From Candidatus Saccharimonadota bacterium (GTDB lineage: Bacteria > Patescibacteriota > Gracilibacteria > BD1-5 > UBA6164): a stretch of DNA of 32,000 nucleotides. The notes beneath the pieces are model-generated. The model searched no databases. It was not told the DNA's origin and saw nothing but the letters and a program-made list of their open reading frames with translations. The position numbers were made by a program, and so were the translations under genes. Shown piece by piece: positions 1 to 32,000 of the stretch (positions within the stretch are counted from its first letter, which is position 1; every line of letters begins with the position of its first letter). The DNA lies in the NCBI GenBank assembly GCA_965227835.1, contig OZ245768.1, positions 360,001 to 392,000 of the forward strand, written 5' to 3'.

Positions 1-216
1 TTTTCAAAACACTGAGAAGTTGTATTTGCAAGAGTAGTTACTGATAGGGAAACTTGAAGATCTAGAGGTTTTTGATTCGTAGAATTCTCTTCTGTTGAAG
101 ATGCAGTTAAAGCAAAAGAAGCTATGGACTGAACAGAACTTGATTGAAGAAGTATCAAAGTTGATTTCGCTCAAGATAAAAGAGAAGAAACACAAGAACA
201 AAAAGAAGAAAGTTAG
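1..216 (+). CDS. RRM (RNP-1) RNA-binding protein, 5' end cut by window edge
   Basis: Frame 1 with TGA=Gly reads ...[53 protein letters not shown]... RGFGFVEF is the RNP-1 octamer. Five in-frame TGA fall where Gly is expected. TAG stop at 214-216, followed by a terminator. Confidence 0.85.
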
Positions 217-243
217 AAATATTCTAAATTGTCTTCTAAAAAA

Positions 244-277
244 ACCAAAAGATTTGAAAATCCTTTTGGTTTTTTTG
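244..277 (+). terminator. Rho-independent terminator
   Basis: Stem accaaaag (244-251) pairs with cttttggt (263-270), followed by a ttttttgtg T-tract directly after the RRM gene. Confidence 0.7.
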
Positions 278-335
278 TGTTTTAAAAATAATTATGTTAA
301 AATTCATTATATAAATTATTTGATTATAAAAAACT

Positions 336-1445
336 ATGACAAGTAAAGAATTAATAAACTATGTCCTTGATTATTCATCAAAAAAGAAATATCCAGATAT
401 ACATATAAATACCAATAAAAAAATAAAAATTAGAAATGAATCAGGTTTTATAGTAGATTTGGATAAAATAGAAGTAGAATCCAAAGAAGTTTCAATTCCA
501 GAAATAAATCTAGAAACTGTTAAATCCATAATAAAAGTTTTAGTTTGAGAAGACTGATATGAAAAATTTCAAACAAATAAAGAACTAGATTCTTCATATG
601 TAATAAATTCATGAGAAAGATTTAGAGTGAACTGCTATATTGATTCTGCTTGATATTCCATAGCTCTTAGAATAATACCAAATAAAATACCAGATTTAGA
701 CGAACTTGGTTTATGAGATCAAATAAAAAAAATGTGTGATTCTCAAAAAGGTTTGATTTTAGTTACTTGACCCACTTGATCTGGTAAATCTACAAACTTA
801 GCCTCAATGATAGACTATATAAACAAAACCCAAAATAAACATATTATCACAATAGAAGATCCAGTTGAATTTTCTTTCAAAGATAATAAATCTTTAATAA
901 ACCAAAGAGAAGTTTGAAATCATACAAAAAGTTTTGCCAATGCAATTAGAGCAAGTCTTAGAGAAGATCCAGATGTAATAATGATATGAGAAATGAGAGA
1001 TCCAGAAACCATAAAAGCAGCTATAACCCTAGCCGAAACGGGACATTTAGTACTATCTACTCTTCATACAAATGATTCTGTTCAAACTGTTGATAGAATA
1101 GTTGATGTCTTCCCTGAATCTTCACAAAAACAAATAAGAATGCAACTTGCTATGAGTTTATCATGAATAATTTCACAAAGATTAGTATCTAGGAAAGACA
1201 AAGAAGGTAGAATTGCAGCTAGAGAAATACTTATAACAAATGATGCTGTAAAAAATTTGATAATTTCAGGAAAAACTCATCAACTCTATTCAGTTTTGGA
1301 AGTTTCTAAAGCCGAATGAATGGTTCTTATGGATAAATATTTAATTGCTCTTTTCAAAAAAGAAATTATAAGCAAAGATTCTTTGATTTCATATTCCAGA
1401 GATAAAGAAGCTATAGAAATGATGTTTAAAGATAACCTTGGCTAG
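336..1445 (+). CDS. pilT: Type IV pilus retraction ATPase PilT
   Basis: 369 aa with TGA=Gly. Walker A GPTGSGKST at 768-794, with both non-GGN glycines encoded by TGA (768, 777). Also [24 protein letters not shown] and RIAAREILI motifs typical of PilT. TAG stop at 1443-1445. Confidence 0.95.
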
Positions 1446-1466
1446 ATATTTTTAATAAATACAATT

Positions 1467-2309
1467 ATGATTGATATAAATTTTTTCAAAAATTCCTGAT
1501 TCTTTGAAAAAAAGACTCTAAAAAAATGAGAGTATCTTTTTTGCGAATGAGAAGTGGATGAAAATATATATATAATAATAACTTGAGAACTTTTAATTGA
1601 AAAATTTACTAATCAAAATAAAGATGAAGCAAAAGTTTTAGCTAGTTTGAAAAAAGATGATGTTTTTTGAGAAGCAAGTCTCAACAACAACTTACCCAAA
1701 CAAGTAAGTATAAAAGCCAATAAAAAAACAGATATAATATATATAAATGCAATTTCGGGATTAAGGGATTTTTCTTCTAAATACCCAAATGAATCTTTTG
1801 ATTTATTAAAATATATAATACATTTATCAAATAATAGATTAAATGAATCAAATTCTTTGATAACAGCAAGTTACAAAATTAGTTCACTTATATCAAATAT
1901 AAATGATTTTAGTTTTAAAACTATTTTTCAATTAATTGAGGAAACAAAAATATTAACAGGTGTAAAAGATATAATATTTCTTGAAGAAAACCAAGTATTA
2001 AAAGAATATCTTACTATAAAATATAATACAAGCCAGCCTTGATTAATGCAAGATCAAATAATAAAGATAACTGATAATAAACTTGATTTACTAGAATTAA
2101 AAAGTTCCTGAGAATATATTTACATACAAAATATAAAAGTTTGAAATAAAAATTATTGATATTTAGTTTTTTTAAGAAAATGAAATGATTTTTCAGAAAA
2201 TGAAATAAAAATTATTTCTGTTTTGGGAGTTTCTTTTTCAAGTATAATCAAACAAAAAGAATTCATAGAAGAACAAAGAAACAAAGATTATATAAAAAAC
2301 AGAGTCTAA
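1467..2309 (+). CDS. Cyclic-nucleotide-binding domain protein with uncharacterised C-terminal domain
   Basis: 280 aa. The N-terminus (...GEYLFCEGEVDENIYIIITGELLIEK...DDVFGEASL...) matches the cNMP-binding beta-barrel pattern (FGE). Uninterrupted only if TGA is sense. TAA stop at 2307-2309. Confidence 0.6.
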
Positions 2310-2327
2310 CTAGACTCTGTTTTTTTG
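2299..2327 (+). terminator. Rho-independent terminator
   Basis: 9-bp stem acagagtct (2299-2307) pairs with agactctgt (2312-2320), then tttttttg. The stem overlaps the stop codon of the preceding gene. Confidence 0.75.
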
Positions 2328-2335
2328 TATTTCAG

Positions 2336-2588
2336 CAGAAAGCTTTAGCCTTCTGTTGTTTCTATATATTTCAAGTTATTAGTGTCAAAGAACTAGAACT
2401 CTCTGTTGATAAGAAAATTATAAGCTACTATCAAAATGCTAAATATTTCTGTTGAAACCAGCGAATTTCTTATGATATAAAAATTAGTAATATTTGATAA
2501 TGAATATATCTGTTTTCAGAGAGCTAAAGCTCTCTGTTGAAAGAACAAAATTTCTTACTGACAAAAGGCTAAAGCCTTCTGTTGAAAC
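2336..2588. repeat. Array of five ~27-nt hairpin-forming repeats in a convergent intergenic region
   Basis: Copies at 2336-2362, 2386-2412, 2432-2458, 2517-2543 and 2562-2588. Consensus caRaRRgctaaagcYYtctgttgaaaN. Copy 4 is a perfect hairpin, cagagagc-taaa-gctctctg. Copy 5 (caaaaggc-taaa-gccttctg) differs from it by two covarying base pairs. Confidence 0.7.
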
Positions 2589-2617
2589 GAAAATTAGTAT
2601 TATACTACAATTAGAAA

Positions 2618-4054
2618 TTAACTATTCTTAAATCTCCTCCTTATAAATATTATTATAAAACCTAAAATCAAGGATAATATAAGCATTATTATTGTTTCTG
2701 TTGGTCAAGTTTGTATTTCTGTAGCTTGTGATAAGTTTCAATGTATAACTTCTCAAGAATTTGTTTCTGTTTTTGCTTTTACTGCAAAATATTGATATTT
2801 TATTTCATCTCATGTAATCTCTATTTCAAATTTAGGTTCAACTACATTTGTTACAAATTCAAATTTACCTGTCTCCTCATTACTTTTAAGTACATCATAA
2901 CTTTTTGCATCTTCTAGCTTGTCCCAAGTTAATATAGATTTATTTTTAAGTTTTACCAATTTTAATCCTCATATTTCTAAATTAGGTTCTTCTTCCTCTT
3001 CAACTTCTTCAACTTCTTCAACTTCTTCAACTTCTGGTTTCTCTTCTGGAGGTGCAGCTTTCAGCTCAACTAAAAATACTTTTATCTCTGCTACATCTTT
3101 TTCAGTAACACTATGTCAAAGATCATCAACCAAAATTACATCCATACCAAATTTTTTCTCTTCACTTGGAGCTTTGAAACTTCAAGTATAAACACCATCT
3201 TCTGTCTCAGAAAGAGATATTACACCATCATTAAATAAAATTTTAACCGATTTAAGTCATTTGTTTGCAAATACTTTTATATCTATATTAGTATTTTCCT
3301 CTACCTCTCAATTCTCAGGCAGTGGAGATAAAACTATTTTTTTAAATCTTGGTTTACTATCATCTATATTTACTATTATATCACTTGATTCTCATATTAT
3401 ATTTTCATCAGAATCTAGCACAACTGCCTTTATTGTATTTTTTCATGTTACAAATCAATCTATATCTTTTTCAAATATTCAATCTGAGTTTGAAGTAGTA
3501 TTAAATACTTCCGTATTGTTTAAAGTTATTCTTACAGCATGGTTTCTTTTTGTAGCTCAAGACACTTTTACATCACTTTTACCTAAAGTCATATCTGATT
3601 CTGGACTTAATATTTCAATTTCAACTCTATCTTCTTTACTATTTCATTGTGCTGAAGCTATTACATTTACTTTTCATTTTCAAGTTACATTTTCATAATC
3701 ATTAGCATCATATAAACTTATACTTTGCTCTCAAACCGTGTTAAATTTTATTCAGTTTTCAAATTTTTTAATTCATCCATCAGATAAAGTGAAACTATAT
3801 CAATCATCATCTGCAAGTTCAGCGGGTAGTTCTACTTTATCATCTGTTTCAGAAAACCCAAATACATTACCAGTATAATCACTAACAACCTCATCATTCT
3901 TATCTAAAGCTGTTATTGTCAAATCAAGTGCTTCTCATACTCAAATAGACTCTGTGTTAAACTCTATTTTGAAATAATCTATCTCTCAAGCTTGAACACT
4001 ACTTGTATAAAAAAATACTAAAAGCAGTAGCAAATATTTTAATAAATTTTTCAT
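2618..4054 (-). CDS. Secreted/surface protein with Ig-like/FN3-like repeats and a C-terminal membrane anchor
   Basis: 478 aa on the minus strand with TGA=Gly. Signal peptide MKNLLKYLLLLLVFFYTSSVQA, beta-rich repeats, acidic PEVEEVEEVEEVEEEEEP linker, and C-terminal ...TGPTETIIMLILSLILGFIIIFIRRRFKNS (TM helix plus basic tail). The + strand Ser-rich ORFs here are its antisense. Confidence 0.6.
2998..3033. repeat. 9-bp tandem repeat (cttcaactt x4) encoding the (EEV)n linker of the surface protein
   Basis: Four direct head-to-tail copies visible at 2998-3033. Confidence 0.8.
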
Positions 4055-4201
4055 AAGCTGTTATTTTTGAAATTATATTATCACTAATTTATTTTCTTTA
4101 TAAATCAAAATAATTGTGAATTTATAAGTGCAATTCTATAGTTTTTAACAAAAAACACCAAACTATTTTTGAAAAACTAATTTACTATATATTTTTTTGT
4201 T

Positions 4202-5272
4202 TTATAAGTTAACTACATTAAATTCTTTTCAAAAATCATTTTTAATAGAACTTATAAATGTCTGGTATCAATCTATACTTCCTATAATCATATTTTTATG
4301 TTTTTCATCTAATTCACTTATTAAATCATCCAAAAGTAGTATAGGTTTTTTGTTTCTATATTTTTCCACAAACTTTATTTCCAAAAGTTTAAGTCATATT
4401 ATTACAGATTTTACTTCTCATCTACTTGCAAATTTTACCAATTCTAAATCATCAACCAATATTTCAAAATCGTCTATATGGGGTCATATACTTGTATTTC
4501 AAGATAATATATCTTTATTTATATTTTCTTCTAAATAATATATTATCTGCTTTTCTATATCTTCTAACTTCTCTTTTTTATCTTGTTTTTTTATTTCTAT
4601 TTTTGTCTTATAAATAAATTCAAAACTGCTTATCTTCTCTTCAAAATATTTTGTAAAATTTTTTGTATTTTCTCTTATAAAATCTATTATTCAAAACCTA
4701 TAATTATATATTATAGAAGCTTTTTTTGCCAGTTTCTCATTCCAAAAATTTGTTTCACTTTTAGATGATTTATTTTCTCTTATATTTTTCAATATCTTAT
4801 TTCTTGATATAAGTATTTTTTTGTATTCACTTAATATTTCTTTGTAATCTCTAAAAGTTCAAGATAAAATTTCATCTAAAAATTCTCTTCTAAGACTAGG
4901 GGACAGATACATAATATTCATAAGCATTGGAGAAAAATGTATTGTTGAGCTTACTTCTTCTAATAGTTTTTTTTTGGTGGTAGCTTTTTTATCAAATATA
5001 TATTTCTTCTTTTTATCTTTTTTGTCATAAGATATAGCTATTTTTGATCACTTATTATCTTCTGTCTCTATAAAAAAAATATCTTTATCTTTGTTTACTA
5101 GATTTTCAAAATCTAGTTTTGATAGTTTTTTTCAATGTATTATACTTATAGCTTCAAGTATATTTGTCTTTCATTTTCAGTTTTCACCAATTATAACATT
5201 AAATTTTTCATCAAAAAAAAACTCACTATCTTGAAAGTTTCTAAAGTTTTTTAATTTAATATTTTTTATCAT
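4202..5272 (-). CDS. recF: DNA replication and repair protein RecF
   Basis: 356 aa. MIKNIKLKNFRNF..., Walker A GENGKGKTNILEAI with TGA-encoded Gly. C-terminal GPHIDDF, ASRGEVKS signature and LLLDDLISELD Walker B. Confidence 0.9.
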
Positions 5273-5303
5273 GATTTGTGTTCCAAAAGTTAGTTTCGGA
5301 TTT

Positions 5304-5591
5304 TTACTTCATTATATTTGATATAGCTATTTGGTCAGATATAATTTCTTCTTCGCTACATTCTAAAAGCTCTTTTCTATTTATTTTATCCTGGCTTATC
5401 TCATCTTCTCTTAGTTTATTTTCTTTTGATATAACACAATATGTAGGTTCTACATCTTTTGTATCTATTTCATCTATTAGCTTGAAATAATCTAATATAT
5501 CATTTAAATCTTTTTCTATTTGCATACCTTGTGTATCTATCTTGCTTAAGTTTTTTGATATTTTTTTTATTTGTTCTTGTGTTAGTGTCAT
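5304..5591 (-). CDS. gatC: Asp/Glu-tRNA amidotransferase subunit C
   Basis: 95-aa ORF that is also intact in the standard code. MTLTQEQIKKISKNL...ILDYFKLIDEIDTKDVEPT...KLREDE matches the GatC pattern. TAA stop. Confidence 0.8.
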   Translation of the reverse strand: MTLTQEQIKKISKNLSKIDTQGMQIEKDLNDILDYFKLIDEIDTKDVEPTYCVISKENKLREDEISQDKINRKELLECSEEEIISDQIAISNIMK

Positions 5592-5760
5592 TTTTTATTA
5601 TATTTAATTTTAAATCAAAACCTTTTAATTAGTTTATATTTTTATTGGTTCTAACTAAATTTTTAATTCATTTTAAAATTTAATAGGGATAAAAGTTATT
5701 TTTCAAATGAATTTTTCAATTTATCTTTAATATATTATTAATATTATAAAAATCAAATAT

Positions 5761-6081
5761 ATGAGTTCAATTGGCAAATGAGATAAAGAAATAATAAACT
5801 ACCTTAGATTCAAAGCCTGTGTACTTTTTTTTGTTTTAATAAATTTTTTCTTTTTTCTTTCTTATTTTTTTGCAGGGGCTTGATTTTTTTATGAATATTT
5901 CATCCTTGTTATTCCTTATCTTTATATATCTCTTCTTTTTTCATTTTTTCTTCTTTGTGTTTTTGCTTTGAAATATAAATTTCCTAATCTAAACATTTTT
6001 TTACAAACTCTTATATACTTACTGGTTTTTATATTTCTTTGAATGCTCTCTTTGTTTATGGTTTTTGAATACATATTTTAG
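5761..6081 (+). CDS. Small hydrophobic membrane protein
   Basis: 106 aa with three predicted hydrophobic helices. Open only with TGA=Gly. No recognisable family. Confidence 0.45.
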
Positions 6082-6101
6082 ATTTTTTAAAATAAATTTA
6101 T

Positions 6102-6662
6102 ATGTTTAAATATATTTTATTTTTTTTAACTCTTTTTCTTGTAAGTTCTTGCTTTTTTTGAGGTTGAAATGATTCTGAATGAACTTTAAAAAAAGATTTT
6201 TCATCAAAAGATTTTTCAATAATGCTTCCTTCTTCTTGGGAAATAATTGAAAATAAAGATTCTATTTTACCTAAACCTGCTAACTGAGAAATAGTTTTGG
6301 CTATATCTTCAAATACCCTAAGAGATAATTTTTATAGAAATATGCTTATTTTAAGTCAGGAAATAAAAACAGATATTTCTTCTGCTAGTTTTATAAAATG
6401 AAATTATACTGCTTCTATAAAAGACTATTTTTATAAAAAACTTATAGATGATAAAGACTTTTCTATAGACGATAAAGATACAAAAATTTATCATTTTGAG
6501 GCTAGATACTCTGAAGATACACCTATAGTTAATTTTCTACAAACTTGAATTGTTTGTTGAGAAAAGGCATTTTTGATAACTATAGCTCTTGAAAAAAATA
6601 ATAAAAATATTTATAGATATGAAGATCTTTTATCTACATTTTCTTGTATTAATCAAGAGTAA
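6102..6662 (+). CDS. Lipoprotein, unknown function
   Basis: 186 aa. Signal peptide MFKYILFFLTLFLVSSC with a lipobox-like VSSC, followed by GGGND. Confidence 0.6.
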
Positions 6663-6799
6663 TTAAAATGGTTATCTTTTGGTAATATAAATTTATACAA
6701 TATTATTTACAAAAAACTAGGGAGTTTTAAAACTTTTGTTTGATTTTTTAAAATCAATTTATATAGTTTTTCAGTATTATTTTTAAAAATTAAAAAACT

Positions 6800-7372
6800 A
6801 TGTCCATGGAGTCATTTTTAAAAGAAGTTGTAAAATGAGATAAATTTGAACTTTTAATTGATACTAAAATTTTTAGTAAAGATGTTGTTTTGAAATCAGC
6901 TTATGTTTTTTTGGATAAGGGTTATTTTTTCTTTAAGACTGATTGAGAAAATATTTTACTTCAATTCACTTCTAGGGATAAATCATCTGATAAACCAGAA
7001 GATGTAATAGCTGATTTTTCTGATTGTTTGCTTGAAACTGTTTTGAGAGATAAACTTGAAAAAGATAACAAAACTATAAGGGAAACAATAGTTGAAAAAG
7101 CCATAAATTGACCTCTTGATGCTAGTAATTTTGTGAGTTTGGATACTGACAATATTGCTAATAATAGTGAACAGAATCAAGTTGATTTTGATAAGGATAT
7201 AGATGAAATTTTAAAAGAGATAGAAAATGATCCAGATTTGAAAATAGATGAGGAAGAGATAGAAAAGATATTGAAAGAAATAGAAGAAGAAACAGAAAGT
7301 GAAGTTCAAAAACCGAAACTTACTTTGGATCCTGATGCTATCAAGAAAGCTAAAAAAGATTTTAAGAAATAA
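6800..7372 (+). CDS. hxsD: HxsD-like protein with long acidic C-terminal extension
   Basis: 190 aa. The N-terminal ~110 aa contain ...DFSDCLLETVLRDKLEKDNKTIRETIVEKA, resembling the LLNDYxLRE signature I recall for TIGR03976 (HxsD). The C-terminal half is D/E/K-rich with a duplicated I-x-x-ILKEIE motif. Confidence 0.5.
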
Positions 7373-7394
7373 CTTATTAAAATATTTTAATATT

Positions 7395-7589
7395 ATGGAG
7401 AAAAGTTTTGAAATAGATTCAAATATTTATAGTTCAAGTTCTATAAAGCAAGCCATATCTGATTTTGAAGATATTGCTCTTTTATCTTTTAAATGATGAA
7501 AACTGTCTATTTCTTGAGAAGATGATTCTTCCGTGCAGGAAGTATTTAATGAGTTTATGAATTATGTTATTTGATTGAGTGTTGAGTAA
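7395..7589 (+). CDS. Small HxsD-like protein (second copy)
   Basis: 64 aa: MEKSFEIDSNIYSSSSIKQAISDFEDIALLSFKGGKLSISGEDDSSVQEVFNEFMNYVIGLSVE. Same N-terminal pattern as the upstream gene and an F-N-E-F-x-N-Y tail. Lies directly before the hxsB region. Confidence 0.4.
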
Positions 7590-7592
7590 ACT

Positions 7593-7859
7593 ATGAATCC
7601 AAGAATAAGTGATTTTTTTTGAATAAAAATAAATATGTATTATGGTGATCATAATCCACCTCATTTCCATGTTAAATATAATGAATATTCTGCTTTTATT
7701 TCTATAGAAAATCCTAAAATACTTGAATGAAACTTACCTATTAAAATTGAAAATCTTGTTATATCTTGGGCTGAACTTTATGAAAAAGAATTATTTGAAA
7801 ATTGGGAACTCGCTTTAAATAAAAAACCTTTGAAGCCTATATTACCATTTATAAAATAA
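7593..7859 (+). CDS. DUF4160 family protein
   Basis: 88 aa. The GIKINMYYGDHNPPHFHVKYNEY motif is the DUF4160 hallmark. Confidence 0.75.
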
Positions 7860-7860
7860 T

Positions 7861-8106
7861 ATGATACATACTGTTAAAAGTGCTATTAGAATAAAATGAA
7901 CTTATAAACTTAGCCTGGAGTTTGAAAATGGGGAAGAAAGAATTTTTGACTTCAAGCAATATGTTTGAGGTAATAATTTTATTTTTTGACCCTTAAAAGA
8001 TTCAGATACTTTTGATCTATTTAAGGTTGAGAATTGAACTGTCGTTTGGGAAACTTGAGCAGACTTCAATCCTAATTTATTGTATAAAAATTCACTAAGC
8101 AAATAA
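7861..8106 (+). CDS. DUF2442 family protein
   Basis: 81 aa. ...YKLSLEFENGEERIFDFKQY...VENGTVVWETGADFNPNLLY is typical of DUF2442, the usual partner of DUF4160. Confidence 0.7.
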
Positions 8107-8108
8107 TT

Positions 8109-9575
8109 ATGTTAAACTTAGAAAAAATTAAAAAAGCTGACACTAGTCAAATTTGATTTTTTAGATTTAAGAAATTTGATTCTGAAAGATACTTAATTAC
8201 AAATGATGCCTGAAAATTTCATTTCTTAAATTTAGAGGATTTTGATACTTTTGTGAGTTGAAAAAATTTAGATAGTTTATCTTGTTATGATGACCTATCT
8301 AAAAAATGATTTATCAAAACAGAAGACTATGAAGCTAAAATGACTGGTAGTGTAGCACTTAAAAATCATTTTGTGTGAGTTTGACCTACCTTGCATATGA
8401 TAGTTACAACTCTTAGATGTAATCACAAATGTAAATATTGTCATGCCGCTGTAGCTCCTATGTCTGCTAAAGAGTTTGATATGAGTCAGGAAACTGCAAA
8501 AAAAGTGGTTGATACTATTTTTTATACTAATTCTCCTAGTTTGACTATTGAATTTCAATGATGAGAATCTTTGGTAAACTATGATGTGGTAAAATTTATA
8601 GTTGAATATTCCAAACAAAGAGCTTTTCATTTAAAGAAAGATTTATCTTTGGTTATGGTTTCAAATCTTACCTTGATGACAGAAGAAAAACTTAAATGGC
8701 TTTTAGATGAAGGTGTAGATATATGTACTAGTCTTGATTGAGATGAAATAACACACAATAATAATAGAACTTGATTTGAATGAAATAGTTTTGAAAAAGT
8801 TACTTATTGGATGAAGAGACTTGGTGAAGAAAAAGAAAAGAGATGAATGTGAAATGTATGAGCACTTCTTACAGTTACAAGAGAAACAATGCCTAGATAT
8901 AAAGAAATTATTGATGCTTATGTTTCTATAGGTTTAGATTGAATATTTTTAAGATGGCTTAACCCTTATGGTTTTGCAGCAGCTCAGACTAAAGAGCTTT
9001 CCTACGAAGATCATGAATGGATAGAATTTTATAAAAAGTCCCTTGATTACATAATGGAGTTGAATAAAAAATGAACATTTTTCTCTGAAAGTATTACAAG
9101 AATTTATTTAGCAAAGATTTTTAATTCTAGAGATCCTGCATTTATGGATATTAGATCACCAAGTTGAATAGGTATAGGTTGAGTAGCCTACAATTATGAT
9201 GGAAAAATTTATGCTTCAGATGAATCTAGGATGCTTGGTAGGATGTGAGATGATGCCTTTTTGATGAGTGAATGATTATGAACCCCTGAAGAAAATTATA
9301 GAGAAATGATAAATAGTGATACTTGTAAAGCTTCTATACAATCATCTACACTAGATTGATTACCTGGTTATAATGAACATGTTTATAAACCTTATATTGG
9401 TGTTGATATAATACATAATTATAAAACCACAGGAAGTTTGTTTTATCCTATTATGAAAGATGAAAAAATAAAATTCCAAACAGAGATTCTTGATTATATA
9501 TTTAAAAAATTAGAAGACCCACAAGAAGAAAAAATACTTATGAGTTGGCTTGTTTGAAAGGAAGAAGTGATTTAG
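8109..9575 (+). CDS. hxsB: His-Xaa-Ser system radical SAM maturase HxsB-like
   Basis: 488 aa. ~100-aa N-terminal domain, then CNHKCKYC (codons at 8418-8441), FQGGESL (GG = TGA TGA), and a long C-terminal domain. Size and architecture fit HxsB (TIGR03978), with HxsD-like and HxsA-like genes in the same locus. Confidence 0.7.
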
Positions 9576-9641
9576 AATGATATAATGTAATAGATTAAAA
9601 TCTATTTCTACTTTGCTGTTAAATATAAAAACTGAAATTTT

Positions 9642-10085
9642 ATGATAATAAAAGAAGAATTTGAAATTAAAATTAATAATTTAAGTAAAGCTCTAGATTC
9701 ATTGAAAGAGTCAATTATTTTAGAGAAGAAGAATACTGAAAAAAATATTTTTTCTATATTTAGGGATTCGGCAATTCAAAGATTTGAATATACTTATGAA
9801 TTATCTTGGAAATTTATGAAATATATATTAGAAAAATATGATAAAGAAATAGAAACTAGAAGTCCCAGACAAACCCTTAAAACAGCATTTAGAGTAGGTT
9901 ATATTGATAATTTAAATCTTTGGTTTAACATTTCTGAATATAGGAATAAAACAAGTCATGAATATGAACAAGATATTGCAGATGAATTATTTGATAATAT
10001 ACCAGAATTTCTTGAAGAGATACAAAAATTTTATGAGTCTATAAAAATTAAGTATGATGGATGATATTTTGAGACAAATAAATAA
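9642..10085 (+). CDS. HI0074-type nucleotidyltransferase substrate-binding (HEPN-like) protein
   Basis: The track ORF (140 aa) extends 7 codons through TGA to TAA at 10083. RDSAIQRFEYTYELSWKFMK...RNKTSHEY matches the HI0074/TIGR01987 pattern. Confidence 0.75.
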
Positions 10086-10341
10086 AGTTTTAAGTAAACA
10101 TTTAGATAAGAATAAATATAAATTCTTTCTATATGGCTCTAGAGCTAAATGAAATTTCTTCTTTAGATCTGATTATGATATTTGAGTATTAGGTGACTCT
10201 AAAATAGATTTGAAAATAAAGTATAAAATAGAAGATGATTTTGAGAATATACCAGCTTTAATAGATTTTACAGATTTTGCCAGTGTTTCTGATGATTTTA
10301 AGAGATTAGCAATGAAGGATGTTTTGCGGTTGAATAAATAA
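10054..10341 (+). CDS. Minimal nucleotidyltransferase (MNT) partner
   Basis: 95 aa. FLYGSRAKGNFFFRSDYDIGV is the GS-x(n)-D-x-D nucleotidyltransferase motif. Overlaps the upstream HEPN-like gene. Confidence 0.75.
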
Positions 10342-10359
10342 ATTTTTAAATGATTTATT

Positions 10360-10653
10360 ATGTCTAATAAAAAAACTTTATATTTTCCTATTACCATAAA
10401 TGAAGAAGATGGTATTTATTGGTGAGAAGCTAAATTTTTTGATGGTTGTTTTTCTCAATGAAATAGTTTGGATGATTACTGAAACAATATGACCCAAGCA
10501 ATATCTTCCTATAGTGAATCTATAAAAGATTGAAGTTTTGATATGCCTAATACTGGAATTTTATGAATTAATCTTGATGATTATGGGAAAATTAAAGATA
10601 GTGTCTTGAAAAGAATTGATAAAAATTCTTACAAAGCATTGAGCTCTGGTTAA
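10360..10653 (+). CDS. hicB: HicB-like antitoxin (UPF0150 fold)
   Basis: 97 aa. ...YFPITINEEDGIYWGEAKFFDGCFSQGNSLDD... matches the HicB N-terminal domain pattern. Confidence 0.6.
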
Positions 10654-10807
10654 AAAATGAAAATGAAATCACTTTAAAGTTAGATTTAACAATAAAAATT
10701 CCATTATACCTGTACATGGAGGTAGAAATTTACCTATTTGACTTTTAAAAGCTATTTTTAACCAACTAGATATTGATAAAGATTTGGATATATTTAAGGA
10801 TTTTTAA
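10622..10807 (+). pseudogene. hicA: HicA-like toxin lacking an ATG start (truncated or non-canonical start)
   Basis: The frame reads KILTKHGALVKKGKGNHFKVRFNNKNSIIPVHGGRNLPIGLLKAIFNQLDI..., a HicA pattern (G-x-H ... IP-x-H ... L-x-x-G-x-L). The frame opens just after a TAA at 10619 and has no ATG. It overlaps the hicB 3' end. Confidence 0.5.
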
Positions 10808-10817
10808 ATGATTTATT

Positions 10818-11069
10818 ATGCTTGATAGAAAGAATTTAATATATAGGAACAAAGAGCTTTTTTGGGATATATCTGATTTTAATAAACTTGGAGATGAAGC
10901 TTTAGAAGAAAGATTTTTAATGTATTGAGATTGGAAAAATATTTTAGATTTAATAGATATTTTTGGATATGAAAAATTTAGAAATATTTATTTAAAATTA
11001 AAAAATAAATCTAGGTGTAGTTTAAATAAAAAGACTATTAATTTTTTTAATCTTTACTTGAATGTATAG
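10818..11069 (+). CDS. Small protein, putative cognate antitoxin of the downstream AbiEii-like gene
   Basis: 83 aa. ...KELFWDISDFNKLGDEALEERFLMYGDWKNILDLIDIFGYEKF... Its stop overlaps the next gene's start. Confidence 0.4.
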
Positions 11070-11675
11070 GGATCTTTTATATGATAATCAGTTTGAAGTA
11101 ATTTTAATTTTGAGCTTATTTTCTAGAGATTTTTATTTAGCTTGATGAACTGCTATAGCTTTGCAATTATGACATAGGAAGAGTTTAGATTTTGATTTGT
11201 TTTCATATAAAAAAATAGATAATAATTCTATCGTTAATAAAATAAAAAATGGTTGATATGAAATTGAGAGAATTTTAATTGATAATAAAAGGAAGAGCTT
11301 ACAGTGATTATTAAATGAGTTAAAATTACCTTCTTATATTATCCTTTTAAAATAAATCTTGAAAATAAATTTGAACAGATTAGTATTCCAAATATAATGA
11401 CTCTATGAACGATGAAATTTTATACACTTTGAAGAAGATGAAAATGGAAAAATTATGTTGATTTGTATTTTATACTAAATAGTTGATATAAATTTTGAGA
11501 TATATCTAGTTTAGCACAAGATATATTTGCTTGAGGCTATAATGAAAAACTTTTAAGAGAGCAACTTTGCTATTTTGAAGATATTGATTATAATGAAGAA
11601 GTTGAATTTATTGAAGAAAGAGTAGATAATAAAGATATAGAGAAGTATTTGATTTCTGTTTCTTGTAGTTCTTAA
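11062..11675 (+). pseudogene. AbiEii/DUF1814-type nucleotidyltransferase toxin, frameshifted
   Basis: Frame A (11062-11355): ...FYLAGGTAIALQLGHRKSLDFDLFS..., the AbiEii N-terminal motif. The family-typical continuation GVKITFLYYPF...MTLGTMKFYTLGRRGKWKNYVDLYFIL...LCYFEDIDYNEE is in another frame that opens at 11289 and ends at TAA 11673-11675. A 1-nt indel lies near the A-run at ~11287. Confidence 0.6.
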
Positions 11676-11695
11676 GAATTTATTTGAGATTTGAT

Positions 11696-11989
11696 ATGAG
11701 ATTATATAAATGACAATATAATTTACTTCAATCTTTAGCAAAAACTATTAACTGAGATTTGTATTTGTTTTGAAGTAGGGTTTATGACAATAAAAAAGGC
11801 TGAGATATAGATATTTTGATTATAAATAAATCTGATAAAGATAATTTAAAATTATCTCTTGAGGTTGAAAGAGAATTTTTTAAATGTTACGAGCAAAAAA
11901 TTGATGTTGTTGTTTTTAATGAAAATATGACGAGAGAGCAAAGACTATTTTTTGATAGTATTAAGAAGCAAAAAATATGACAGATTTAG
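11696..11989 (+). CDS. Minimal nucleotidyltransferase (MNT), second pair
   Basis: 97 aa. LYLFGSRVYDNKKGGDIDILI motif. Overlaps the downstream HEPN gene. Confidence 0.7.
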
Positions 11990-12402
11990 AAAGAGTTTAT
12001 TATGAACAAGTTTTGAAAGCTTATACTCTATATAATGCTAGTTTAAAACACTTGTCTTCTCTTGAAATAGAAAAATTGGAAACACCGGAAGATTTAGAAG
12101 TTCTTGATGCATTTTTTTCTAGATTTGAAAGGCTTATAGAGTTGATTTTAAGTAAATTTTCTAAAACAGTTGAGATAAAAGAATTTTGAATTAGTGAATG
12201 AACTCTTAGGGATAGATTATCTTTGATGGAAAAGAAATGATACATTAGAGATTTAGATTTATGGTTTGATATGAGATGAGTAAGAAATAAAATAGCTCAT
12301 GAATATGTGAATAATTGACTCAAAGATATGTATATTTTCATAATTAATAATTATGATGAAGAGATTAAATTTTTTGTATCTAAAATAAAAAATATTTTTT
12401 AA
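11977..12402 (+). CDS. HEPN/DUF86-like protein, second pair
   Basis: 141 aa with TGA=Gly. ...WFDMRGVRNKIAHEY... carries the R-x(4)-H HEPN motif. Confidence 0.65.
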
Positions 12403-12418
12403 ATTTTAATATTATTTC

Positions 12419-12859
12419 ATGTCTGATAAAAAAAAGAAAATTTTTCCAAAATTAAAGAAAAAGTTAAAATGATTTCTTACTGATGAGAGTGGTAAGATTA
12501 GTAAAAAAGATGCTCTTGGTTTAGCTGCTGGTGCTGCTTTGCTGGGTAGTGTTGGTGAGGTTGCCGCTCATAGTAGTTGACATGGTAGTTGACATGCAAA
12601 TTGAAAAAATCGTCGTGACAGTAGCCAAGATCATCACTGAAGTGCAGTTTGACATGGTAATGCTTCCTGTTCTGTAAATCATGCAAGTTGAATAGTAAAT
12701 TGACATTATAGTTGAACTCCGAATGCCACTGTTGTGTGAGACTCTTGACATTGAAGTGCTTCAGGATCAAATGCAAATGGTCATGGAAGTCATGGAAGTC
12801 ATGGAAGTCATGGAAGTCATGGAAGTCATGGAAGTCATGGAAGTCATGGACAGTGGTAA
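12419..12859 (+). CDS. hxsA: His-Xaa-Ser repeat precursor protein HxsA-like
   Basis: 146 aa: MSDKKKKIFPKLKKKLKGFLTDESGKISKKDALGLAAGAALLGSVGEVAA-HSSGHGSGHANGKNRRDSSQDHHGSAVGHGNASCSVNHASGIVNGHYSGTPNATVVGDSGHGSASGSNANG-(HGS)x7-HGQW. Basic leader, hydrophobic segment, then degenerate and finally perfect H-x-S repeats. 11 in-frame TGA codons. Confidence 0.75.
12782..12850 (+). repeat. Perfect 9-bp tandem repeat catggaagt x7 (plus partial copy) encoding (His-Gly-Ser)n
   Basis: Direct reading. Units start at 12782, 12791, 12800, 12809, 12818, 12827 and 12836, with partial catgga at 12845-12850. Confidence 0.95.
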
Positions 12860-12890
12860 ATAAATATTTATTGTTTAATATAATTTCTAA

Positions 12891-13580
12891 ATGAGATATT
12901 TATTAATTGTTATTTTTGTAGTTAGTGTTTTATTAAACATATATCTTTTTTTAAGTGTTCATTATAATAGTACTTCTAAAAAAGCTGAACTATCTACTGA
13001 GCCTTCCTATAATAGTTGAGCAATAGAATTAGGATTTGTCGAAACTAATTTATCAACAAATGAGACTTCTCTAAATTGTGATTCTATGTTAGATTGATCT
13101 ATTGAATTGGAAGATATAAGAAATGAAAATATATCAAATTTATATGATTCTTATAAAGATATTTTAAATGTTATAAAATATATTTGAGAAGAATGAAATG
13201 ACTATGAAAAATTATTTAATCTTAAAAAAGGAAATTGTGATTTTTATGACACAAAATCTGAATATGATATATGTATTGATATTAGAAATAAAAAAGATAA
13301 CTTTATTGCAAGAGATATTTCAGATTATGATAAAGCCATACTTACTTCAATTAGTTCATCTGAAAATAATTGTTCAACTCTAAAAGATAATAATGACATT
13401 GAGGATTGTAATCTAACTTTTGAAAATTTTAATAATTTTCATCTTTTGGAGAATCCTGAAAATATTTTTTTGGCTAGCGACATTCAAATCTGAAAACTGT
13501 ATTCAGATTATTGAAAAAATAAACTCATTGAACAATTGAATACAGATTTTGTTTCTAAATGTAAATTTTATATGAAATAA
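12891..13580 (+). CDS. Membrane-anchored protein with scattered Cys, unknown function
   Basis: 229 aa. N-terminal anchor MRYLLIVIFVVSVLLNIYLFL, then an Asn/Asp-rich domain with 7 Cys. Open only with TGA=Gly. Confidence 0.5.
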
Positions 13581-13670
13581 ATGTTAATAATTATTATTAA
13601 TGTTATATAAAACTAGTATGTTGTTTTTTTCTCATTTTTATCTCAAATCTTTTATTTTATACCTAAAACT

Positions 13671-15009
13671 ATGAATTATACCTTGTCAGATAGAAATTTT
13701 TTGTCTAGTACATTTAATAATTTTAGATTTATTAGATTGTTGAGAATTGAAACTAAAGACTTTGAATTAGTTGACAGTGATAGAATAATAAGTGGATACA
13801 AGGATTGTATTGAAAATAATAATAGAATTGATTTATATATTCATATTCCATTATTGTTATAAAGAATGTTCTTTTTGTTATCATAGAATGGATCAATATA
13901 GAGGTAAGGAATTAATGGATTCTTATATAGACTTGTTAGAACAACAAATGAAAAACTTGTTCATCTTTTATTGAAAGATATATATAACTTCTTTATGGTT
14001 ATGATGATGAACTCCAACAGTAATGACAGAACAACAAACAATCCGACTATTTAATATTATTGATAAATACTTTATTAGAAATCCAAAATACATCTCAACC
14101 ATAGAATGACATCCTAATTCCCTTTCAAAGTCTAAAATAGATATATTAAGTCAATTTTGAATATCTATGATATCTATTCCCTTACAAACACTTAATGAAA
14201 ATTCATTAAAAATGAACAATAGATACTCCTCCTCTTATATTTATCAAGCTCAGGAAATGATAAACTACTCCATTAGAAAAAAATTTACAGAAGTATCTTC
14301 AGATATGATTGTTTGATTGGAATGAACTAATTTAAAATATGATATAAAAACATTCAATTTTTTAATGAATCTATGAGTGGATTGTATAGTAATCTTTCCA
14401 TATCAATTGAGTACAAAAAATCATAGATTTAGTAATACCGAATTTATAAAATTTAATAAAAATATAGAAGAAAGAATTAATTCATTGTTATTATACATAA
14501 GAAGATATACTGTATACAATATATTCAATCATGCAAAATATTGTAATGCTATATATGTGACTAAAAATTTATATTTAGGTGATAAAAAGTATCATACATT
14601 TTATTATAGATCCAAAAAAAGTCTAATATGATTAGGAGCATATGCTTTATGACATACATATAAAAAAAATTATTATAATTGTGATCTTGAAGATTATGTT
14701 AATAATAAAGGCAAATACAAATTATATAAACTATCTGATAATGAAGATATTTTATATTATATTTTAATGAATTTTGATAACTACTGATTTATAAACACTA
14801 AAGTATGTAATGAAATATTTTCTGTTGATATATTTAAAGCATTCAAAACACTCTCTTATCTTTTATCAAAGGAAGTAATTTACTTGAAGTGAAATTATAT
14901 ATATTTAAATGATTCTATGAGTAGAGACAAGATATTTCTTTATTTCTTAAAAATGATAAAGATAGAATTTCCTAATTTATATTGTCAATATGGTATCAAC
15001 AACATTTAA
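13671..15009 (+). CDS. HemN-like radical SAM protein, apparent +1 frameshift at ~13851 (intact from ATG 13792 in the downstream frame)
   Basis: Frame 1 (13671-13862) ends ...NRIDLYIHIPLLL*. The next frame reads ...YCYKECSFCYH...LWLGGGTPTV...IEGHPNS...ISIPLQTL...VGLEGTN..., ending at TAA 15007-15009. Skipping one base gives LYIHIP-YCYKECSFCYH, the canonical HemN-family motif. Confidence 0.7.
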
Positions 15010-15949
15010 AGAAGTATTTATAGAGCTAACTGACAAGTGTAATTTATCATGTGATTACTGTCATAAATATTGATGAAATAGCTTTATAGAAATAAAACTA
15101 TTTGAGAAAATTATTTCTCAAATAGTTAATAATCACCTTTCAAAAATTGATTTTTTGTGTATTTGGTGATGAGAACCTTTTTTGCATCCTAAAATTGAAA
15201 ATATATTTCAAATACTATCCAAATACTTCCAATACGTTCAAAAAGATTTCAAAATAGTTATTAATACAAATTGAATTTTATTGAAAAATAATATTCAAAG
15301 GATAAAAAAACTCGCTCAAAATTTAGATAATATAAATTTTGTGTTGTATGTTTCTCTTGACTGATATTGAATAAATTGAAATATTTATAGGAAAATAAAT
15401 CACAGAGAATATAAAATTATTTTAGAAAATATAGATAACATTTTATTAATTAATAGCCATAACTTGTCATTACAAATTAGTTCAGTTTTAAATTTTCAAA
15501 AATGAGTTTATAATATATCTGACTTTATAAATTTTTGGAATTTAAAATGAGTTTCAATAAATTTCTGCTTTCAAGAAATGTTGTATTGAAAGAATAAAAA
15601 ATTAAACAAAGGTTTATTGCTAAATATATTAACTAAAGCACTTTTCCTCTATAAAAATTGATATAATATTGTTATAGAAAATAGTTTAAATATGAATAAT
15701 GTTATTAGAATTGATGTTTTTTGAAATGTTTATAATTTTTTTGATAAAAGTTTCTTTGAGAAAAATAATTATAAATTTCTATTGTCTAAAAATTGAGATT
15801 TAGATTTTTTAAACCAAGGTAATTGGGAGTTAGAAATTGAAAATGATTATATTTGGTCTATTATATATAGAGACAAAAATTATTTGAAAATAATAAATTT
15901 ATTTTACAGTTTGTACTTGAAAAATAAGACAATTTCATGAATGGATTAG
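14990..15949 (+). CDS. Radical SAM protein
   Basis: 319 aa. IELTDKCNLSCDYCH near the N-terminus, then CIWGGEPFLHP (GG = TGA TGA). Overlaps the upstream gene by 20 nt. Confidence 0.7.
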
Positions 15950-16023
15950 AAATTTATAGTTATTTTTTTGGTTTTTTAAATTAAATTTCTATTAATTAAT
16001 ATTTTTGTTATTAGATAATTATT

Positions 16024-17403
16024 ATGGATAGTTTAAATAAAGATTACTGGAATACCTTTGCTTTCATAGCTGATAATACAACCGAATGAGAAGTCTTTCC
16101 ACCAGAAGACTTATTTAAAAGCTGTTCTAAAAATGATATTTTTTCTCTAATAAAGAATTATGTAGATAGTTGAAACTATAATAAGAAACCATATTTATCT
16201 TTATATTTTAATTTTCCATATTGTAACGAAAGATGTAGTTACTGTTGCTTAGCTAGTATTTGATTAAACAATAAATCAAAAATAGAAAAATATATTCTAG
16301 AATTGATAAGTGATATAAAAGCTGTATGAAGAATCTTAAAATTAAATCCTCAAATAAAAATTGATATATTATTTTTTTCTTGATGAACTTTTACTATTAT
16401 TGACGATTTTTTATTTGAATTATTCCTGAAGACCATAAAAGATAATTTTCAATTTAAAGATAATTATACATATGAAATGGAATTACATCCTGCTACAACT
16501 ACAGAAAATAAAGTTAATATAATGAAAAAGTACTGAGTAAATACTGTAATGTTATGAATACAATCATTAGATGAGTTAGTTTTGAAAAATTCTAACAGAA
16601 TTCAAACAAATAAACAAGTATTTAATGCAGTTAATCTAATTAGAAAATTCAACTTCAAAACTCTTAATGTAGACATAATCGCTTGATTGCCCTTTGAAAA
16701 AATTAGTACTTTTGTCAATAACCTAAAAATCATAATTACTAAAATTAATCCCGATATTATACATATGTATCCATTTTCACCAACAGATAATACATTGTTT
16801 ACAAAAATGTGACATAAGTTTACATCAGAACAGATAATAAATAGAGATAAAATGTTTTTATTATGAGAAAAATTAATTAAATCTTTTGATTATATAAAGT
16901 CAGATTGATATGTAAAAGTTTGAAAAGAAGTAAATAGCATATGGTGAATGAAATGCTATAAAGATATGTCCGTAATATCTTTTTGATATCCCCTTGATAT
17001 TCAATGATATCTTGAATGAGTATGATGTTATACCTCTCGGTATAATAGTAGCTATGCTATATATACTTATAAAAGTAAAGATATTATTTTGAGAAGAGAA
17101 TTATTTAGACTAACTTGGCTTTGAAAAGATATAAATTTAGCACATTTAAACAATAAATTCTGAATAGATGTTTTAAAGTATTTAAGTAGTGAATTTAGAG
17201 TTTTATTTGATAGTAATATCATTAATTTTAAATGAAGTGAAATTATTAGTTTTAATACTAGATATGTTTGGGAAAAAACTATATGTAGATGGATTTTTTT
17301 ACCTAAAAATTTATTAAAGGAGTTTTTACTTAAAAATAAAATTAATCATAATATTAATTATATAGATAAATTTAGGAAAAAATTATGAGAATATTATAAA
17401 TAA
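16024..17403 (+). CDS. HemN-like radical SAM protein (paralog of the 13671 gene)
   Basis: 459 aa. LYFNFPYCNERCSYC, FFSGGTFT, MELHPATT, MLGIQSLDE and DIIAGLPFE fit the HemN/coproporphyrinogen-III-oxidase-like family layout. Confidence 0.75.
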
Positions 17404-17414
17404 TTTATATAATT

Positions 17415-18344
17415 ATGAAACATATAGAATTAAATATATGACTTGCTTGTAACCATAAATGCATCTTTTGTATGTCGGGTATTGCAAGATGAAAAATTTT
17501 GTGATTTGAAAATGTATCTAATTTAAAACATGAAATAGATACATTATCTTCTAAATGATATGATTCTATATGATTTTTATGATGAGAACCTACTATACAC
17601 CCAGGTTTTTTGGAATTAGTATCCTATGCTAAACAAAAGGGCTTTATTAATATTGAAGTTATAACAAATTGATCAAAATTTCATAATAAGAAAATCTTGT
17701 TAGAATGTGTTAAGTCAGGATTAACAAGAATATCTTTATCAATTCATTCTCTTGATTATAAGAAAGAATCTATTTTATTATGAGGTATAGATAATGCTTT
17801 AGATCAAAAAATAGAGTCAGTAAAGAATATAGTTTATATATATAATAAATGATTATTAAAAAAAGAGCTATCTATAAATATTGTTGTAACTAAAAAAAAC
17901 TATAAAGATATCTATAAATTAATATTATATCTTTATAAGTTTTGAGTTAATTCTTTTAGGCTTAATTTTGTTCAACTTGAATGATATTCAACACAAAACT
18001 ATAATTTAATAGCAATAAAATATGAGAATTTTAAGAAATATCTATTAGATATAATATCACTAAGTAAAAAATATTTAGATTTAAGAGTAAATTTTGAAGC
18101 TATACCTTGGTGTTTTAGTTGATTGAATTATAAAGATTATTTAATATATTCAGAACAATCTATCGATAGGGAAAAAGATAAAATATCTAGAGACGATATA
18201 GATTTTAAATCTAGAAATATTATAAATCAACTTGATAGAAGAAAAGAATTGAAGTGATATATAAAAAAATGTAATATGTGTTTTTTGAAATCAAATTGTG
18301 AAGGAATTTGGAAAAGATATTTAGAATATTTTAATATTAACTAA
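17415..18344 (+). CDS. Radical SAM protein with C-terminal Cys-rich (SPASM/twitch-like) tail
   Basis: 309 aa. NIGLACNHKCIFC, GFLGGEPTIHP (17571-17591, three Gly by TGA), and C-terminal KKCNMCFLKSNCEGIW. Confidence 0.75.
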
Positions 18345-18350
18345 ATTATT

Positions 18351-19274
18351 ATGAATATTTCATGCGCATCAAATTTAGACGATGTATTTATAAAAAAAAT
18401 ATCTGATAATATAAATGAAAAAAAATTAGAATTCTTCTTATCTTTTCCTAGTGATAAATTCTCATTGAATAGACATTTTATTCCCAATATAAATTATGTT
18501 GACTTTAAGAAACATATACATTTAATAATATCCAGTTGATATAAAGTAAATTATTTACTAAACTCTTTACTTATAAATGATTATGATTTATTGATAAAAA
18601 AAATCTCAGATTTAACAAATATCTGAATAGATACCTTTACGGTTTCAGATTTAAAGGTTATTGAATTTTTAAATAAAAAATTTCCCCAAATTAATATTGT
18701 ATTATCTATTATTTATTGACTAAAATATACAGAAGATATTTATAAACTTTTAAAAAAATATAGTATTTCTAGATTTATTTTTGATCAATCTTTAAATCAT
18801 AATTTCAGGGGTTTAATAAATTTGACAAAAGAATGTAAAAAAAATTGAATAGAAACAGAAATTTTAGTTAATGAATTATGTTTTACTGATTGTAAATATA
18901 GAAAACAACATTATAATTTAGATTCTAAATATAGCAAAATTGATTTTAATTTAAAATCTAAACTATGAGATTATTGTAATGATGAAAGAAAATCAAATAA
19001 CATAATTTTAGACTCTCCTTGGATTAGACCTGAAGATATTGAAATATATGAAAAAATATGAATTGACTATATAAAAATATCGTGAAGAAACTCGTGAACA
19101 GATGTCTTATTTAATTGCTTGGATTCTTATATAAATAAAAATTATATTTGAAATTTTTTTGATTTAATGGATTTAGATTGAAAAAGAGATGATAAAACTT
19201 GAAGATCAGAAACAAGGTATTATGATAATAAAAGATTAAACTCAGTTTTATTATCTAAAATTAAAAAATTATAA
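18351..19274 (+). CDS. Peptidase U32 family-like protein
   Basis: 307 aa. ...SPWIRPEDIEIYEKIGIDYIKISGRNSG... resembles the U32 (PrtC/YhbU-type) core motif ending in K-I-x-G-R. Has Cys pairs (LCFTDC, DYC). No CxxxCxxC. Confidence 0.45.
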
Positions 19275-19278
19275 ATAA

Positions 19279-20187
19279 ATGAATAATATACGTTCGCATT
19301 TAATACGTGTAAATATGATTTGCAATGAAACATGTTCTTTTTGTAATGTAACAAGCCAAACTGAACCAAATTATAAAGATAAAACTATTTTTGAAATTCT
19401 AATAGAAGTTCAAAAAATTATTAAAAAAAATAATGGTCCTGAACTTGTAAAAATTACTTTATCATGATGAGAGCCCACCATTAGAAAAGATATTTGTAAA
19501 ATAGTTCTTTGAATTAAAAAACTATGAATTAAATATATTGAAGTCCAAACAAATGCAACATTATTAAAACCTAAATTAGCTTGAGATCTGATACTATCTT
19601 GAGTTAATAAATTTTTTATTTCTTTTCATAGCAACAATAAAGCTATATTTGAAGAGTATGTTTGACTTAAAAAAATATTTAAAATAGTTGTAAATAACAT
19701 AAAAAATTTATGAAAATATAATGATATTGAGGTCATATTGAATCCAGTGATAAGTAGGAAGAATTATCAAAACTTAAAATCATATTTTGATTTTGTTAAA
19801 AAGGAATTTATTTTTGTAAAGTATATATCTTTATCTTTTATTCAGCCACACTGAGAGGCTGAAAAAAATATAGACTTAATGCTAGATTATGATTTTGTTA
19901 GTAAAAATTTAGCTTGAATATTAGATTATGCTTATAATTTGTGATTTATTTTGAATAACCCCTATTGTTGATTGCCAATTTGCGTTTTATGATGGGATAA
20001 ATATAGTAAAAATTGTATAGAAGTTATTGAAGGTAAGGAAATTATTGACAATAATAAATTAAGGTTTGATAACAATAAAATATACTTGGAAGAATGTCAA
20101 AGCTGTATTTATAAATGATTATGTGGTTGAGTTTGGAAAAAATATGTAGATTTATATTGAAATAAATGAATTAATACCATAAAATAA
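19279..20187 (+). CDS. Radical SAM protein with C-terminal Cys-rich tail
   Basis: 302 aa. VNMICNETCSFC, ITLSGGEPTI, and C-terminal ECQSCIYKGLCGGVW. Confidence 0.75.
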
Positions 20188-20197
20188 ATTAAAACCA

Positions 20198-21112
20198 ATG
20201 AAAAGATTAGAGTTTCACATTTCATATATTTGTAATCATGACTGTATTTTTTGTAGTGAATATGATAGATTAGTTACATATAAAAAAAATCCTTTAACTA
20301 TTCTTCAAATAAAAACTATATTGCTTGATAGAAGAAAGAAATGATTTAATCATATTAATTTTACTTGATGAGAACCAACAATCATACCTTGATTTATAAA
20401 TGTTTTGAAATTTGCAAAAAAGCTTTGATATAAAATTTATGTTTGAACTAATGGAACCATGTTTTCTTCTAATGATTTTGCAAAGCAAGCACTAGAATTT
20501 ATAGATGAATTATCTTTATCTATTCATTGGTATGATAAGGAAACTTGTGAAAAACAAGTCTGAGTACCCAATCATTTTAATATTTATAAAAATTACATAT
20601 CAAAAAATATATGAAAATATAAAAACGATAAAACATTTTTATTTTCTAACGTTGTTTTAAATAAATACAATTATAAAAATACTTTAGATATAGTTAAATT
20701 TATAAAATCTACATATCCTTGAATTAAGCAAATACTAATATCAAACATAGCTCCTGAATGATTAGCAGATAATGATTTTTCTAGTTTAGTTTTTGATTTA
20801 CTTAATTTTAAAAATTATATTCCTGGCATTGTAAATTATTGTAATGATAATGATTTAATATTAAGGTTTTTTTGAATACCGATGTGTATAATAACAGAAA
20901 AATATCAGGATTATTCTAATGATAAACATTGGGAAGAAAGGCATACAATAGAAAGATTTACTAATGAGAATTGAAATATTGTATTGAAAGATATTTATAG
21001 TCCGGATAATTCTAGAAAAAGATCTTTTGTTTCCAAATGTGAAACTTGTAAGTGGAAAATAAATCCTTGTACAGGAGTTTTTAAAAAGTATTTAGATTAT
21101 TATAATATATAA
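20198..21112 (+). CDS. Radical SAM protein
   Basis: 304 aa. HISYICNHDCIFC, NFTGGEPTI, and C-terminal KCETCKWKINPCTG. Confidence 0.75.
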
Positions 21113-22065
21113 TGGAACTTATATATATACTTACATATGATTGTAATTTTAGGTGCAAATACTGTGATATAAATAAGAGAAATGAAAATATATCTGATAA
21201 TATAATAAAAAAAAGTATTACCTATTTAAGAAACAATAACTTTGATATAGATAAAGTTAAGTTTTTTTGATGAGAGCCATTACTAAAGAAACAAGAGATA
21301 GAATTTATTGTAAGCAATTTTCCAAAAAAATATAATCCTAATTTTTATATTACATCAAATTCAACATTAATTAACGATGATTTTATTAATTTTGTTAAGG
21401 ATAATAATATTAAGCTAACCTTTAGTATTGATTGAAGTAACAAAACAACTAGTGAAAATAGAATTTTAGAAAATTGATTAAATCTATCTAATAGTATAAT
21501 AGAAAATACTAAAAAATATAAGGATAATATAAGAATTAATCAGGTTATAACCTCAAAAAATTCAAAAGATTTCTTTAAAAATTTTAAATTTATATATGAT
21601 TTATGAGTTAGGAATTTTAATTTCTTACCTGAATATTATAAAAGATGGAGTAAGTCATGACTATCAAATTTGAAAAAATGATTTGATGAAATATATGAAT
21701 TTTACAAATCTTGAAACTATTTTGGCTTAGTTAATTTAGATAATTATAGTGATACTTCCTTCTTTAATCTCTGAATTGTTATTGATACAGATTGAAATTT
21801 GTATTTAACTAATTTAATACTTTCATGAATATTTGAAAAATATAAAAAAAATTTAACTGTATGAAATGTATATGATTGTAATATACAAGTTAACTTTTCA
21901 AACGTAAATTTTAGTAAAAAATATTTAAAAAGAATTAAAGAAATTATAAAAAAGGAGTATAGTGAAGAAGTTTTAAAATCTGTTAAATATGTCGACTTAA
22001 TATTAAATAATTTTTGTAATAACTTTAGTTTATGTCAACAACAAAATTTATCTATAACCAAATAA
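21112..22065 (+). CDS. Radical SAM protein
   Basis: 317 aa. ILTYDCNFRCKYC, KFFGGEPLL. Its start overlaps the upstream stop (TAATG at 21110-21114). Confidence 0.7.
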
Positions 22066-22088
22066 AAGAAAAATATATTAGTATAAAA

Positions 22089-23018
22089 ATGTTTAATCAT
22101 AAATTTCCTAATTTAATTGATAATATTTTTATTGAATACTGAATAAAAATATCTGTAGTAAAGAAGTTTAGGTTTCATGCTTGTAACACCGTTTTGCTTA
22201 TGGAATCAAATCGAGGCCATTTATATATTTTAAAGATTTTTAATAAGATTCAAAGATATGGACAATTTGAAATTGAATATAAAATTTCTAATATTTTAAG
22301 TAAAAATTGAATAATAATACCTAAAATAATTAAGAATTTATCAAATGATTTTAATAGCTTTTATGATACGAAAAAAATTGTTTTATATGATTTTATAGTT
22401 GCTAGAGATTTATCATGAAGTATTGATGATATAGATTTAGTTATTAGAAAATTTGCTAATTTTCATATTACTCTTAATTCTAATATTTATATTACAAATC
22501 TATTTTATCAGAAGAAATTATTTAACAAAGAGCTTAGTAAAACAAAGAACAGTATTTTTTATGATATATTTTGCTTTTTTAAAAATACAAAATATAGTAT
22601 ACTTACTAATATTTTAAAAAATTGTTTAAATTTTAACTTGTATTGTGATATTGAAAATATTATTTATTGATGATTGAGCAAAGATCATATAGCTATAAAA
22701 AATCATAATTTAATCTTGTATGATATGGAGTCTATATGACTTTGAGACTTATACTTAGATGTTATGTATGTAATATATTATTTATGATATAGAAATAACG
22801 ATGAAAATTTGGAAATTTATAAAATGATTCATATGTTAAATGTATATAATAAATTTAATAAATTGTATATAACTAAAAAAAACTTTAATCTATATGTTCT
22901 TTATTTTTTATTTTTAGATTTTAAAGTTATGTTAAAACAAAAAAATGAATTTACAGATTTTCATTTAAATAGACATTATTATAATATTTTAAATTTTTAT
23001 AAATTATATTTTTGATAA
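22089..23018 (+). CDS. Kinase-fold (APH/CotS-like phosphotransferase) protein, divergent catalytic loop
   Basis: 309 aa. ...IIYGGLSKDHIAIKNHNLILYDMESIGLGDLYLDVMYV... has the Brenner-like region and the D-x-E...D-L pattern of APH-type kinases, but lacks a clean H-G-D-x(4)-N. Confidence 0.45.
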
Positions 23019-23719
23019 ATAACGAAAAAATAAAGATAGTTTTTGATAAGCTTTTAAATAAATGAAGCTATAAAATTTATAATTCAAATGTTGGCTTCAT
23101 TGTAGTTCCTTATAAATCAAAATTTGTATATAAGATATTTTTTAATCAGAAATTATTTTTTAGAGAACTAAATATTTATAACCTACTAAGAGAAAATTCG
23201 AATATTCTCATACCAAAATTTAAGAACGATTTTTCATTAAAAAATTTTTTCGTACTCAAACTAGAAAATGTTAGAACACAATATGAAAGAAAAAATAATA
23301 TATTAGACTTAGATTTAAAACAGATTGCTGATATATTATATACTATTCATAGTTTTTCGTATAATTCAAGAAACCTAATTTTATGAGATATACATTCATC
23401 TAATTTTTACGAAATAAAATATGATCAAGAATTAAAATTATGAATATTTGACTTTTCATCCTCAAAATACTGAGATATAGAAGAAGATATAGCTAATCTT
23501 TATATAGAAATATGAATAAATGATTCAATTTTGAAAAATTTTCTAAAGTATTATTGAAATAATAATATTAATTATTTAAAAATTTATTATTATTCTATAA
23601 GTGAATTATACGAAAGAATTAAAAATGGTATGAATTTATCAAATGAAAAAATAAATATATATAATAAAATGTTATTGTCTCTAAGGTATAAATTATGAAA
23701 ATTAAGCATTTTAAAATAA
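23012..23719 (+). CDS. Kinase-fold (APH-like phosphotransferase) protein
   Basis: 235 aa from a TTG start, since no in-frame ATG is available after the TAA at 23000. LILGDIHSSNFY...LKLGIFDFSSSKYGDIEEDIANLY matches the H/L-G-D-x-H-x-x-N and D-F motifs. Confidence 0.5.
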
Positions 23720-24450
23720 TTTGATATTGTAATATATTTGAACAAGTTATAATTTGATGAAGCAAATTAAAAATAGATGTACTGATTGATGATTATGATT
23801 GAACTGAATTAGTTTTAGATATTTCGAATTATTCACACAAGAAATTTATCAGTTTTTTTTGTAATAATTTTTCTAAAATTATAGAAGTTAATTTTCTTTG
23901 ATATAAGGGATTAAGTTGTGGTAAAAAATCTTTAGATTCTAGGATTAAACTGAAAAACAAATGAAATATTTATTACTCAAATACAATATGAAATTATATT
24001 TTTAATGAAGATTTTGTATGTATTAACAATTATAACTTTAAAAATCTTGATCATCATTTATGAGTATATAATAAATATGAAAATTCGTTATATGAACAGG
24101 TAAGGGGAATAAATAAGATAAAATTATATCCGAATGACATTATTTTTTTTGACAGAAATAAATGAAATTTGAATAATTTTATAAATTTATGACTTAATTT
24201 TAATTATATAATTAAGAGTTATATAATTAATTTAAAGAGATGAAAAAAAAGTATTTTTTATAGAAATATTTTTTGAAAAGATTCTAGTGATATAGTATAT
24301 GAAAATATAAATAGAATATTAAAAAGTTTCAAATATGGTACATATTTTATCTACAATGTTGATTTAGAATATTTAGATAATTATGTATTTGATGAAAAAT
24401 ATTATTTATATGACTATCATTTTAAACCAGTTTTTAGTAATTTTATTTAA
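23695..24450 (+). CDS. Hypothetical protein
   Basis: 251-aa open frame with TGA=Gly, overlapping both neighbours. No family recognised. Confidence 0.45.
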
Positions 24451-25409
24451 TGAAAAAATTGAAACACATAGAAATAAATATTTGAAAAGCTTGTAACAAT
24501 AAATGTAAATTTTGCATGAGTTCGAAACCTTCTTTATGGGATATAAAATTCTCAAAATTTGATATCATAAGGAAAAGTCTAAATGAATATTATAATAATT
24601 GATATAGATCTGTTTGATTTTTATGATGAGATATATCAATACATCCGAATGTATTAGAAATTATTAAATGTTGTAGAGAAATATGATATCAGAGTATTAA
24701 CATTATTAGTAATTCTATGAGGTTTAGTGATTTCTCTTTTGCATATAATATAGTAAAAAAATGACTAACTAGAATTAATATATCAATACACTCTCATATT
24801 AGCTATATTGAAGATGATTTAACTCAAGTAAAATGATGATTACAAAAAAAACTAAGAGCAATAGATAATTTTTCTTTTTTATATAAAAAATGAATTTTAC
24901 AGAGTCCAATTAGTATTAATATTGTTGTAAATAAAAAAAATTATTTATATATTGTTGAAACCGTTCTATACTTTTTTAAGGAAAAAAATATAAAAGATAT
25001 AAGAATAAACTTTATTCGGCTCAGTGATGATGTGAAAGAAAATTGGGATTTGCTTAAAATATCATATAGTGAGTTCTTGCCATATTTAAAAAAGCTTATA
25101 TATCTGTCTCTAAAATATAATATAAGAATTACTTTTGATACCTTTCCTCCATGTATATTTTATTTAGTAAGTTTTAAAAATTATAAATATATCATTAATA
25201 AGTTTTTATGAGAAAAGTTTGATCATATAAACGAAATACTATGGTTGAATAAAGAAACAAGTTTTAATTGGAAAGATAGGAAAGCTAATGAATTGAAGGC
25301 AAAATTTAAACAATGTAGTAACTGTTTTTATGAAAATGTTTGCGAATGAGTATGGAAAGAATATGATGAAATTTATTGAAATAAAGAATTTATTCCCATA
25401 AAATTGTAA
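24450..25409 (+). CDS. Radical SAM protein (paralog of the 17415 gene)
   Basis: 319 aa. NIGKACNNKCKFC, GFLGGDISIHP, GLTRINISIHS, and C-terminal KQCSNCFYENVCEGVW. Collinear with the 17415 protein. Start overlaps the upstream stop (TAATG). Confidence 0.75.
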
Positions 25410-25413
25410 TAAA

Positions 25414-26601
25414 ATGTGATATGTGAAGATATGTTTAGATGACGATATTAATACAATTATTTATAATACTTACTACCATGTAAAACATTGAATAAATAAT
25501 GTATTATTTTATAATAGTTTAAATGGAAAAACTTTAAATAAAAATAAGGTACTAAAAGTTGTATCATACATGATAAATAAGCATAATTCTGTAAAATATT
25601 TGTTTTATAATGTACCATTTTGTATTTTTGATAAATTGTGAAAGAAATTTATAGATAAATATTGTGTATTTAACAGATTATGTAATTATTATATTTGATA
25701 TAATAGCTATGGCAAATGTAATTTGTGCGATTTTGGTTTATTTTGTAATAATTTTAATTCTCTAATTAATAATAGTGAAATAAAGGAATTAAACGGTTTT
25801 TACTGAGAAAAAATTAATAAATATACTTTTTTGATAAAGTTTATAAAAATATATAATTTTTTCATAATGCTATGATATTCTGATAATGAAATAATCTTGA
25901 GTTCAAGGCAGAAATATTTTATGCAATTTTTGAGGGGTGCTAAAATTAATAAAAATTTCTTATCATATTTAACTTTGACTATTAAATTATCTAATCGATA
26001 CATAAATTATAATGTCTTTAAAAATAAAAATAAAATTGCTATTTTTAAAAATAAATGTTTAAATGATATATTTTTTTATTTACAAAGAAAGTGCTGAATA
26101 AATATTTTGTTGGAATGTGATAACTCTACAATTGATTTATTTGAAAGTAATAAATTTGTAGTAAACTTTCTTGGTAAAAACCTAATTTTTTTAAATACTT
26201 GATTTTATAATATAGATCCCCCCTTTTTTGATTTTGATTATAATAATTTATTTTTAGATAAAAATGCTACTGTATTTAAGTGAGTATCTTTAAATAAAAA
26301 TTTAGGTATATTTTATGGGAATGCTAGAATTGTAAAAAACTCAAAAGATTTTTTGTACAATAGAATTTGAGATGTTTATGTTTGAAAAGATATTTTTTCT
26401 TGAGTAAATATTGAAAGTTTTAAGGCTATACTTATTACAAGTGATTGATCATCAGAACATGTTAGACTCTACGAAATAATAAACTCTATAAAAGTTCCAA
26501 TTATTGAAAGGATAAAACCAAATATAGTAGAAATTATAAAAAATGGAAGTAAATTAAAGATTGATTTTAGTACTTGAACTATCAATTTAATTAAAACATA
26601 A
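25414..26601 (+). CDS. Cys-rich protein resembling a stand-alone auxiliary-cluster (SPASM-like) domain plus unknown C-terminal domain
   Basis: 395 aa. The N-terminal third carries PFCIFDK...YCVFNRLCNYYIGYNSYGKCNLCDFGLFC. No CxxxCxxC/GGEP core. The frame agrees with track ORF 25897-26097 read through TGA. Confidence 0.45.
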
Positions 26602-27633
26602 ATTTTTAAAAATTAATTGTATTTAATTTTATTATTTCCATTTTTGAGATCCCCCCTTTATTTATACAGAAGTAGTAAAATATAATAGAGATTTAAAGTT
26701 GAAAGATTTATCTTTAGTTATAAAACCTCGTTGACTCTTGAATTGATTTTAATTATACCATTAATTGTATATATGTTAGACATATTTATATATTTAAAAT
26801 GAGGCATAATAGTAAAAAATGTGTGGCTAAAAGAGATATTATTTGGTAATATAAAAGCAAATACTCTCTAACTTTTATCTATGGGAAATAAAACCTACAC
26901 GAAAAATTGTAATAAATGCTGATCAAATGAAATAAAAAAAGATTGATTTAAGAGATGAAAATAAAGATATAAATGTAAAAAATGTTGATATGTCTTTCAG
27001 AATAGTAGTAGAAAACAAAAGGTAAATATAAACAAACTATATCATGACTATTGTTTTTGAAAACAAACATATGAACAACTATCAAATACATACTGAATAT
27101 CAATTAAAACAGTTCAGAAAAATTTAGATGAATATAAACTACAAGTACCACAAATAAAAGCTAAAGAAGTAGTACTGCTAATAGATACAACATACTTCTG
27201 AAACCTCTGAGTAATGGTCTTCAAAGATGCTTATAGAAACAAAGTGCTTCATATCAAGATAGTAGATAATGAGAATAATGAAGACTACAAAAACTGAGTA
27301 AAAGAACTAGAAAAAGCTTGATTTATAATAAAAGCTATAGTTTGTGATTGAAGAAAATGATTATTGAATTGATTTTCAAATATTCCTACTCAGATGTGTA
27401 ATTTTCATCAGGTAGCTATAGTGAGAAGGTATATAACTAAAAAGCCTGTTTTAGAAGAAAATAAAGCGTTAAAATGGATTACAGATTTACTTACAAAAAC
27501 AGACAAAGAAACTTTTAGCTATTATCTTGATTTGTATTGAGAAAAGTATAAAGATTTTTTAAATGAAAAATCTTTATGAAGAGATTGAAAGTTACATTAT
27601 ATACATAGAAGAACTAGGAGTGCATATTTTTCT

Positions 27634-28704
27634 TTAAAAAGGGTAATGGTCCTTTAGATAGGTACCACCAATTTTAGCAAGATTATCTAGGATAAGGACA
27701 GGGAAATTATTAAATTTTGTAGGAAGAATTATATTACAACTTCTAAGTTTTTCAATAGGACTTAAACCGTTCATACCTATTCAAAAAGAAGGTCTATAAT
27801 TATTATAAGTATAAATATATTTACTACTATGGTTTAAAAAATTAGGAAGAGATTTCATGCGATCAAGATAAGGTCTATATAATTCTTCATCATCAGTTCT
27901 ATGAGATCTCTCTACAATTCATTGAAGATATTTTTTTCAAGCAGGAATACTCTTAAAACAGCAATTTATATTATTTAATATAGCATTCCACTGATTTTCC
28001 TTTCTCTTACTTCATCCACAAAAATCAGCAGGGCCATTATCTCATTGAAATTCCATATGATAATATATTCACATACTCCTAAGATATGTAGCTATAGTAA
28101 GTATAAACATAAGACCAAATTCAGAAGAAAGACTATGAGAATAAGCTATAAATTTATATTTTGTTTTAGCACATATATATGTCCATTGATATAAAGGAAG
28201 ATTATATTTTCTTAGTATAAAACAAAGTTCTCATAAAGCTTCAAAATCTTCTATATGCTTTGTATCTACTTGACCATACTCAAAGGGAAGAATATTTTGA
28301 TAATCGTATAGAGGTTTACTATCTCATTTTCTACGAGAATAATGATGCTTTTTTACTTTGTTTCTTTTTAGTATATTTCATATAGTAGAGGAAGAGAATG
28401 TTATTCCATATCTGAGGAATAAATACTTTGCTAGACGTACTCTTCAATATTTTGTTTTATTTCGTTCTTGTAATACAAGTCATTCTAAATCAGAAGATGT
28501 TTTTTTATTATGAGGAGTCTTAGGAGCTCTTGATATATTTTCTATAGGACCATCTCTACTTCTTCTTACTGTTTTACGAGAACATCATAATATATAAGCT
28601 GTTTTACTTACGTTTCCTTTGTTTTCTTCAAGTATCGACCTCGCGAGGATTCTTGCTGATTCTACTCCTTGCTTAGTACACATTTTTTCATATAATCATT
28701 TCAT
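27634..28704 (-). CDS. DDE (rve-type) transposase of the nested IS
   Basis: 356 aa with TGA=Gly. N-terminal HTH region, then ...GQVDTKHI..., ...EFQGDNGPADF..., ...GKKYLQGIVERSHRTDDEE..., the D, D, E integrase-core pattern. The stop lies within the left target duplication. Confidence 0.8.
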
Positions 28705-28819
28705 AAGAGGTTTGGGATTATAAAATAAAATTTTTTACAAAATCTATTATATCCTCATCCTCTTTTTTACACAATTCCATATCAATAAATAGTGGTACCT
28801 ATCTACTGGTACAGATAAT
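27642..28819 (-). mobile_element. Nested IS (IS481/IS3-like rve transposase) with 15-bp target-site duplication
   Basis: Direct repeat tttttctttaaaaag at 27627-27641 and 28820-28834. Perfect 14-bp subterminal inverted repeat tagataggtaccac (27655-27668) and gtggtacctatcta (28792-28805). Confidence 0.75.
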
Positions 28820-29050
28820 TTTTTCTTTAAAAAGAAATTTGAAATATTTATTTACTCGGTATGATTATATCTGACAAATAGATATTCCAAATACTACTAA
28901 CTGATTAGAGTGAATTTTCGGTCATATTAAATGTAAAGTTGCTTTACATAGATGACTTAAAAAAGAGAGAAAAATTAAACTAATATTATCTCTCTTATAT
29001 AGGAAAATTTAAGTCTCTCAGCCACCCACTTTTTACAATTAAACCTAAAA

Positions 29051-30319
29051 ATGGAAAATAAAATAAATTTACTCTCAAAAGAACAAACAACAAAACAAAA
29101 TAGAATATGGGTAAGGATAGCATCAGCCTGTAACAATAAATGTATTTTTTGTTTGGATAGTGATGCTCAAAATGGAACATTCCCTCAAGAACAAACCATC
29201 AAAAAACAAATAAAAGATTGATATAAACCTTGATATGAAAATAGAGTTATTATTTCTGGTTGAGAAGCTTCAATTAATCCCAGATTTCCAGAATATATAT
29301 CTTATGCCAAGATTATTTGATATCATAGAATTCAAACAGTTACAAACGGAAACATGTTTTTTAGAAAAGAATTCTGTGATAAAGTATTTTATGCTTGACT
29401 TGAGGAAGTCACTTTTTCTTTTCATTGACATAACTCAAAACTCCATGACTACCTCGTCGCAACTCCATGAGCTTTTAAAAAATCTTTGCAATGACTTATT
29501 TATATAAAAAAATATTATCCCGAAATTATCCTAAATGTAGACATAGTAGTAAATAAGGTAAATGTAAAGTATCTTCCAGACATCGTTAAATTTTTTATGA
29601 AACTTTGAGTGTATGAATTTGATATTCTCCAAATTATACCTTTTTGAAGGTGATTTCGTGAATATAAAAAACAGCTATTTTATGATATATCGACAAATGT
29701 TTACCATTTACAAAAAACATGGGAACTATCAAAAATACCTTGAATGTATATGTGGACCAATAGATTTCCAGTTGAAGCATTTGAATGATATGAAGATTTA
29801 ATTCAAGATCCAAGAAAGATAAAATCTGAAGTTATGTGAGAAGGTAGGGAAATGTTTGAATCATTTATAAAATCTAAATGAAAAGATAAGCCTGAGTGCT
29901 TTTGAGAAAGATGTGATTATTGTTTTTTAAATCAGTATTGTCATGGTTATATAAATAATATAAATACCAAGAAGTTAGATATAAATTCAAATTATAAAAT
30001 TATATATTGAGAAGAGTTTCCAAGCCTCGTTTATGAAAAATATTGAGAGAATTCAAAAGATTTTAAAAAATATTTAAAATCAATAAATAATAAATTAATA
30101 AATATTCCAAAATGCTTATGATGAACTTGAATTTATCAAAAATATAATGATTTAAAACAAAGAAATACTTTAGAGGATTATACCTATAAATATATTAAGA
30201 ATTTATATATAAAGAAATCTTTAAATTGTAAAAAATGTAAATATAATAATAAATGTGAAGGAATTCATATAAATTTTATAAGAAGTTATGGTTTTAGTAT
30301 TTTACAACCAATTAGGTAG
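29051..30319 (+). CDS. Radical SAM protein with C-terminal Cys-rich region
   Basis: 422 aa. VRIASACNNKCIFC, IISGGEASINP, VTFSFHGH, and later ECFGERCDYCFLNQYCHG and LNCKKCKYNNKCEG. Confidence 0.75.
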
Positions 30320-30412
30320 TTTTATCATATCATTTTTACTTTTTTTACCCGATTATAAGTTTAAATGTAGTTATTAAAAATTAAATTATATATCAATTAA
30401 CTATAAATTTAA

Positions 30413-31357
30413 ATGGCAAATATTTGATACATACAAGTAAATAGACATTGTAATAATGCATGTCATTTTTGTAGTAATCCAAGTAATGGGAATAATATTA
30501 GCTATGAAAGATGAATATATCTTATAGATGATTTTGTAAAAAGATGATATAGATGAATAATATTCACATGATGAGAGCCAACACTTTCACCAGATTTGCC
30601 TAACTGGCTTGCATATACAAGGGAAAAATGAATAGAAAATAGAATGATATCTAACTGAATGATGTGTTCAAATTCGAAATTTATGAAAAATTTAGCCGAA
30701 TCTTGATTAGAATTAGTTCATTTTTCTGTTTATTCTTGTTTTTCTAAAATTCATGATTTTTTGACAGATACACCTGGAAGCTGGGAAAAATTAATAAAAT
30801 CTATAACAAATGCTTTAAACAATTGAGTAAGAGTTCAAATAAACACAGTTATTAATCATTATAATGAAAATCATTTAGATAAAACAATAAAATTTTTGAC
30901 TAAAACCTTTCCTCCTATAACTCATTTTGTTTGGAATAATTTAGATCCACTTATGATGAGAAAAACTGGCACTGCTTGGTCTACATTGCCAGATTTTGAT
31001 AATTTTAAAGAATCCTTAAAAAAAGCAACATATTATTTAACTGTAACTTGAAGAACTTTTAGAGTTGAAAGAGTTCCTCTTTGTTATATGAATTGATTTG
31101 AATGGGCTTCTACAGAAACTAGAAAAATTGTAAAAAATGAAGAAAGAATAGTTCATTTTTTAGATGATAGAGAAACTATTAGGCAGTATTGAAAACACTG
31201 GGAGCATAATAAGTTAGACTGATGTAAAAGTTGTGATTTAAATAGTATATGTTCATGAATTTATGAATACAGAAAATATTATAATTATGTAAACGTTTAT
31301 CCTCAAAAATTAAATAAAAAAGAAAAACAAGATATAATAAACAAGATAAATATTTAA
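30413..31357 (+). CDS. Radical SAM protein with C-terminal Cys-rich tail
   Basis: 314 aa. QVNRHCNNACHFC, IFTGGEPTLSP, VHFSVYS, and C-terminal DGCKSCDLNSICSGIY. Confidence 0.75.
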
Positions 31358-32000
31358 TTATTTTATAAATTCACTTTCAAAGATTTCTAAAAATAATTTT
31401 GTTATATAGCTAATTATACTATTTCAAAAAATAAATGTAATTACAAATGAAGCTACAATATATGGCGCAAAAGAAAAAGTTCTTAATATTTTTAAATTTT
31501 TTATTTTCATAAATCAATTTGTTTTTTTTTCAATATGGTGATTATTTACCAAGCTAAAAGATTTTTTTATTAATAAGGAAGTTTCTTTATCTATAGGATT
31601 TGATATTTTTGAAAAGTATAATCATGGGTTAGGGTATAATAGATAGTTTTTTTTCTTTTTTTCTTTTTCATTAGGTTCAATATATCATAAAATAGCTTGC
31701 CTCCCCAACATCTTAACCAAATATTCTTTATCCACAATATCACCCTCTTTCAAATCTCTTATATTAATAAATTTCATCTCAGAAATATGAAAAGTAATCT
31801 TATAAGCATAAAAAAGAACTCTAAAAATAATATATATTCATATATATAAAGTAAAAATTAAAAACAAGTACCCTAAAATTTCACTTGGATTTTTGATATA
31901 CTCATAAAATACAAAACCCAATAAAATAATAAATAAAATGACCAAAAACACATTTCAAACTAAATCTAGTCTTAACTTCAACCTATTAGATAAATATTTT
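31358..32000 (-). CDS. Polytopic membrane protein, 5' end outside the window
   Basis: The minus-strand frame is open across the whole region with TGA=Gly. It has several hydrophobic helices and ends ...KILRTFSFAPYIVASFVITFIFGNSIISYITKLF...FIK*. The stop abuts the convergent radical-SAM gene's stop with no spacer. Function not recognised. Confidence 0.45.

Follow-up and report, generated by a model that had tools for sequence, protein, structure and literature searches.

Sequence comparisons indicate with high confidence that UGA is an ordinary glycine codon in this bacterium, with CGG very probably read as tryptophan and CGA still placed at arginine positions. This reading is carried by codon-column statistics, by tRNA genes with their identity nucleotides, and by a missing RF2 gene, all observed directly in the complete chromosome (1.49 Mb, 25.5% G+C) that contains the window, i.e., the whole stretch of 32,000 nucleotides analyzed here. 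The host is probably a Gracilibacteria-type member of Patescibacteria (CPR), a phylum with genome sizes of 0.5–2 Mb, and the nearest named PilT loci carry the labels of Peribacteria or Gracilibacteria MAGs. The glycine meaning of UGA was shown in 2013 (Campbell 2013 and Rinke 2013, cited in PMC8629427), is described for Absconditabacteria and Gracilibacteria together with CGG = Trp in some Gracilibacteria (PMC8629427), and was proven by proteomics in a BD1-5 bacterium (PMC4032931). The recoding of UGA itself is already known for the lineage, as the original prediction stated, and the host adds one more genome and no new principle.

Coding layout of the window and its TGA codons

Greedy picking of non-overlapping ORFs of at least 60 aa in the window gave 29 ORFs under code 11, with a median length of 69 aa and 21.6% coverage, versus 39 ORFs with a median of 252 aa and 90.5% coverage when TGA was a sense codon; ORFs of at least 100 aa numbered 4 under table 11 and 45 under table 25. 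The 39 ORFs end only in TAA (31) or TAG (8), which agrees with the roughly 40 contiguous genes originally predicted. The expectation that a standard-code pipeline would miss the locus was likewise borne out: about one-fifth of it would be visible, as pieces of 60–140 aa, and PilT, RecF, the Hxs (His-Xaa-Ser) maturase and about 12 radical-SAM genes in a row would be lost to annotation. The codons of 38 window genes include 381 in-frame TGA, 137 GGN and 54 TGG.

Stop-to-stop frames of at least 100 aa, with TAA and TAG as the only stops, number 56 in the window, versus a mean of 2.27 and a maximum of 8 long frames in 200 shuffles of the same window. It should be noted that treating TAA as sense likewise opens 82 long frames in this DNA of 22–26% G+C, so open frames alone are weak evidence in AT-rich DNA. 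Frame counting was accordingly rejected as the only proof, and the meaning of the codon is settled by homology columns. The features discussed are listed in Table 1.

Table 1. Positions of the discussed genes and codons in window numbering, with hidden Markov model scores where available.
Feature	Positions	Strand	Observation
Whole window, TGA as sense	1-32000		39 non-overlapping genes, 90.5% covered
RRM (RNA recognition motif) protein, 3' part	1-216	+	RRM_1 63.5 bits with Gly vs. 36.4 with Trp
PilT-type retraction ATPase, 11 TGA	336-1445	+	T2SSE 182.1 (Gly) vs. 159.8 (Trp) bits
RecF, 12 TGA	4202-5272	-	SMC_N 56.1 (Gly) vs. 42.5 (Trp) bits
HxsB radical-SAM maturase, 23 TGA	8109-9575	+	TIGR03978 486.2 bits (cut-off 370)
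CGG, residue 92, MNT-type nucleotidyltransferase gene 10054-10341	10327-10329	+	probably Trp, from genome-wide results
HxsA-like His-Gly-Ser repeat protein	12419-12859	+	12 TGA, 17 GGN glycines
CGG, residue 339, HemN-like radical-SAM gene 16024-17403	17038-17040	+	probably Trp, from genome-wide results
HxsC-like radical-SAM protein	17415-18344	+	GGEP box and T-N-G motif alignments
CGG, residue 190, radical-SAM gene 24450-25409	25017-25019	+	probably Trp, from genome-wide results

The in-frame TGA codons that had been named in PilT, RecF and the GGEP box were all found in their places. In PilT, the codons at 768–770 and 777–779 supply the Walker A glycines of G-P-T-G-SGKST. Among 80 PilT homologues from many phyla, glycine occupies the columns of TGA residues 145 (80/80), 148 (76/80), 194 (66/80), 218 (80/80) and 328 (72/80), so that glycine makes up 80% or more in 5 of the 11 TGA columns. 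No TGA of this gene falls on a Trp column, and one is placed where 77/80 homologues have Pro. The Walker A motif of RecF (G-E-N-G-K-G-K-T) has TGA at 5177–5179 and 5171–5173 on the minus strand, and further RecF TGAs lie at GPH, SxGQ-signature and C-terminal Gly positions; against the solved structure 5z67, TGA residues 34, 261, 283 and 335 align with G and residue 32 with A. The sequence TGA TGA GAA CCT at 17580–17591 forms the GGEP box of the HxsC-like protein, its TGA pair (17580–17585) aligning with the GG of 'faGGEPt' in 7tol, 9dfu, 9dfn and 9dfw, and another TGA of this gene lies in a T-N-G motif ('itnx' aligned to 'tNG'). For PilT, RecF and the radical-SAM proteins alike, alignment to solved structures agrees with TGA as glycine. 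In the RRM gene, the TGA at 73–75 encodes position 4 of the RNP1 motif (RGF-G-FVEF). TGG is still used for tryptophan, as predicted from the ...HGQW end of the HxsA-like protein, where TGG at 12854–12856 is the last sense codon and is followed by TAA.

Retranslation and scoring against family models, which had been suggested at the outset, gave higher Pfam scores with Gly than with Trp in 5/5 window proteins tested, the two pairs outside Table 1 being Radical_SAM in HxsB (52.2 vs. 43.3 bits) and a fifth pair of 79.7/61.0; HxsB passes the curated TIGR03978 cut-off only with TGA read through. Column counts within the window against a standard-code genome covered 2 genes and 20 columns, 11 of which are G. 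This count is small because most window genes, namely those of the Hxs and radical-SAM cluster, the toxin–antitoxin modules and the insertion sequences, lack an orthologue in that genome, and the genome-wide count was used in its place.

Genome-wide meaning of TGA and its decoding machinery

The 957 ORFs of at least 150 aa in the genome contain 16,539 TGA codons (43.0 per 1000) versus 8,102 for all GGN together (21.1 per 1000), and TGG occurs 2,410 times (6.3 per 1000); TGA is the main glycine codon, at 67% of Gly codons. In the column test, the whole 1.49-Mb genome was compared with G124, which belongs to the same class and uses the standard code, and with part of G115. TGA columns (n = 5,223) hold G in 62% of cases and in 78% in conserved context; the corresponding values are 61% and 77% for GGA and 69% and 82% for GGT, and TGG columns hold W in 55% and 64%. 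TGA therefore falls on Gly columns at the GGN rate and not on Trp columns, as predicted. About 20–40% of TGA columns are non-Gly in the partner genome, and since this rate equals that of the GGN codons, they reflect divergence rather than another meaning.

Glycine exceeds serine, the next best residue for TGA, by 5,932 nats of likelihood. Among the 62 sense codons treated by leave-one-codon-out likelihood, only TGA and CGG depart from table 11, and other reassignments were rejected on this basis; a call of ATG as L is an artefact, since Met has one codon only. In paralogue alignments, TGA–TGA pairs account for 31.5% and TGA–GGN pairs for 12.4%, the latter being 5.1-fold enriched.

A single-copy tRNA(UCA) gene lies at genome positions 1264268–1264346. 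Its product folds into a cloverleaf of 79 nt whose acceptor stem has 7 bp and whose variable loop has 5 nt; the acceptor of this tRNA (GCGGGGG...CCCCCGC, U73, CCA) resembles that of tRNA-Gly(UCC) and carries the glycine identity set G1:C72, C2:G71, G3:C70 and U73 (identity rules from PMC8629427). It is one base apart from the copy in a genome of the same family, G155. A separate tRNA-Trp(CCA), with A1:U72 and G73, is encoded at 84767–84841. When all six frames of the complete genome were searched, one class-I release factor gene came up. It passes the prfA cut-off with 432.6 bits and falls short as prfB, at 248 bits against a cut-off of 370; RF1 is thus present and RF2 absent. Both the tRNA(UCA) of glycine type and the loss of prfB had been anticipated. 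In the phylum, prfB is over the cut-off in 96/101 genomes; within the class, only three families, one of them that of the window, have prfA genes with in-frame TGA.

In the proposed mechanism, the dedicated tRNA(UCA) reads UGA as glycine; its acceptor stem and discriminator base are those by which glycyl-tRNA synthetase recognizes its substrates. RF2, which would terminate at UGA, has been lost, leaving RF1 to terminate at UAA and UAG. UGG stays tryptophan, decoded by the separate tRNA-Trp(CCA), and CGG is very probably tryptophan by way of a tRNA(CCG) with a Trp-type A1:U72 pair and G73 discriminator. We infer the synthetase that charges each tRNA, and U34 of tRNA(UCA) presumably avoids reading UGG.

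The reading of TGA as Trp, as in Mycoplasma/Spiroplasma (table 4), has a negligible probability. Table 4 opens identical frames and is frequent in low G+C genomes, and TGA–TGG pairing in paralogues is 1.7-fold over background, which is expected for codons one mutation apart. However, Trp is outside the six commonest partners of the 5,223 TGA columns and lies 13,279 nats below Gly, and it would rise to 4.9% of all residues, where TGA plus GGN gives 6.4% Gly. The UCA tRNA has glycine identity elements while tRNA-Trp keeps its CCA anticodon, and Pfam scores under table 4 are 9–27 bits lower in all five proteins tested. Columns, composition, tRNA identity and HMM scores together effectively rule out table 4.

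It is virtually impossible that the standard code applies and the in-frame TGAs are due to pseudogene decay, sequencing error, selenocysteine or read-through sites. The 957 long frames contain thousands of TGAs and no TAA or TAG, the TGAs fall preferentially on conserved Gly columns, RF2 is absent, and the same pattern occurs in relatives of three families. ARAGORN labels the UCA tRNA 'SeC', but from the anticodon alone; the gene encodes an ordinary-sized cloverleaf that matches the Rfam tRNA model at 46.2 bits and not tRNA-Sec, and selenocysteine was rejected accordingly.

Codons CGG and CGA

The original prediction took table 25 as the code of this DNA. Its UGA assignment stands, but CGG is very probably Trp in the host, judging from homologous columns and tRNA features, and table 25 is therefore inexact and not the full code of the genome. 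CGG is used at 0.3 per 1000, with 113 codons in the genome's long ORFs. A code in which table 25 is complete, with CGG as Arg and the CGG–TGG alignments as chance or real Arg/Trp substitutions, is quite improbable. The column samples are small (13 and 21), yet against the standard-code genome CGG columns are W in 6/13 and R in 1/13, whereas the Arg codons CGT and AGA are R in 50% and 56% of the same kind of columns. At the codon level, 16/21 of the host's CGG codons correspond to TGG in G155 and none to AGA, AGG or CGT; in reverse, 18/26 of the G155 CGG codons correspond to TGG in the host. The likelihood favors W over R by 31 nats (posterior for W 0.999999). Moreover, CGG encodes the Trp position of a conserved ...IAPWNFP... 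stretch, which we take to be an aldehyde-dehydrogenase motif, and the G155 orthologue has TGG there.

The tRNA evidence for CGG points in two directions. The host tRNA(CCG) has A1:U72 and G73, unlike the three other tRNA-Arg genes, which have G1 and A73. Its D-loop, AATTAGAA, read as positions 14–21, has an A apparently at 20 and an A in place of G18, and these features recur in the G155 tRNA(CCG) together with compensatory stem changes; A20, together with C35 and G36, makes up the classical arginine identity set (PMC8629427), which speaks for CGG as Arg. The published rule for a Trp-type tRNA(CCG) is G73 and no A20, with an A/G1:U72 pair as support (PMC8629427), so that a tRNA with G73 and the apparent A20, the main Arg identity element, is assigned neither identity by this rule. 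With CGG as tryptophan, 3 residues are altered in the window and 113 in the genome's long ORFs. The three window codons (Table 1) lie outside informative homologue columns, and the genome-wide results make them probably Trp, not Arg.

CGA, of which there are about 170 at Arg-like positions, still looks like an arginine codon from its alignments, where it falls on Arg/Lys positions: its columns against the standard-code genome are R in 4/8, its commonest partners in G155 are AAA and AGA, and its best likelihood is R (0.986). None of the 51 tRNA calls made at a relaxed ARAGORN threshold has a UCG or ACG anticodon, which would serve CGA. The Absconditabacteria pattern, with CGA also Trp, is not supported, given 0/15 correspondences to TGG in G155, the likelihood for R, and no tRNA(UCG) among those calls.

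It is also conceivable, though unlikely, that the CGN box is in mid-reassignment, the only CGG tRNA being ambiguously charged owing to its mixed Arg (A20, C35, G36) and Trp (A1:U72, G73) signals. CGA would then be effectively unassigned or read by tRNA(CCG) through C34:A pairing, and the box would represent a living intermediate of sense-to-sense codon reassignment. The CGG and CGA results provide a data point for how AT-rich CPR bacteria reassign arginine codons.

Comparison with known genetic codes

The host resembles the table 4 organisms Mycoplasma/Spiroplasma in having UGA as a sense codon, a lost RF2 and a small AT-rich genome, but differs in that UGA is Gly and its UCA tRNA is of the glycine and not the tryptophan type. 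With regard to NCBI translation table 25, the code of SR1/Absconditabacteria and Gracilibacteria, there is no difference for UGA, which is read through a tRNA-Gly(UCA) with the same G1:C72, C2:G71, G3:C70 and U73 elements and is the majority Gly codon in the host. RF2 lost, RF1 kept and UGG as Trp are shared as well, as are the very low G+C content, the placement in Patescibacteria and the restriction of the recoding to few families of the class. Table 25 keeps CGG as Arg, which is at odds with the host genome.

The nearest counterpart for CGG is the reassignment of CGG (and CGA) to Trp predicted by Codetta in Absconditabacteria and some Gracilibacteria (Shulgina & Eddy 2021, PMC8629427; also PMC13092985). 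As in that system, CGG is very rare in a genome of 25.5% G+C and aligns with Trp/TGG, a dedicated tRNA(CCG) has G73 and A1:U72, tRNA-Arg(ACG) is missing, and tRNA(GCG) reads CGU and CGC. The host departs from it in that no tRNA(UCG) was found and its tRNA(CCG) seems to keep A20. Unlike in Absconditabacteria, where both codons are involved, CGA does not appear to be Trp in the host, which fits the description of some Gracilibacteria with CGG only.

Open reading frames and gene content

The 32-kb window holds 4 ORFs of at least 100 aa under table 11 and 45 when TGA is taken as sense. In a greedy non-overlapping selection of ORFs of at least 60 aa, the standard code gives 29 ORFs with a median length of 69 aa, covering 21.6% of the window, while with TAA and TAG as sole stops there are 39 ORFs, their median length is 252 aa and coverage reaches 90.5%; TAA terminates 31 of them and TAG 8. 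The real window contains 56 stop-to-stop frames of at least 100 aa, against a mean of 2.27 and a maximum of 8 in 200 shuffles. The original prediction that the standard ORF track is misleading here, and that contiguous genes appear when TGA is read as sense, is borne out by these values. Open frames alone are insufficient to prove recoding, because in this AT-rich DNA taking TAA as sense opens 82 long frames too; the proof has to rest on homology and not on the openness of frames.

The genes recognized after correct reading are listed in the table, together with the codons considered in the following sections. Several of the radical-SAM genes weakly resemble HxsC or HemN, with scores that in every case fall well short of the family cut-offs. 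In the HxsA-like gene, glycine is encoded by 12 TGA and 17 GGN codons, a GGN share that is unusually high for this genome.

The genes at 336–9575 and the gene at the right end of the window have best hits with E < 1e-20 in G155, the closest complete relative fetched, which belongs to the same family. No gene of the radical-SAM, U32 and kinase-fold cluster (13792–31357) has such a hit in G155, and because of this difference the cluster looks like a lineage-specific addition.

Features of the window (nucleotide positions unless a residue is named; PilT columns from 80 homologues)
Feature	Position	Observation
RRM protein, truncated	73–75	TGA in RGFGFVEF; 3' end only
PilT, Walker A motif	768, 777	TGA
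PilT TGA codon	714–716 (residue 127)	L-G-L-P column, Pro in 77/80
PilT TGA codon	residue 145	Gly in 80/80
PilT TGA codon	residue 148	Gly in 76/80
PilT TGA codon	residue 194	Gly in 66/80
PilT TGA codon	residue 218	Gly in 80/80
PilT TGA codon	residue 328	Gly in 72/80
cNMP-binding protein
Surface protein
RecF, motif G-E-N-G-K-G-K-T	5177–5179, 5171–5173 (minus strand)	two TGAs
GatC
HxsB		486 bits, over cut-off
Toxin-antitoxin genes		run of nucleotidyltransferase/HEPN-like and AbiEii-like
HxsA-like protein	12419–12859	His-Gly-Ser repeats; final sense codon TGG
Radical-SAM genes		about a dozen
Radical-SAM GGEP box	17580–17591	TGA TGA GAA CCT
U32-like protein
Kinase-fold proteins
Insertion-sequence transposases		two
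Gene with CGA codons	7299–7589
Gene with CGA codons	13792–15009
Gene with CGA codons	22032–23018
Gene with CGA codons	25414–26601
Gene with CGA codons	27634–28704
CGG codon	10327	Trp reading from genome-wide result
CGG codon	17038	Trp reading from genome-wide result
CGG codon	25017	Trp reading from genome-wide result

Glycine at TGA codons

The codons cited in the original prediction for PilT, RecF, the radical-SAM box and the truncated RRM protein are all at the positions given there, as is the TGG that closes the HxsA-like gene. PilT contains 11 TGA codons; in a comparison with 80 homologues from many phyla, five of them occupy columns in which Gly makes up at least 80%, and the other six fall in one Gly/Ala column, one conserved Pro column and four variable columns. 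None of the 11 lies in a Trp column of these homologues. Alignment of PilT to solved structures agrees with the homologue columns, and the same approach places Gly opposite the TGA residues 34, 261, 283 and 335 of RecF; in a radical-SAM protein, two TGAs align with the glycine pair of GGEP and a third with the glycine of TNG. For five proteins of the window, Pfam scores are 9 to 27 bits higher with TGA as Gly than with TGA as Trp.

At residue 127 of PilT the TGA-encoded Gly genuinely departs from the conserved Pro; this is not a Gly column.

The genome containing the window is a single contig of 1,489,121 bp with 25.5% G+C, of which the window occupies positions 360,001–392,000. Across 957 non-overlapping frames of at least 150 aa, the frequencies per 1000 codons are 43.0 for TGA, 21.1 for all four GGN codons combined and 6.3 for TGG. 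The sum of TGA and GGN corresponds to 6.4% glycine, a normal value, and the sum of TGA and TGG would correspond to 4.9% tryptophan, which is not a normal value.

As a column reference we used G124, a complete 962-kb standard-code genome of the same class whose prfA (RF1) has no in-frame TGA, plus part of G115, a further standard-code genome of the class. Frames were aligned with TGA, CGA and CGG masked as X, giving 309 best alignments. TGA faces Gly in 62% of 5,223 columns and in 78% of those with conserved flanks; by the same two measures GGA reaches 61% and 77%, and GGT 69% and 82%. The six commonest partners of TGA in these 5,223 columns do not include Trp, and TGG faces Trp in 55% of its own. 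Under substitution frequencies estimated from the unmasked codons, TGA has Gly as its maximum-likelihood meaning, by 5,932 nats over the next amino acid and by 13,279 nats over Trp. Where paralogues of this genome are aligned, the partner of TGA is another TGA in 31.5% of cases and a GGN glycine codon in 12.4% (5.1-fold enrichment).

Overall, retranslation and tabulation of the TGA columns, as had been proposed, point to Gly and not Trp; the observation made on the window is confirmed and its interpretation as TGA = Gly is supported. This recoding is not new: it is that of NCBI table 25.

Decoding of UGA

ARAGORN finds 37 tRNA genes in the genome, and one of them has the anticodon UCA, as anticipated for a tRNA-Gly(UCA). 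It is a 79-nt cloverleaf that matches the Rfam tRNA model and not the tRNA-Sec model, and it differs by one base from the copy in the same-family genome. It shares its acceptor stem and discriminator (GCGGGGG...CCCCCGC, U73) with the tRNA-Gly(UCC) of this genome, and these elements satisfy the published glycine rule, G1:C72, C2:G71, G3:C70 and U73 (PMC8629427). The tRNA-Trp keeps the anticodon CCA, with A1:U72 and G73.

The expected absence of RF2 (prfB) was also found: a six-frame search of the whole genome gives a single class-I release factor gene, scoring 432.6 bits for RF1, over the cut-off, and 248 bits for RF2, with a cut-off of 370. RF2 is over the cut-off in 96 of 101 genomes sampled from the phylum, and in-frame TGA in prfA is seen in only three families of the class, the window's own included. 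The picture is the same as that described for code 25, with a UCA tRNA obeying the glycine rule, RF2 absent and few families involved (PMC8629427); UGA as Gly has peptide evidence in a BD1-5 bacterium (PMC4032931).

Outside the class, the phylum survey has four genomes, G021, G033, G052 and G079, in which no RF2 match passes the cut-off. The listed completeness of G079 is 99%, and two other members of its family have RF2. Either assembly gaps or additional recoded lineages could account for these four cases.

Elsewhere in the genome (257018–257207, minus strand; L205:7020-7207), two tRNA genes adjoin tRNA-Val(UAC). Both have 8-nt anticodon loops, with one extra base, reported by ARAGORN as 'anticodons' ggaa and tttg, and their scores against the Rfam tRNA model are 59.7 and 53.3 bits. 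An encoded CCA end is absent from tRNA-Val(UAC) and these two neighbours, unlike the seven other tRNA genes read. In G155, ARAGORN calls a candidate tRNA with the anticodon UUA (contig C1, 71054–71127; L066:11054-11127), which would read the stop codon UAA.

CGG and the CGN box

The inferred codon meanings depart from table 11 for two codons only, TGA and CGG. Against the standard-code genome, CGG does not act like an arginine codon: of its 13 columns, 6 hold W and 1 holds R, compared with R in 50% of the columns for CGT and 56% for AGA. By likelihood, Trp is the favoured meaning of CGG, at a posterior of 0.999999.

Comparison with the full, also recoded genome of G155 (1.18 Mb) places 16 of 21 CGG codons opposite TGG and none of the 21 opposite an arginine codon; reciprocally, 18 of 26 CGG codons of G155 lie opposite TGG. 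In this alignment, one CGG occupies the Trp position of the conserved stretch ...IAPWNFP.... Table 25 very probably needs one correction, with CGG as Trp. For the three CGG codons of the window, which have no informative homologue columns themselves, the probable Trp reading comes from the genome-wide result.

For CGA, the best inference is Arg (n = 8), and 0 of 15 CGA codons lie opposite TGG in G155; one occupies the Arg position of DR[IL]HNMRTL, a conserved stretch in the same alignment. CGA is used 167 times in the long ORFs of the genome, at Arg/Lys-like positions. No tRNA for CGA (anticodon UCG or ACG) was found in the genome by ARAGORN, a relaxed threshold included.

The gene labelled tRNA-Arg(CCG) by ARAGORN has A1:U72 and G73, as in tRNA-Trp, in contrast to the G1 and A73 of the other three tRNA-Arg genes. 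Its D-loop apparently keeps A20, the published rule for Trp identity being G73 and not A20 (PMC8629427), so this tRNA seems to carry mixed identity signals. If any part of the finding merits experiment, it is the CGN box, with this tRNA and a CGA codon that has no visible tRNA.

CGG as Trp is itself already predicted in the literature: Shulgina and Eddy predicted both CGA and CGG as Trp for Absconditabacteria, and CGG as Trp for some Gracilibacteria (PMC8629427). The genome of the window fits the latter pattern, in which CGG alone is read as Trp.

Follow-up and report, generated by a model that had tools for sequence, protein, structure and literature searches.

A divergent His-Xaa-Ser locus in Gracilibacteria combines a conserved hxsD-hxsD'-hxsB-hxsA core with a strain-variable radical-SAM block

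We have identified a divergent form of the HXS (His-Xaa-Ser) system in a 32,000-nucleotide stretch of Gracilibacteria DNA (the window), in which a conserved core, hxsD-hxsD'-hxsB-hxsA, is followed by a strain-variable tailoring block (Table 1). We favour, with moderate confidence, the interpretation that this form carries out the radical-SAM maturation of a repeat protein rich in His, Gly and Ser that is secreted or tethered to the surface, and that the toxin-antitoxin (TA) modules inserted between the core genes are hitch-hikers.

The window has a G+C content of 22.9% and holds 4 open reading frames of at least 100 amino acids with table 11, compared with 44 with table 25. In a codon alignment of HxsB orthologues, the relatives have GGN 264 times and TGG 9 times at the window's TGA columns, and TGA falls 248 times on a Gly position of a standard-code Lachnospiraceae HxsB. 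TGA was thereby verified to encode Gly (code 25), not Trp, in this DNA, and with this code the gene coordinates of an earlier sequence-only reading were borne out. The hxs core and the intervening genes all lie on the + strand, with 2,843 bp between hxsB and hxsA. This order is not an assembly artefact, since an independent ENA contig from the sister strain L040 repeats it at 96% DNA identity.

Table 1. Features of the Hxs locus, its inserted modules and the downstream block, in window coordinates
Feature	Position	Strand	Evidence
hxsD, 190 aa	6800-7372	+	TIGR03976 58.5 bits (cut-off 50)
hxsD-like (hxsD'), 64 aa	7395-7589	+	NF038315 HxsD_rel 41.2 bits (cut-off 41)
DUF4160, putative TA pair with DUF2442	7593-7859	+	Pfam 72.5 bits
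DUF2442, putative TA pair with DUF4160	7861-8106	+	Pfam 40.4 bits
hxsB radical-SAM maturase, 488 aa	8109-9575	+	TIGR03978 486.2 bits (cut-off 370)
TA module 1, HEPN-type NTase_sub_bind	9642-10085	+	Pfam 111.2 bits
TA module 1, MNT nucleotidyltransferase	10054-10341	+	Pfam 40.6 bits
TA module 2, HicB-like	10360-10653	+	HicB_lk 19.4 bits, weak, below cut-off
TA module 2, HicA	about 10583 to 10807	+	HicA_toxin 46.6 bits
TA module 3, DUF6922-like	10818-11069	+	18.7 bits, weak
TA module 3, AbiEii nucleotidyltransferase toxin pseudogene, two ORFs	11062-11675	+	26.2 bits, N-terminal fragment
TA module 4, MNT	11696-11989	+	Polbeta 30.0 bits
TA module 4, HEPN	11977-12402	+	NTase_sub_bind 33.7 bits
hxsA-type precursor, 146 aa	12419-12859	+	13 H-x-S motifs
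Conserved leader or signal	12419-12568		K-rich, FLTDESGKISKKDALG, hydrophobic stretch, then V-A-A
Conserved double-HxS motif	12680-12712		HASGIVNGHYS
(HGS)7	12782-12844		perfect 9-nt tandem, CATGGAAGT x7
229-aa protein, N-terminal hydrophobic anchor	12891-13580	+	poorly conserved; one homologue (L030)
HemN-like radical-SAM	13792-15009	+	NCBIfam best match sub-threshold; CxxxCxxC intact
MoaA/peptide-maturase-like radical-SAM	14990-15949	+	NCBIfam best match sub-threshold; CxxxCxxC intact
HemN-like radical-SAM	16024-17403	+	NCBIfam best match sub-threshold; CxxxCxxC intact
HxsC/HxsC4-like radical-SAM paralogue	17415-18344	+
U32-family (UbiU/TrhP-like) gene	18351-19274	+	U32 28.1 bits
HxsC/HxsC4-like radical-SAM paralogue	19279-20187	+
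HxsC/HxsC4-like radical-SAM paralogue	20198-21112	+
PapB-like radical-SAM	21112-22065	+
Two kinase-like genes	22032-23018, 23012-23719	+
Gene without assigned family	23695-24450	+
HxsC4-like radical-SAM	24450-25409	+
Gene without assigned family	25414-26601	+
IS256 Zn-variant transposase	26881-27657	+	NF048019 170.7 bits; in-frame TAA at 26962
IS481-like transposase	27634-28704	-	IS481 84 bits, below cut-off
Two HxsC/HxsC4-like radical-SAM genes	29051-30319, 30413-31357	+	HxsC4 134.8, HxsC 94.6 bits, below cut-off

The identification of an Hxs-type locus, proposed by the sequence-only reading, is upheld by NCBIfam, in which HxsD, HxsD-like and HxsB all exceed the curated equivalog cut-offs. 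The HxsD domain occupies residues 20-103 of its product and an acidic C-terminal extension is kept in relatives; hxsD lies 5' of hxsB in 31 related loci, and hxsD', an addition relative to canonical HXS, lies between the two in most Gracilibacteria loci. The hxsB gene contains 23 TGA-Gly codons, and its CxxxCxxC motif is at residues 104-111. However, the four auxiliary Fe-S cysteines are present in 0 of 37 Gracilibacteria HxsB sequences compared with 4 of 4 canonical ones; the window protein lacks C399, C402, C408 and C432 of Klebsiella HxsB and has Y421, H424, I430 and I454 in place of the auxiliary-cluster cysteines. The canonical hxsD-B-C-A set is now known to be an antiphage system (Li et al., Nat Commun 2026, PMC13128918), so that the earlier statement that no product or function was known is outdated. 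In E. coli it blocks phage DNA entry, and it depends on HxsC and on the second Fe-S cluster of HxsB, the C399A/C402A changes abolishing defence (PMC13128918). Since both HxsC and this cluster are missing here, the chemistry of the Gracilibacteria system may differ from that of canonical HXS.

As had been anticipated, no HxsC orthologue can be assigned: no gene in the window reaches the TIGR03977 cut-off (best 94.6 bits against 267.9). A second radical-SAM type whose catalytic core is HxsC-like is present all the same, as in canonical HXS. The window encodes 11 radical-SAM proteins, all with intact motifs, including six short HxsC/HxsC4-like paralogues and four others after hxsA. The paralogues are 21-24% identical to canonical HxsC and align with it from CxxxCxxC as far as the C-terminal CxxCx5C motif (kept by 5 of the 6), but they lack its 90-120-aa N-terminal domain; in the three encoded at 17415-21112, this is evident from a Cys motif at residues 12-15. 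These three score 83-100 bits with HxsC4 (cut-off 500) and 67-88 bits with HxsC (cut-off 268). The uncharacterised HxsC4 (NF038332), likewise without the N-terminal domain, is the best-scoring family for four of the six, aligned over almost its full 335 positions, although its scores across the window (83-135 against 500) are far under the cut-off. The clade-wide loss of the HxsB auxiliary-cluster cysteines and the N-terminally short HxsC-like paralogues had escaped the sequence-only reading.

That reading had expected both the maturase and the precursor to match Hxs models; the 8109 product passes the HxsB model, but the 12419 product stays below every HxsA cut-off, with only 29.3 bits for HxsA4 (NF038313, cut-off 55), 28.0 bits for HxsA3 (NF038309, cut-off 65) and no NCBIfam match to TIGR03979. 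HxsA3 and HxsA4, both uncharacterised, are its best-scoring families, and the precursor of a related locus (L030) exceeds the HxsA4 cut-off (60.9 bits against 55). The proposed link of the repeat protein to a radical-SAM gene held in relatives, where it lies beside hxsB in about 25 genomes; public records label these Gracilibacteria precursors 'hypothetical protein'. The window leader aligns with positions 2-76 of the HxsA3 model and the C-terminal HGS...GQW part, GQW being the end of the protein, with the end of the HxsA4 model. Judged by sequence, the Gracilibacteria precursor is best described as an A3-like leader joined to an A4-like tail. Mean pairwise identity in the family's leader alignment is 60%, and a second measure gives 58% for the leader against 30% for the core. 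The strict pattern HxSG[IV][IV]NGHxS occurs in 17 of 28 family members, and a terminal Trp also in 17; (HxS)n runs, 2 to 26 units long, are present in 24 and absent from the other four. The hydrophobic segment followed by a V/A-x-A site looks like a Sec signal with a predicted cleavage site.

Canonical HxsA undergoes processing, bears a +8 Da modification on SHRSS and counters the entry of phage DNA in the periplasm, and its peptidoglycan-binding domain is essential in E. coli (PMC13128918). Both systems have an apparently exported multi-His-Xaa-Ser substrate encoded downstream and co-directionally. In contrast to canonical HxsA, however, the window protein has a conserved 50-aa leader, non-basic HGS repeats and a terminal Trp, and it has no Pfam domain, hence no peptidoglycan-binding or anchoring domain by that measure. 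His makes up 18% of its mature part (17 of 96 residues), which has no net charge (K+R = 3, D+E = 3); the DNA-binding model is therefore not transferable, and electrostatic capture of DNA is unlikely.

In the mechanism that we propose, the K-rich leader part of about 30 residues (FLTDESGKITKKDALG), conserved to the same degree as HxsB, would dock HxsA in the cytoplasm on HxsB, joined by HxsD and HxsD'. HxsB, with its SAM cluster only, would modify the double-HxS motif H-x-S-G-I-V-N-G-H-x-S, and the variable set of HxsC-like and further radical-SAM enzymes would work on the (HGS)n tail and on the core, which is variable and HxS-rich. The hydrophobic segment and V/A-x-A site would then direct Sec export and cleavage, giving a product with a cell-surface role in antagonistic interaction, by analogy with E. 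coli HXS most likely a barrier to phage. A possible, though rather unlikely, alternative is a RiPP-type cluster, in which the His-rich core of HxsA, heavily cross-linked and modified, is freed as a diffusible metallophore, antimicrobial or predation factor instead of a tethered effector. A leader-bearing precursor beside a radical-SAM maturase is common to radical-SAM/SPASM RiPP systems (PapB, CcpM, SCIFF/ScfB), and among NCBIfam families HxsB next most resembles peptide maturases, for example PapB, CcpM and SCIFF (78-98 bits). The conserved leader with a hypervariable core, the 11 radical-SAM genes with kinase-like and U32-like tailoring genes, the His-rich, uncharged mature part suited to metal binding and the lack of an anchoring domain also favour this alternative. 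However, HxsB lacks the SPASM/twitch cysteines, the 25-kb cluster has no dedicated leader peptidase, ABC exporter or other transporter gene, the hydrophobic segment with its V/A-x-A site resembles a Sec signal, the secreted substrate has 110-180 aa, its core, at 60 to 130 residues, is long for a RiPP, and the one relative that has been characterised works as a protein effector.

The tailoring block is linked to hxsA by co-location. Relative to canonical HXS, 3 to 10 extra radical-SAM genes follow the core in the Gracilibacteria form; in the window, the genes at 21112-26601 are tightly packed (gaps of at most 74 nt), and two IS elements (26881-28704) interrupt the cluster. It is improbable that this block is an independent pathway, for a cofactor, a lipid or another peptide, beside a minimal HxsC-free hxsD-D'-B-A. 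No downstream enzyme exceeds an Hxs cut-off, block composition differs greatly among genomes, and 13580 and 13792 are 211 nt apart, all of which would suit such a pathway. Across 35 loci, however, the density of radical-SAM genes rises from 0.35 per 10 kb upstream of hxsB to 4.1 downstream, an enrichment of about 12-fold; of the 19 loci whose downstream sequence extends for 5 kb or more, 18 have one or more HxsC-like genes; and the best families of all six paralogues, matched in full length, are HxsC4 or HxsC. In L040, moreover, the 96% DNA identity across hxsB, TA block and leader extends no further than the point where the hxsA leader meets the core; the core peptide and entire downstream block have been replaced together. 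Neither this strain-level switch of core and tailoring genes nor the new HxsA architecture had been noted earlier.

Five small two-gene addiction or TA modules have been acquired inside the core by this strain's lineage, and Pfam supports the earlier identification of the inserted genes. In domain content and overlapping two-gene layout they match HicAB, AbiE-like, HEPN-MNT (Type II/IV/VII TA) and DUF4160/DUF2442 modules, but they are nested in a biosynthetic operon, which they adjoin at junctions of 2-20 nt, and recoded (TGA = Gly), and the AbiEii gene is inactivated and preceded by a DUF6922-like partner, not AbiEi. Their TGA-Gly codons indicate an origin in code-25 organisms. The DUF4160/DUF2442 module begins 3 nt past hxsD' and ends 2 nt ahead of hxsB, a junction at which it is absent from all other loci compared and at which L040 has a different small gene. 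Module 2 is bracketed by an exact 21-nt direct repeat (10342-10362 and 10800-10820; 0.12 copies expected by chance). AbiEii is already decaying: alignment with L040 shows that an A-run near 11286 has lost 1 nt, and L040 has an independent nonsense codon. The non-contiguity of the core, to which the sequence-only reading drew attention, is real but a derived, lineage-specific state seen only in this strain and its near-identical sister, because about 30 Gracilibacteria genomes have hxsD-hxsD'-hxsB-hxsA contiguous.

Defence genes tend to group together in genomes. The modules could accordingly be functional partners in a defence island that aid or regulate Hxs, for example through internal promoters for hxsA, a proposal to which we give little credence. 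In its favour, the modules are co-directional with junctions of 2 to 66 nt, so that shared transcripts with the hxs genes are probable; most TA genes have dN/dS of 0.10 to 0.33 against L040 (0.10 and 0.25 for module 1, 0.15 and 0.14 for module 4, both common to the two strains); and canonical HXS is itself a defence system. Against it, no homologue of these TA genes lies within 10 kb of the Gracilibacteria Hxs loci compared from other species, AbiEii is broken in both strains, the pre-hxsB module is not shared with L040, PADLOC gave marginal matches only, and promoter and terminator scans were at chance level. The modules are probably hitch-hikers, not pathway components.

It is very improbable that these insertions disabled the system and that the locus is becoming a pseudogene array, as the 2.8 kb between maturase and precursor, the IS elements and the frameshifted AbiEii might suggest: with hxsB dN/dS at 0.04 since the split from L040, when the inserts were already present, every hxs ORF and radical-SAM motif intact, and 0 differences in 144 nt of leader, the sequence argues that the system is functional, not decaying.

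Among the 34 Gracilibacteria loci, counted at species level, that have a full-length hxsB, 28 show an uninterrupted core; the remaining six are divergent or stop at a contig edge. The locus is near-universal and syntenic in this code-25 CPR clade, often adjoining the ATP synthase operon, whereas canonical HXS is sporadic in Pseudomonadota. Its distribution therefore looks more like that of a lineage housekeeping trait than of a sporadic defence island, and the divergent HXS variant is itself of more interest than its interruption by TA modules.

Every gene named in a sequence-only reading of the window was recovered at exactly the position assigned to it when translation table 25 was used, under which ORFs of at least 100 aa number 44 as against 4 under table 11 (G+C content 22.9%). 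Aligning 38 HxsB sequences by codon shows that TGA stands for glycine and not tryptophan: at the columns with TGA in the window, the other sequences have 264 GGN and 9 TGG codons, and glycine positions of the standard-code Lachnospiraceae HxsB pair with TGA 248 times. The public record of this hxsB (P0001) is a table 4 translation (TGA as Trp) in which all 23 TGA codons appear as W. Taken together with the alignment, this makes it likely that the proteins deposited for this genome carry a wrong residue at each TGA. P0001 was considered as a 95%-identical relative of HxsB and rejected, being the window's own hxsB read in table 4 and not independent evidence.

Membership in the HXS system was judged by the criteria of Haft & Basu 2011 and Li et al. 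2026. HxsB passes the TIGR03978 equivalog model (486.2 bits, cut-off 370) over model positions 3-466 of 466. HxsD passes TIGR03976 (58.5 bits, cut-off 50), its LLNDYxLRE motif being kept only in part and reading LLETVLRD, and the small neighboring gene hxsD' is a borderline pass for the NCBIfam model NF038315 HxsD_rel (41.2 bits, cut-off 41). The repeat precursor does not match HxsA model TIGR03979 and stays under every other HxsA cut-off (HxsA4, 29.3 bits against 55; HxsA3, 28.0 bits against 65). The proposed family assignments thus hold by profile for the product of hxsB and fail for that of the precursor gene, which is instead tied to hxsB by synteny.

An HxsB scan of species-representative genomes yielded 38 loci, all except two labeled Gracilibacteria, Peribacteria or Patescibacteria, in which genes were called with table 25 and labeled by BLASTP against the window proteins. 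Of the 34 Gracilibacteria loci with full-length hxsB, 28 have hxsD, hxsD', hxsB and a repeat precursor of the same type contiguous and in that order; hxsD' belongs to the core of the Gracilibacteria variant. Relatives have the order D-D'-B-A-tailoring block and the window D-D'-(TA)-B-(4 TA)-A-tailoring block, neither being the canonical D-B-C-A order for which a Lachnospiraceae locus and three plasmid loci (Klebsiella, Nostoc and Sinorhizobium) served as controls. In relatives the ATP synthase operon often precedes the Hxs locus. This frequent location indicates vertical inheritance, and it also implies that the upstream context has been rearranged in the lineage of the window, where other genes, named from their translated sequences only, precede hxsD (table). 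The 'hypervariable gene' described in Gracilibacteria (PMC6851277) was considered as an Hxs component and rejected, as it encodes an unrelated PTD-repeat surface protein; the genome of that study (L019) itself bears a D-D'-B-A locus.

Features of the Hxs region and its surroundings (positions in the window)
Feature	Position	Strand	Remark
PilT-type ATPase, cNMP-binding protein	within 336-5591		
478-aa surface protein	within 336-5591	-	predicted signal peptide, C-terminal anchor
recF, gatC	within 336-5591	-	
hxsD	6800-7372		
hxsD'	7395-7589		
DUF4160/DUF2442	between hxsD' and hxsB	+	Pfam
hxsB	8109-9575		
HEPN/MNT, HicB-like/HicA, DUF6922-like/AbiEii, MNT/HEPN	2,843 bp between hxsB and hxsA	+	Pfam
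Exact 21-nt direct repeat ATTTTTAAATGATTTATTATG	10342-10362 and 10800-10820		flanks the 458-bp hicBA unit
AbiEii gene	11062-11675	+	frameshifted near 11286
hxsA-type precursor	12419-12859		
HxsC4/HxsC-like radical-SAM genes	starts 17415, 19279, 20198, 24450, 29051, 30413		best NCBIfam family HxsC4 or HxsC; the last two follow the IS pair
U32-family peptidase gene	18351-19274		lies among the HxsC-like genes
Two IS elements inside radical-SAM block	26881-28704		IS256 Zn-variant transposase (in-frame TAA at 26962); IS481-like transposase (- strand)

Toxin-antitoxin (TA) genes had been proposed to separate the core genes, and Pfam bears this out. Two pairs of neighboring genes form putative HEPN-MNT (type VII) systems, all members scoring above the Pfam cut-offs. 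HicA is clear (46.6 bits, cut-off 27) and its HicB-like partner weak, at 19.4 bits, under the same cut-off of 27. An AbiE-type (type IV) assignment fails, as AbiEii is frameshifted in the window and truncated on the contig of a sister strain (L040), and the upstream gene is DUF6922-like and not AbiEi. The lesions, a 1-nt deletion in an A-run in the window and a nonsense codon (GAA to TAA) near the 3' end of the L040 gene (3256-3885 of that contig), arose independently, which indicates a decaying toxin. Since L040, an independent 8.7-kb ENA contig reached through the second member of the P0001 protein cluster, shares the block, the four modules are real and older than the split of the two strains; a different small gene precedes hxsB there, so that this junction has turned over separately. 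Between the two strains, the TA genes show dN/dS values of 0.10-0.33, based on small counts. They also use TGA-Gly codons and so derive from code-25 organisms or their mobile elements.

The inserted genes are separated by 1 to 66 nt, and we read the modules as selfish hitch-hikers tolerated in a probably co-transcribed array, not as components of the system. The repeat flanking hicBA (0.12 copies expected by chance) may be the footprint of a cassette insertion or duplication. Integron-like cassettes were rejected, given that the junctions are too short for attC and that the repeat occurs at one cassette only. The start regions of hxsA (MSDKKKKIFP; 12404-12447) and the hicB-like gene (MSNKKTLYFP; 10345-10388) are 70% identical over 44 nt, a similarity that might arise by chance in AT-rich DNA and might also be an insertion remnant at the 5' end of hxsA. 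A sigma-70 promoter scan of 6500-14000 returned 60 promoter-like sites against 57.4 expected, which is uninformative at 23% G+C, and a terminator scan of the same interval gave two weak sites, both within genes. Rfam (at the gathering threshold) and tRNA scans of the window gave no matches. PADLOC, whose 2023 library is without HXS, returned for the window only generic radical-SAM (pVip) and marginal AbiEii and PDC-S09 matches. No homologues of the TA genes were found within 10 kb in the collected relatives' loci, so the interruption is derived and not typical. The break in the core to which the sequence-only reading drew attention is real but minor; that reading stands as an observation and only in part as an interpretation. 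More interesting than the interruption is the divergent HXS architecture of the whole clade, with its cassette-like replacement of core peptide and tailoring genes.

The Hxs system had been taken to have no known function, and this is now outdated. According to Li et al. (Nat Commun 2026; PMC13128918), the canonical hxsD-hxsB-hxsC-hxsA system keeps phage DNA from entering E. coli and thereby protects it against 110 of 113 phages. In that system HxsC binds HxsD, HxsA undergoes N-terminal processing and is modified on SHRSS by +8 Da, and defense requires both Fe-S motifs of HxsB (C98/C101 and C399/C402) as well as those of HxsC (PMC13128918). Systems collected by HxsA homology lie to 99.7% in Pseudomonadota, and 99.6% have the order D-B-C-A (PMC13128918). 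The window resembles the canonical system in its HxsB and HxsD equivalogs and in the multiple His-Xaa-Ser repeats of its substrate, but it differs in having no HxsC equivalog, no HxsA equivalog, no second-cluster cysteines in HxsB and no D-B-C-A order. All four auxiliary-cluster cysteines of canonical HxsB (C399, C402, C408 and C432 in Klebsiella) are missing, the window having Y421, H424, I430 and I454 at these sites; the losses include the C399/C402 pair mutated by Li et al. Cysteines of this second [4Fe-4S] cluster occur in 0 of 37 Gracilibacteria sequences versus 4 of 4 canonical ones.

The difficulty of assigning an HxsC ortholog by eye was well founded. Across the 32-kb window no gene reaches the cut-off of the HxsC equivalog TIGR03977 (at least 267.9 bits), the best of the six HxsC-like paralogues scoring 94.6 bits and the Lachnospiraceae control 327.5 bits. 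The six score 53-135 bits against HxsC and HxsC4, with cut-offs of 268 and 500, respectively, the HxsC4 scores alone being 83-135 bits, and none adjoins hxsB. Canonical HxsC proteins from four phyla are 31-37% identical to one another, and the paralogues are 21-24% identical to them. In the paralogues the CxxxCxxC motif begins at residue 12-27, as against 90-123 in canonical HxsC, so that they are without the N-terminal domain; the C-terminal CxxCx5C is retained in five of the six. In total, eleven radical-SAM genes lie in about 25 kb of this 1.49-Mb genome. In the collected loci, a variable radical-SAM-rich block is always located downstream of hxsA (4.1 radical-SAM genes per 10 kb downstream of hxsB versus 0.35 upstream), and of the 19 loci whose downstream sequence extends for 5 kb or more, 18 carry at least one HxsC-like gene. 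The U32-family peptidase gene of the window has weak NCBIfam matches to UbiU and TrhP, which are O2-independent hydroxylases, and this hints at a hydroxylation step and not proteolysis. The 229-aa gene that follows hxsA was rejected as a conserved component, since an iterative HMM search found a single homologue, in one relative (L030).

The precursor contains 13 HxS motifs, seven of them coded by a perfect CATGGAAGT tandem, and its architecture is common to 28 homologues. In these, an N-terminus of about 50 residues (consensus kkK.FPKikKkLkgFLtDESGKItKKDALG, then a hydrophobic stretch ending in V/A-x-A) is followed by a variable HxS-rich region. Conservation of the K-rich N-region, the hydrophobic stretch of about 18 aa and the V/A-x-A site suggests a candidate export signal. 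The double motif HxSG[IV][IV]NGHxS occurs in 17 of the 28 by strict pattern, tandem (HxS)n runs of 2 to 26 units in 24 (none in the other four) and a terminal Trp in 17. Pfam found no domain in the precursor and hence no peptidoglycan-binding domain; the Klebsiella HxsA control contains PG_binding_1. The predicted mature part in the window is 96 aa long, with 17 His, 23 Gly and 21 Ser and only three basic and three acidic residues. A search of 5.8 billion proteins returned 54 relatives of the precursor, all unnamed or 'hypothetical', the sole organism given being Gracilibacteria. Because such precursors escape the HxsA models and are annotated as hypothetical, the clade was invisible to the HxsA-based 2026 survey. 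Our literature search found no paper connecting Gracilibacteria with Hxs or radical-SAM clusters.

Variants of the precursor occur among the relatives. Three Gracilibacteria loci carry an extra hxsA-like gene (L012:11466-12386, L013:11466-12380 and L016:6556-7479) in which the conserved leader and HxS-rich region are fused to a Hint/intein-like C-terminal domain of about 170 aa (C...FTYSQRVLTPNG ... VLVHN) with a weak NCBIfam match to an intein-containing RtcB model; the fusion suggests an autoprocessing form of the precursor. The contig CAYFPB010000001.1 bears two divergent hxsB loci (L031 and L033) about 17 kb apart, 46% and 45% identical to the window, whose precursors have up to 26 consecutive HxS units (nearly all HGS), an (SC)n tail and no double-HxS motif.

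Comparison with the sister strain shows what varies and what does not. The window and L040 are 96.05% identical by BLASTN over 4,459 nt, from the start of hxsB (8107) to codon 48 of hxsA (12563). Since the split, hxsB has a dN/dS of 0.04 (dS 0.168), and the 144 nt of the hxsA leader contain no differences. At the amino acid level, HxsB is 99%, the leader 98% and the core 42% identical; the corresponding values are 99/100/91 and 90/96/86 for two other close pairs and 61/58/30 on average over 300 pairs. The L040 core resembles an allele found in L005, a far more distant genome (67%), and the genes downstream of it are similar to those of L019 (60%), not to those of the window. No DNA similarity is left between the two strains downstream of hxsA except for 75% identity in the HGS region. 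Core peptide and tailoring block thus appear, on these alignments, to have been replaced together, the breakpoint lying where the conserved leader ends. No other indirect evidence ties the downstream enzymes to HxsA as strongly as this joint swap, which also suggests that an exposed product is under diversifying selection.

One relative is a 9378-nt contig (L028) flagged as circular by the assembler, with a 127-nt terminal overlap inside the hxsA leader. When circularized, it yields a complete HxsA ORF of 113 aa and codes for the Hxs locus alone (D, D', B, A, three HxsC-like genes, a PapB-like and a methyltransferase-like gene), with no replication or integrase gene. The overlap fits leader-mediated recombination or tandem duplication; other possible origins are an assembly artefact and an excised DNA circle.

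Gene content, conservation, selection and linkage are observations; the mechanism built on them would run as follows. The first 30 or so conserved, hydrophilic residues of HxsA would be the recognition leader for HxsB with HxsD and HxsD', and the single-cluster HxsB may modify the conserved double-HxS motif. The HxsC-like, HemN-like, PapB-like, kinase-like and U32-family proteins would act on the variable core and HGS tail, and the hydrophobic segment with its V/A-x-A site would steer Sec export and cleavage. The product would then work at the cell surface, in a cell with no requirement for it to bind peptidoglycan. The main rival reading is a diffusible RiPP-like product in place of a surface effector. 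The best analogy for the role of the product is antiphage defense. The canonical effector has basic HRSHSS repeats, whereas the mature HxsA of the window is neutral and made up of His, Gly and Ser, which makes electrostatic DNA capture a poor fit and a metal- or cross-link-dependent structure more plausible. Tentatively, and as a possibility that we consider less than probable, the locus would be a clade-wide, vertically inherited HXS derivative whose HxsB lacks the auxiliary Fe-S cluster, in which the leader is a fixed handle and the core is exchanged between strains as one cassette with its matched radical-SAM tailoring set, giving a diversity-generating, radical-SAM-modified surface protein directed against phages or used in host or prey contact.

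The TA inserts are a modest curiosity, showing that an operon can host addiction modules without being disabled. The variant drops or replaces three components essential in E. coli, namely HxsC, the second HxsB cluster and the peptidoglycan-binding domain, and it is still under strong purifying selection, which makes it a natural experiment on minimal HxsB/HxsD chemistry. Replacement of core and tailoring genes at the leader boundary between strains suggests diversification by cassette swapping. A reduced, symbiotic or predatory cell that keeps eleven radical-SAM genes invests heavily in them, and this indicates an important function at the envelope.

What the first reader, a model, noticed from the sequence alone, without database searches (positions are those of the whole stretch)
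9642..12402. Four tandem TA modules packed back-to-back inside the operon, two with decayed toxins
The modules are, in order: HEPN-like/MNT (9642-10341, overlapping genes); HicB/HicA (10360-10807); a small protein with an AbiEii-like nucleotidyltransferase (10818-11675); and MNT/HEPN (11696-12402, in the opposite gene order to the first pair). Gaps between modules are only ~10-20 nt. HicA has no ATG and AbiEii is frameshifted, whereas the putative antitoxins look intact. A TA 'cassette rack' between a maturase and its precursor is unusual. It could stabilise the locus, or it could mark a recombination hotspot that accumulates cassettes.
Basis: partly seen in the sequence, partly recalled or inferred. 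Interest (0 to 1): 0.6.

Follow-up and report, generated by a model that had tools for sequence, protein, structure and literature searches.

The report
Toxin-antitoxin stack inside an antiphage operon
A small bacterium that reads the stop codon TGA as glycine has five small toxin-antitoxin gene pairs packed into the gene junctions of one phage-defence operon; this is a tidy but ordinary example of defence genes clustering, and all but one of the genes are intact rather than decayed.

Summary
The genome uses table 25 (TGA = Gly). Under that code, 9642-12402 holds four complete two-gene TA-type modules: HEPN/MNT, HicB/HicA, an 83-aa partner plus an AbiEii-like nucleotidyltransferase, and MNT/HEPN. 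They lie between hxsB and hxsA, 10-20 nt apart. A fifth pair, DhiT(DUF4160)/DUF2442 at 7593-8106, lies between hxsD-like and hxsB.

HicA is intact and has in-frame ATGs at 10577 and 10583. Only AbiEii is broken, by a 1-nt deletion at about 11291. I could not check this against reads.

In the other hxsB loci surveyed, none has a TA gene there. In 17-18 of them, including the same-genus genome, hxsA follows hxsB directly. So the rack is a lineage-specific insertion.

An independent metagenome contig carries the same rack at 96% nucleotide identity, with low dN/dS (0.04-0.33) and different flanks. A 21-nt repeat found nowhere else in the genome brackets hicBA.

HXS is a published antiphage system, and TA clustering in defence islands is already known. 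I therefore read this as a nested mini defence island: a new member of a known kind, of moderate interest.

The parts
6800..7372 (+). hxsD (His-Xaa-Ser system protein)
   Evidence: TIGR03976 58.5 bits, cut-off 50; orthologues at 44-69% identity in relatives
7395..7589 (+). hxsD-like small gene
   Evidence: NF038315 41.2 bits, cut-off 41; directly abuts hxsB in relatives
7593..7859 (+). DhiT-type toxin (DUF4160), first gene of a fifth TA pair lying outside the finding's coordinates
   Evidence: PF13711 72.5 bits; NF048015 81 bits, below the 100-bit equivalog cut-off; only copy in the genome; absent from this junction in relatives
7861..8106 (+). DUF2442 partner (DhiA-type antitoxin)
   Evidence: PF10387 40.4 bits; same toxin-then-antitoxin order as the validated dhiTA pair
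8109..9575 (+). hxsB radical-SAM maturase
   Evidence: TIGR03978 486 bits, cut-off 370; 23 in-frame TGA at Gly columns
9576..9641 (.). 66-nt spacer, the only long gap in the block and the least conserved stretch against L051
   Evidence: 31 of 66 positions identical plus an 8-nt indel, whereas the other four spacers are 100% identical
9642..10085 (+). HEPN1, HI0074-type HEPN (putative RNase toxin) with R-x4-H (RNKTSH)
   Evidence: PF08780 111 bits, TIGR01987 95 bits; dN/dS 0.10 against L051
10054..10341 (+). MNT1, minimal nucleotidyltransferase (putative antitoxin) with GS...DYD; overlaps HEPN1 by 32 nt
   Evidence: PF18765 40.6 bits, PF01909 29 bits; homologues at 68-72% identity paired with HEPN elsewhere
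10342..10362 (+). 21-nt direct repeat, copy 1 (ATTTTTAAATGATTTATTATG), ending in the hicB ATG
   Evidence: Exact repeat, unique in the 1.49 Mb genome at up to 2 mismatches
10360..10653 (+). hicB-like antitoxin, short UPF0150 type with no DNA-binding domain; its tail after TGA codon 69 overlaps hicA
   Evidence: PF15919 19.4 bits and PF21748 16.8 bits, both below cut-off; conserved sqG motif encoded by TGA; 25% identity over 95 aa to L079 HicB, which also overlaps its hicA
10577..10807 (+). hicA toxin, intact; alternative ATG at 10583
   Evidence: PF07927 46.5 bits, cut-off 27; only copy in the genome; dN/dS about 0.3
10800..10820 (+). 21-nt direct repeat, copy 2, containing the hicA stop and the ATG of the next gene
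   Evidence: both copies also present in L051
10818..11069 (+). 83-aa conserved partner of the AbiEii-like gene (putative antitoxin, weak DUF6922 match)
   Evidence: PF21956 18.7 bits, below cut-off; 56% identical ORF with the same overlap upstream of AbiEii in L052-L054
11062..11355 (+). AbiEii-like nucleotidyltransferase, N-terminal fragment carrying the GGTA...DFD motif; the frame ends at 11355
   Evidence: PF08843 26.2 bits; aligns to residues 1-76 of intact 203-205-aa homologues
11287..11291 (+). Frameshift site: the window reads AAAAG.GAAGAG where L051 reads AAAAATGAAGAG
   Evidence: The only coding indel in the 4.4 kb aligned with L051
11289..11675 (+). AbiEii-like C-terminal part, in the -1 frame
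   Evidence: aligns to residues 77-204 of intact homologues; dN/dS 0.10
11696..11989 (+). MNT2 (GS...DID)
   Evidence: PF18765 30 bits, PF01909 25.7 bits
11977..12402 (+). HEPN2 with R-x4-H (RNKIAH); overlaps MNT2 by 13 nt
   Evidence: PF08780 33.7 bits, cut-off 31.8; HepT NF047751 24.6 bits
12419..12859 (+). hxsA-like His-Gly-Ser repeat precursor
   Evidence: 13 H-x-S motifs; NF038313 and NF038309 matches below cut-off; follows hxsB directly in relatives

Best explanation
Five independent, self-contained TA-type modules have been inserted, all in the operon's orientation, into two gene junctions of an HXS-related radical-SAM antiphage operon. The host is a code-25 (TGA = Gly) Gracilibacteria-type bacterium. 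The modules are DhiT/DUF2442, HEPN/MNT, HicBA, small-ORF/AbiEii-like and MNT/HEPN. The result is a nested mini defence island.

Shown: the insertion, the family assignments, purifying selection, and the presence of the same rack in a second strain.

Inferred: with gaps of 2-20 nt and no terminator-like sites, the modules are read through from the hxs promoter as well as from any promoters of their own. Each pair works in the way known for its family. The HEPN RNase is held in check by its MNT. The HicA RNase is held in check by HicB. The AbiEii-like nucleotidyltransferase is held in check by its 83-aa partner. Each then acts as a second-line abortive-infection or growth-arrest device behind the HXS entry barrier.

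The AbiEii-like toxin is currently split by a 1-nt deletion, which is either a recent inactivation or an assembly error. hicBA looks like the latest arrival, because it is bracketed by an exact 21-nt duplication of the stop-spacer-start junction.
For: Genetic code: TGA aligns with conserved Gly. Families.

Catalytic motifs can be read directly from the translations: RNKTSH and RNKIAH in the HEPNs, GS..DxD in both MNTs, GNH in HicA, and GGTA..DFD in AbiEii.

Insertion: in 17-18 of the other hxsB loci an HxS-rich ORF starts within about 75 nt of hxsB, and none has a TA gene there. The same-genus genome has hxsD-like/hxsB 2 nt apart and hxsB/hxsA 18 nt apart.

Independent assembly: L051 carries the same rack at 96.05% nucleotide identity over window 8107-12563, so this is not a misassembly.

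Selection: dN/dS is 0.04-0.33 for every gene. TGA-for-Gly usage is 68% in the rack against 73% in neighbouring genes, so the modules have long been resident in code-25 lineages.

Modularity: each module occurs on its own elsewhere. Small-ORF+AbiEii is seen in L052-L054. HEPN-MNT lies between tgt and murG in one genome and inside the atp operon in another.

Stacking recurs in G035 and in L079-81.

The 21-nt repeat is unique in the genome.

Literature: HXS is an experimentally shown antiphage system. TA loci cluster in defence islands. dhiTA is a validated TA pair. AbiE has been reported in code-25 CPR bacteria.
Against: There are no expression or phenotype data. The promoter scan is uninformative (57 sites found, 56.6 expected), so co-transcription is inferred only from spacing.

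Several family matches are weak. HicB and the small ORF fall below Pfam cut-offs. The HepT, MntA and DhiT equivalog cut-offs are not met. PADLOC gives only weak AbiEii and PDC-S09 hits.

The cluster is not a canonical HXS system: there is no HxsC above cut-off and its precursor is divergent. Its own antiphage role is therefore extrapolated.

The same HEPN-MNT type also sits in a housekeeping operon, so lying next to a defence system may be coincidence.
Confidence: 0.6

Rival explanations
1. The modules are selfish hitch-hikers or addiction modules with no defence role. In a gene-dense 1.49 Mb genome the junctions of a dispensable, strain-variable operon are among the few sites where an insertion is harmless. 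Once inserted, the modules resist loss and incidentally stabilise the hxs block.
For: The same HEPN-MNT subfamily is found at unrelated junctions, including inside the ATP-synthase operon. The hxsB + rack + hxsA-leader block is conserved at 96% while both flanks differ between strains, as expected if the block resists deletion. One toxin carries a lesion in each strain: a frameshift in the window and GAA->TAA in L051. About 88% of the genome lies in ORFs of 80 codons or more.
Against: Low dN/dS on toxins and antitoxins alike fits either view. Five of at least seven detected TA modules concentrated in a single defence-related locus is more than a 'safe harbour' alone predicts. The literature increasingly assigns these families to phage defence.
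Confidence: 0.25
2. The TA rack acts as a functionally integrated guard. It is embedded in the hxs transcript so that phage-induced shut-off or degradation of that transcript depletes the labile antitoxins and triggers abortive infection. This would couple second-line defence to failure of the first line.
For: All five modules are co-oriented and spaced 2-20 nt apart, with no terminator-like site inside 9576-12418. The rack travels with hxsB and the hxsA leader as one 96%-identical block between strains.
Against: No other hxs locus surveyed has such modules, so HXS-type clusters do not need them. The modules also occur alone elsewhere. There are no expression data.
Confidence: 0.1
3. The feature is an artefact: spurious ORFs in AT-rich DNA, or a chimeric assembly that joins unrelated TA genes to the hxs operon.
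For: GC content is 22-25%. Some HMM matches are weak. Two frameshifts lie within 3 kb of each other in this assembly.
Against: An independent metagenome assembly has the same order and junctions. Pfam and NCBIfam hits are strong for HEPN1, HicA, DUF4160 and the MNTs. There are hundreds of full-length AbiEii homologues. Purifying selection is evident.
Confidence: 0.02

Closest known systems
Defence islands with clustered TA loci (Makarova et al. 2011/2013; Gerdes 2024, PMC10865869: e.g. eight TA loci in 7 kb of a Thermodesulfobacterium genome)
   Same: Several unrelated TA modules are packed together next to another phage-defence system. HicA-type modules lie near radical-SAM defence genes.
   Different: Here the modules lie inside the operon, between the maturase gene and its substrate gene. 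They are all co-oriented, with gaps of 2-20 nt and no transposase, integrase or IS nearby. The host is a 1.49 Mb code-25 genome that otherwise carries very few TA loci.
HEPN/MNT type VII TA (HepT/MntA), and specifically the HI0073/HI0074 pair family (PF01909/PF18765 + PF08780)
   Same: Two-gene overlapping modules. The HEPN carries R-x4-H and the MNT carries GS...DxD. Both gene orders occur.
   Different: The HepT and MntA equivalog cut-offs are not met (24.6 and 28.8 bits against 60). HEPN1 belongs to the HI0074 subfamily. AMPylation and RNase activity are untested.
HicAB type II TA
   Same: A HicA domain above cut-off with the conserved His, preceded by a short HicB/UPF0150-like gene.
   Different: HicB lacks a DNA-binding domain and falls below the Pfam cut-off. 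A 71-77-nt hicB/hicA overlap is created by reading TGA codon 69 as Gly. This layout is also seen in another recoded lineage, L079.
AbiE (AbiEi/AbiEii) type IV TA / abortive infection system (Dy et al. 2014; reported in Vampirococcus, PMC8080830)
   Same: An AbiEii-family nucleotidyltransferase with the N-terminal GGTA...DxD motif, preceded by an overlapping partner gene.
   Different: The partner is an 83-aa DUF6922-like protein, not a COG5340 wHTH AbiEi. The toxin is a short form of 204 aa. It is frameshifted in this assembly.
dhiTA (DUF4160/DUF2442) of Dickeya dadantii (PMC8198452)
   Same: The same domain pair in the same toxin-first order, with adjacent genes.
   Different: The DhiT equivalog score is 81 bits, below the 100-bit cut-off. 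It comes from a distant phylum and is untested.
Canonical HXS antiphage system hxsD-hxsB-hxsC-hxsA (Li et al. 2026, PMC13128918)
   Same: HxsD and HxsB score above their NCBIfam cut-offs, and there is a His-Xaa-Ser repeat precursor.
   Different: No HxsC scores above cut-off (best 75 bits against 267.9). The order D-B-C-A is not kept. The precursor is divergent, and many extra radical-SAM genes lie downstream. The paper reports 99.7% of systems in Pseudomonadota.
Chromosomal integron cassette arrays rich in TA cassettes
   Same: A co-oriented array of small promoter-less modules, some of them TA, with repeated junction sequence.
   Different: There are no attC-like imperfect inverted repeats of 60-140 nt (the gaps are 10-20 nt), and I saw no integrase in the ORFs read. 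The 21-mer is not a shared site in public metagenomes.

Membership tests
HEPN/MNT (HI0074/HI0073-type; type VII TA) | HEPN domain match above the family cut-off | tested here: met
   HEPN1: PF08780 111 bits (cut-off 31.8) and TIGR01987 95 bits (cut-off 55.8). HEPN2: PF08780 33.7 bits, but TIGR01987 only 31.7 bits, below cut-off.
HEPN/MNT (HI0074/HI0073-type; type VII TA) | R-x4-6-H catalytic motif in the HEPN; GS...DxD in the MNT | tested here: met
   RNKTSH (HEPN1), RNKIAH (HEPN2), YGSR..DYD (MNT1) and FGSR..DID (MNT2), all read from the translations.
HEPN/MNT (HI0074/HI0073-type; type VII TA) | HepT / MntA equivalog score (NF047751 / NF047752, 60 bits) | tested here: not met
   24.6, 28.8 and 21.6 bits. 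The pairs are related but not equivalogs of the characterised HepT/MntA.
HEPN/MNT (HI0074/HI0073-type; type VII TA) | Toxicity of the HEPN and its neutralisation (AMPylation) by the MNT | not testable with these tools
   Needs expression assays.
HicAB | HicA domain above cut-off with the conserved His | tested here: met
   PF07927 46.5 bits (cut-off 27). KGKGNHF in the window and GSH in L051.
HicAB | Adjacent HicB antitoxin | tested here: inconclusive
   PF15919 19.4 bits and PF21748 16.8 bits, both below cut-off. The position, size and lpGc.sqG-like motif fit.
AbiE (AbiEi/AbiEii) | AbiEii nucleotidyltransferase domain | tested here: met
   PF08843 26.2 bits for the fragment and 34.1 bits for the read-through (cut-off 22.5). 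More than 590 homologues, many annotated AbiEii/AbiGii.
AbiE (AbiEi/AbiEii) | Intact toxin reading frame | tested here: not met
   1-nt deletion at about 11291 relative to L051 and to 203-205-aa homologues.
AbiE (AbiEi/AbiEii) | AbiEi-type wHTH antitoxin partner | tested here: not met
   The partner is an 83-aa protein with only a weak DUF6922 match, although it is a conserved partner.
DhiTA | DUF4160 toxin followed by DUF2442 antitoxin | tested here: met
   PF13711 72.5 bits and PF10387 40.4 bits, in toxin-first order. The NF048015 equivalog score is 81 bits, below 100.
Canonical HXS system | HxsB and HxsD above cut-off | tested here: met
   TIGR03978 486 bits (cut-off 370) and TIGR03976 58.5 bits (cut-off 50).
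Canonical HXS system | HxsC partner radical-SAM enzyme and D-B-C-A gene order | tested here: not met
   The best TIGR03977 score in the genome is 75 bits against 267.9. hxsB is followed by the rack and then hxsA.
Integron cassette array | attC recombination sites between cassettes, and an IntI integrase | tested here: not met
   Gaps are 10-20 nt with no attC-sized inverted repeats. The 21-mer is not a shared site elsewhere. I did not search specifically for an integrase.

The most novel reading that the evidence does not exclude
The rack is a transcription-coupled guard. Because the antitoxins are made only as part of the hxs operon transcript, a phage that silences or degrades that transcript to escape the HXS-type barrier automatically releases up to five different toxins. 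In addition, the hxsB + rack + hxsA-leader block moves between strains as one recombining unit, with new modules captured by duplicating the stop-spacer-start junction (the 21-nt repeat).
Probability: 0.1. Interest if true: 0.7.

Novelty: new member of a known kind. Interest (0 to 1): 0.35.

Why it matters
First, this is a practical warning. In code-25 bacteria, reading in the standard code turns intact TA genes into apparent pseudogenes. The 'decayed toxin' reading of HicA came from exactly that.

Second, it shows that even very small, gene-dense CPR-type genomes build defence islands. They do so by slipping complete TA modules into operon junctions: here into an HXS-related operon, and elsewhere into the ATP-synthase operon. 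The tight spacing is kept, and no recombinase is evident in the ORFs I read.

Third, the pair of near-identical strains with different flanks, patchy divergence and an exact junction duplication gives a concrete system for studying how such modules are gained and exchanged.

It does not reveal a new kind of system.

Tried and rejected
1. Table 11 and table 4 readings. Rejected: TGA sits at conserved Gly columns, not Trp.

2. The 21-mer as a general recombination or att site. Rejected: the 14 public metagenome hits are single chance matches in unrelated contexts with no TA homologues.

3. Similarity between the hicB and hxsA 5' ends (44 nt, 70%). Judged no better than the many other ~70% AT-rich matches in the same list.

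4. Programmed -1 frameshifting for AbiEii. Rejected: there is no slippery heptamer (AAU AAA AGG), and all homologues, including L051, are single ORFs.

5. TA insertions in other hxs clusters (L029, L039, L033, L035). The small ORFs there look spurious. In G010, hxsB is followed by ATP-synthase genes.

6. Small genes between atpG and atpD in relatives as TA pairs. Rejected: they are a conserved membrane protein and an RNase H.

7. Promoter and terminator scan. Uninformative in this AT-rich DNA.

9. PADLOC. Only weak AbiEii and PDC-S09 hits.

10. Protein 2 was a sequence I mistyped. That row is disregarded. Protein 4 of the same call is the true L048 ORF.

11. Paralogues of the rack genes elsewhere in the genome. 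None found.
Full report
GENETIC CODE. Read by table 11, the region is a litter of short ORFs. With TGA as a sense codon the whole window resolves into long, tightly packed, mostly co-oriented genes. I aligned HxsB from the window with 20 orthologues from related genomes. Of 290 TGA occurrences, 213 fall in columns whose majority residue is Gly, and none fall in a Trp-majority column. The genome therefore uses table 25 (Gracilibacteria/Absconditabacteria type). It is a single 1.49 Mb contig at 25.5% GC. Everything below uses table 25.

WHAT IS IN THE FINDING'S COORDINATES. The four modules are real.
- Module 1: HEPN1 at 9642-10085 (PF08780 111 bits, TIGR01987 95 bits, RNKTSH motif), overlapping MNT1 at 10054-10341 (PF18765 40.6 bits, GS..DYD) by 32 nt.
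- Module 2: HicB-like at 10360-10653 (weak: PF15919 19.4 bits) and HicA at 10577-10807 (PF07927 46.5 bits).
- Module 3: an 83-aa ORF at 10818-11069 (weak DUF6922 match), overlapping by 8 nt an AbiEii-like gene that is split into 11062-11355 and 11289-11675.
- Module 4: MNT2 at 11696-11989 and HEPN2 at 11977-12402 (PF08780 33.7 bits, RNKIAH).
Gaps between modules are 18, 10, 20 and 16 nt. The only longer gap is the 66 nt between hxsB and HEPN1.

The flanks are HxsB (TIGR03978, 486 bits) and an HxsA-like His-Gly-Ser repeat protein. Upstream lie HxsD and an HxsD-like gene. It has the same toxin-first order as the experimentally validated dhiTA pair of Dickeya.

ARE THE TOXINS DECAYED? HicA is not. 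In-frame ATGs lie at 10577 and 10583. The Pfam match covers the whole domain, and the conserved His is present. The same long hicB/hicA overlap is seen in another recoded lineage (L079), so it looks like a normal feature of this subfamily.

AbiEii is broken in this assembly. A read-through of the two frames gives a 204-aa protein with more than 590 homologues, nearly all 203-205 aa and intact. The best named ones come from Candidatus Gracilibacteria at 66% identity. Against the near-identical contig L051, the only coding indel in 4.4 kb is here: the window has AAAAG.GAAGAG where L051 has AAAAATGAAGAG. It follows an A4 run, so an A5-to-A4 undercall is possible.

L051's own copy has a GAA->TAA nonsense codon that removes the last 19 or so residues. 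Both halves of the window gene show dN/dS of about 0.10, so any inactivation is recent. I saw no slippery site for programmed frameshifting.

IS THE POSITION UNUSUAL? Yes. HxsB scores above cut-off in 29 of 61 related genomes. I pulled 28 further hxsB loci and called genes in table 25. In 17-18 of them an HxS-rich ORF starts within about 75 nt of the hxsB stop. Where I measured the gap, it was 9-73 nt. In most of them hxsD, hxsD-like and hxsB are contiguous, 2-3 nt apart. None has a homologue of any rack gene in between. The same-genus genome (L032) has hxsD-like/hxsB 2 nt apart and hxsB/hxsA 18 nt apart. HI0074-type HEPN genes occur in only 5 of 61 relatives and never near hxsB. The rack and the DhiT pair are therefore lineage-specific insertions into two junctions of the operon.

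A SECOND STRAIN. The closest AbiEii homologue (86%) led to an 8.7 kb ENA metagenome contig, L051. It carries hxsB, all four modules and hxsA in the same order. Nucleotide identity is 96.05% over window 8107-12563. Homology starts 2 nt before the hxsB ATG and ends inside hxsA, after the leader. Both flanks differ. Upstream, L051 has a 23S-rRNA-IVS four-helix-bundle gene (PF05635, 102.8 bits) where the window has DhiT/DUF2442. Downstream it has different radical-SAM genes. This rules out misassembly. It also shows that the junction upstream of hxsB has taken different inserts in different strains.

Nei-Gojobori estimates under table 25 give dN/dS of 0.04 for hxsB and 0.10-0.33 for all rack genes that have substitutions. 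That indicates purifying selection on toxins and partners alike. Divergence is strongly patchy (chi-square p about 5e-7). HicB, most of HEPN1 and HEPN2, and the hxsA leader are nearly identical. The hxsB 3' end, the 66-nt spacer and AbiEii reach about 10% divergence. The pattern looks like a recombination mosaic.

ORIGIN AND MODE OF INSERTION. The rack genes use TGA for 68% of Gly codons, against 73% in neighbouring genes (p = 0.5). They have therefore long lived in code-25 hosts.

Each module is a self-contained unit found alone elsewhere. The small-ORF + AbiEii pair, with a 56% identical partner and the same overlap, sits between housekeeping genes in three other contigs. HEPN-MNT of the same subfamily (58-72% identity) sits between tgt and murG in one genome. 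In another (L082) it sits inside the ATP-synthase operon, between a conserved membrane-protein gene and atpD.

Stacking also recurs. G035 has HEPN-MNT-HicB-HicA back to back. L079-81 have HEPN-MNT followed by another small pair that looks RelE-like by eye (not HMM-tested), and then HicBA nearby.

An exact 21-nt repeat, ATTTTTAAATGATTTATTATG, ends in the hicB ATG at 10342-10362. It recurs at 10800-10820, where it contains the hicA stop and the next gene's ATG. It occurs nowhere else in the genome at up to 2 mismatches, and both copies are present in L051. Its 14 exact hits in public metagenomes are unrelated chance matches. The simplest reading is that hicBA (437 nt plus one repeat) entered a pre-existing MNT1/small-ORF junction with duplication of that junction, and that recombination between the repeats could excise it precisely. 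I saw no integrase, transposase or attC-like structure.

CONCENTRATION. Within this genome, HicA, DUF4160 and HI0074-HEPN occur only here. AbiEii, PIN, ParE/RelE and HepT searches found nothing elsewhere. Two MazF genes lie far away. These whole-genome searches lose sensitivity at TGA codons: the AbiEii search missed even the copy in the window. 'Nothing else' therefore means nothing detected. Even so, five of at least seven TA modules sit in 4.8 kb.

INTERPRETATION. The canonical four-gene HXS system has been shown to block phage DNA entry (Li et al. 2026). The cluster here is related but not canonical: it has no HxsC above cut-off, a divergent precursor and many extra radical-SAM genes. TA loci are known to cluster in defence islands, and HicA modules are known to sit next to radical-SAM defence genes (Gerdes 2024). 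AbiE has been noted in a code-25 CPR bacterium.

The best reading is therefore a nested mini defence island. Five independent TA or abortive-infection modules have been inserted into junctions of an HXS-related operon. They are probably read through with it and are kept functional by selection. The exception is one recent, or artefactual, lesion in AbiEii.

A purely selfish or addictive role cannot be excluded, and the atp-operon example supports it. A functionally coupled 'guard' role is possible but has no direct support.

NOVELTY. The families, their pairing and their tendency to cluster are all known. The new points are the exact setting and the natural two-strain comparison. The setting is inside the operon, between maturase and substrate genes, in a recoded ultra-small genome, with tight spacing kept and a junction duplication. 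I rate it a new member of a known kind, of moderate interest.

Noticed in passing
window 7593-8106: A fifth TA-type pair, DhiT/DUF4160 + DUF2442, is inserted in the 2-3-nt spacer between hxsD-like and hxsB. It is absent from that junction in all relatives. In strain L051 the gene at that junction is a 23S-rRNA-IVS four-helix-bundle gene instead.
   Followed up: yes
window 10566-10653: hicB runs through an in-frame TGA (codon 69) for 28 more codons and overlaps hicA by 71-77 nt. A standard-code hicB would stop there, 8-14 nt before the hicA ATG. The extended layout is shared by a HicBA pair in another recoded lineage (L079, 59-nt overlap). It may be a footprint of the stop-to-Gly reassignment that has since become fixed.
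   Followed up: partly
window 10062-10085: The only TGA in HEPN1 is codon 141, at the point where a standard-code gene would end in an ATGA-type overlap with MNT1. The resulting ...DGGYF tail is conserved in the L079 homologue.
   Followed up: partly
L051:1-8727 vs window 8107-12563: The block hxsB + rack + hxsA leader is 96% identical between two strains whose flanks are unrelated, and divergence inside the block is patchy (0 to about 11% per 150 nt). This suggests recombination at the scale of single modules.
   Followed up: partly
window 9576-9641: The 66-nt hxsB/HEPN1 spacer is the least conserved stretch against L051 (31 of 66 positions identical plus an 8-nt indel). The four other inter-module spacers are 100% identical. 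It could be a recombination breakpoint or a fast-evolving regulatory region.
   Followed up: no
L082:251-2767: In another TGA-recoded bacterium, a HEPN-MNT pair of the same subfamily is inserted inside the ATP-synthase operon, between a conserved two-TM membrane-protein gene and atpD.
   Followed up: partly
L048:1053-2208 (G035): A relative in the same family carries HEPN-MNT-HicB-HicA back to back with overlapping genes. The sequences are only distantly related to the window's, so this is an independent assembly of the same combination.
   Followed up: partly
window 13840-13870: A second frameshift lies just before the Cys box of the first HemN-like radical-SAM gene (...HIPLLL* against the +1 frame FHYCYKECSFCYH). 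It is not in a long homopolymer. Two frameshifts within 3 kb raise the question of assembly indel errors.
   Followed up: partly
L025, L026, L027, L038, L040 (upstream of hxsD): In several relatives the hxs operon appears to lie directly downstream of the ATP-synthase operon. This is judged from gene sizes and from a conserved membrane-protein/RNase H pair, and was not HMM-tested. The window has different genes upstream.
   Followed up: no
window 17421-31111: Seven radical-SAM paralogues downstream match the HxsC model weakly (17.6-75 bits against a 267.9-bit cut-off). No canonical HxsC is present.
   Followed up: partly

Follow-up and report, generated by a model that had tools for sequence, protein, structure and literature searches.

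A probable radical-SAM-matured His-Xaa-Ser precursor with a C-terminal HGS tract, encoded with TGA as glycine in the Gracilibacteria

The gene at 12419-12859 (plus strand) of the window, the stretch of 32,000 nucleotides analysed here, probably (at about 80%, judged from sequence comparison) encodes the substrate, either effector or precursor, of a Gracilibacteria-type HXS system that is matured by radical-SAM enzymes. This agrees with the first-pass annotation, which had proposed an hxsA-like precursor for hxsB and neighbouring radical-SAM enzymes, in that HxsB, HxsD and an HxsD-like protein of the window pass the cut-offs of their models and their order is kept in at least about 30 genomes. 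The gene is a divergent variant of the known HXS system and not of a new kind, since its product lies below the cut-offs for HxsA3 and HxsA4, has no match to canonical HxsA and no peptidoglycan-binding domain, and is not accompanied by HxsC. HXS was shown to be antiphage only in 2026 and was reported as near-exclusive to Pseudomonadota; the window and the at least about 30 related genomes form a divergent branch of it in CPR bacteria using code 25.

Genetic code and reality of the gene

Under translation table 11, the stretch 12419-12859 contains 12 in-frame TGA codons, and the longest open reading frame at this position is an antisense one (12498-12899, minus strand). With code 25, in which TGA specifies glycine, its frame and coordinates are correct and the hxsA-like gene comprises 146 codons followed by TAA, the 12 TGA codons being read as glycine, to give a protein of 146 aa with homologues. 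The window has a G+C content of about 22%, and its number of open reading frames of at least 100 aa is 8 with table 11 as against 56 when TGA is read through. The GGEP motif is spelled with TGA in nearly all radical-SAM genes of the window, as is the Walker A motif (GPTGSGKST) of its PilT. When window proteins were aligned with standard-code Omnitrophota homologues, TGA stood opposite glycine at 43 of 75 aligned positions and opposite tryptophan at none. The reading of TGA as tryptophan (code 4) is ruled out by these counts, with the GGEP and Walker A motifs also requiring glycine, and the code of the window is code 25. A tRNA scan of the window returned zero tRNAs.

The likelihood that the open reading frame is no gene at all is close to nil. 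It would then have arisen by chance from a repeat in AT-rich DNA, or the repeat would be an artefact of assembly, or the antisense frame at 12498-12899 would be the real one; low-complexity repeats do yield open reading frames in several frames, and table 11 makes the antisense frame the longest here. However, homologues number in the hundreds, and on the plus strand they conserve both a non-repetitive leader and the core motif; code 25 holds across the window, and the repeat tract is just 71 bp long and is found in all relatives. The homologues, the synteny and the alignment of the conserved leader effectively refute such a reading, and 12419-12859 is a conserved protein-coding gene that is readable only with TGA as glycine. 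A scan for promoters and terminators around hxsA gave nothing above the expectation from shuffled sequence.

Gene callers that use the standard code destroy this hxsA gene, leaving leader-only fragments or an antisense open reading frame in its place. A protein search with the leader alone found only fragments of 30-77 aa, which are code-11 truncations of the family, and no other type of core. In addition, many proteins of the family were called with code 4 in the databases and have W where their DNA has TGA.

The protein and its family

A search of 5.8 billion proteins identified 245 relatives of the window protein with lengths of 90-240 aa, while a profile search of 1.84 billion representatives gave 320, 141 and 26 clusters at E-values up to 1e-3, 1e-10 and 1e-30, respectively. 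The family thus comprises at least 320 clusters, almost only from code-25 Gracilibacteria. GTDB species genomes, when scanned with a degenerate pattern for the leader, yielded at least about 30 distinct hxsA-like genes; as the pattern is permissive and has chance matches (in Pelagibacteraceae, for example), matches were filtered by code-25 translation, and the figure of about 30 genomes is a lower bound. Their hosts are labelled Candidatus Gracilibacteria, Peribacteria, Patescibacteria group or Altimarinus. A search of the literature on Gracilibacteria with radical-SAM or histidine-rich proteins, these HxsA and HxsC-like proteins included, found nothing relevant.

Members of the family are modular in structure, possessing four modules, these being an invariant leader of about 50 aa, a variable His/Ser/Gly core, a C-terminal (H-G-S)n tract and a terminal aromatic residue or Cys. 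Read with code 25, the window protein begins with MSDKKKKIFPKLKKKLKGFLTDESGKISKKDALGLAAGAALLGSVGEVAA, continues with HSSGHGSGHANG...NHASGIVNGHYSGTP... and ends with (HGS)x7 HGQW. The first-pass annotation had described a basic leader, a hydrophobic segment, H-x-S-G units, (HGS)7 and HGQW, and all of the units that it listed are present in the translation. A Pfam scan of the window protein found no domain and hence no peptidoglycan-binding domain.

The leader proper (aa 1-32; 12419..12514, plus strand) has a Lys-rich N-terminus and the conserved sequence FLTDESGKISKKDA, as seen by alignment, and is helical in the model of a homologue. Across the family the whole leader module of about 50 aa consists of a basic helix, the sequence FLTDESGKI[S/T]KKDALG, a hydrophobic helix of short length and a V-x-A whose register is fixed. 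Invariant or near-invariant columns of the leader in the alignment are P10, K14, F19, L20, T21, E23, G25, K26, I27 and K29. An AlphaFold2 model of a homologue shows two helices, both in the leader, with the rest unstructured (pLDDT 52.8, low confidence).

The short hydrophobic segment (aa 33-50, LGLAAGAALLGSVGEVAA; 12515..12568, plus strand) has a putative V-x-A cleavage site at its end. Its Kyte-Doolittle maximum in the window protein is 1.73 (aa 32-46), and it measures about 11-12 residues across the family. The [V/I]-x-A is fixed in register, lying 14-16 residues past KKDAL. Of the 31 family sequences that bear KKDAL, 24 have the first occurrence of the broader pattern [V/I/A/L/G]-x-A starting exactly 14 aa past it, and 30 have an occurrence at an offset of at least 9. 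This combination of a short hydrophobic segment with a fixed V-x-A resembles the geometry of a signal-peptidase substrate and not that of a membrane anchor, and the cleavage site is a putative one. The hydrophobic stretch had been suggested to be a signal or anchor, or else a leader recognition element; roles in recognition and export fit with the finding that conservation in the family alignment is highest over the leader and the hydrophobic segment, while an anchor is disfavoured by the shortness of the segment and its V-x-A geometry.

The diverged His/Ser/Gly-rich core (aa 51-121; 12569..12781, plus strand) is made of degenerate H-x-S(-G) units, with 6 HxS (shuffle p = 0.001) and 4 HxSG (shuffle p = 0.0002), both above what composition predicts. 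The whole window protein carries 13 HxS in its 146 aa and so belongs among tandem His-Xaa-Ser proteins; X is Gly for the most part and not Arg. The most constant part of the core is the motif NHASGIVNGHYSGTP (12677..12721, plus strand), which holds two HxS units and has Cys84 ahead of it. A count across the family found this motif, H-A-S-G-I-V-N-G-H-Y-S, in 29 of 31 members, and 13 of the 29 also have a Cys no more than 8 aa ahead of it. Otherwise the middle region of the family varies in both length and sequence, and some members have coiled-coil inserts.

The core is followed by the HGS tract and then by the tail HGQW with the stop codon (12845..12859, plus strand), the terminal Trp being encoded by TGG. 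In the family the C-terminus takes the form (H-G/A/S-S)n, with n ranging from 2 to 30, and a short tail; the last residue of 31 relatives is W in 20, C in 4 and Y in 3. The putative mature part of the window protein would comprise 96 aa, 64% of them His, Ser or Gly (17, 21 and 23 residues, respectively), and its net charge is calculated at about +1.5 for pH 7 and about +8.5 for pH 6. The family shows a conserved leader, a variable core and an adjacent maturase gene; a RiPP-type precursor in the generic sense would further call for a leader-binding domain in that maturase.

With regard to existing models, HxsA3 (NF038309) aligns to the leader region of the window protein (aa 9-82) with 28 bits against a cut-off of 65, and HxsA4 (NF038313) to the tract region (aa 105-146) with 29.3 bits against a cut-off of 55. 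Among 28 aligned relatives, all are matched by HxsA3 (best E-value 1.1e-13) and 22 by HxsA4 at E-values up to 0.01. The canonical HxsA model (TIGR03979) has no match to the window protein even at E = 10, and BLASTP of the window protein against the canonical HxsA of Aeromonas likewise found no match.

The maturation locus, its relation to known systems and possible roles

All genes of the locus named here lie on the plus strand. The gene hxsD (6800..7372; TIGR03976, the model for LLNDYxLRE-type proteins, 58.5 bits against a cut-off of 50) encodes a protein with 54-62% identity to the PF27806-bearing neighbours of related hxsA genes. It is followed by a gene for a small HxsD-like protein of 64 aa (7395..7589; NF038315 [HxsD_rel], 41.2 bits against a cut-off of 41), the synteny of which is kept, and by hxsB (8109..9575; TIGR03978, 486.2 bits against a cut-off of 370), coding for a radical SAM/SPASM maturase with 35% identity to canonical HxsB. 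A pair of DUF4160 and DUF2442 genes (7593..8106, Pfam) sits between the hxsD-like gene and hxsB, a position at which it is not found in relatives. The interval between hxsB and hxsA harbours a further inserted block (9642..12402) with two HepT/HI0074 plus MntA-like pairs, a split AbiEii-like gene and one unknown gene. Toxin-antitoxin-like modules, small and of two genes each, have thus been inserted into the HXS operon of the window. Among relatives with readable spacing, hxsA mostly starts about 20-120 bp past hxsB; in the window the distance is 2.8 kb, which makes co-transcription of the two genes uncertain.

Downstream of hxsA is a tailoring cluster (13888..26601), similar gene sets being present after hxsA in relatives. 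It contains two HemN-like genes, four HxsC/HxsC4-like radical-SAM genes (17415-18344, 19279-20187, 20198-21112 and 24450-25409), other radical-SAM genes at 14990-15949 and 21112-22065 (SPASM/PapB-like), a U32-like gene (18351-19274, a weak Pfam match only), a kinase-like gene (22032-23018) and unknowns. Two further HxsC/HxsC4-like radical-SAM genes (29051-30319 and 30413-31357) are set off from the cluster by an IS481-like element. In total the window has 11 radical-SAM genes, namely hxsB and ten others, of which six are HxsC-like, two HemN-like, one PapB/SPASM-like and one MoaA-like. This set of tailoring enzymes is much larger than that of the characterised HXS system. There was no dedicated transporter or leader protease identified adjoining hxsA.

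No radical-SAM gene of the window reaches the HxsC cut-off (TIGR03977, 267.9), the best being 30413-31357 with 94.6 bits. On HxsC4 and HxsC the pair at 29051..31357 reaches 134.8 and 94.6 bits, respectively, neither of which attains the cut-off, and the HxsC-like genes as a whole give no more than 135 bits on the HxsC4 model against its cut-off of 500. For five of the six HxsC-like genes, HxsC4 and HxsC take the first two places among the NCBIfam matches; with 17415-18344, HxsC4 comes first and HxsC fourth. A C-terminal CxxCx5C-G motif is common to the six paralogues and canonical HxsC. Once the HXS models are set aside, the NCBIfam models that HxsB and the product of 21112-22065 match best are of the PapB and CcpM types. 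PADLOC-DB 2023, which contains no HXS models, gave only generic radical-SAM similarity to viperins when run on the window.

In the at least about 30 related genomes, the order HxsD, HxsD-like, HxsB, HxsA is observed wherever the contig allows. The genes after HxsA are HxsC-like, SPASM, HemN-like or U32-like, with radical-SAM genes nearly always present, and one relative (L003) has two tandem precursor genes. The same gene order, again with many downstream radical-SAM genes, is found at a locus of a standard-code member of the Omnitrophota (L004), whose protein, named HxsA4 by NCBI, ends in HGSHGSHGQW and so matches the HGSHGQW end of the window protein. Resemblance to this HxsA4/HxsC4/HxsD_rel/HxsA3 type extends to the leader (FLLSEEGKVSK against FLTDESGKISK), the hydrophobic segment, the (SHG)n repeat, the downstream radical-SAM genes and the HxsD_rel cut-off passed in the window. 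However, the Omnitrophota proteins lack the H-A-S-G-I-V-N-G-H-Y-S core motif of the Gracilibacteria branch. It should be mentioned that NCBIfam already has models for the rare variants HxsA3, HxsA4, HxsC4 and HxsD_rel, so that the architecture has been seen by curators. The HxsA and HxsC-like proteins of Gracilibacteria fall below the cut-offs of all of these, and current curated models thus miss both components of the branch.

Like the canonical HXS systems (HxsD-HxsB-HxsC-HxsA; TIGR03976-03979), the locus encodes a His-Xaa-Ser protein together with HxsB and HxsD; this protein has an N-terminal hydrophobic export-like segment, and by analogy radical-SAM maturation and N-terminal processing may be expected for it. 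The canonical HxsA of an Aeromonas plasmid has a signal peptide of 22-30 aa, basic HRS/HSS repeats near its N-terminus and a C-terminal peptidoglycan-binding-like domain. The window protein differs in having neither a sequence match to canonical HxsA nor a peptidoglycan-binding domain, in its C-terminal H-G-S repeats in place of basic H-R-S or H-S-S ones, and in the long conserved leader ahead of its hydrophobic segment. The locus also differs, with an extra hxsD-like gene and no true HxsC; instead there are the six distant HxsC-like paralogues (only 18-22% identity to canonical HxsC) as well as HemN-like, SPASM, U32-like and kinase-like genes. Furthermore, the host belongs to the CPR and uses code 25, whereas a survey of HXS placed 99.7% of systems in the Pseudomonadota, with over 99.8% having exactly four genes (PMC13128918).

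HXS in E. coli is an antiphage system in which mature HxsA blocks phage DNA entry (Li et al. 2026, PMC13128918), and it is the only HXS system that has been studied experimentally (PMC13128918). The E. coli protein undergoes N-terminal processing that depends on HxsB/C/D and shows +8 Da in SHRSS, and a model of electrostatic DNA binding was proposed for it (PMC13128918). At neutral pH this model transfers poorly to the window protein, where X is mostly Gly and not Arg.

Given the homology of HxsB and HxsD and the strict synteny, a sequence of binding, modification, cleavage and export can be proposed. The conserved leader would dock the precursor on HxsB and/or the HxsD proteins and double as a signal for export of the Sec type. 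Covalent modification of His/Ser units, with the conserved core motif and/or the tract as likely targets, would fall to HxsB together with the HxsC-like paralogues and perhaps to the HemN-like, U32-like and kinase-like enzymes as well; the invariant motif would be the best candidate for site-specific modification and the tract for iterative ones. The leader would be cut off after V-A-A, between aa 50 and 51, and the product of about 96 aa would be exported after this cleavage, forming a multivalent array of histidines that acts beyond the cytoplasmic membrane. If E. coli HxsA is taken as a guide, the most likely role for such an array would be envelope-level defence against phage DNA entry, and a defence role against phage is put forward for the window protein tentatively, at somewhat less than even odds. 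The natural variation in the family, with its invariant leader, one invariant HxS motif and variable tract, can in any case guide work on the chemistry of HxsB and HxsC.

The main rival of a defence role at the envelope is that the gene encodes a precursor from which a diffusible and heavily tailored RiPP is made, for instance a metallophore, an antimicrobial or a peptide through which these episymbiotic or predatory bacteria interact with their hosts. Radical-SAM, HemN-like, U32-like and kinase-like enzymes would here yield a cross-linked or methylated His/Ser/Gly core that is released upon leader cleavage. This is somewhat unlikely, even though the layout is the classic one of leader and core with the former invariant and the latter hypervariable, the relative L003 has tandem precursor genes, the 11 radical-SAM genes of the window far exceed the two of the defence system, an anchoring domain is absent and an array rich in His, with Trp or Cys at its end, would be well suited to chelating metals. 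About 96 aa is large for a diffusible RiPP, the gene has no dedicated transporter or leader protease identified beside it (the U32-like match being weak), and the sole HXS system studied by experiment is a defence system (PMC13128918). Precursors with short repeats are known for RiPPs made by radical-SAM/SPASM enzymes, namely CXXX-repeat peptides, ranthipeptides (PapB) and three-residue cyclophane peptides. The locus resembles these, as far as sequence can tell, in placing what may be a leader-guided SPASM maturase beside a small repeat-bearing precursor, but the targets would be His/Ser and not Cys or aromatic residues, and the product would be much larger.

His-rich metal-storage proteins, such as Hpn of Helicobacter, also have high His contents and short repeats, and the window protein could accordingly be taken for an unmodified, secreted or membrane-tethered protein that buffers Ni, Zn or Cu, next to radical-SAM genes that are incidental. 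The 17 His in the 96 aa of the putative mature part, the charge of which titrates with pH, and the existence of Hpn-like proteins would suit this reading. It is nevertheless very unlikely: the strict HxsD, HxsD-like, HxsB synteny extends over at least about 30 genomes and two phyla and is not incidental, and the conserved leader of 32 aa before the hydrophobic segment has no role in a simple secreted protein. Proteins of the Hpn type are cytoplasmic, lack a leader and are not known to be linked with radical-SAM maturases, so that the window protein shares their His-rich short repeats and differs in both its leader and its maturase link.

A bolder reading, considered rather unlikely, is that the Gracilibacteria cluster, rather than copying the defence system of four genes, forms a distinct lineage-wide pathway, the product of which is a cross-linked exported histidine polymer of a new kind. 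Up to about ten radical-SAM enzymes, with HemN-like methyl/methylene transferases, a U32-like enzyme and a kinase, would remodel the long polypeptide rich in His, Ser and Gly. The valency of the polymer would be tuned by in-frame slippage of HGS units, and the glycine codons of the tract would be kept as GGN and not as TGA, which dominates elsewhere, the dense decoding of a reassigned codon being costly.

The repeat tract and its glycine codons

The tract consists of seven identical CATGGAAGT units encoding (HGS)7 (12782..12844, plus strand). Tandem Repeats Finder reports a period of 9 bp with 7.9 copies and 100% identity at 12780-12850 (71 bp), and together with the seven in-frame units in the translation this bears out the seven perfect 9-bp units of the first-pass annotation. 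The same annotation saw one gradient from diverged to perfect repeats. Both types of unit are indeed present, but the first three units of the core (12569-12604) have a period of 12 bp (4 aa, H-x-S-G), which is distinct from the 9-bp period (3 aa) of the HGS tract, and with two periodicities the array is not one repeat decaying along a gradient. An assembly artefact as the source of the tract is unlikely, as it is only 71 bp long and recurs in homologues.

Runs of 4-7 identical units also occur in several relatives, and the tract ranges from 2 to 30 units between species, with its length differing between near-identical strains as well. Within an Omnitrophota protein cluster (at least 90% identity) the lengths are 129, 117 and 102 aa, and within a Gracilibacteria one (at least 90% identity) 122 and 131 aa, the differences in both being of whole HxS units only. 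This is direct evidence of in-frame slippage polymorphism within the family, and the HGS tract is a clean case of in-frame repeat hypervariability. Replication slippage would in this manner shift the length of the tract in frame, altering the valency of the product and not its expression. The proposal of a recent slippage expansion holds as regards slippage, given the identical units and the tract-length differences between relatives of at least 90% identity; it does not hold as regards a young addition, the tract being family-wide and ancient. What is young in the HGS tract is its sequence, the present copies only, while the feature itself is ancient. A comparison of copy number across strains, as had been proposed, yielded no other strain of the window's own species in two exact-pattern scans of JGI metagenomes, and it is in the clusters of relatives that the length polymorphism was observed.

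The glycine codons of the window protein were noted to be mostly TGA in old units and GGA in young perfect repeats. The contrast itself is real, with TGA at 11 of 15 glycine codons in the diverged core and GGA at 7 of 7 in the perfect tract, while in the other genes of the window TGA makes up 76% of glycine codons. In the code-25 family, TGA accounts for 60% (315/524) of glycine codons outside the tract and 11% (21/190) inside it, or 10 of 64 when each distinct unit is counted only once. Its fraction is lower in the tract than elsewhere in 28 of 29 genes (sign test 1e-7), imperfect tracts included. Because imperfect tracts share the avoidance of TGA, the age of the units is insufficient as an explanation. 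Candidate explanations are selection against the dense decoding of a reassigned codon, or ancestral GGN codons that have been kept by concerted evolution. The avoidance of TGA for glycine inside the repeat is reproducible and bears on how reassigned stop codons are used. If the Gracilibacteria cluster did prove to be a distinct pathway, the codon pattern of the tract would be a visible footprint of stop-codon reassignment constraining the evolution of a repeat.

Glycine codon choice and gene calling in the hxsA family

Members of the hxsA family avoid TGA as a glycine codon in their C-terminal (HxS)n tract, and this includes the tract of the window gene (12782-12844). Across the family (loci L001-L124 of relatives in other genomes, together with the window), TGA accounts for 11% of the glycine codons within the tract vs 60% in the rest of the same genes, its fraction being lower within the tract than outside it in 28 of 29 family genes. 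The other window genes have TGA as 76% of their glycine codons.

The hxsA family is lost when genes are called with the standard code. In the window, a 133-aa antisense ORF (MTSMTSMTS...) would be called at 12498-12899 on the minus strand, while in public data the family appears as leader-only fragments of 30-77 aa or with W for G as a result of code-4 calls, the public records P0158-P0177 being among the proteins concerned.

Cysteines and tandem copies

The window hxsA has a cysteine at position 84 (codon at 12668-12670), and alignment A1 of the family shows a Cys 1-8 residues upstream of the conserved core motif HASGIVNGHYS in 13 of the 29 members. Several tails also end with Cys-containing motifs, namely GGWC, CSSMC, and GRGCW. 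It is possible that the cysteines at both places serve in a cross-link or as metal ligands. One relative (locus L003, with the same pair in L106) possesses two tandem hxsA genes (9609-9959 and 10001-10480) coding for proteins of 116 and 159 aa, whose leaders are near-identical and whose cores are different.

Radical-SAM genes and the make-up of the operon

Eleven radical-SAM genes are packed into 23 kb of the window (8109-31357), six of them being HxsC-like paralogues which are distant from one another and have in common a C-terminal CxxCx5C-G-[VI]-[WY] motif. Two of these six paralogues (29051-31357) stand apart from the main cluster, with a transposase fragment (27214-27657, plus strand) and, on the minus strand, a transposase of the IS481-like type (27634-28704) lying in between. 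A frameshift seems to affect the first of the HemN-like radical-SAM genes (about 13668-15009, plus strand), with its N-terminal part (MNYTLSD...DLYIHIPLLL*) in one frame closed by a stop, and the CxxxCxxC motif (FHYCYKECSFC) and remainder in the next frame beyond it; the gene could be a pseudogene or undergo recoding, or the sequence could contain an error. There is also a U32-like gene (18351-19274), seen again beside hxsA in other genomes (L012, L109), and a kinase-like gene (22032-23018), the corresponding place in L003 being held by a weak APH-family gene.

Unlike in relatives, where the hxs genes are contiguous, the window operon is split at 7593-8106 and 9642-12402 by small toxin-antitoxin-like modules, these being a DUF4160/DUF2442 module, an AbiEii-like gene that is itself split (11062-11355 and 11397-11675), and two pairs of the HepT(HI0074)/MntA-like type.

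Other window genes

Directly 3′ of hxsA lies a gene (12891-13580, plus strand) for a 229-aa protein with an N-terminal transmembrane segment and many cysteines. It has no family match, and a counterpart was found in one relative only (L034, 28% identity). A 478-aa predicted surface protein (2618-4054, minus strand) has an acidic (EEV)n repeat as well as a signal peptide, and a transmembrane anchor at its C-terminus; it shows a very weak match to PamR, a pilus protein of the candidate phyla radiation (CPR), and its gene lies near that of PilT (336-1445).

What the first reader, a model, noticed from the sequence alone, without database searches (positions are those of the whole stretch)
13671..31357. 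Megacluster: ten further radical-SAM genes plus U32, kinase-fold and Cys-rich proteins directly downstream of the HxsA-like precursor
Counting HxsB, eleven proteins in ~23 kb carry an N-terminal CxxxCxxC box. The boxes are CNHKCKYC, CYKECSFC, CNLSCDYC, CNERCSYC, CNHKCIFC, CNETCSFC, CNHDCIFC, CNFRCKYC, CNNKCKFC, CNNKCIFC and CNNACHFC, and most are followed by a GGEP-type SAM box. Apart from the nested IS transposase, all genes are on the + strand with tiny gaps or overlapping stop/start codons (TAATG at 21110-21114 and 24448-24452, and a 20-nt overlap at 14990-15009). This suggests one transcription unit with the precursor. I know of no described pathway with this composition: 2 HemN-like enzymes, 8 short radical-SAM enzymes (most with C-terminal Cys-rich tails), a U32-like protein and 2 APH-like kinases. 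The density is also striking for a small, reduced CPR-type genome. The inference is a heavily tailored ribosomal peptide or another multi-step anaerobic radical pathway.
Basis: partly seen in the sequence, partly recalled or inferred. Interest (0 to 1): 0.92.

Follow-up and report, generated by a model that had tools for sequence, protein, structure and literature searches.

The report
Giant His-Xaa-Ser radical-SAM gene cluster
A small recoded (UGA = glycine) Gracilibacteria-type genome gives about 25 kb to one operon-like cluster in which a His-Gly-Ser-repeat peptide gene is followed by ten extra radical-SAM enzymes; it is a much expanded, undescribed relative of the four-gene HXS antiphage system, and similar clusters occur in many bacteria and probably archaea.

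Summary
Read with table 25 (TGA = Gly, tested), the window holds 11 radical-SAM genes with the quoted CxxxCxxC boxes. All are on the + strand, with gaps of at most 90 nt from the precursor gene to gene M.

These enzymes are not a random mix. HxsD, an HxsD-like gene and HxsB pass curated NCBIfam cutoffs. The precursor is a relative of "HxsA4". Six short enzymes (D, F, G, L, N, O) are ancient paralogues whose best family hit is HxsC or HxsC4. None of the enzymes reaches a housekeeping cutoff.

The D-F-G-H-L-N-O backbone recurs at 56-75% identity in other Gracilibacteria, with hxsD-hxsB-hxsA directly upstream in several. HxsA4-type precursors followed by 4-8 radical-SAM genes also occur in standard-code bacteria and a probable archaeon.

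My best reading is an expanded His-Xaa-Ser peptide or protein maturation system. Its product and role (envelope or antiphage effector, or a peptide-derived cofactor) are unknown.

Caveats:
- Gene A carries a 1-nt frameshift.
- The kinase calls for I and J are weak.
- Some related loci show no precursor within the sequence I hold.
- Some related clusters carry nitrogenase-like genes that others have read as signs of a tetrapyrrole pathway.

This is a new variant of a known kind, of high interest.

The parts
6800..7372 (+). hxsD (190 aa, with an acidic C-terminal extension)
   Evidence: NCBIfam TIGR03976, 58.6 bits against a cutoff of 50. 61% identical to its orthologue in L006.
7395..7589 (+). 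hxsD-like small gene (64 aa)
   Evidence: NCBIfam NF038315, 41.2 bits against a cutoff of 41. Orthologues sit between hxsD and hxsB in L001 and L006.
7593..8106 (+). DUF4160 and DUF2442 gene pair inserted between the hxsD-like gene and hxsB
   Evidence: Pfam PF13711 72.5 bits and PF10387 40.4 bits. Absent at this position in L001 and L006.
8109..9575 (+). hxsB, radical-SAM peptide maturase (CNHKCKYC)
   Evidence: TIGR03978, 486 bits against a cutoff of 370. 35% identical to Aeromonas HxsB.
9642..12402 (+). Inserted toxin-antitoxin block: HEPN/MNT twice, HicB/HicA, and AbiEii fragments
   Evidence: Pfam PF08780, PF18765, PF07927 and PF08843. Absent between hxsB and hxsA in L001, L006, L015 and L043.
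12419..12859 (+). HxsA4-like precursor (146 aa). It has a Lys-rich N-terminus with an FLTDESGK motif, a hydrophobic stretch, an SHASGIVNGHYSGTP motif, and an (HGS)8-HGQW tail encoded by a perfect (CATGGAAGT)x8 repeat.
   Evidence: HxsA4 29.3 bits and HxsA3 28 bits, both below cutoff. Orthologues are aligned. Codons are shown.
12891..13580 (+). g22: membrane-anchored Cys-rich protein that always sits next to the precursor
   Evidence: Homologues in L001, L006 and L043. Analogous Cys-rich proteins with an N-terminal hydrophobic segment lie beside hxsA in L049, L056, L057 and L058.
13671..15009 (+). A: HemN-like radical SAM (CYKECSFC), broken by a 1-nt frameshift (extra T at 13851)
   Evidence: The repaired protein scores PF04055 47 bits. 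Its best NCBIfam hits (STM4012, HemZ, HemW) are all below cutoff.
14990..15949 (+). B: radical SAM (CNLSCDYC), MoaA/W-maturase-like, with no C-terminal Cys motif
   Evidence: Orthologues at 48-50% identity in L001 and L004.
16024..17403 (+). C: HemN-like radical SAM (CNERCSYC)
   Evidence: HemN 134.6 bits against a cutoff of 325. 23% identical to A.
17415..18344 (+). D: HxsC/HxsC4-like radical SAM
   Evidence: Top NCBIfam hit is HxsC4, 99.9 bits. Orthologues at 60-68% identity across the fetched loci. A model of its 68%-identical orthologue has pLDDT 87.
18351..19274 (+). E: U32-family protein
   Evidence: PF01136, 28.1 bits against a cutoff of 22.4. No homologue in the Gracilibacteria loci. 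A U32 gene also lies in the L054 cluster.
19279..20187 (+). F: HxsC-like radical SAM
   Evidence: HxsC4 83 bits and HxsC 80.8 bits. Orthologues at 64-75% identity.
20198..21112 (+). G: HxsC-like radical SAM
   Evidence: HxsC4 91 bits and HxsC 87.6 bits. Orthologues at 56-71% identity. 40% identical to a protein in L054.
21112..22065 (+). H: PapB/CcpM/HxsB-like peptide-maturase-type radical SAM
   Evidence: PapB 111 bits. Orthologues at 59-69% identity. H-like genes follow hxsA4 in L049, L054 and L056.
22032..23018 (+). I: possible kinase-fold protein (weak evidence)
   Evidence: CotI E = 3e-5 and YtaA E = 0.19. No homologue in the other loci.
23012..23719 (+). J: small APH-like kinase candidate with a TTG start
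   Evidence: PF01636 at E = 0.0025, below cutoff. GDIHSSN...FDFS motif. Orthologues in L011 and L035.
23695..24450 (+). K: unknown protein
   Evidence: No family hit. One orthologue, in L010.
24450..25409 (+). L: HxsC4-like radical SAM (GGD in place of GGE)
   Evidence: HxsC4 100.3 bits. 36% identical to D. Orthologues at 54-66% identity.
25414..26601 (+). M: unknown Cys-rich protein
   Evidence: No significant family or PDB hit. It is a singleton.
26965..29012 (+). IS transposase gene (Mutator-like, weak), itself interrupted by a second IS on the - strand (transposase 27634-28704)
29051..30319 (+). N: HxsC4-like radical SAM with two auxiliary-cluster motifs; the most conserved member of the cluster
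   Evidence: HxsC4 134.8 bits. 819 homologues, with the top 120 at least 65% identical. 34 species-level loci.
30413..31357 (+). O: HxsC-like radical SAM, the usual partner of N
   Evidence: HxsC 94.6 bits. It lies downstream of N in 25 of the 26 loci that could be assessed.
31358..32000 (-). P: C-terminal part of an A24 (type IV leader peptidase) family membrane protein; it runs off the window
   Evidence: The ORF is open to base 32000. Its full-length L001 orthologue scores PF01478 29.7 bits against a cutoff of 26.5. It is a recurrent neighbour and is co-directional in the P0039 contig.

Best explanation
This is an expanded His-Xaa-Ser (Hxs) peptide or protein maturation system of the 'HxsA4' type.

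**Shown.** The gene family assignments, the conserved gene order, and the recurrent link between the precursor and the maturase genes.

**Inferred mechanism.**
1. The 146-aa precursor is recognised through its conserved Lys-rich FLTDESGK N-terminus by HxsB and the HxsD-type small proteins. This is by analogy with the HxsC-HxsD complex in E. coli.
2. Its His/Gly/Ser-rich core and (HGS)8-HGQW tail are then modified in steps by radical chemistry.
   - HxsB and H act as peptide-maturase-type enzymes.
   - The six HxsC-like paralogues (D, F, G, L, N, O) each carry one auxiliary Fe-S motif, and N carries two. Each installs a distinct modification or acts at a distinct site.
   - The HemN-like enzyme C (and A, if it is intact in vivo) adds carbon units.
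3. Lineage-specific extras may hydroxylate or phosphorylate the product: U32 protein E, kinase-like I and J, and unknowns K and M.
4. The product is probably processed and exposed at the membrane. The conserved Cys-rich membrane protein g22 and the neighbouring A24-family peptidase P are candidate partners.

**Function.** By analogy with the canonical HXS system it may be an envelope-level antiphage effector. This last step is the weakest.
For: **Curated matches.** HxsB, HxsD and the HxsD-like gene pass their curated cutoffs. The top family for D, F, G, L, N and O is HxsC4 or HxsC.

**Paralogy.** The six are full-length paralogues at 22-36% identity. Their orthologues in other genomes are 56-75% identical. 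The paralogues are therefore old and individually maintained.

**Operon layout.** Gaps are tight and no internal + strand terminators are seen.

**Synteny in Gracilibacteria.** hxsD, the hxsD-like gene, hxsB, hxsA and g22 are followed directly by rSAM genes in L001 and L006, and partly in L043 and L042. HxsB and an HxS-repeat gene lie upstream of N in L009, L015 and L033.

**The same logic in other lineages.**
- L049: hxsD-hxsB-hxsA4, where the precursor passes NF038313 (64.1 against 55), then a Cys-rich protein, an H-like rSAM and an HxsC4-like rSAM.
- L054: hxsA4 followed by H-like, HxsC-like, U32, HemN-like and G-like genes.
- L056, L057 and L058: 4-8 or more rSAM genes after hxsA4.
- The P0039 contig ends its cluster with a co-directional A24 peptidase.

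**Experimental precedent.** In E. coli, HxsB, HxsC and HxsD mature HxsA. This involves N-terminal cleavage and a +8 Da change on an SHRSS motif, and the system blocks phage DNA entry (PMC13128918). The window's precursor has a conserved SHAS motif.

**Not housekeeping.** No enzyme reaches a housekeeping equivalog cutoff.
Against: - No HxsC-like protein reaches the curated HxsC or HxsC4 cutoff. Canonical HxsC is only 18-22% identical and has an extra N-terminal domain of about 110 aa.
- The precursor is below the HxsA4 cutoff (29.3 against 55). Its architecture differs from canonical HxsA.
- L024 has hxsD and hxsB but no HxS-repeat ORF within 21.7 kb. Several long clusters show none within the flanks I hold.
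- Some related clusters carry NifH/D/K-like, sugar-modifying, halogenase-like and TP-methylase-like genes, which would also suit a small-molecule pathway.
- The fold of the HxsC-like enzyme matches peptide-modifying and small-molecule rSAM enzymes equally well.
- N is unusually conserved for a defence gene.
- In this genome gene A is frameshifted and IS elements sit inside the cluster, so it may be partly decaying.
- No expression or chemical data exist.
Confidence: 0.6

Rival explanations
1. The radical-SAM suite builds a non-peptide small molecule, for example a reduced tetrapyrrole-like or other cofactor as Meheust et al. proposed for radical-SAM suites next to Group VI nitrogenase paralogues. 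Under this reading the Hxs genes are only neighbours.
For: - NifH-like (273 bits) and two NifD/K-like genes lie inside the rSAM cluster in L024 and five other loci.
- HemN-like enzymes are present, along with a weak TP_methylase match (L002 and L007) and sugar-modifying genes (L004, L007).
- Secondary NCBIfam hits of D, F, L, N and O include NirJ, AhbC and AhbD.
- L024 has no HxS ORF in 21.7 kb.
Against: - The window itself has no NifHDK genes.
- HxsB, HxsD and H are peptide-maturase-type proteins, and they travel with the suite in at least five lineages.
- The top family hits are HxsC4 or HxsC, not NirJ or Ahb.
- From background knowledge, reduced CPR genomes are not known to make tetrapyrroles. 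I did not test this here.
- In L024 the NifHDK genes lie within about 5 kb of hxsD and about 9 kb of hxsB.
Confidence: 0.15
2. The precursor and enzymes are as in the best explanation, but the end product is a small excised peptide-derived cofactor or metal-binding molecule. This follows the logic of PQQ and mycofactocin: a short precursor, a small chaperone, an rSAM enzyme, a peptidase and optional glycosylation. It would not be a protein effector for defence.
For: - The C-terminus is constrained across lineages: it is HGQW in most close relatives and in the L049, L054 and L056 precursors.
- Small HxsD-type partners are present.
- A peptidase neighbour recurs.
- Glycosyltransferase and sugar genes occur in L004 and L007.
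- N and O are strongly and broadly conserved in Gracilibacteria, which suits a core physiological role better than a patchy defence system.
Against: - Tails vary across the wider family: HGQW, GSRW and GGWC types.
- The precursor has a hydrophobic, membrane-type segment and always sits next to a membrane protein.
- The only experimental Hxs system yields a protein effector.
- The PQQ and mycofactocin resemblance comes from my background knowledge and was not tested.
Confidence: 0.15
3. The genes are unrelated radical-SAM and housekeeping genes that lie together by chance, or they are a decaying remnant with no joint function.
For: Gene A is frameshifted, two IS copies and several toxin-antitoxin modules are inserted, and E, I, K and M are singletons.
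Against: - Order and orthology are conserved across many species-level genomes.
- No housekeeping equivalog cutoff is met.
- All other ORFs are intact and tightly packed.
- The same family mix recurs in distant lineages.
Confidence: 0.03

Closest known systems
Canonical HXS (His-Xaa-Ser) system hxsD-hxsB-hxsC-hxsA, defined bioinformatically by Haft and Basu 2011 as cited in PMC9062424 and characterised by Li et al. 2026 (PMC13128918)
   Same: It shares HxsB (35% identity, passes TIGR03978) and HxsD (passes TIGR03976). It also has a precursor with tandem His-Xaa-Ser repeats and HxsC-related rSAM enzymes that share the P-x-C ... CxxCx5C C-terminal pattern.
   Different: - The canonical system has four genes, and the paper places 99.7% of examples in Pseudomonadota.
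- Here there is no single HxsC. There are six remote HxsC-like paralogues that lack the N-terminal domain, plus H, B, two HemN-like genes, U32 and others.
- The precursor has no signal peptide or peptidoglycan-binding layout. It has a Lys-rich N-terminus and a C-terminal HGS tail instead.
- Gene order differs: hxsA precedes the HxsC-like genes.
NCBIfam 'type 4/3' Hxs models: HxsA4 (NF038313), HxsA3 (NF038309), HxsC4 (NF038332) and HxsD-like (NF038315). L049 is an example.
   Same: The precursor design is the same: an FL..EEGK N-terminus and an (HGS)n-HGQW tail. The order in L049 is hxsD, hxsB, hxsA4, a Cys-rich membrane protein, an H-like rSAM and an HxsC4-like rSAM. HxsC4 is the top hit for D, F, G, L and N.
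   Different: The window's HxsA (29.3 against 55) and all HxsC-like proteins (at most 135 against 500) fall below the curated cutoffs. The precursor is longer, with a variable middle region. The enzyme set is expanded from about 3 to 11 rSAM genes. I found no paper that describes these models' systems.
Radical-SAM suites next to Group VI nitrogenase paralogues (Meheust et al. 2020, bioRxiv 10.1101/765248; reviewed in PMC13474568)
   Same: These have up to 13 adjacent rSAM genes, including HemN-like ones. The authors noted 'similar loci' in two Gracilibacteria genomes. Six of my related loci carry NifH/D/K-like genes inside the cluster.
   Different: The window has no NifHDK genes. Those papers do not mention Hxs genes or a peptide precursor, and they propose tetrapyrrole chemistry. 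I did not test whether the Elusimicrobia loci contain hxsA, hxsB or hxsD.
Multi-enzyme radical-SAM RiPP and peptide-cofactor pathways (SkfB, SuiB, PapB, PqqE/PqqD, MftC/MftB)
   Same: The general logic is shared: a short precursor, a small partner protein and rSAM enzymes with an auxiliary cluster. The fold of the HxsC-like enzyme matches SkfB best (E = 2e-11), with SuiB also among the hits. H and HxsB hit PapB and CcpM models.
   Different: No curated RiPP-maturase cutoff is met. Pfam calls no SPASM domain. The number of rSAM genes per precursor (10-13) is, from my own knowledge, far above typical RiPP clusters.

Membership tests
Radical SAM superfamily (PF04055) | An N-terminal CxxxCxxC box and a Pfam score above the gathering threshold | tested here: met
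   All 11 proteins score 47-84 bits against a cutoff of 29.5. The boxes are listed.
Canonical HXS system | HxsB equivalog (TIGR03978) | tested here: met
   486.2 bits against a cutoff of 370.
Canonical HXS system | HxsD equivalog (TIGR03976) | tested here: met
   58.6 bits against a cutoff of 50.
Canonical HXS system | HxsC equivalog (TIGR03977) adjacent to HxsB | tested here: not met
   The best score is O at 94.6 bits against a cutoff of 267.9. Identity to Aeromonas HxsC is 18-22% and the N-terminal domain is missing. No rSAM gene lies next to hxsB.
Canonical HXS system | HxsA with His-Xaa-Ser repeats, a signal peptide and a peptidoglycan-binding domain | tested here: not met
   Repeats are present as (HGS)8 plus scattered HxS. 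The only hits are to HxsA4 and HxsA3. The N- and C-terminal layout differs from Aeromonas HxsA.
Canonical HXS system | Four-gene order D-B-C-A | tested here: not met
   The order here is D, D-like, B, (insert), A, g22, then 10 rSAM genes. Compare.
Canonical HXS system | Protection against phage by blocking DNA entry | not testable with these tools
   This needs an experiment. PADLOC (2023) has no Hxs model and gives only generic viperin-type hits.
HxsA4/HxsC4-type Hxs variant (NCBIfam) | Precursor passes HxsA4 (NF038313, cutoff 55) | tested here: not met
   The window's precursor scores 29.3. The L001 orthologue scores 53.1. The L049 precursor scores 64.1 and passes.
HxsA4/HxsC4-type Hxs variant (NCBIfam) | rSAM enzyme passes HxsC4 (NF038332, cutoff 500) | tested here: not met
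   N scores 134.8 and L 100.3. HxsC4 is the top hit for five of the six paralogues but far below cutoff.
HxsA4/HxsC4-type Hxs variant (NCBIfam) | HxsD-like small protein (NF038315) | tested here: met
   41.2 bits against a cutoff of 41.
SPASM/twitch auxiliary-cluster radical SAM enzymes | A C-terminal Cys motif that binds one or two extra Fe-S clusters | tested here: inconclusive
   There is no Pfam SPASM hit. Four Cys outside the SAM box are invariant across 20 homologues. The motif is in 6 of the 8 short enzymes and twice in N. The nearest folds are the rSAM enzymes SkfB, BlsE, SuiB and MoaA, which I recall as twitch/SPASM-type.
HemN/HemW/HemZ (housekeeping heme enzymes) | Equivalog cutoff and a HemN_C domain | tested here: not met
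   A scores at most 101 bits and C at most 134.6, against cutoffs of 205-380. There is no HemN_C hit.
MoaA (molybdenum cofactor) | Equivalog cutoff | tested here: not met
   B scores 67.8 against 284, and the others score at most 78.
Peptidase U32 family | Pfam PF01136 above the gathering score | tested here: met
   E scores 28.1 against 22.4. The UbiU and TrhP equivalogs are not met (19 and 15 bits).
APH-type kinases | Pfam PF01636 above the gathering score | tested here: not met
   J scores 18.0 against 23.2, and I has no hit. Only weak CotI and YtaA echoes exist for I. J does have a GDIHSSN...FDFS motif.
Group VI nitrogenase-like plus radical-SAM suite | NifH-like and NifD/K-like genes in the cluster | tested here: not met
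   None are in the window. They are present in related loci L024, L025, L026, L035 and others.

The most novel reading that the evidence does not exclude
HxsA4-type precursors followed by 5-13 radical-SAM enzymes form a widespread and unrecognised super-class of peptide maturation systems in Bacteria and Archaea.

Within it, the enigmatic Group VI nitrogenase-like reductases would act on a ribosomal His-Xaa-Ser-repeat peptide rather than on a tetrapyrrole. That would be the first nitrogenase-family enzyme in RiPP or protein maturation. In Gracilibacteria the product would be a heavily cross-linked, His-derived envelope polymer or cofactor central to their biology.
Probability: 0.25. Interest if true: 0.92.

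Novelty: new variant of a known kind. Interest (0 to 1): 0.8.

Why it matters
The HXS system was only linked to a function in 2026, as antiphage defence through an rSAM-matured effector. Its chemistry, a +8 Da change on an S-H-x-S motif, is unsolved.

This cluster shows that Hxs-type precursors can be coupled to an order of magnitude more radical chemistry than the four-gene system. That holds across dozens of Gracilibacteria species, several other bacterial lineages and a probable archaeon. If the genome is about the size of the 1.49-Mb contig that carries the 95%-identical orthologues, the cluster takes up about 1.6% of it. That implies strong selection in a reduced genome.

The finding gives three things:
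1. A set of natural 'add-on' enzymes for dissecting Hxs chemistry.
2. A concrete alternative hypothesis for the function of Group VI nitrogenase-like systems, which is still open.
3. Standard-code homologous clusters (L049, L054, L056, L057) that are far easier to express than the recoded CPR genes.

Tried and rejected
- **Exact-sequence lookups.** P0001, on the 1.49-Mb contig of the nearest relative, is not on record for context, and no accession or name is available for it. I could therefore not check whether gene A is intact in that relative.
- **Prepilin-type cleavage site.** I considered KG|FLTDE as a site for the A24 peptidase. The residue before F is G, S, Q or E in orthologues, so the canonical G at -1 is not conserved. 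A role for the A24 peptidase remains speculation.
- **K-L-M as the L002 module.** I asked whether K-L-M equals the L002 module of a 242-aa gene, L, PEP-utilizers and PPDK_N. There is no detectable homology, and no PPDK_N remnant near the IS. The weak pyruvate-kinase C-terminal hit for M (E = 0.008) is not supported.
- **PADLOC.** It gives only generic viperin-type rSAM hits.
- **PDB sequence searches.** Searches with I, J, M and E found nothing significant.
- **Promoter scan.** It is uninformative in this AT-rich DNA: 206 sites found against 207 expected.
- **Fold search.** It does not separate peptide from small-molecule substrates.
- **Metagenome scan from the precursor side.** It returned only 11 loci, most of them short. 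L051, L052 and L053 are unrelated.

Full report
**Genetic code and gene map**

With table 11 the window has only 8 ORFs of at least 100 aa. With TGA read as sense it has 56. GC content is about 21%. At the 71 TGA positions in D, F, G, L and O, aligned standard-code homologues have Gly 52% of the time and Trp 0.1% (n = 1279). The code is therefore table 25, as in Gracilibacteria and Absconditabacteria. About 75% of Gly codons in the genes from hxsD to O are TGA. I called all genes myself with table 25.

**Checking the observation**

- All eleven quoted CxxxCxxC boxes are present, and all eleven proteins pass Pfam Radical_SAM.
- The TAATG junctions and the 20-nt overlap are correct.
- From hxsA to M, every gap is between -34 and +90 nt, and no + strand terminator-like site is found there.
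- U32 (E) passes Pfam.
- The nested IS is real. IS2 has 19-nt terminal inverted repeats and a 15-nt target duplication that repeats the FSLKR codons of the interrupted IS1 transposase.

Corrections to the finding:

- Gene A is broken by one extra T at 13851. Removing it restores LYIHIP-YCYKECSFC, which fits the HemN consensus as I recall it.
- The two 'APH-like kinases' rest on weak evidence.
- Pfam calls no SPASM or HemN_C domain.
- Six of the eight short enzymes share a P-x-C ... CxxCx5-6C-x-G motif, and N has it twice. Four of these Cys are invariant across 20 homologues.

**What the genes are**

NCBIfam identifies HxsB (486 bits against a cutoff of 370), HxsD (58.6 against 50) and an HxsD-like gene (41.2 against 41) upstream. 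The precursor hits only HxsA4 and HxsA3, both below cutoff.

The key point is that D, F, G, L, N and O all have HxsC4 or HxsC as their top family, although far below cutoff. They are full-length paralogues of one another at 22-36% identity. A and C are a HemN-like pair. H resembles PapB, CcpM and HxsB-type peptide maturases. B is MoaA/W-maturase-like. None reaches a housekeeping equivalog cutoff.

A model of the 68%-identical D orthologue is confident (pLDDT 87). It resembles SkfB, viperins, BlsE, SuiB and MoaA about equally, at TM 0.5-0.65. The fold does not say what the substrate is.

**Conservation in Gracilibacteria**

D has about 25 orthologue clusters at 54-95% identity. Contexts fetched for five of them show the backbone D-F-G-H-L-N-O, or large parts of it, with orthologues at 56-75% identity. 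The backbone ends at the same inverted A24-peptidase-like gene in L001 and L006. In those two loci, hxsD, the hxsD-like gene, hxsB, hxsA and g22 lie immediately upstream with nothing in between. The toxin-antitoxin block at 9642-12402 and the DUF4160/DUF2442 pair in the window are therefore insertions.

A profile of N orthologues found 34 loci in species-representative genomes. Nearly all are labelled Gracilibacteria or named only generically.

- O follows N in 25 of the 26 loci that could be assessed.
- The A24-like gene is nearby in about 20 of them.
- The number of CxxxCxxC proteins per locus ranges from 1 to 13.

N has 819 homologues, and the top 120 are at least 65% identical. About two-thirds of the 342 proteins inside these clusters are radical-SAM enzymes. 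E, I, K and M are specific to the window's lineage.

**The precursor family**

Orthologous precursors share four features:

- a Lys-rich N-terminus with an FL[TS][DE]E[ST][GA]K motif;
- a hydrophobic stretch;
- an S-H-A-S-G-x-V-N-G-H motif;
- an (HGS)n tail, ending in HGQW in most close relatives.

A profile of the family finds 561 clusters. The few that carry any source name are called 'hypothetical protein'. Tails vary more in the wider family. In the window the tail is a perfect (CATGGAAGT)x8 repeat.

**Beyond Gracilibacteria**

| Locus | Organism clues | Cluster content |
|---|---|---|
| L049 | Standard code, 42% GC | hxsD, hxsB, hxsA4 (passes the curated cutoff, 64.1 against 55), Cys-rich membrane protein, H-like, HxsC4-like |
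| L054 | Standard code, 30% GC | hxsA4, then H-like, HxsC-like, B12-domain, U32, HemN-like and G-like genes |
| P0039 contig | Ordinary bacterial neighbours | hxsD, small gene, hxsB, small gene, 272-aa gene, five rSAM genes, co-directional A24 peptidase |
| L056 | Standard code | At least 7 rSAM genes after hxsA4 |
| L057 | LpxD, OmpH and BamA neighbours (diderm) | 8 rSAM genes after hxsA4 |
| L058 | Exosome subunits, Rpb6-type subunit and RtcB as neighbours (probable archaeon) | 4 rSAM genes after hxsA4 |

The mix of HxsA4 precursor, H, HxsC-like enzymes, HemN-like enzymes and U32 is therefore not peculiar to one lineage.

**What is known**

Li et al. 2026 (PMC13128918) showed that the canonical four-gene HXS system is an antiphage system.

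- HxsB, HxsC and HxsD mature HxsA, through N-terminal cleavage and a +8 Da change on an SHRSS motif.
- HxsC binds HxsD.
- The product blocks phage DNA entry.
- 99.7% of examples are in Pseudomonadota, and 99.8% have four genes.

A direct comparison with the Aeromonas pAsa4 operon shows that HxsB is clearly homologous (35% identity). Canonical HxsC and HxsA are built differently from the proteins here.

Meheust et al. 2020 reported up to 13 rSAM genes next to 'Group VI' nitrogenase paralogues in Elusimicrobia, with similar loci in two Gracilibacteria genomes, and proposed tetrapyrrole chemistry. A 2026 review still lists that function as unknown.

In my data, NifH-like and NifD/K-like genes sit inside the HxsC-like cluster in six loci. 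In L024 they lie within about 5 kb of hxsD and about 9 kb of hxsB. I found no paper that connects these suites with Hxs genes.

**Interpretation**

The best-supported reading is an expanded, HxsA4-type Hxs maturation system. The family assignments, the operon-like layout, the age and separate conservation of the paralogues, and the recurrent link between precursor and maturases are shown. The following are inferred:

- that all the enzymes act on HxsA;
- that HxsD-type proteins present the substrate;
- that g22 and the A24 peptidase handle the product at the membrane;
- that the role is envelope defence.

The main counter-evidence:

- All HxsC-like scores are below cutoff.
- L024 and several long clusters have no HxS ORF within the flanks I hold.
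- The optional modules (nitrogenase-like, sugar-modifying, halogenase-like) would also suit a small-molecule pathway.
- N is unusually conserved for a defence gene.
- This copy shows signs of local decay: a frameshift in A, IS elements and toxin-antitoxin insertions.

**Verdict**

This is a new variant of a known kind: an Hxs system expanded from two to eleven radical-SAM enzymes. It belongs to a broader class of HxsA4-linked multi-rSAM clusters that I could not find described. Interest is 0.8.

Noticed in passing
window 13840-13860: HemN-like gene A has a 1-nt frameshift (extra T at 13851) just before its CxxxCxxC box. This is either a pseudogene or an assembly error. The site is not a homopolymer run.
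   Followed up: partly
window 9642-12402 and 7593-8106: Toxin-antitoxin modules are inserted inside the hxs operon: HEPN/MNT twice, HicAB, AbiEii fragments, and a DUF4160/DUF2442 pair. They are absent at these positions in L001 and L006.
   Followed up: yes
window 12767-12856: The HGS tail of the precursor is a perfect 9-bp tandem repeat, (CATGGAAGT)x8. It uses GGA for Gly although about 75% of Gly codons in the cluster are TGA. Repeat number differs between orthologues (4 to 14 or more), which suggests slippage. The antisense 'MTSMTS...' ORF at 12521-12847 is an artefact of this repeat.
   Followed up: partly
window 26965-29012: One IS sits inside another. An rve-type transposase gene on the - strand (27634-28704) is inserted into a Mutator-like transposase gene. 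It has 19-nt inverted repeats and a 15-nt target duplication. The pair lies between M and N, inside the cluster.
   Followed up: yes
window 31358-32000 (- strand); L001 16864-18228: An A24 (type IV leader peptidase) family membrane protein of about 440-454 aa is a recurrent neighbour at the end of the cluster. It is co-directional with the rSAM genes in a non-CPR contig (P0039). It may process the precursor, but the precursor has no canonical G|F prepilin site.
   Followed up: partly
window 12891-13580; L049 2992-3930; L056 9213-9998; L057 8909-9979; L058 10373-11104: A poorly conserved, membrane-anchored Cys-rich protein always lies next to the HxsA4-type precursor, in every lineage I examined. 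No family or function is known for it.
   Followed up: partly
L024 3914-7603; also L025, L026, L035: NifD/K-like genes (PF00148) and a NifH-like gene (PF00142, 273 bits) are embedded among the HxsC-like radical-SAM genes. In L024 they lie within about 5 kb of hxsD and about 9 kb of hxsB. These are probably the 'Group VI' nitrogenase paralogues, whose function is still unknown.
   Followed up: partly
L058 (ENA ERZ27316110 k141_16705): An hxsD-hxsB-hxsA4 cluster with four rSAM genes sits next to exosome subunits, an Rpb6-type RNA polymerase subunit and RtcB. The host is therefore probably an archaeon. One rSAM gene is fused to a methyltransferase domain.
   Followed up: partly
proteins P0001, P0003-P0024 and many of P0172-P0291: Most Gracilibacteria proteins in the public protein collection are translated with table 4, giving W where the organism has G (for example WWEPT for GGEPT and HWSHWS for HGSHGS). 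This distorts motif searches and alignments.
   Followed up: yes
L002 15462-17196; L004 5625-7665 and 19800-20504; L007 59-2074 and 9751-11010: Optional modules occur inside related clusters: PEP-utilizers with PPDK_N, an epimerase with a DegT aminotransferase and a GT2 glycosyltransferase, a carbamoyltransferase, and a Trp-halogenase-like flavoenzyme (108 bits).
   Followed up: partly
L039 (JAUMXI010000116.1): A 1.5-kb contig binned as Flavobacteriaceae encodes a fragment 76% identical to N. It is probably a mis-binned Gracilibacteria contig.
   Followed up: no
window 336-5591: The upstream context is ordinary: a PilT/T2SSE-type ATPase, a cNMP-binding protein, a large surface protein with a signal peptide, a RecF-like ATPase and GatC.
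   Followed up: yes
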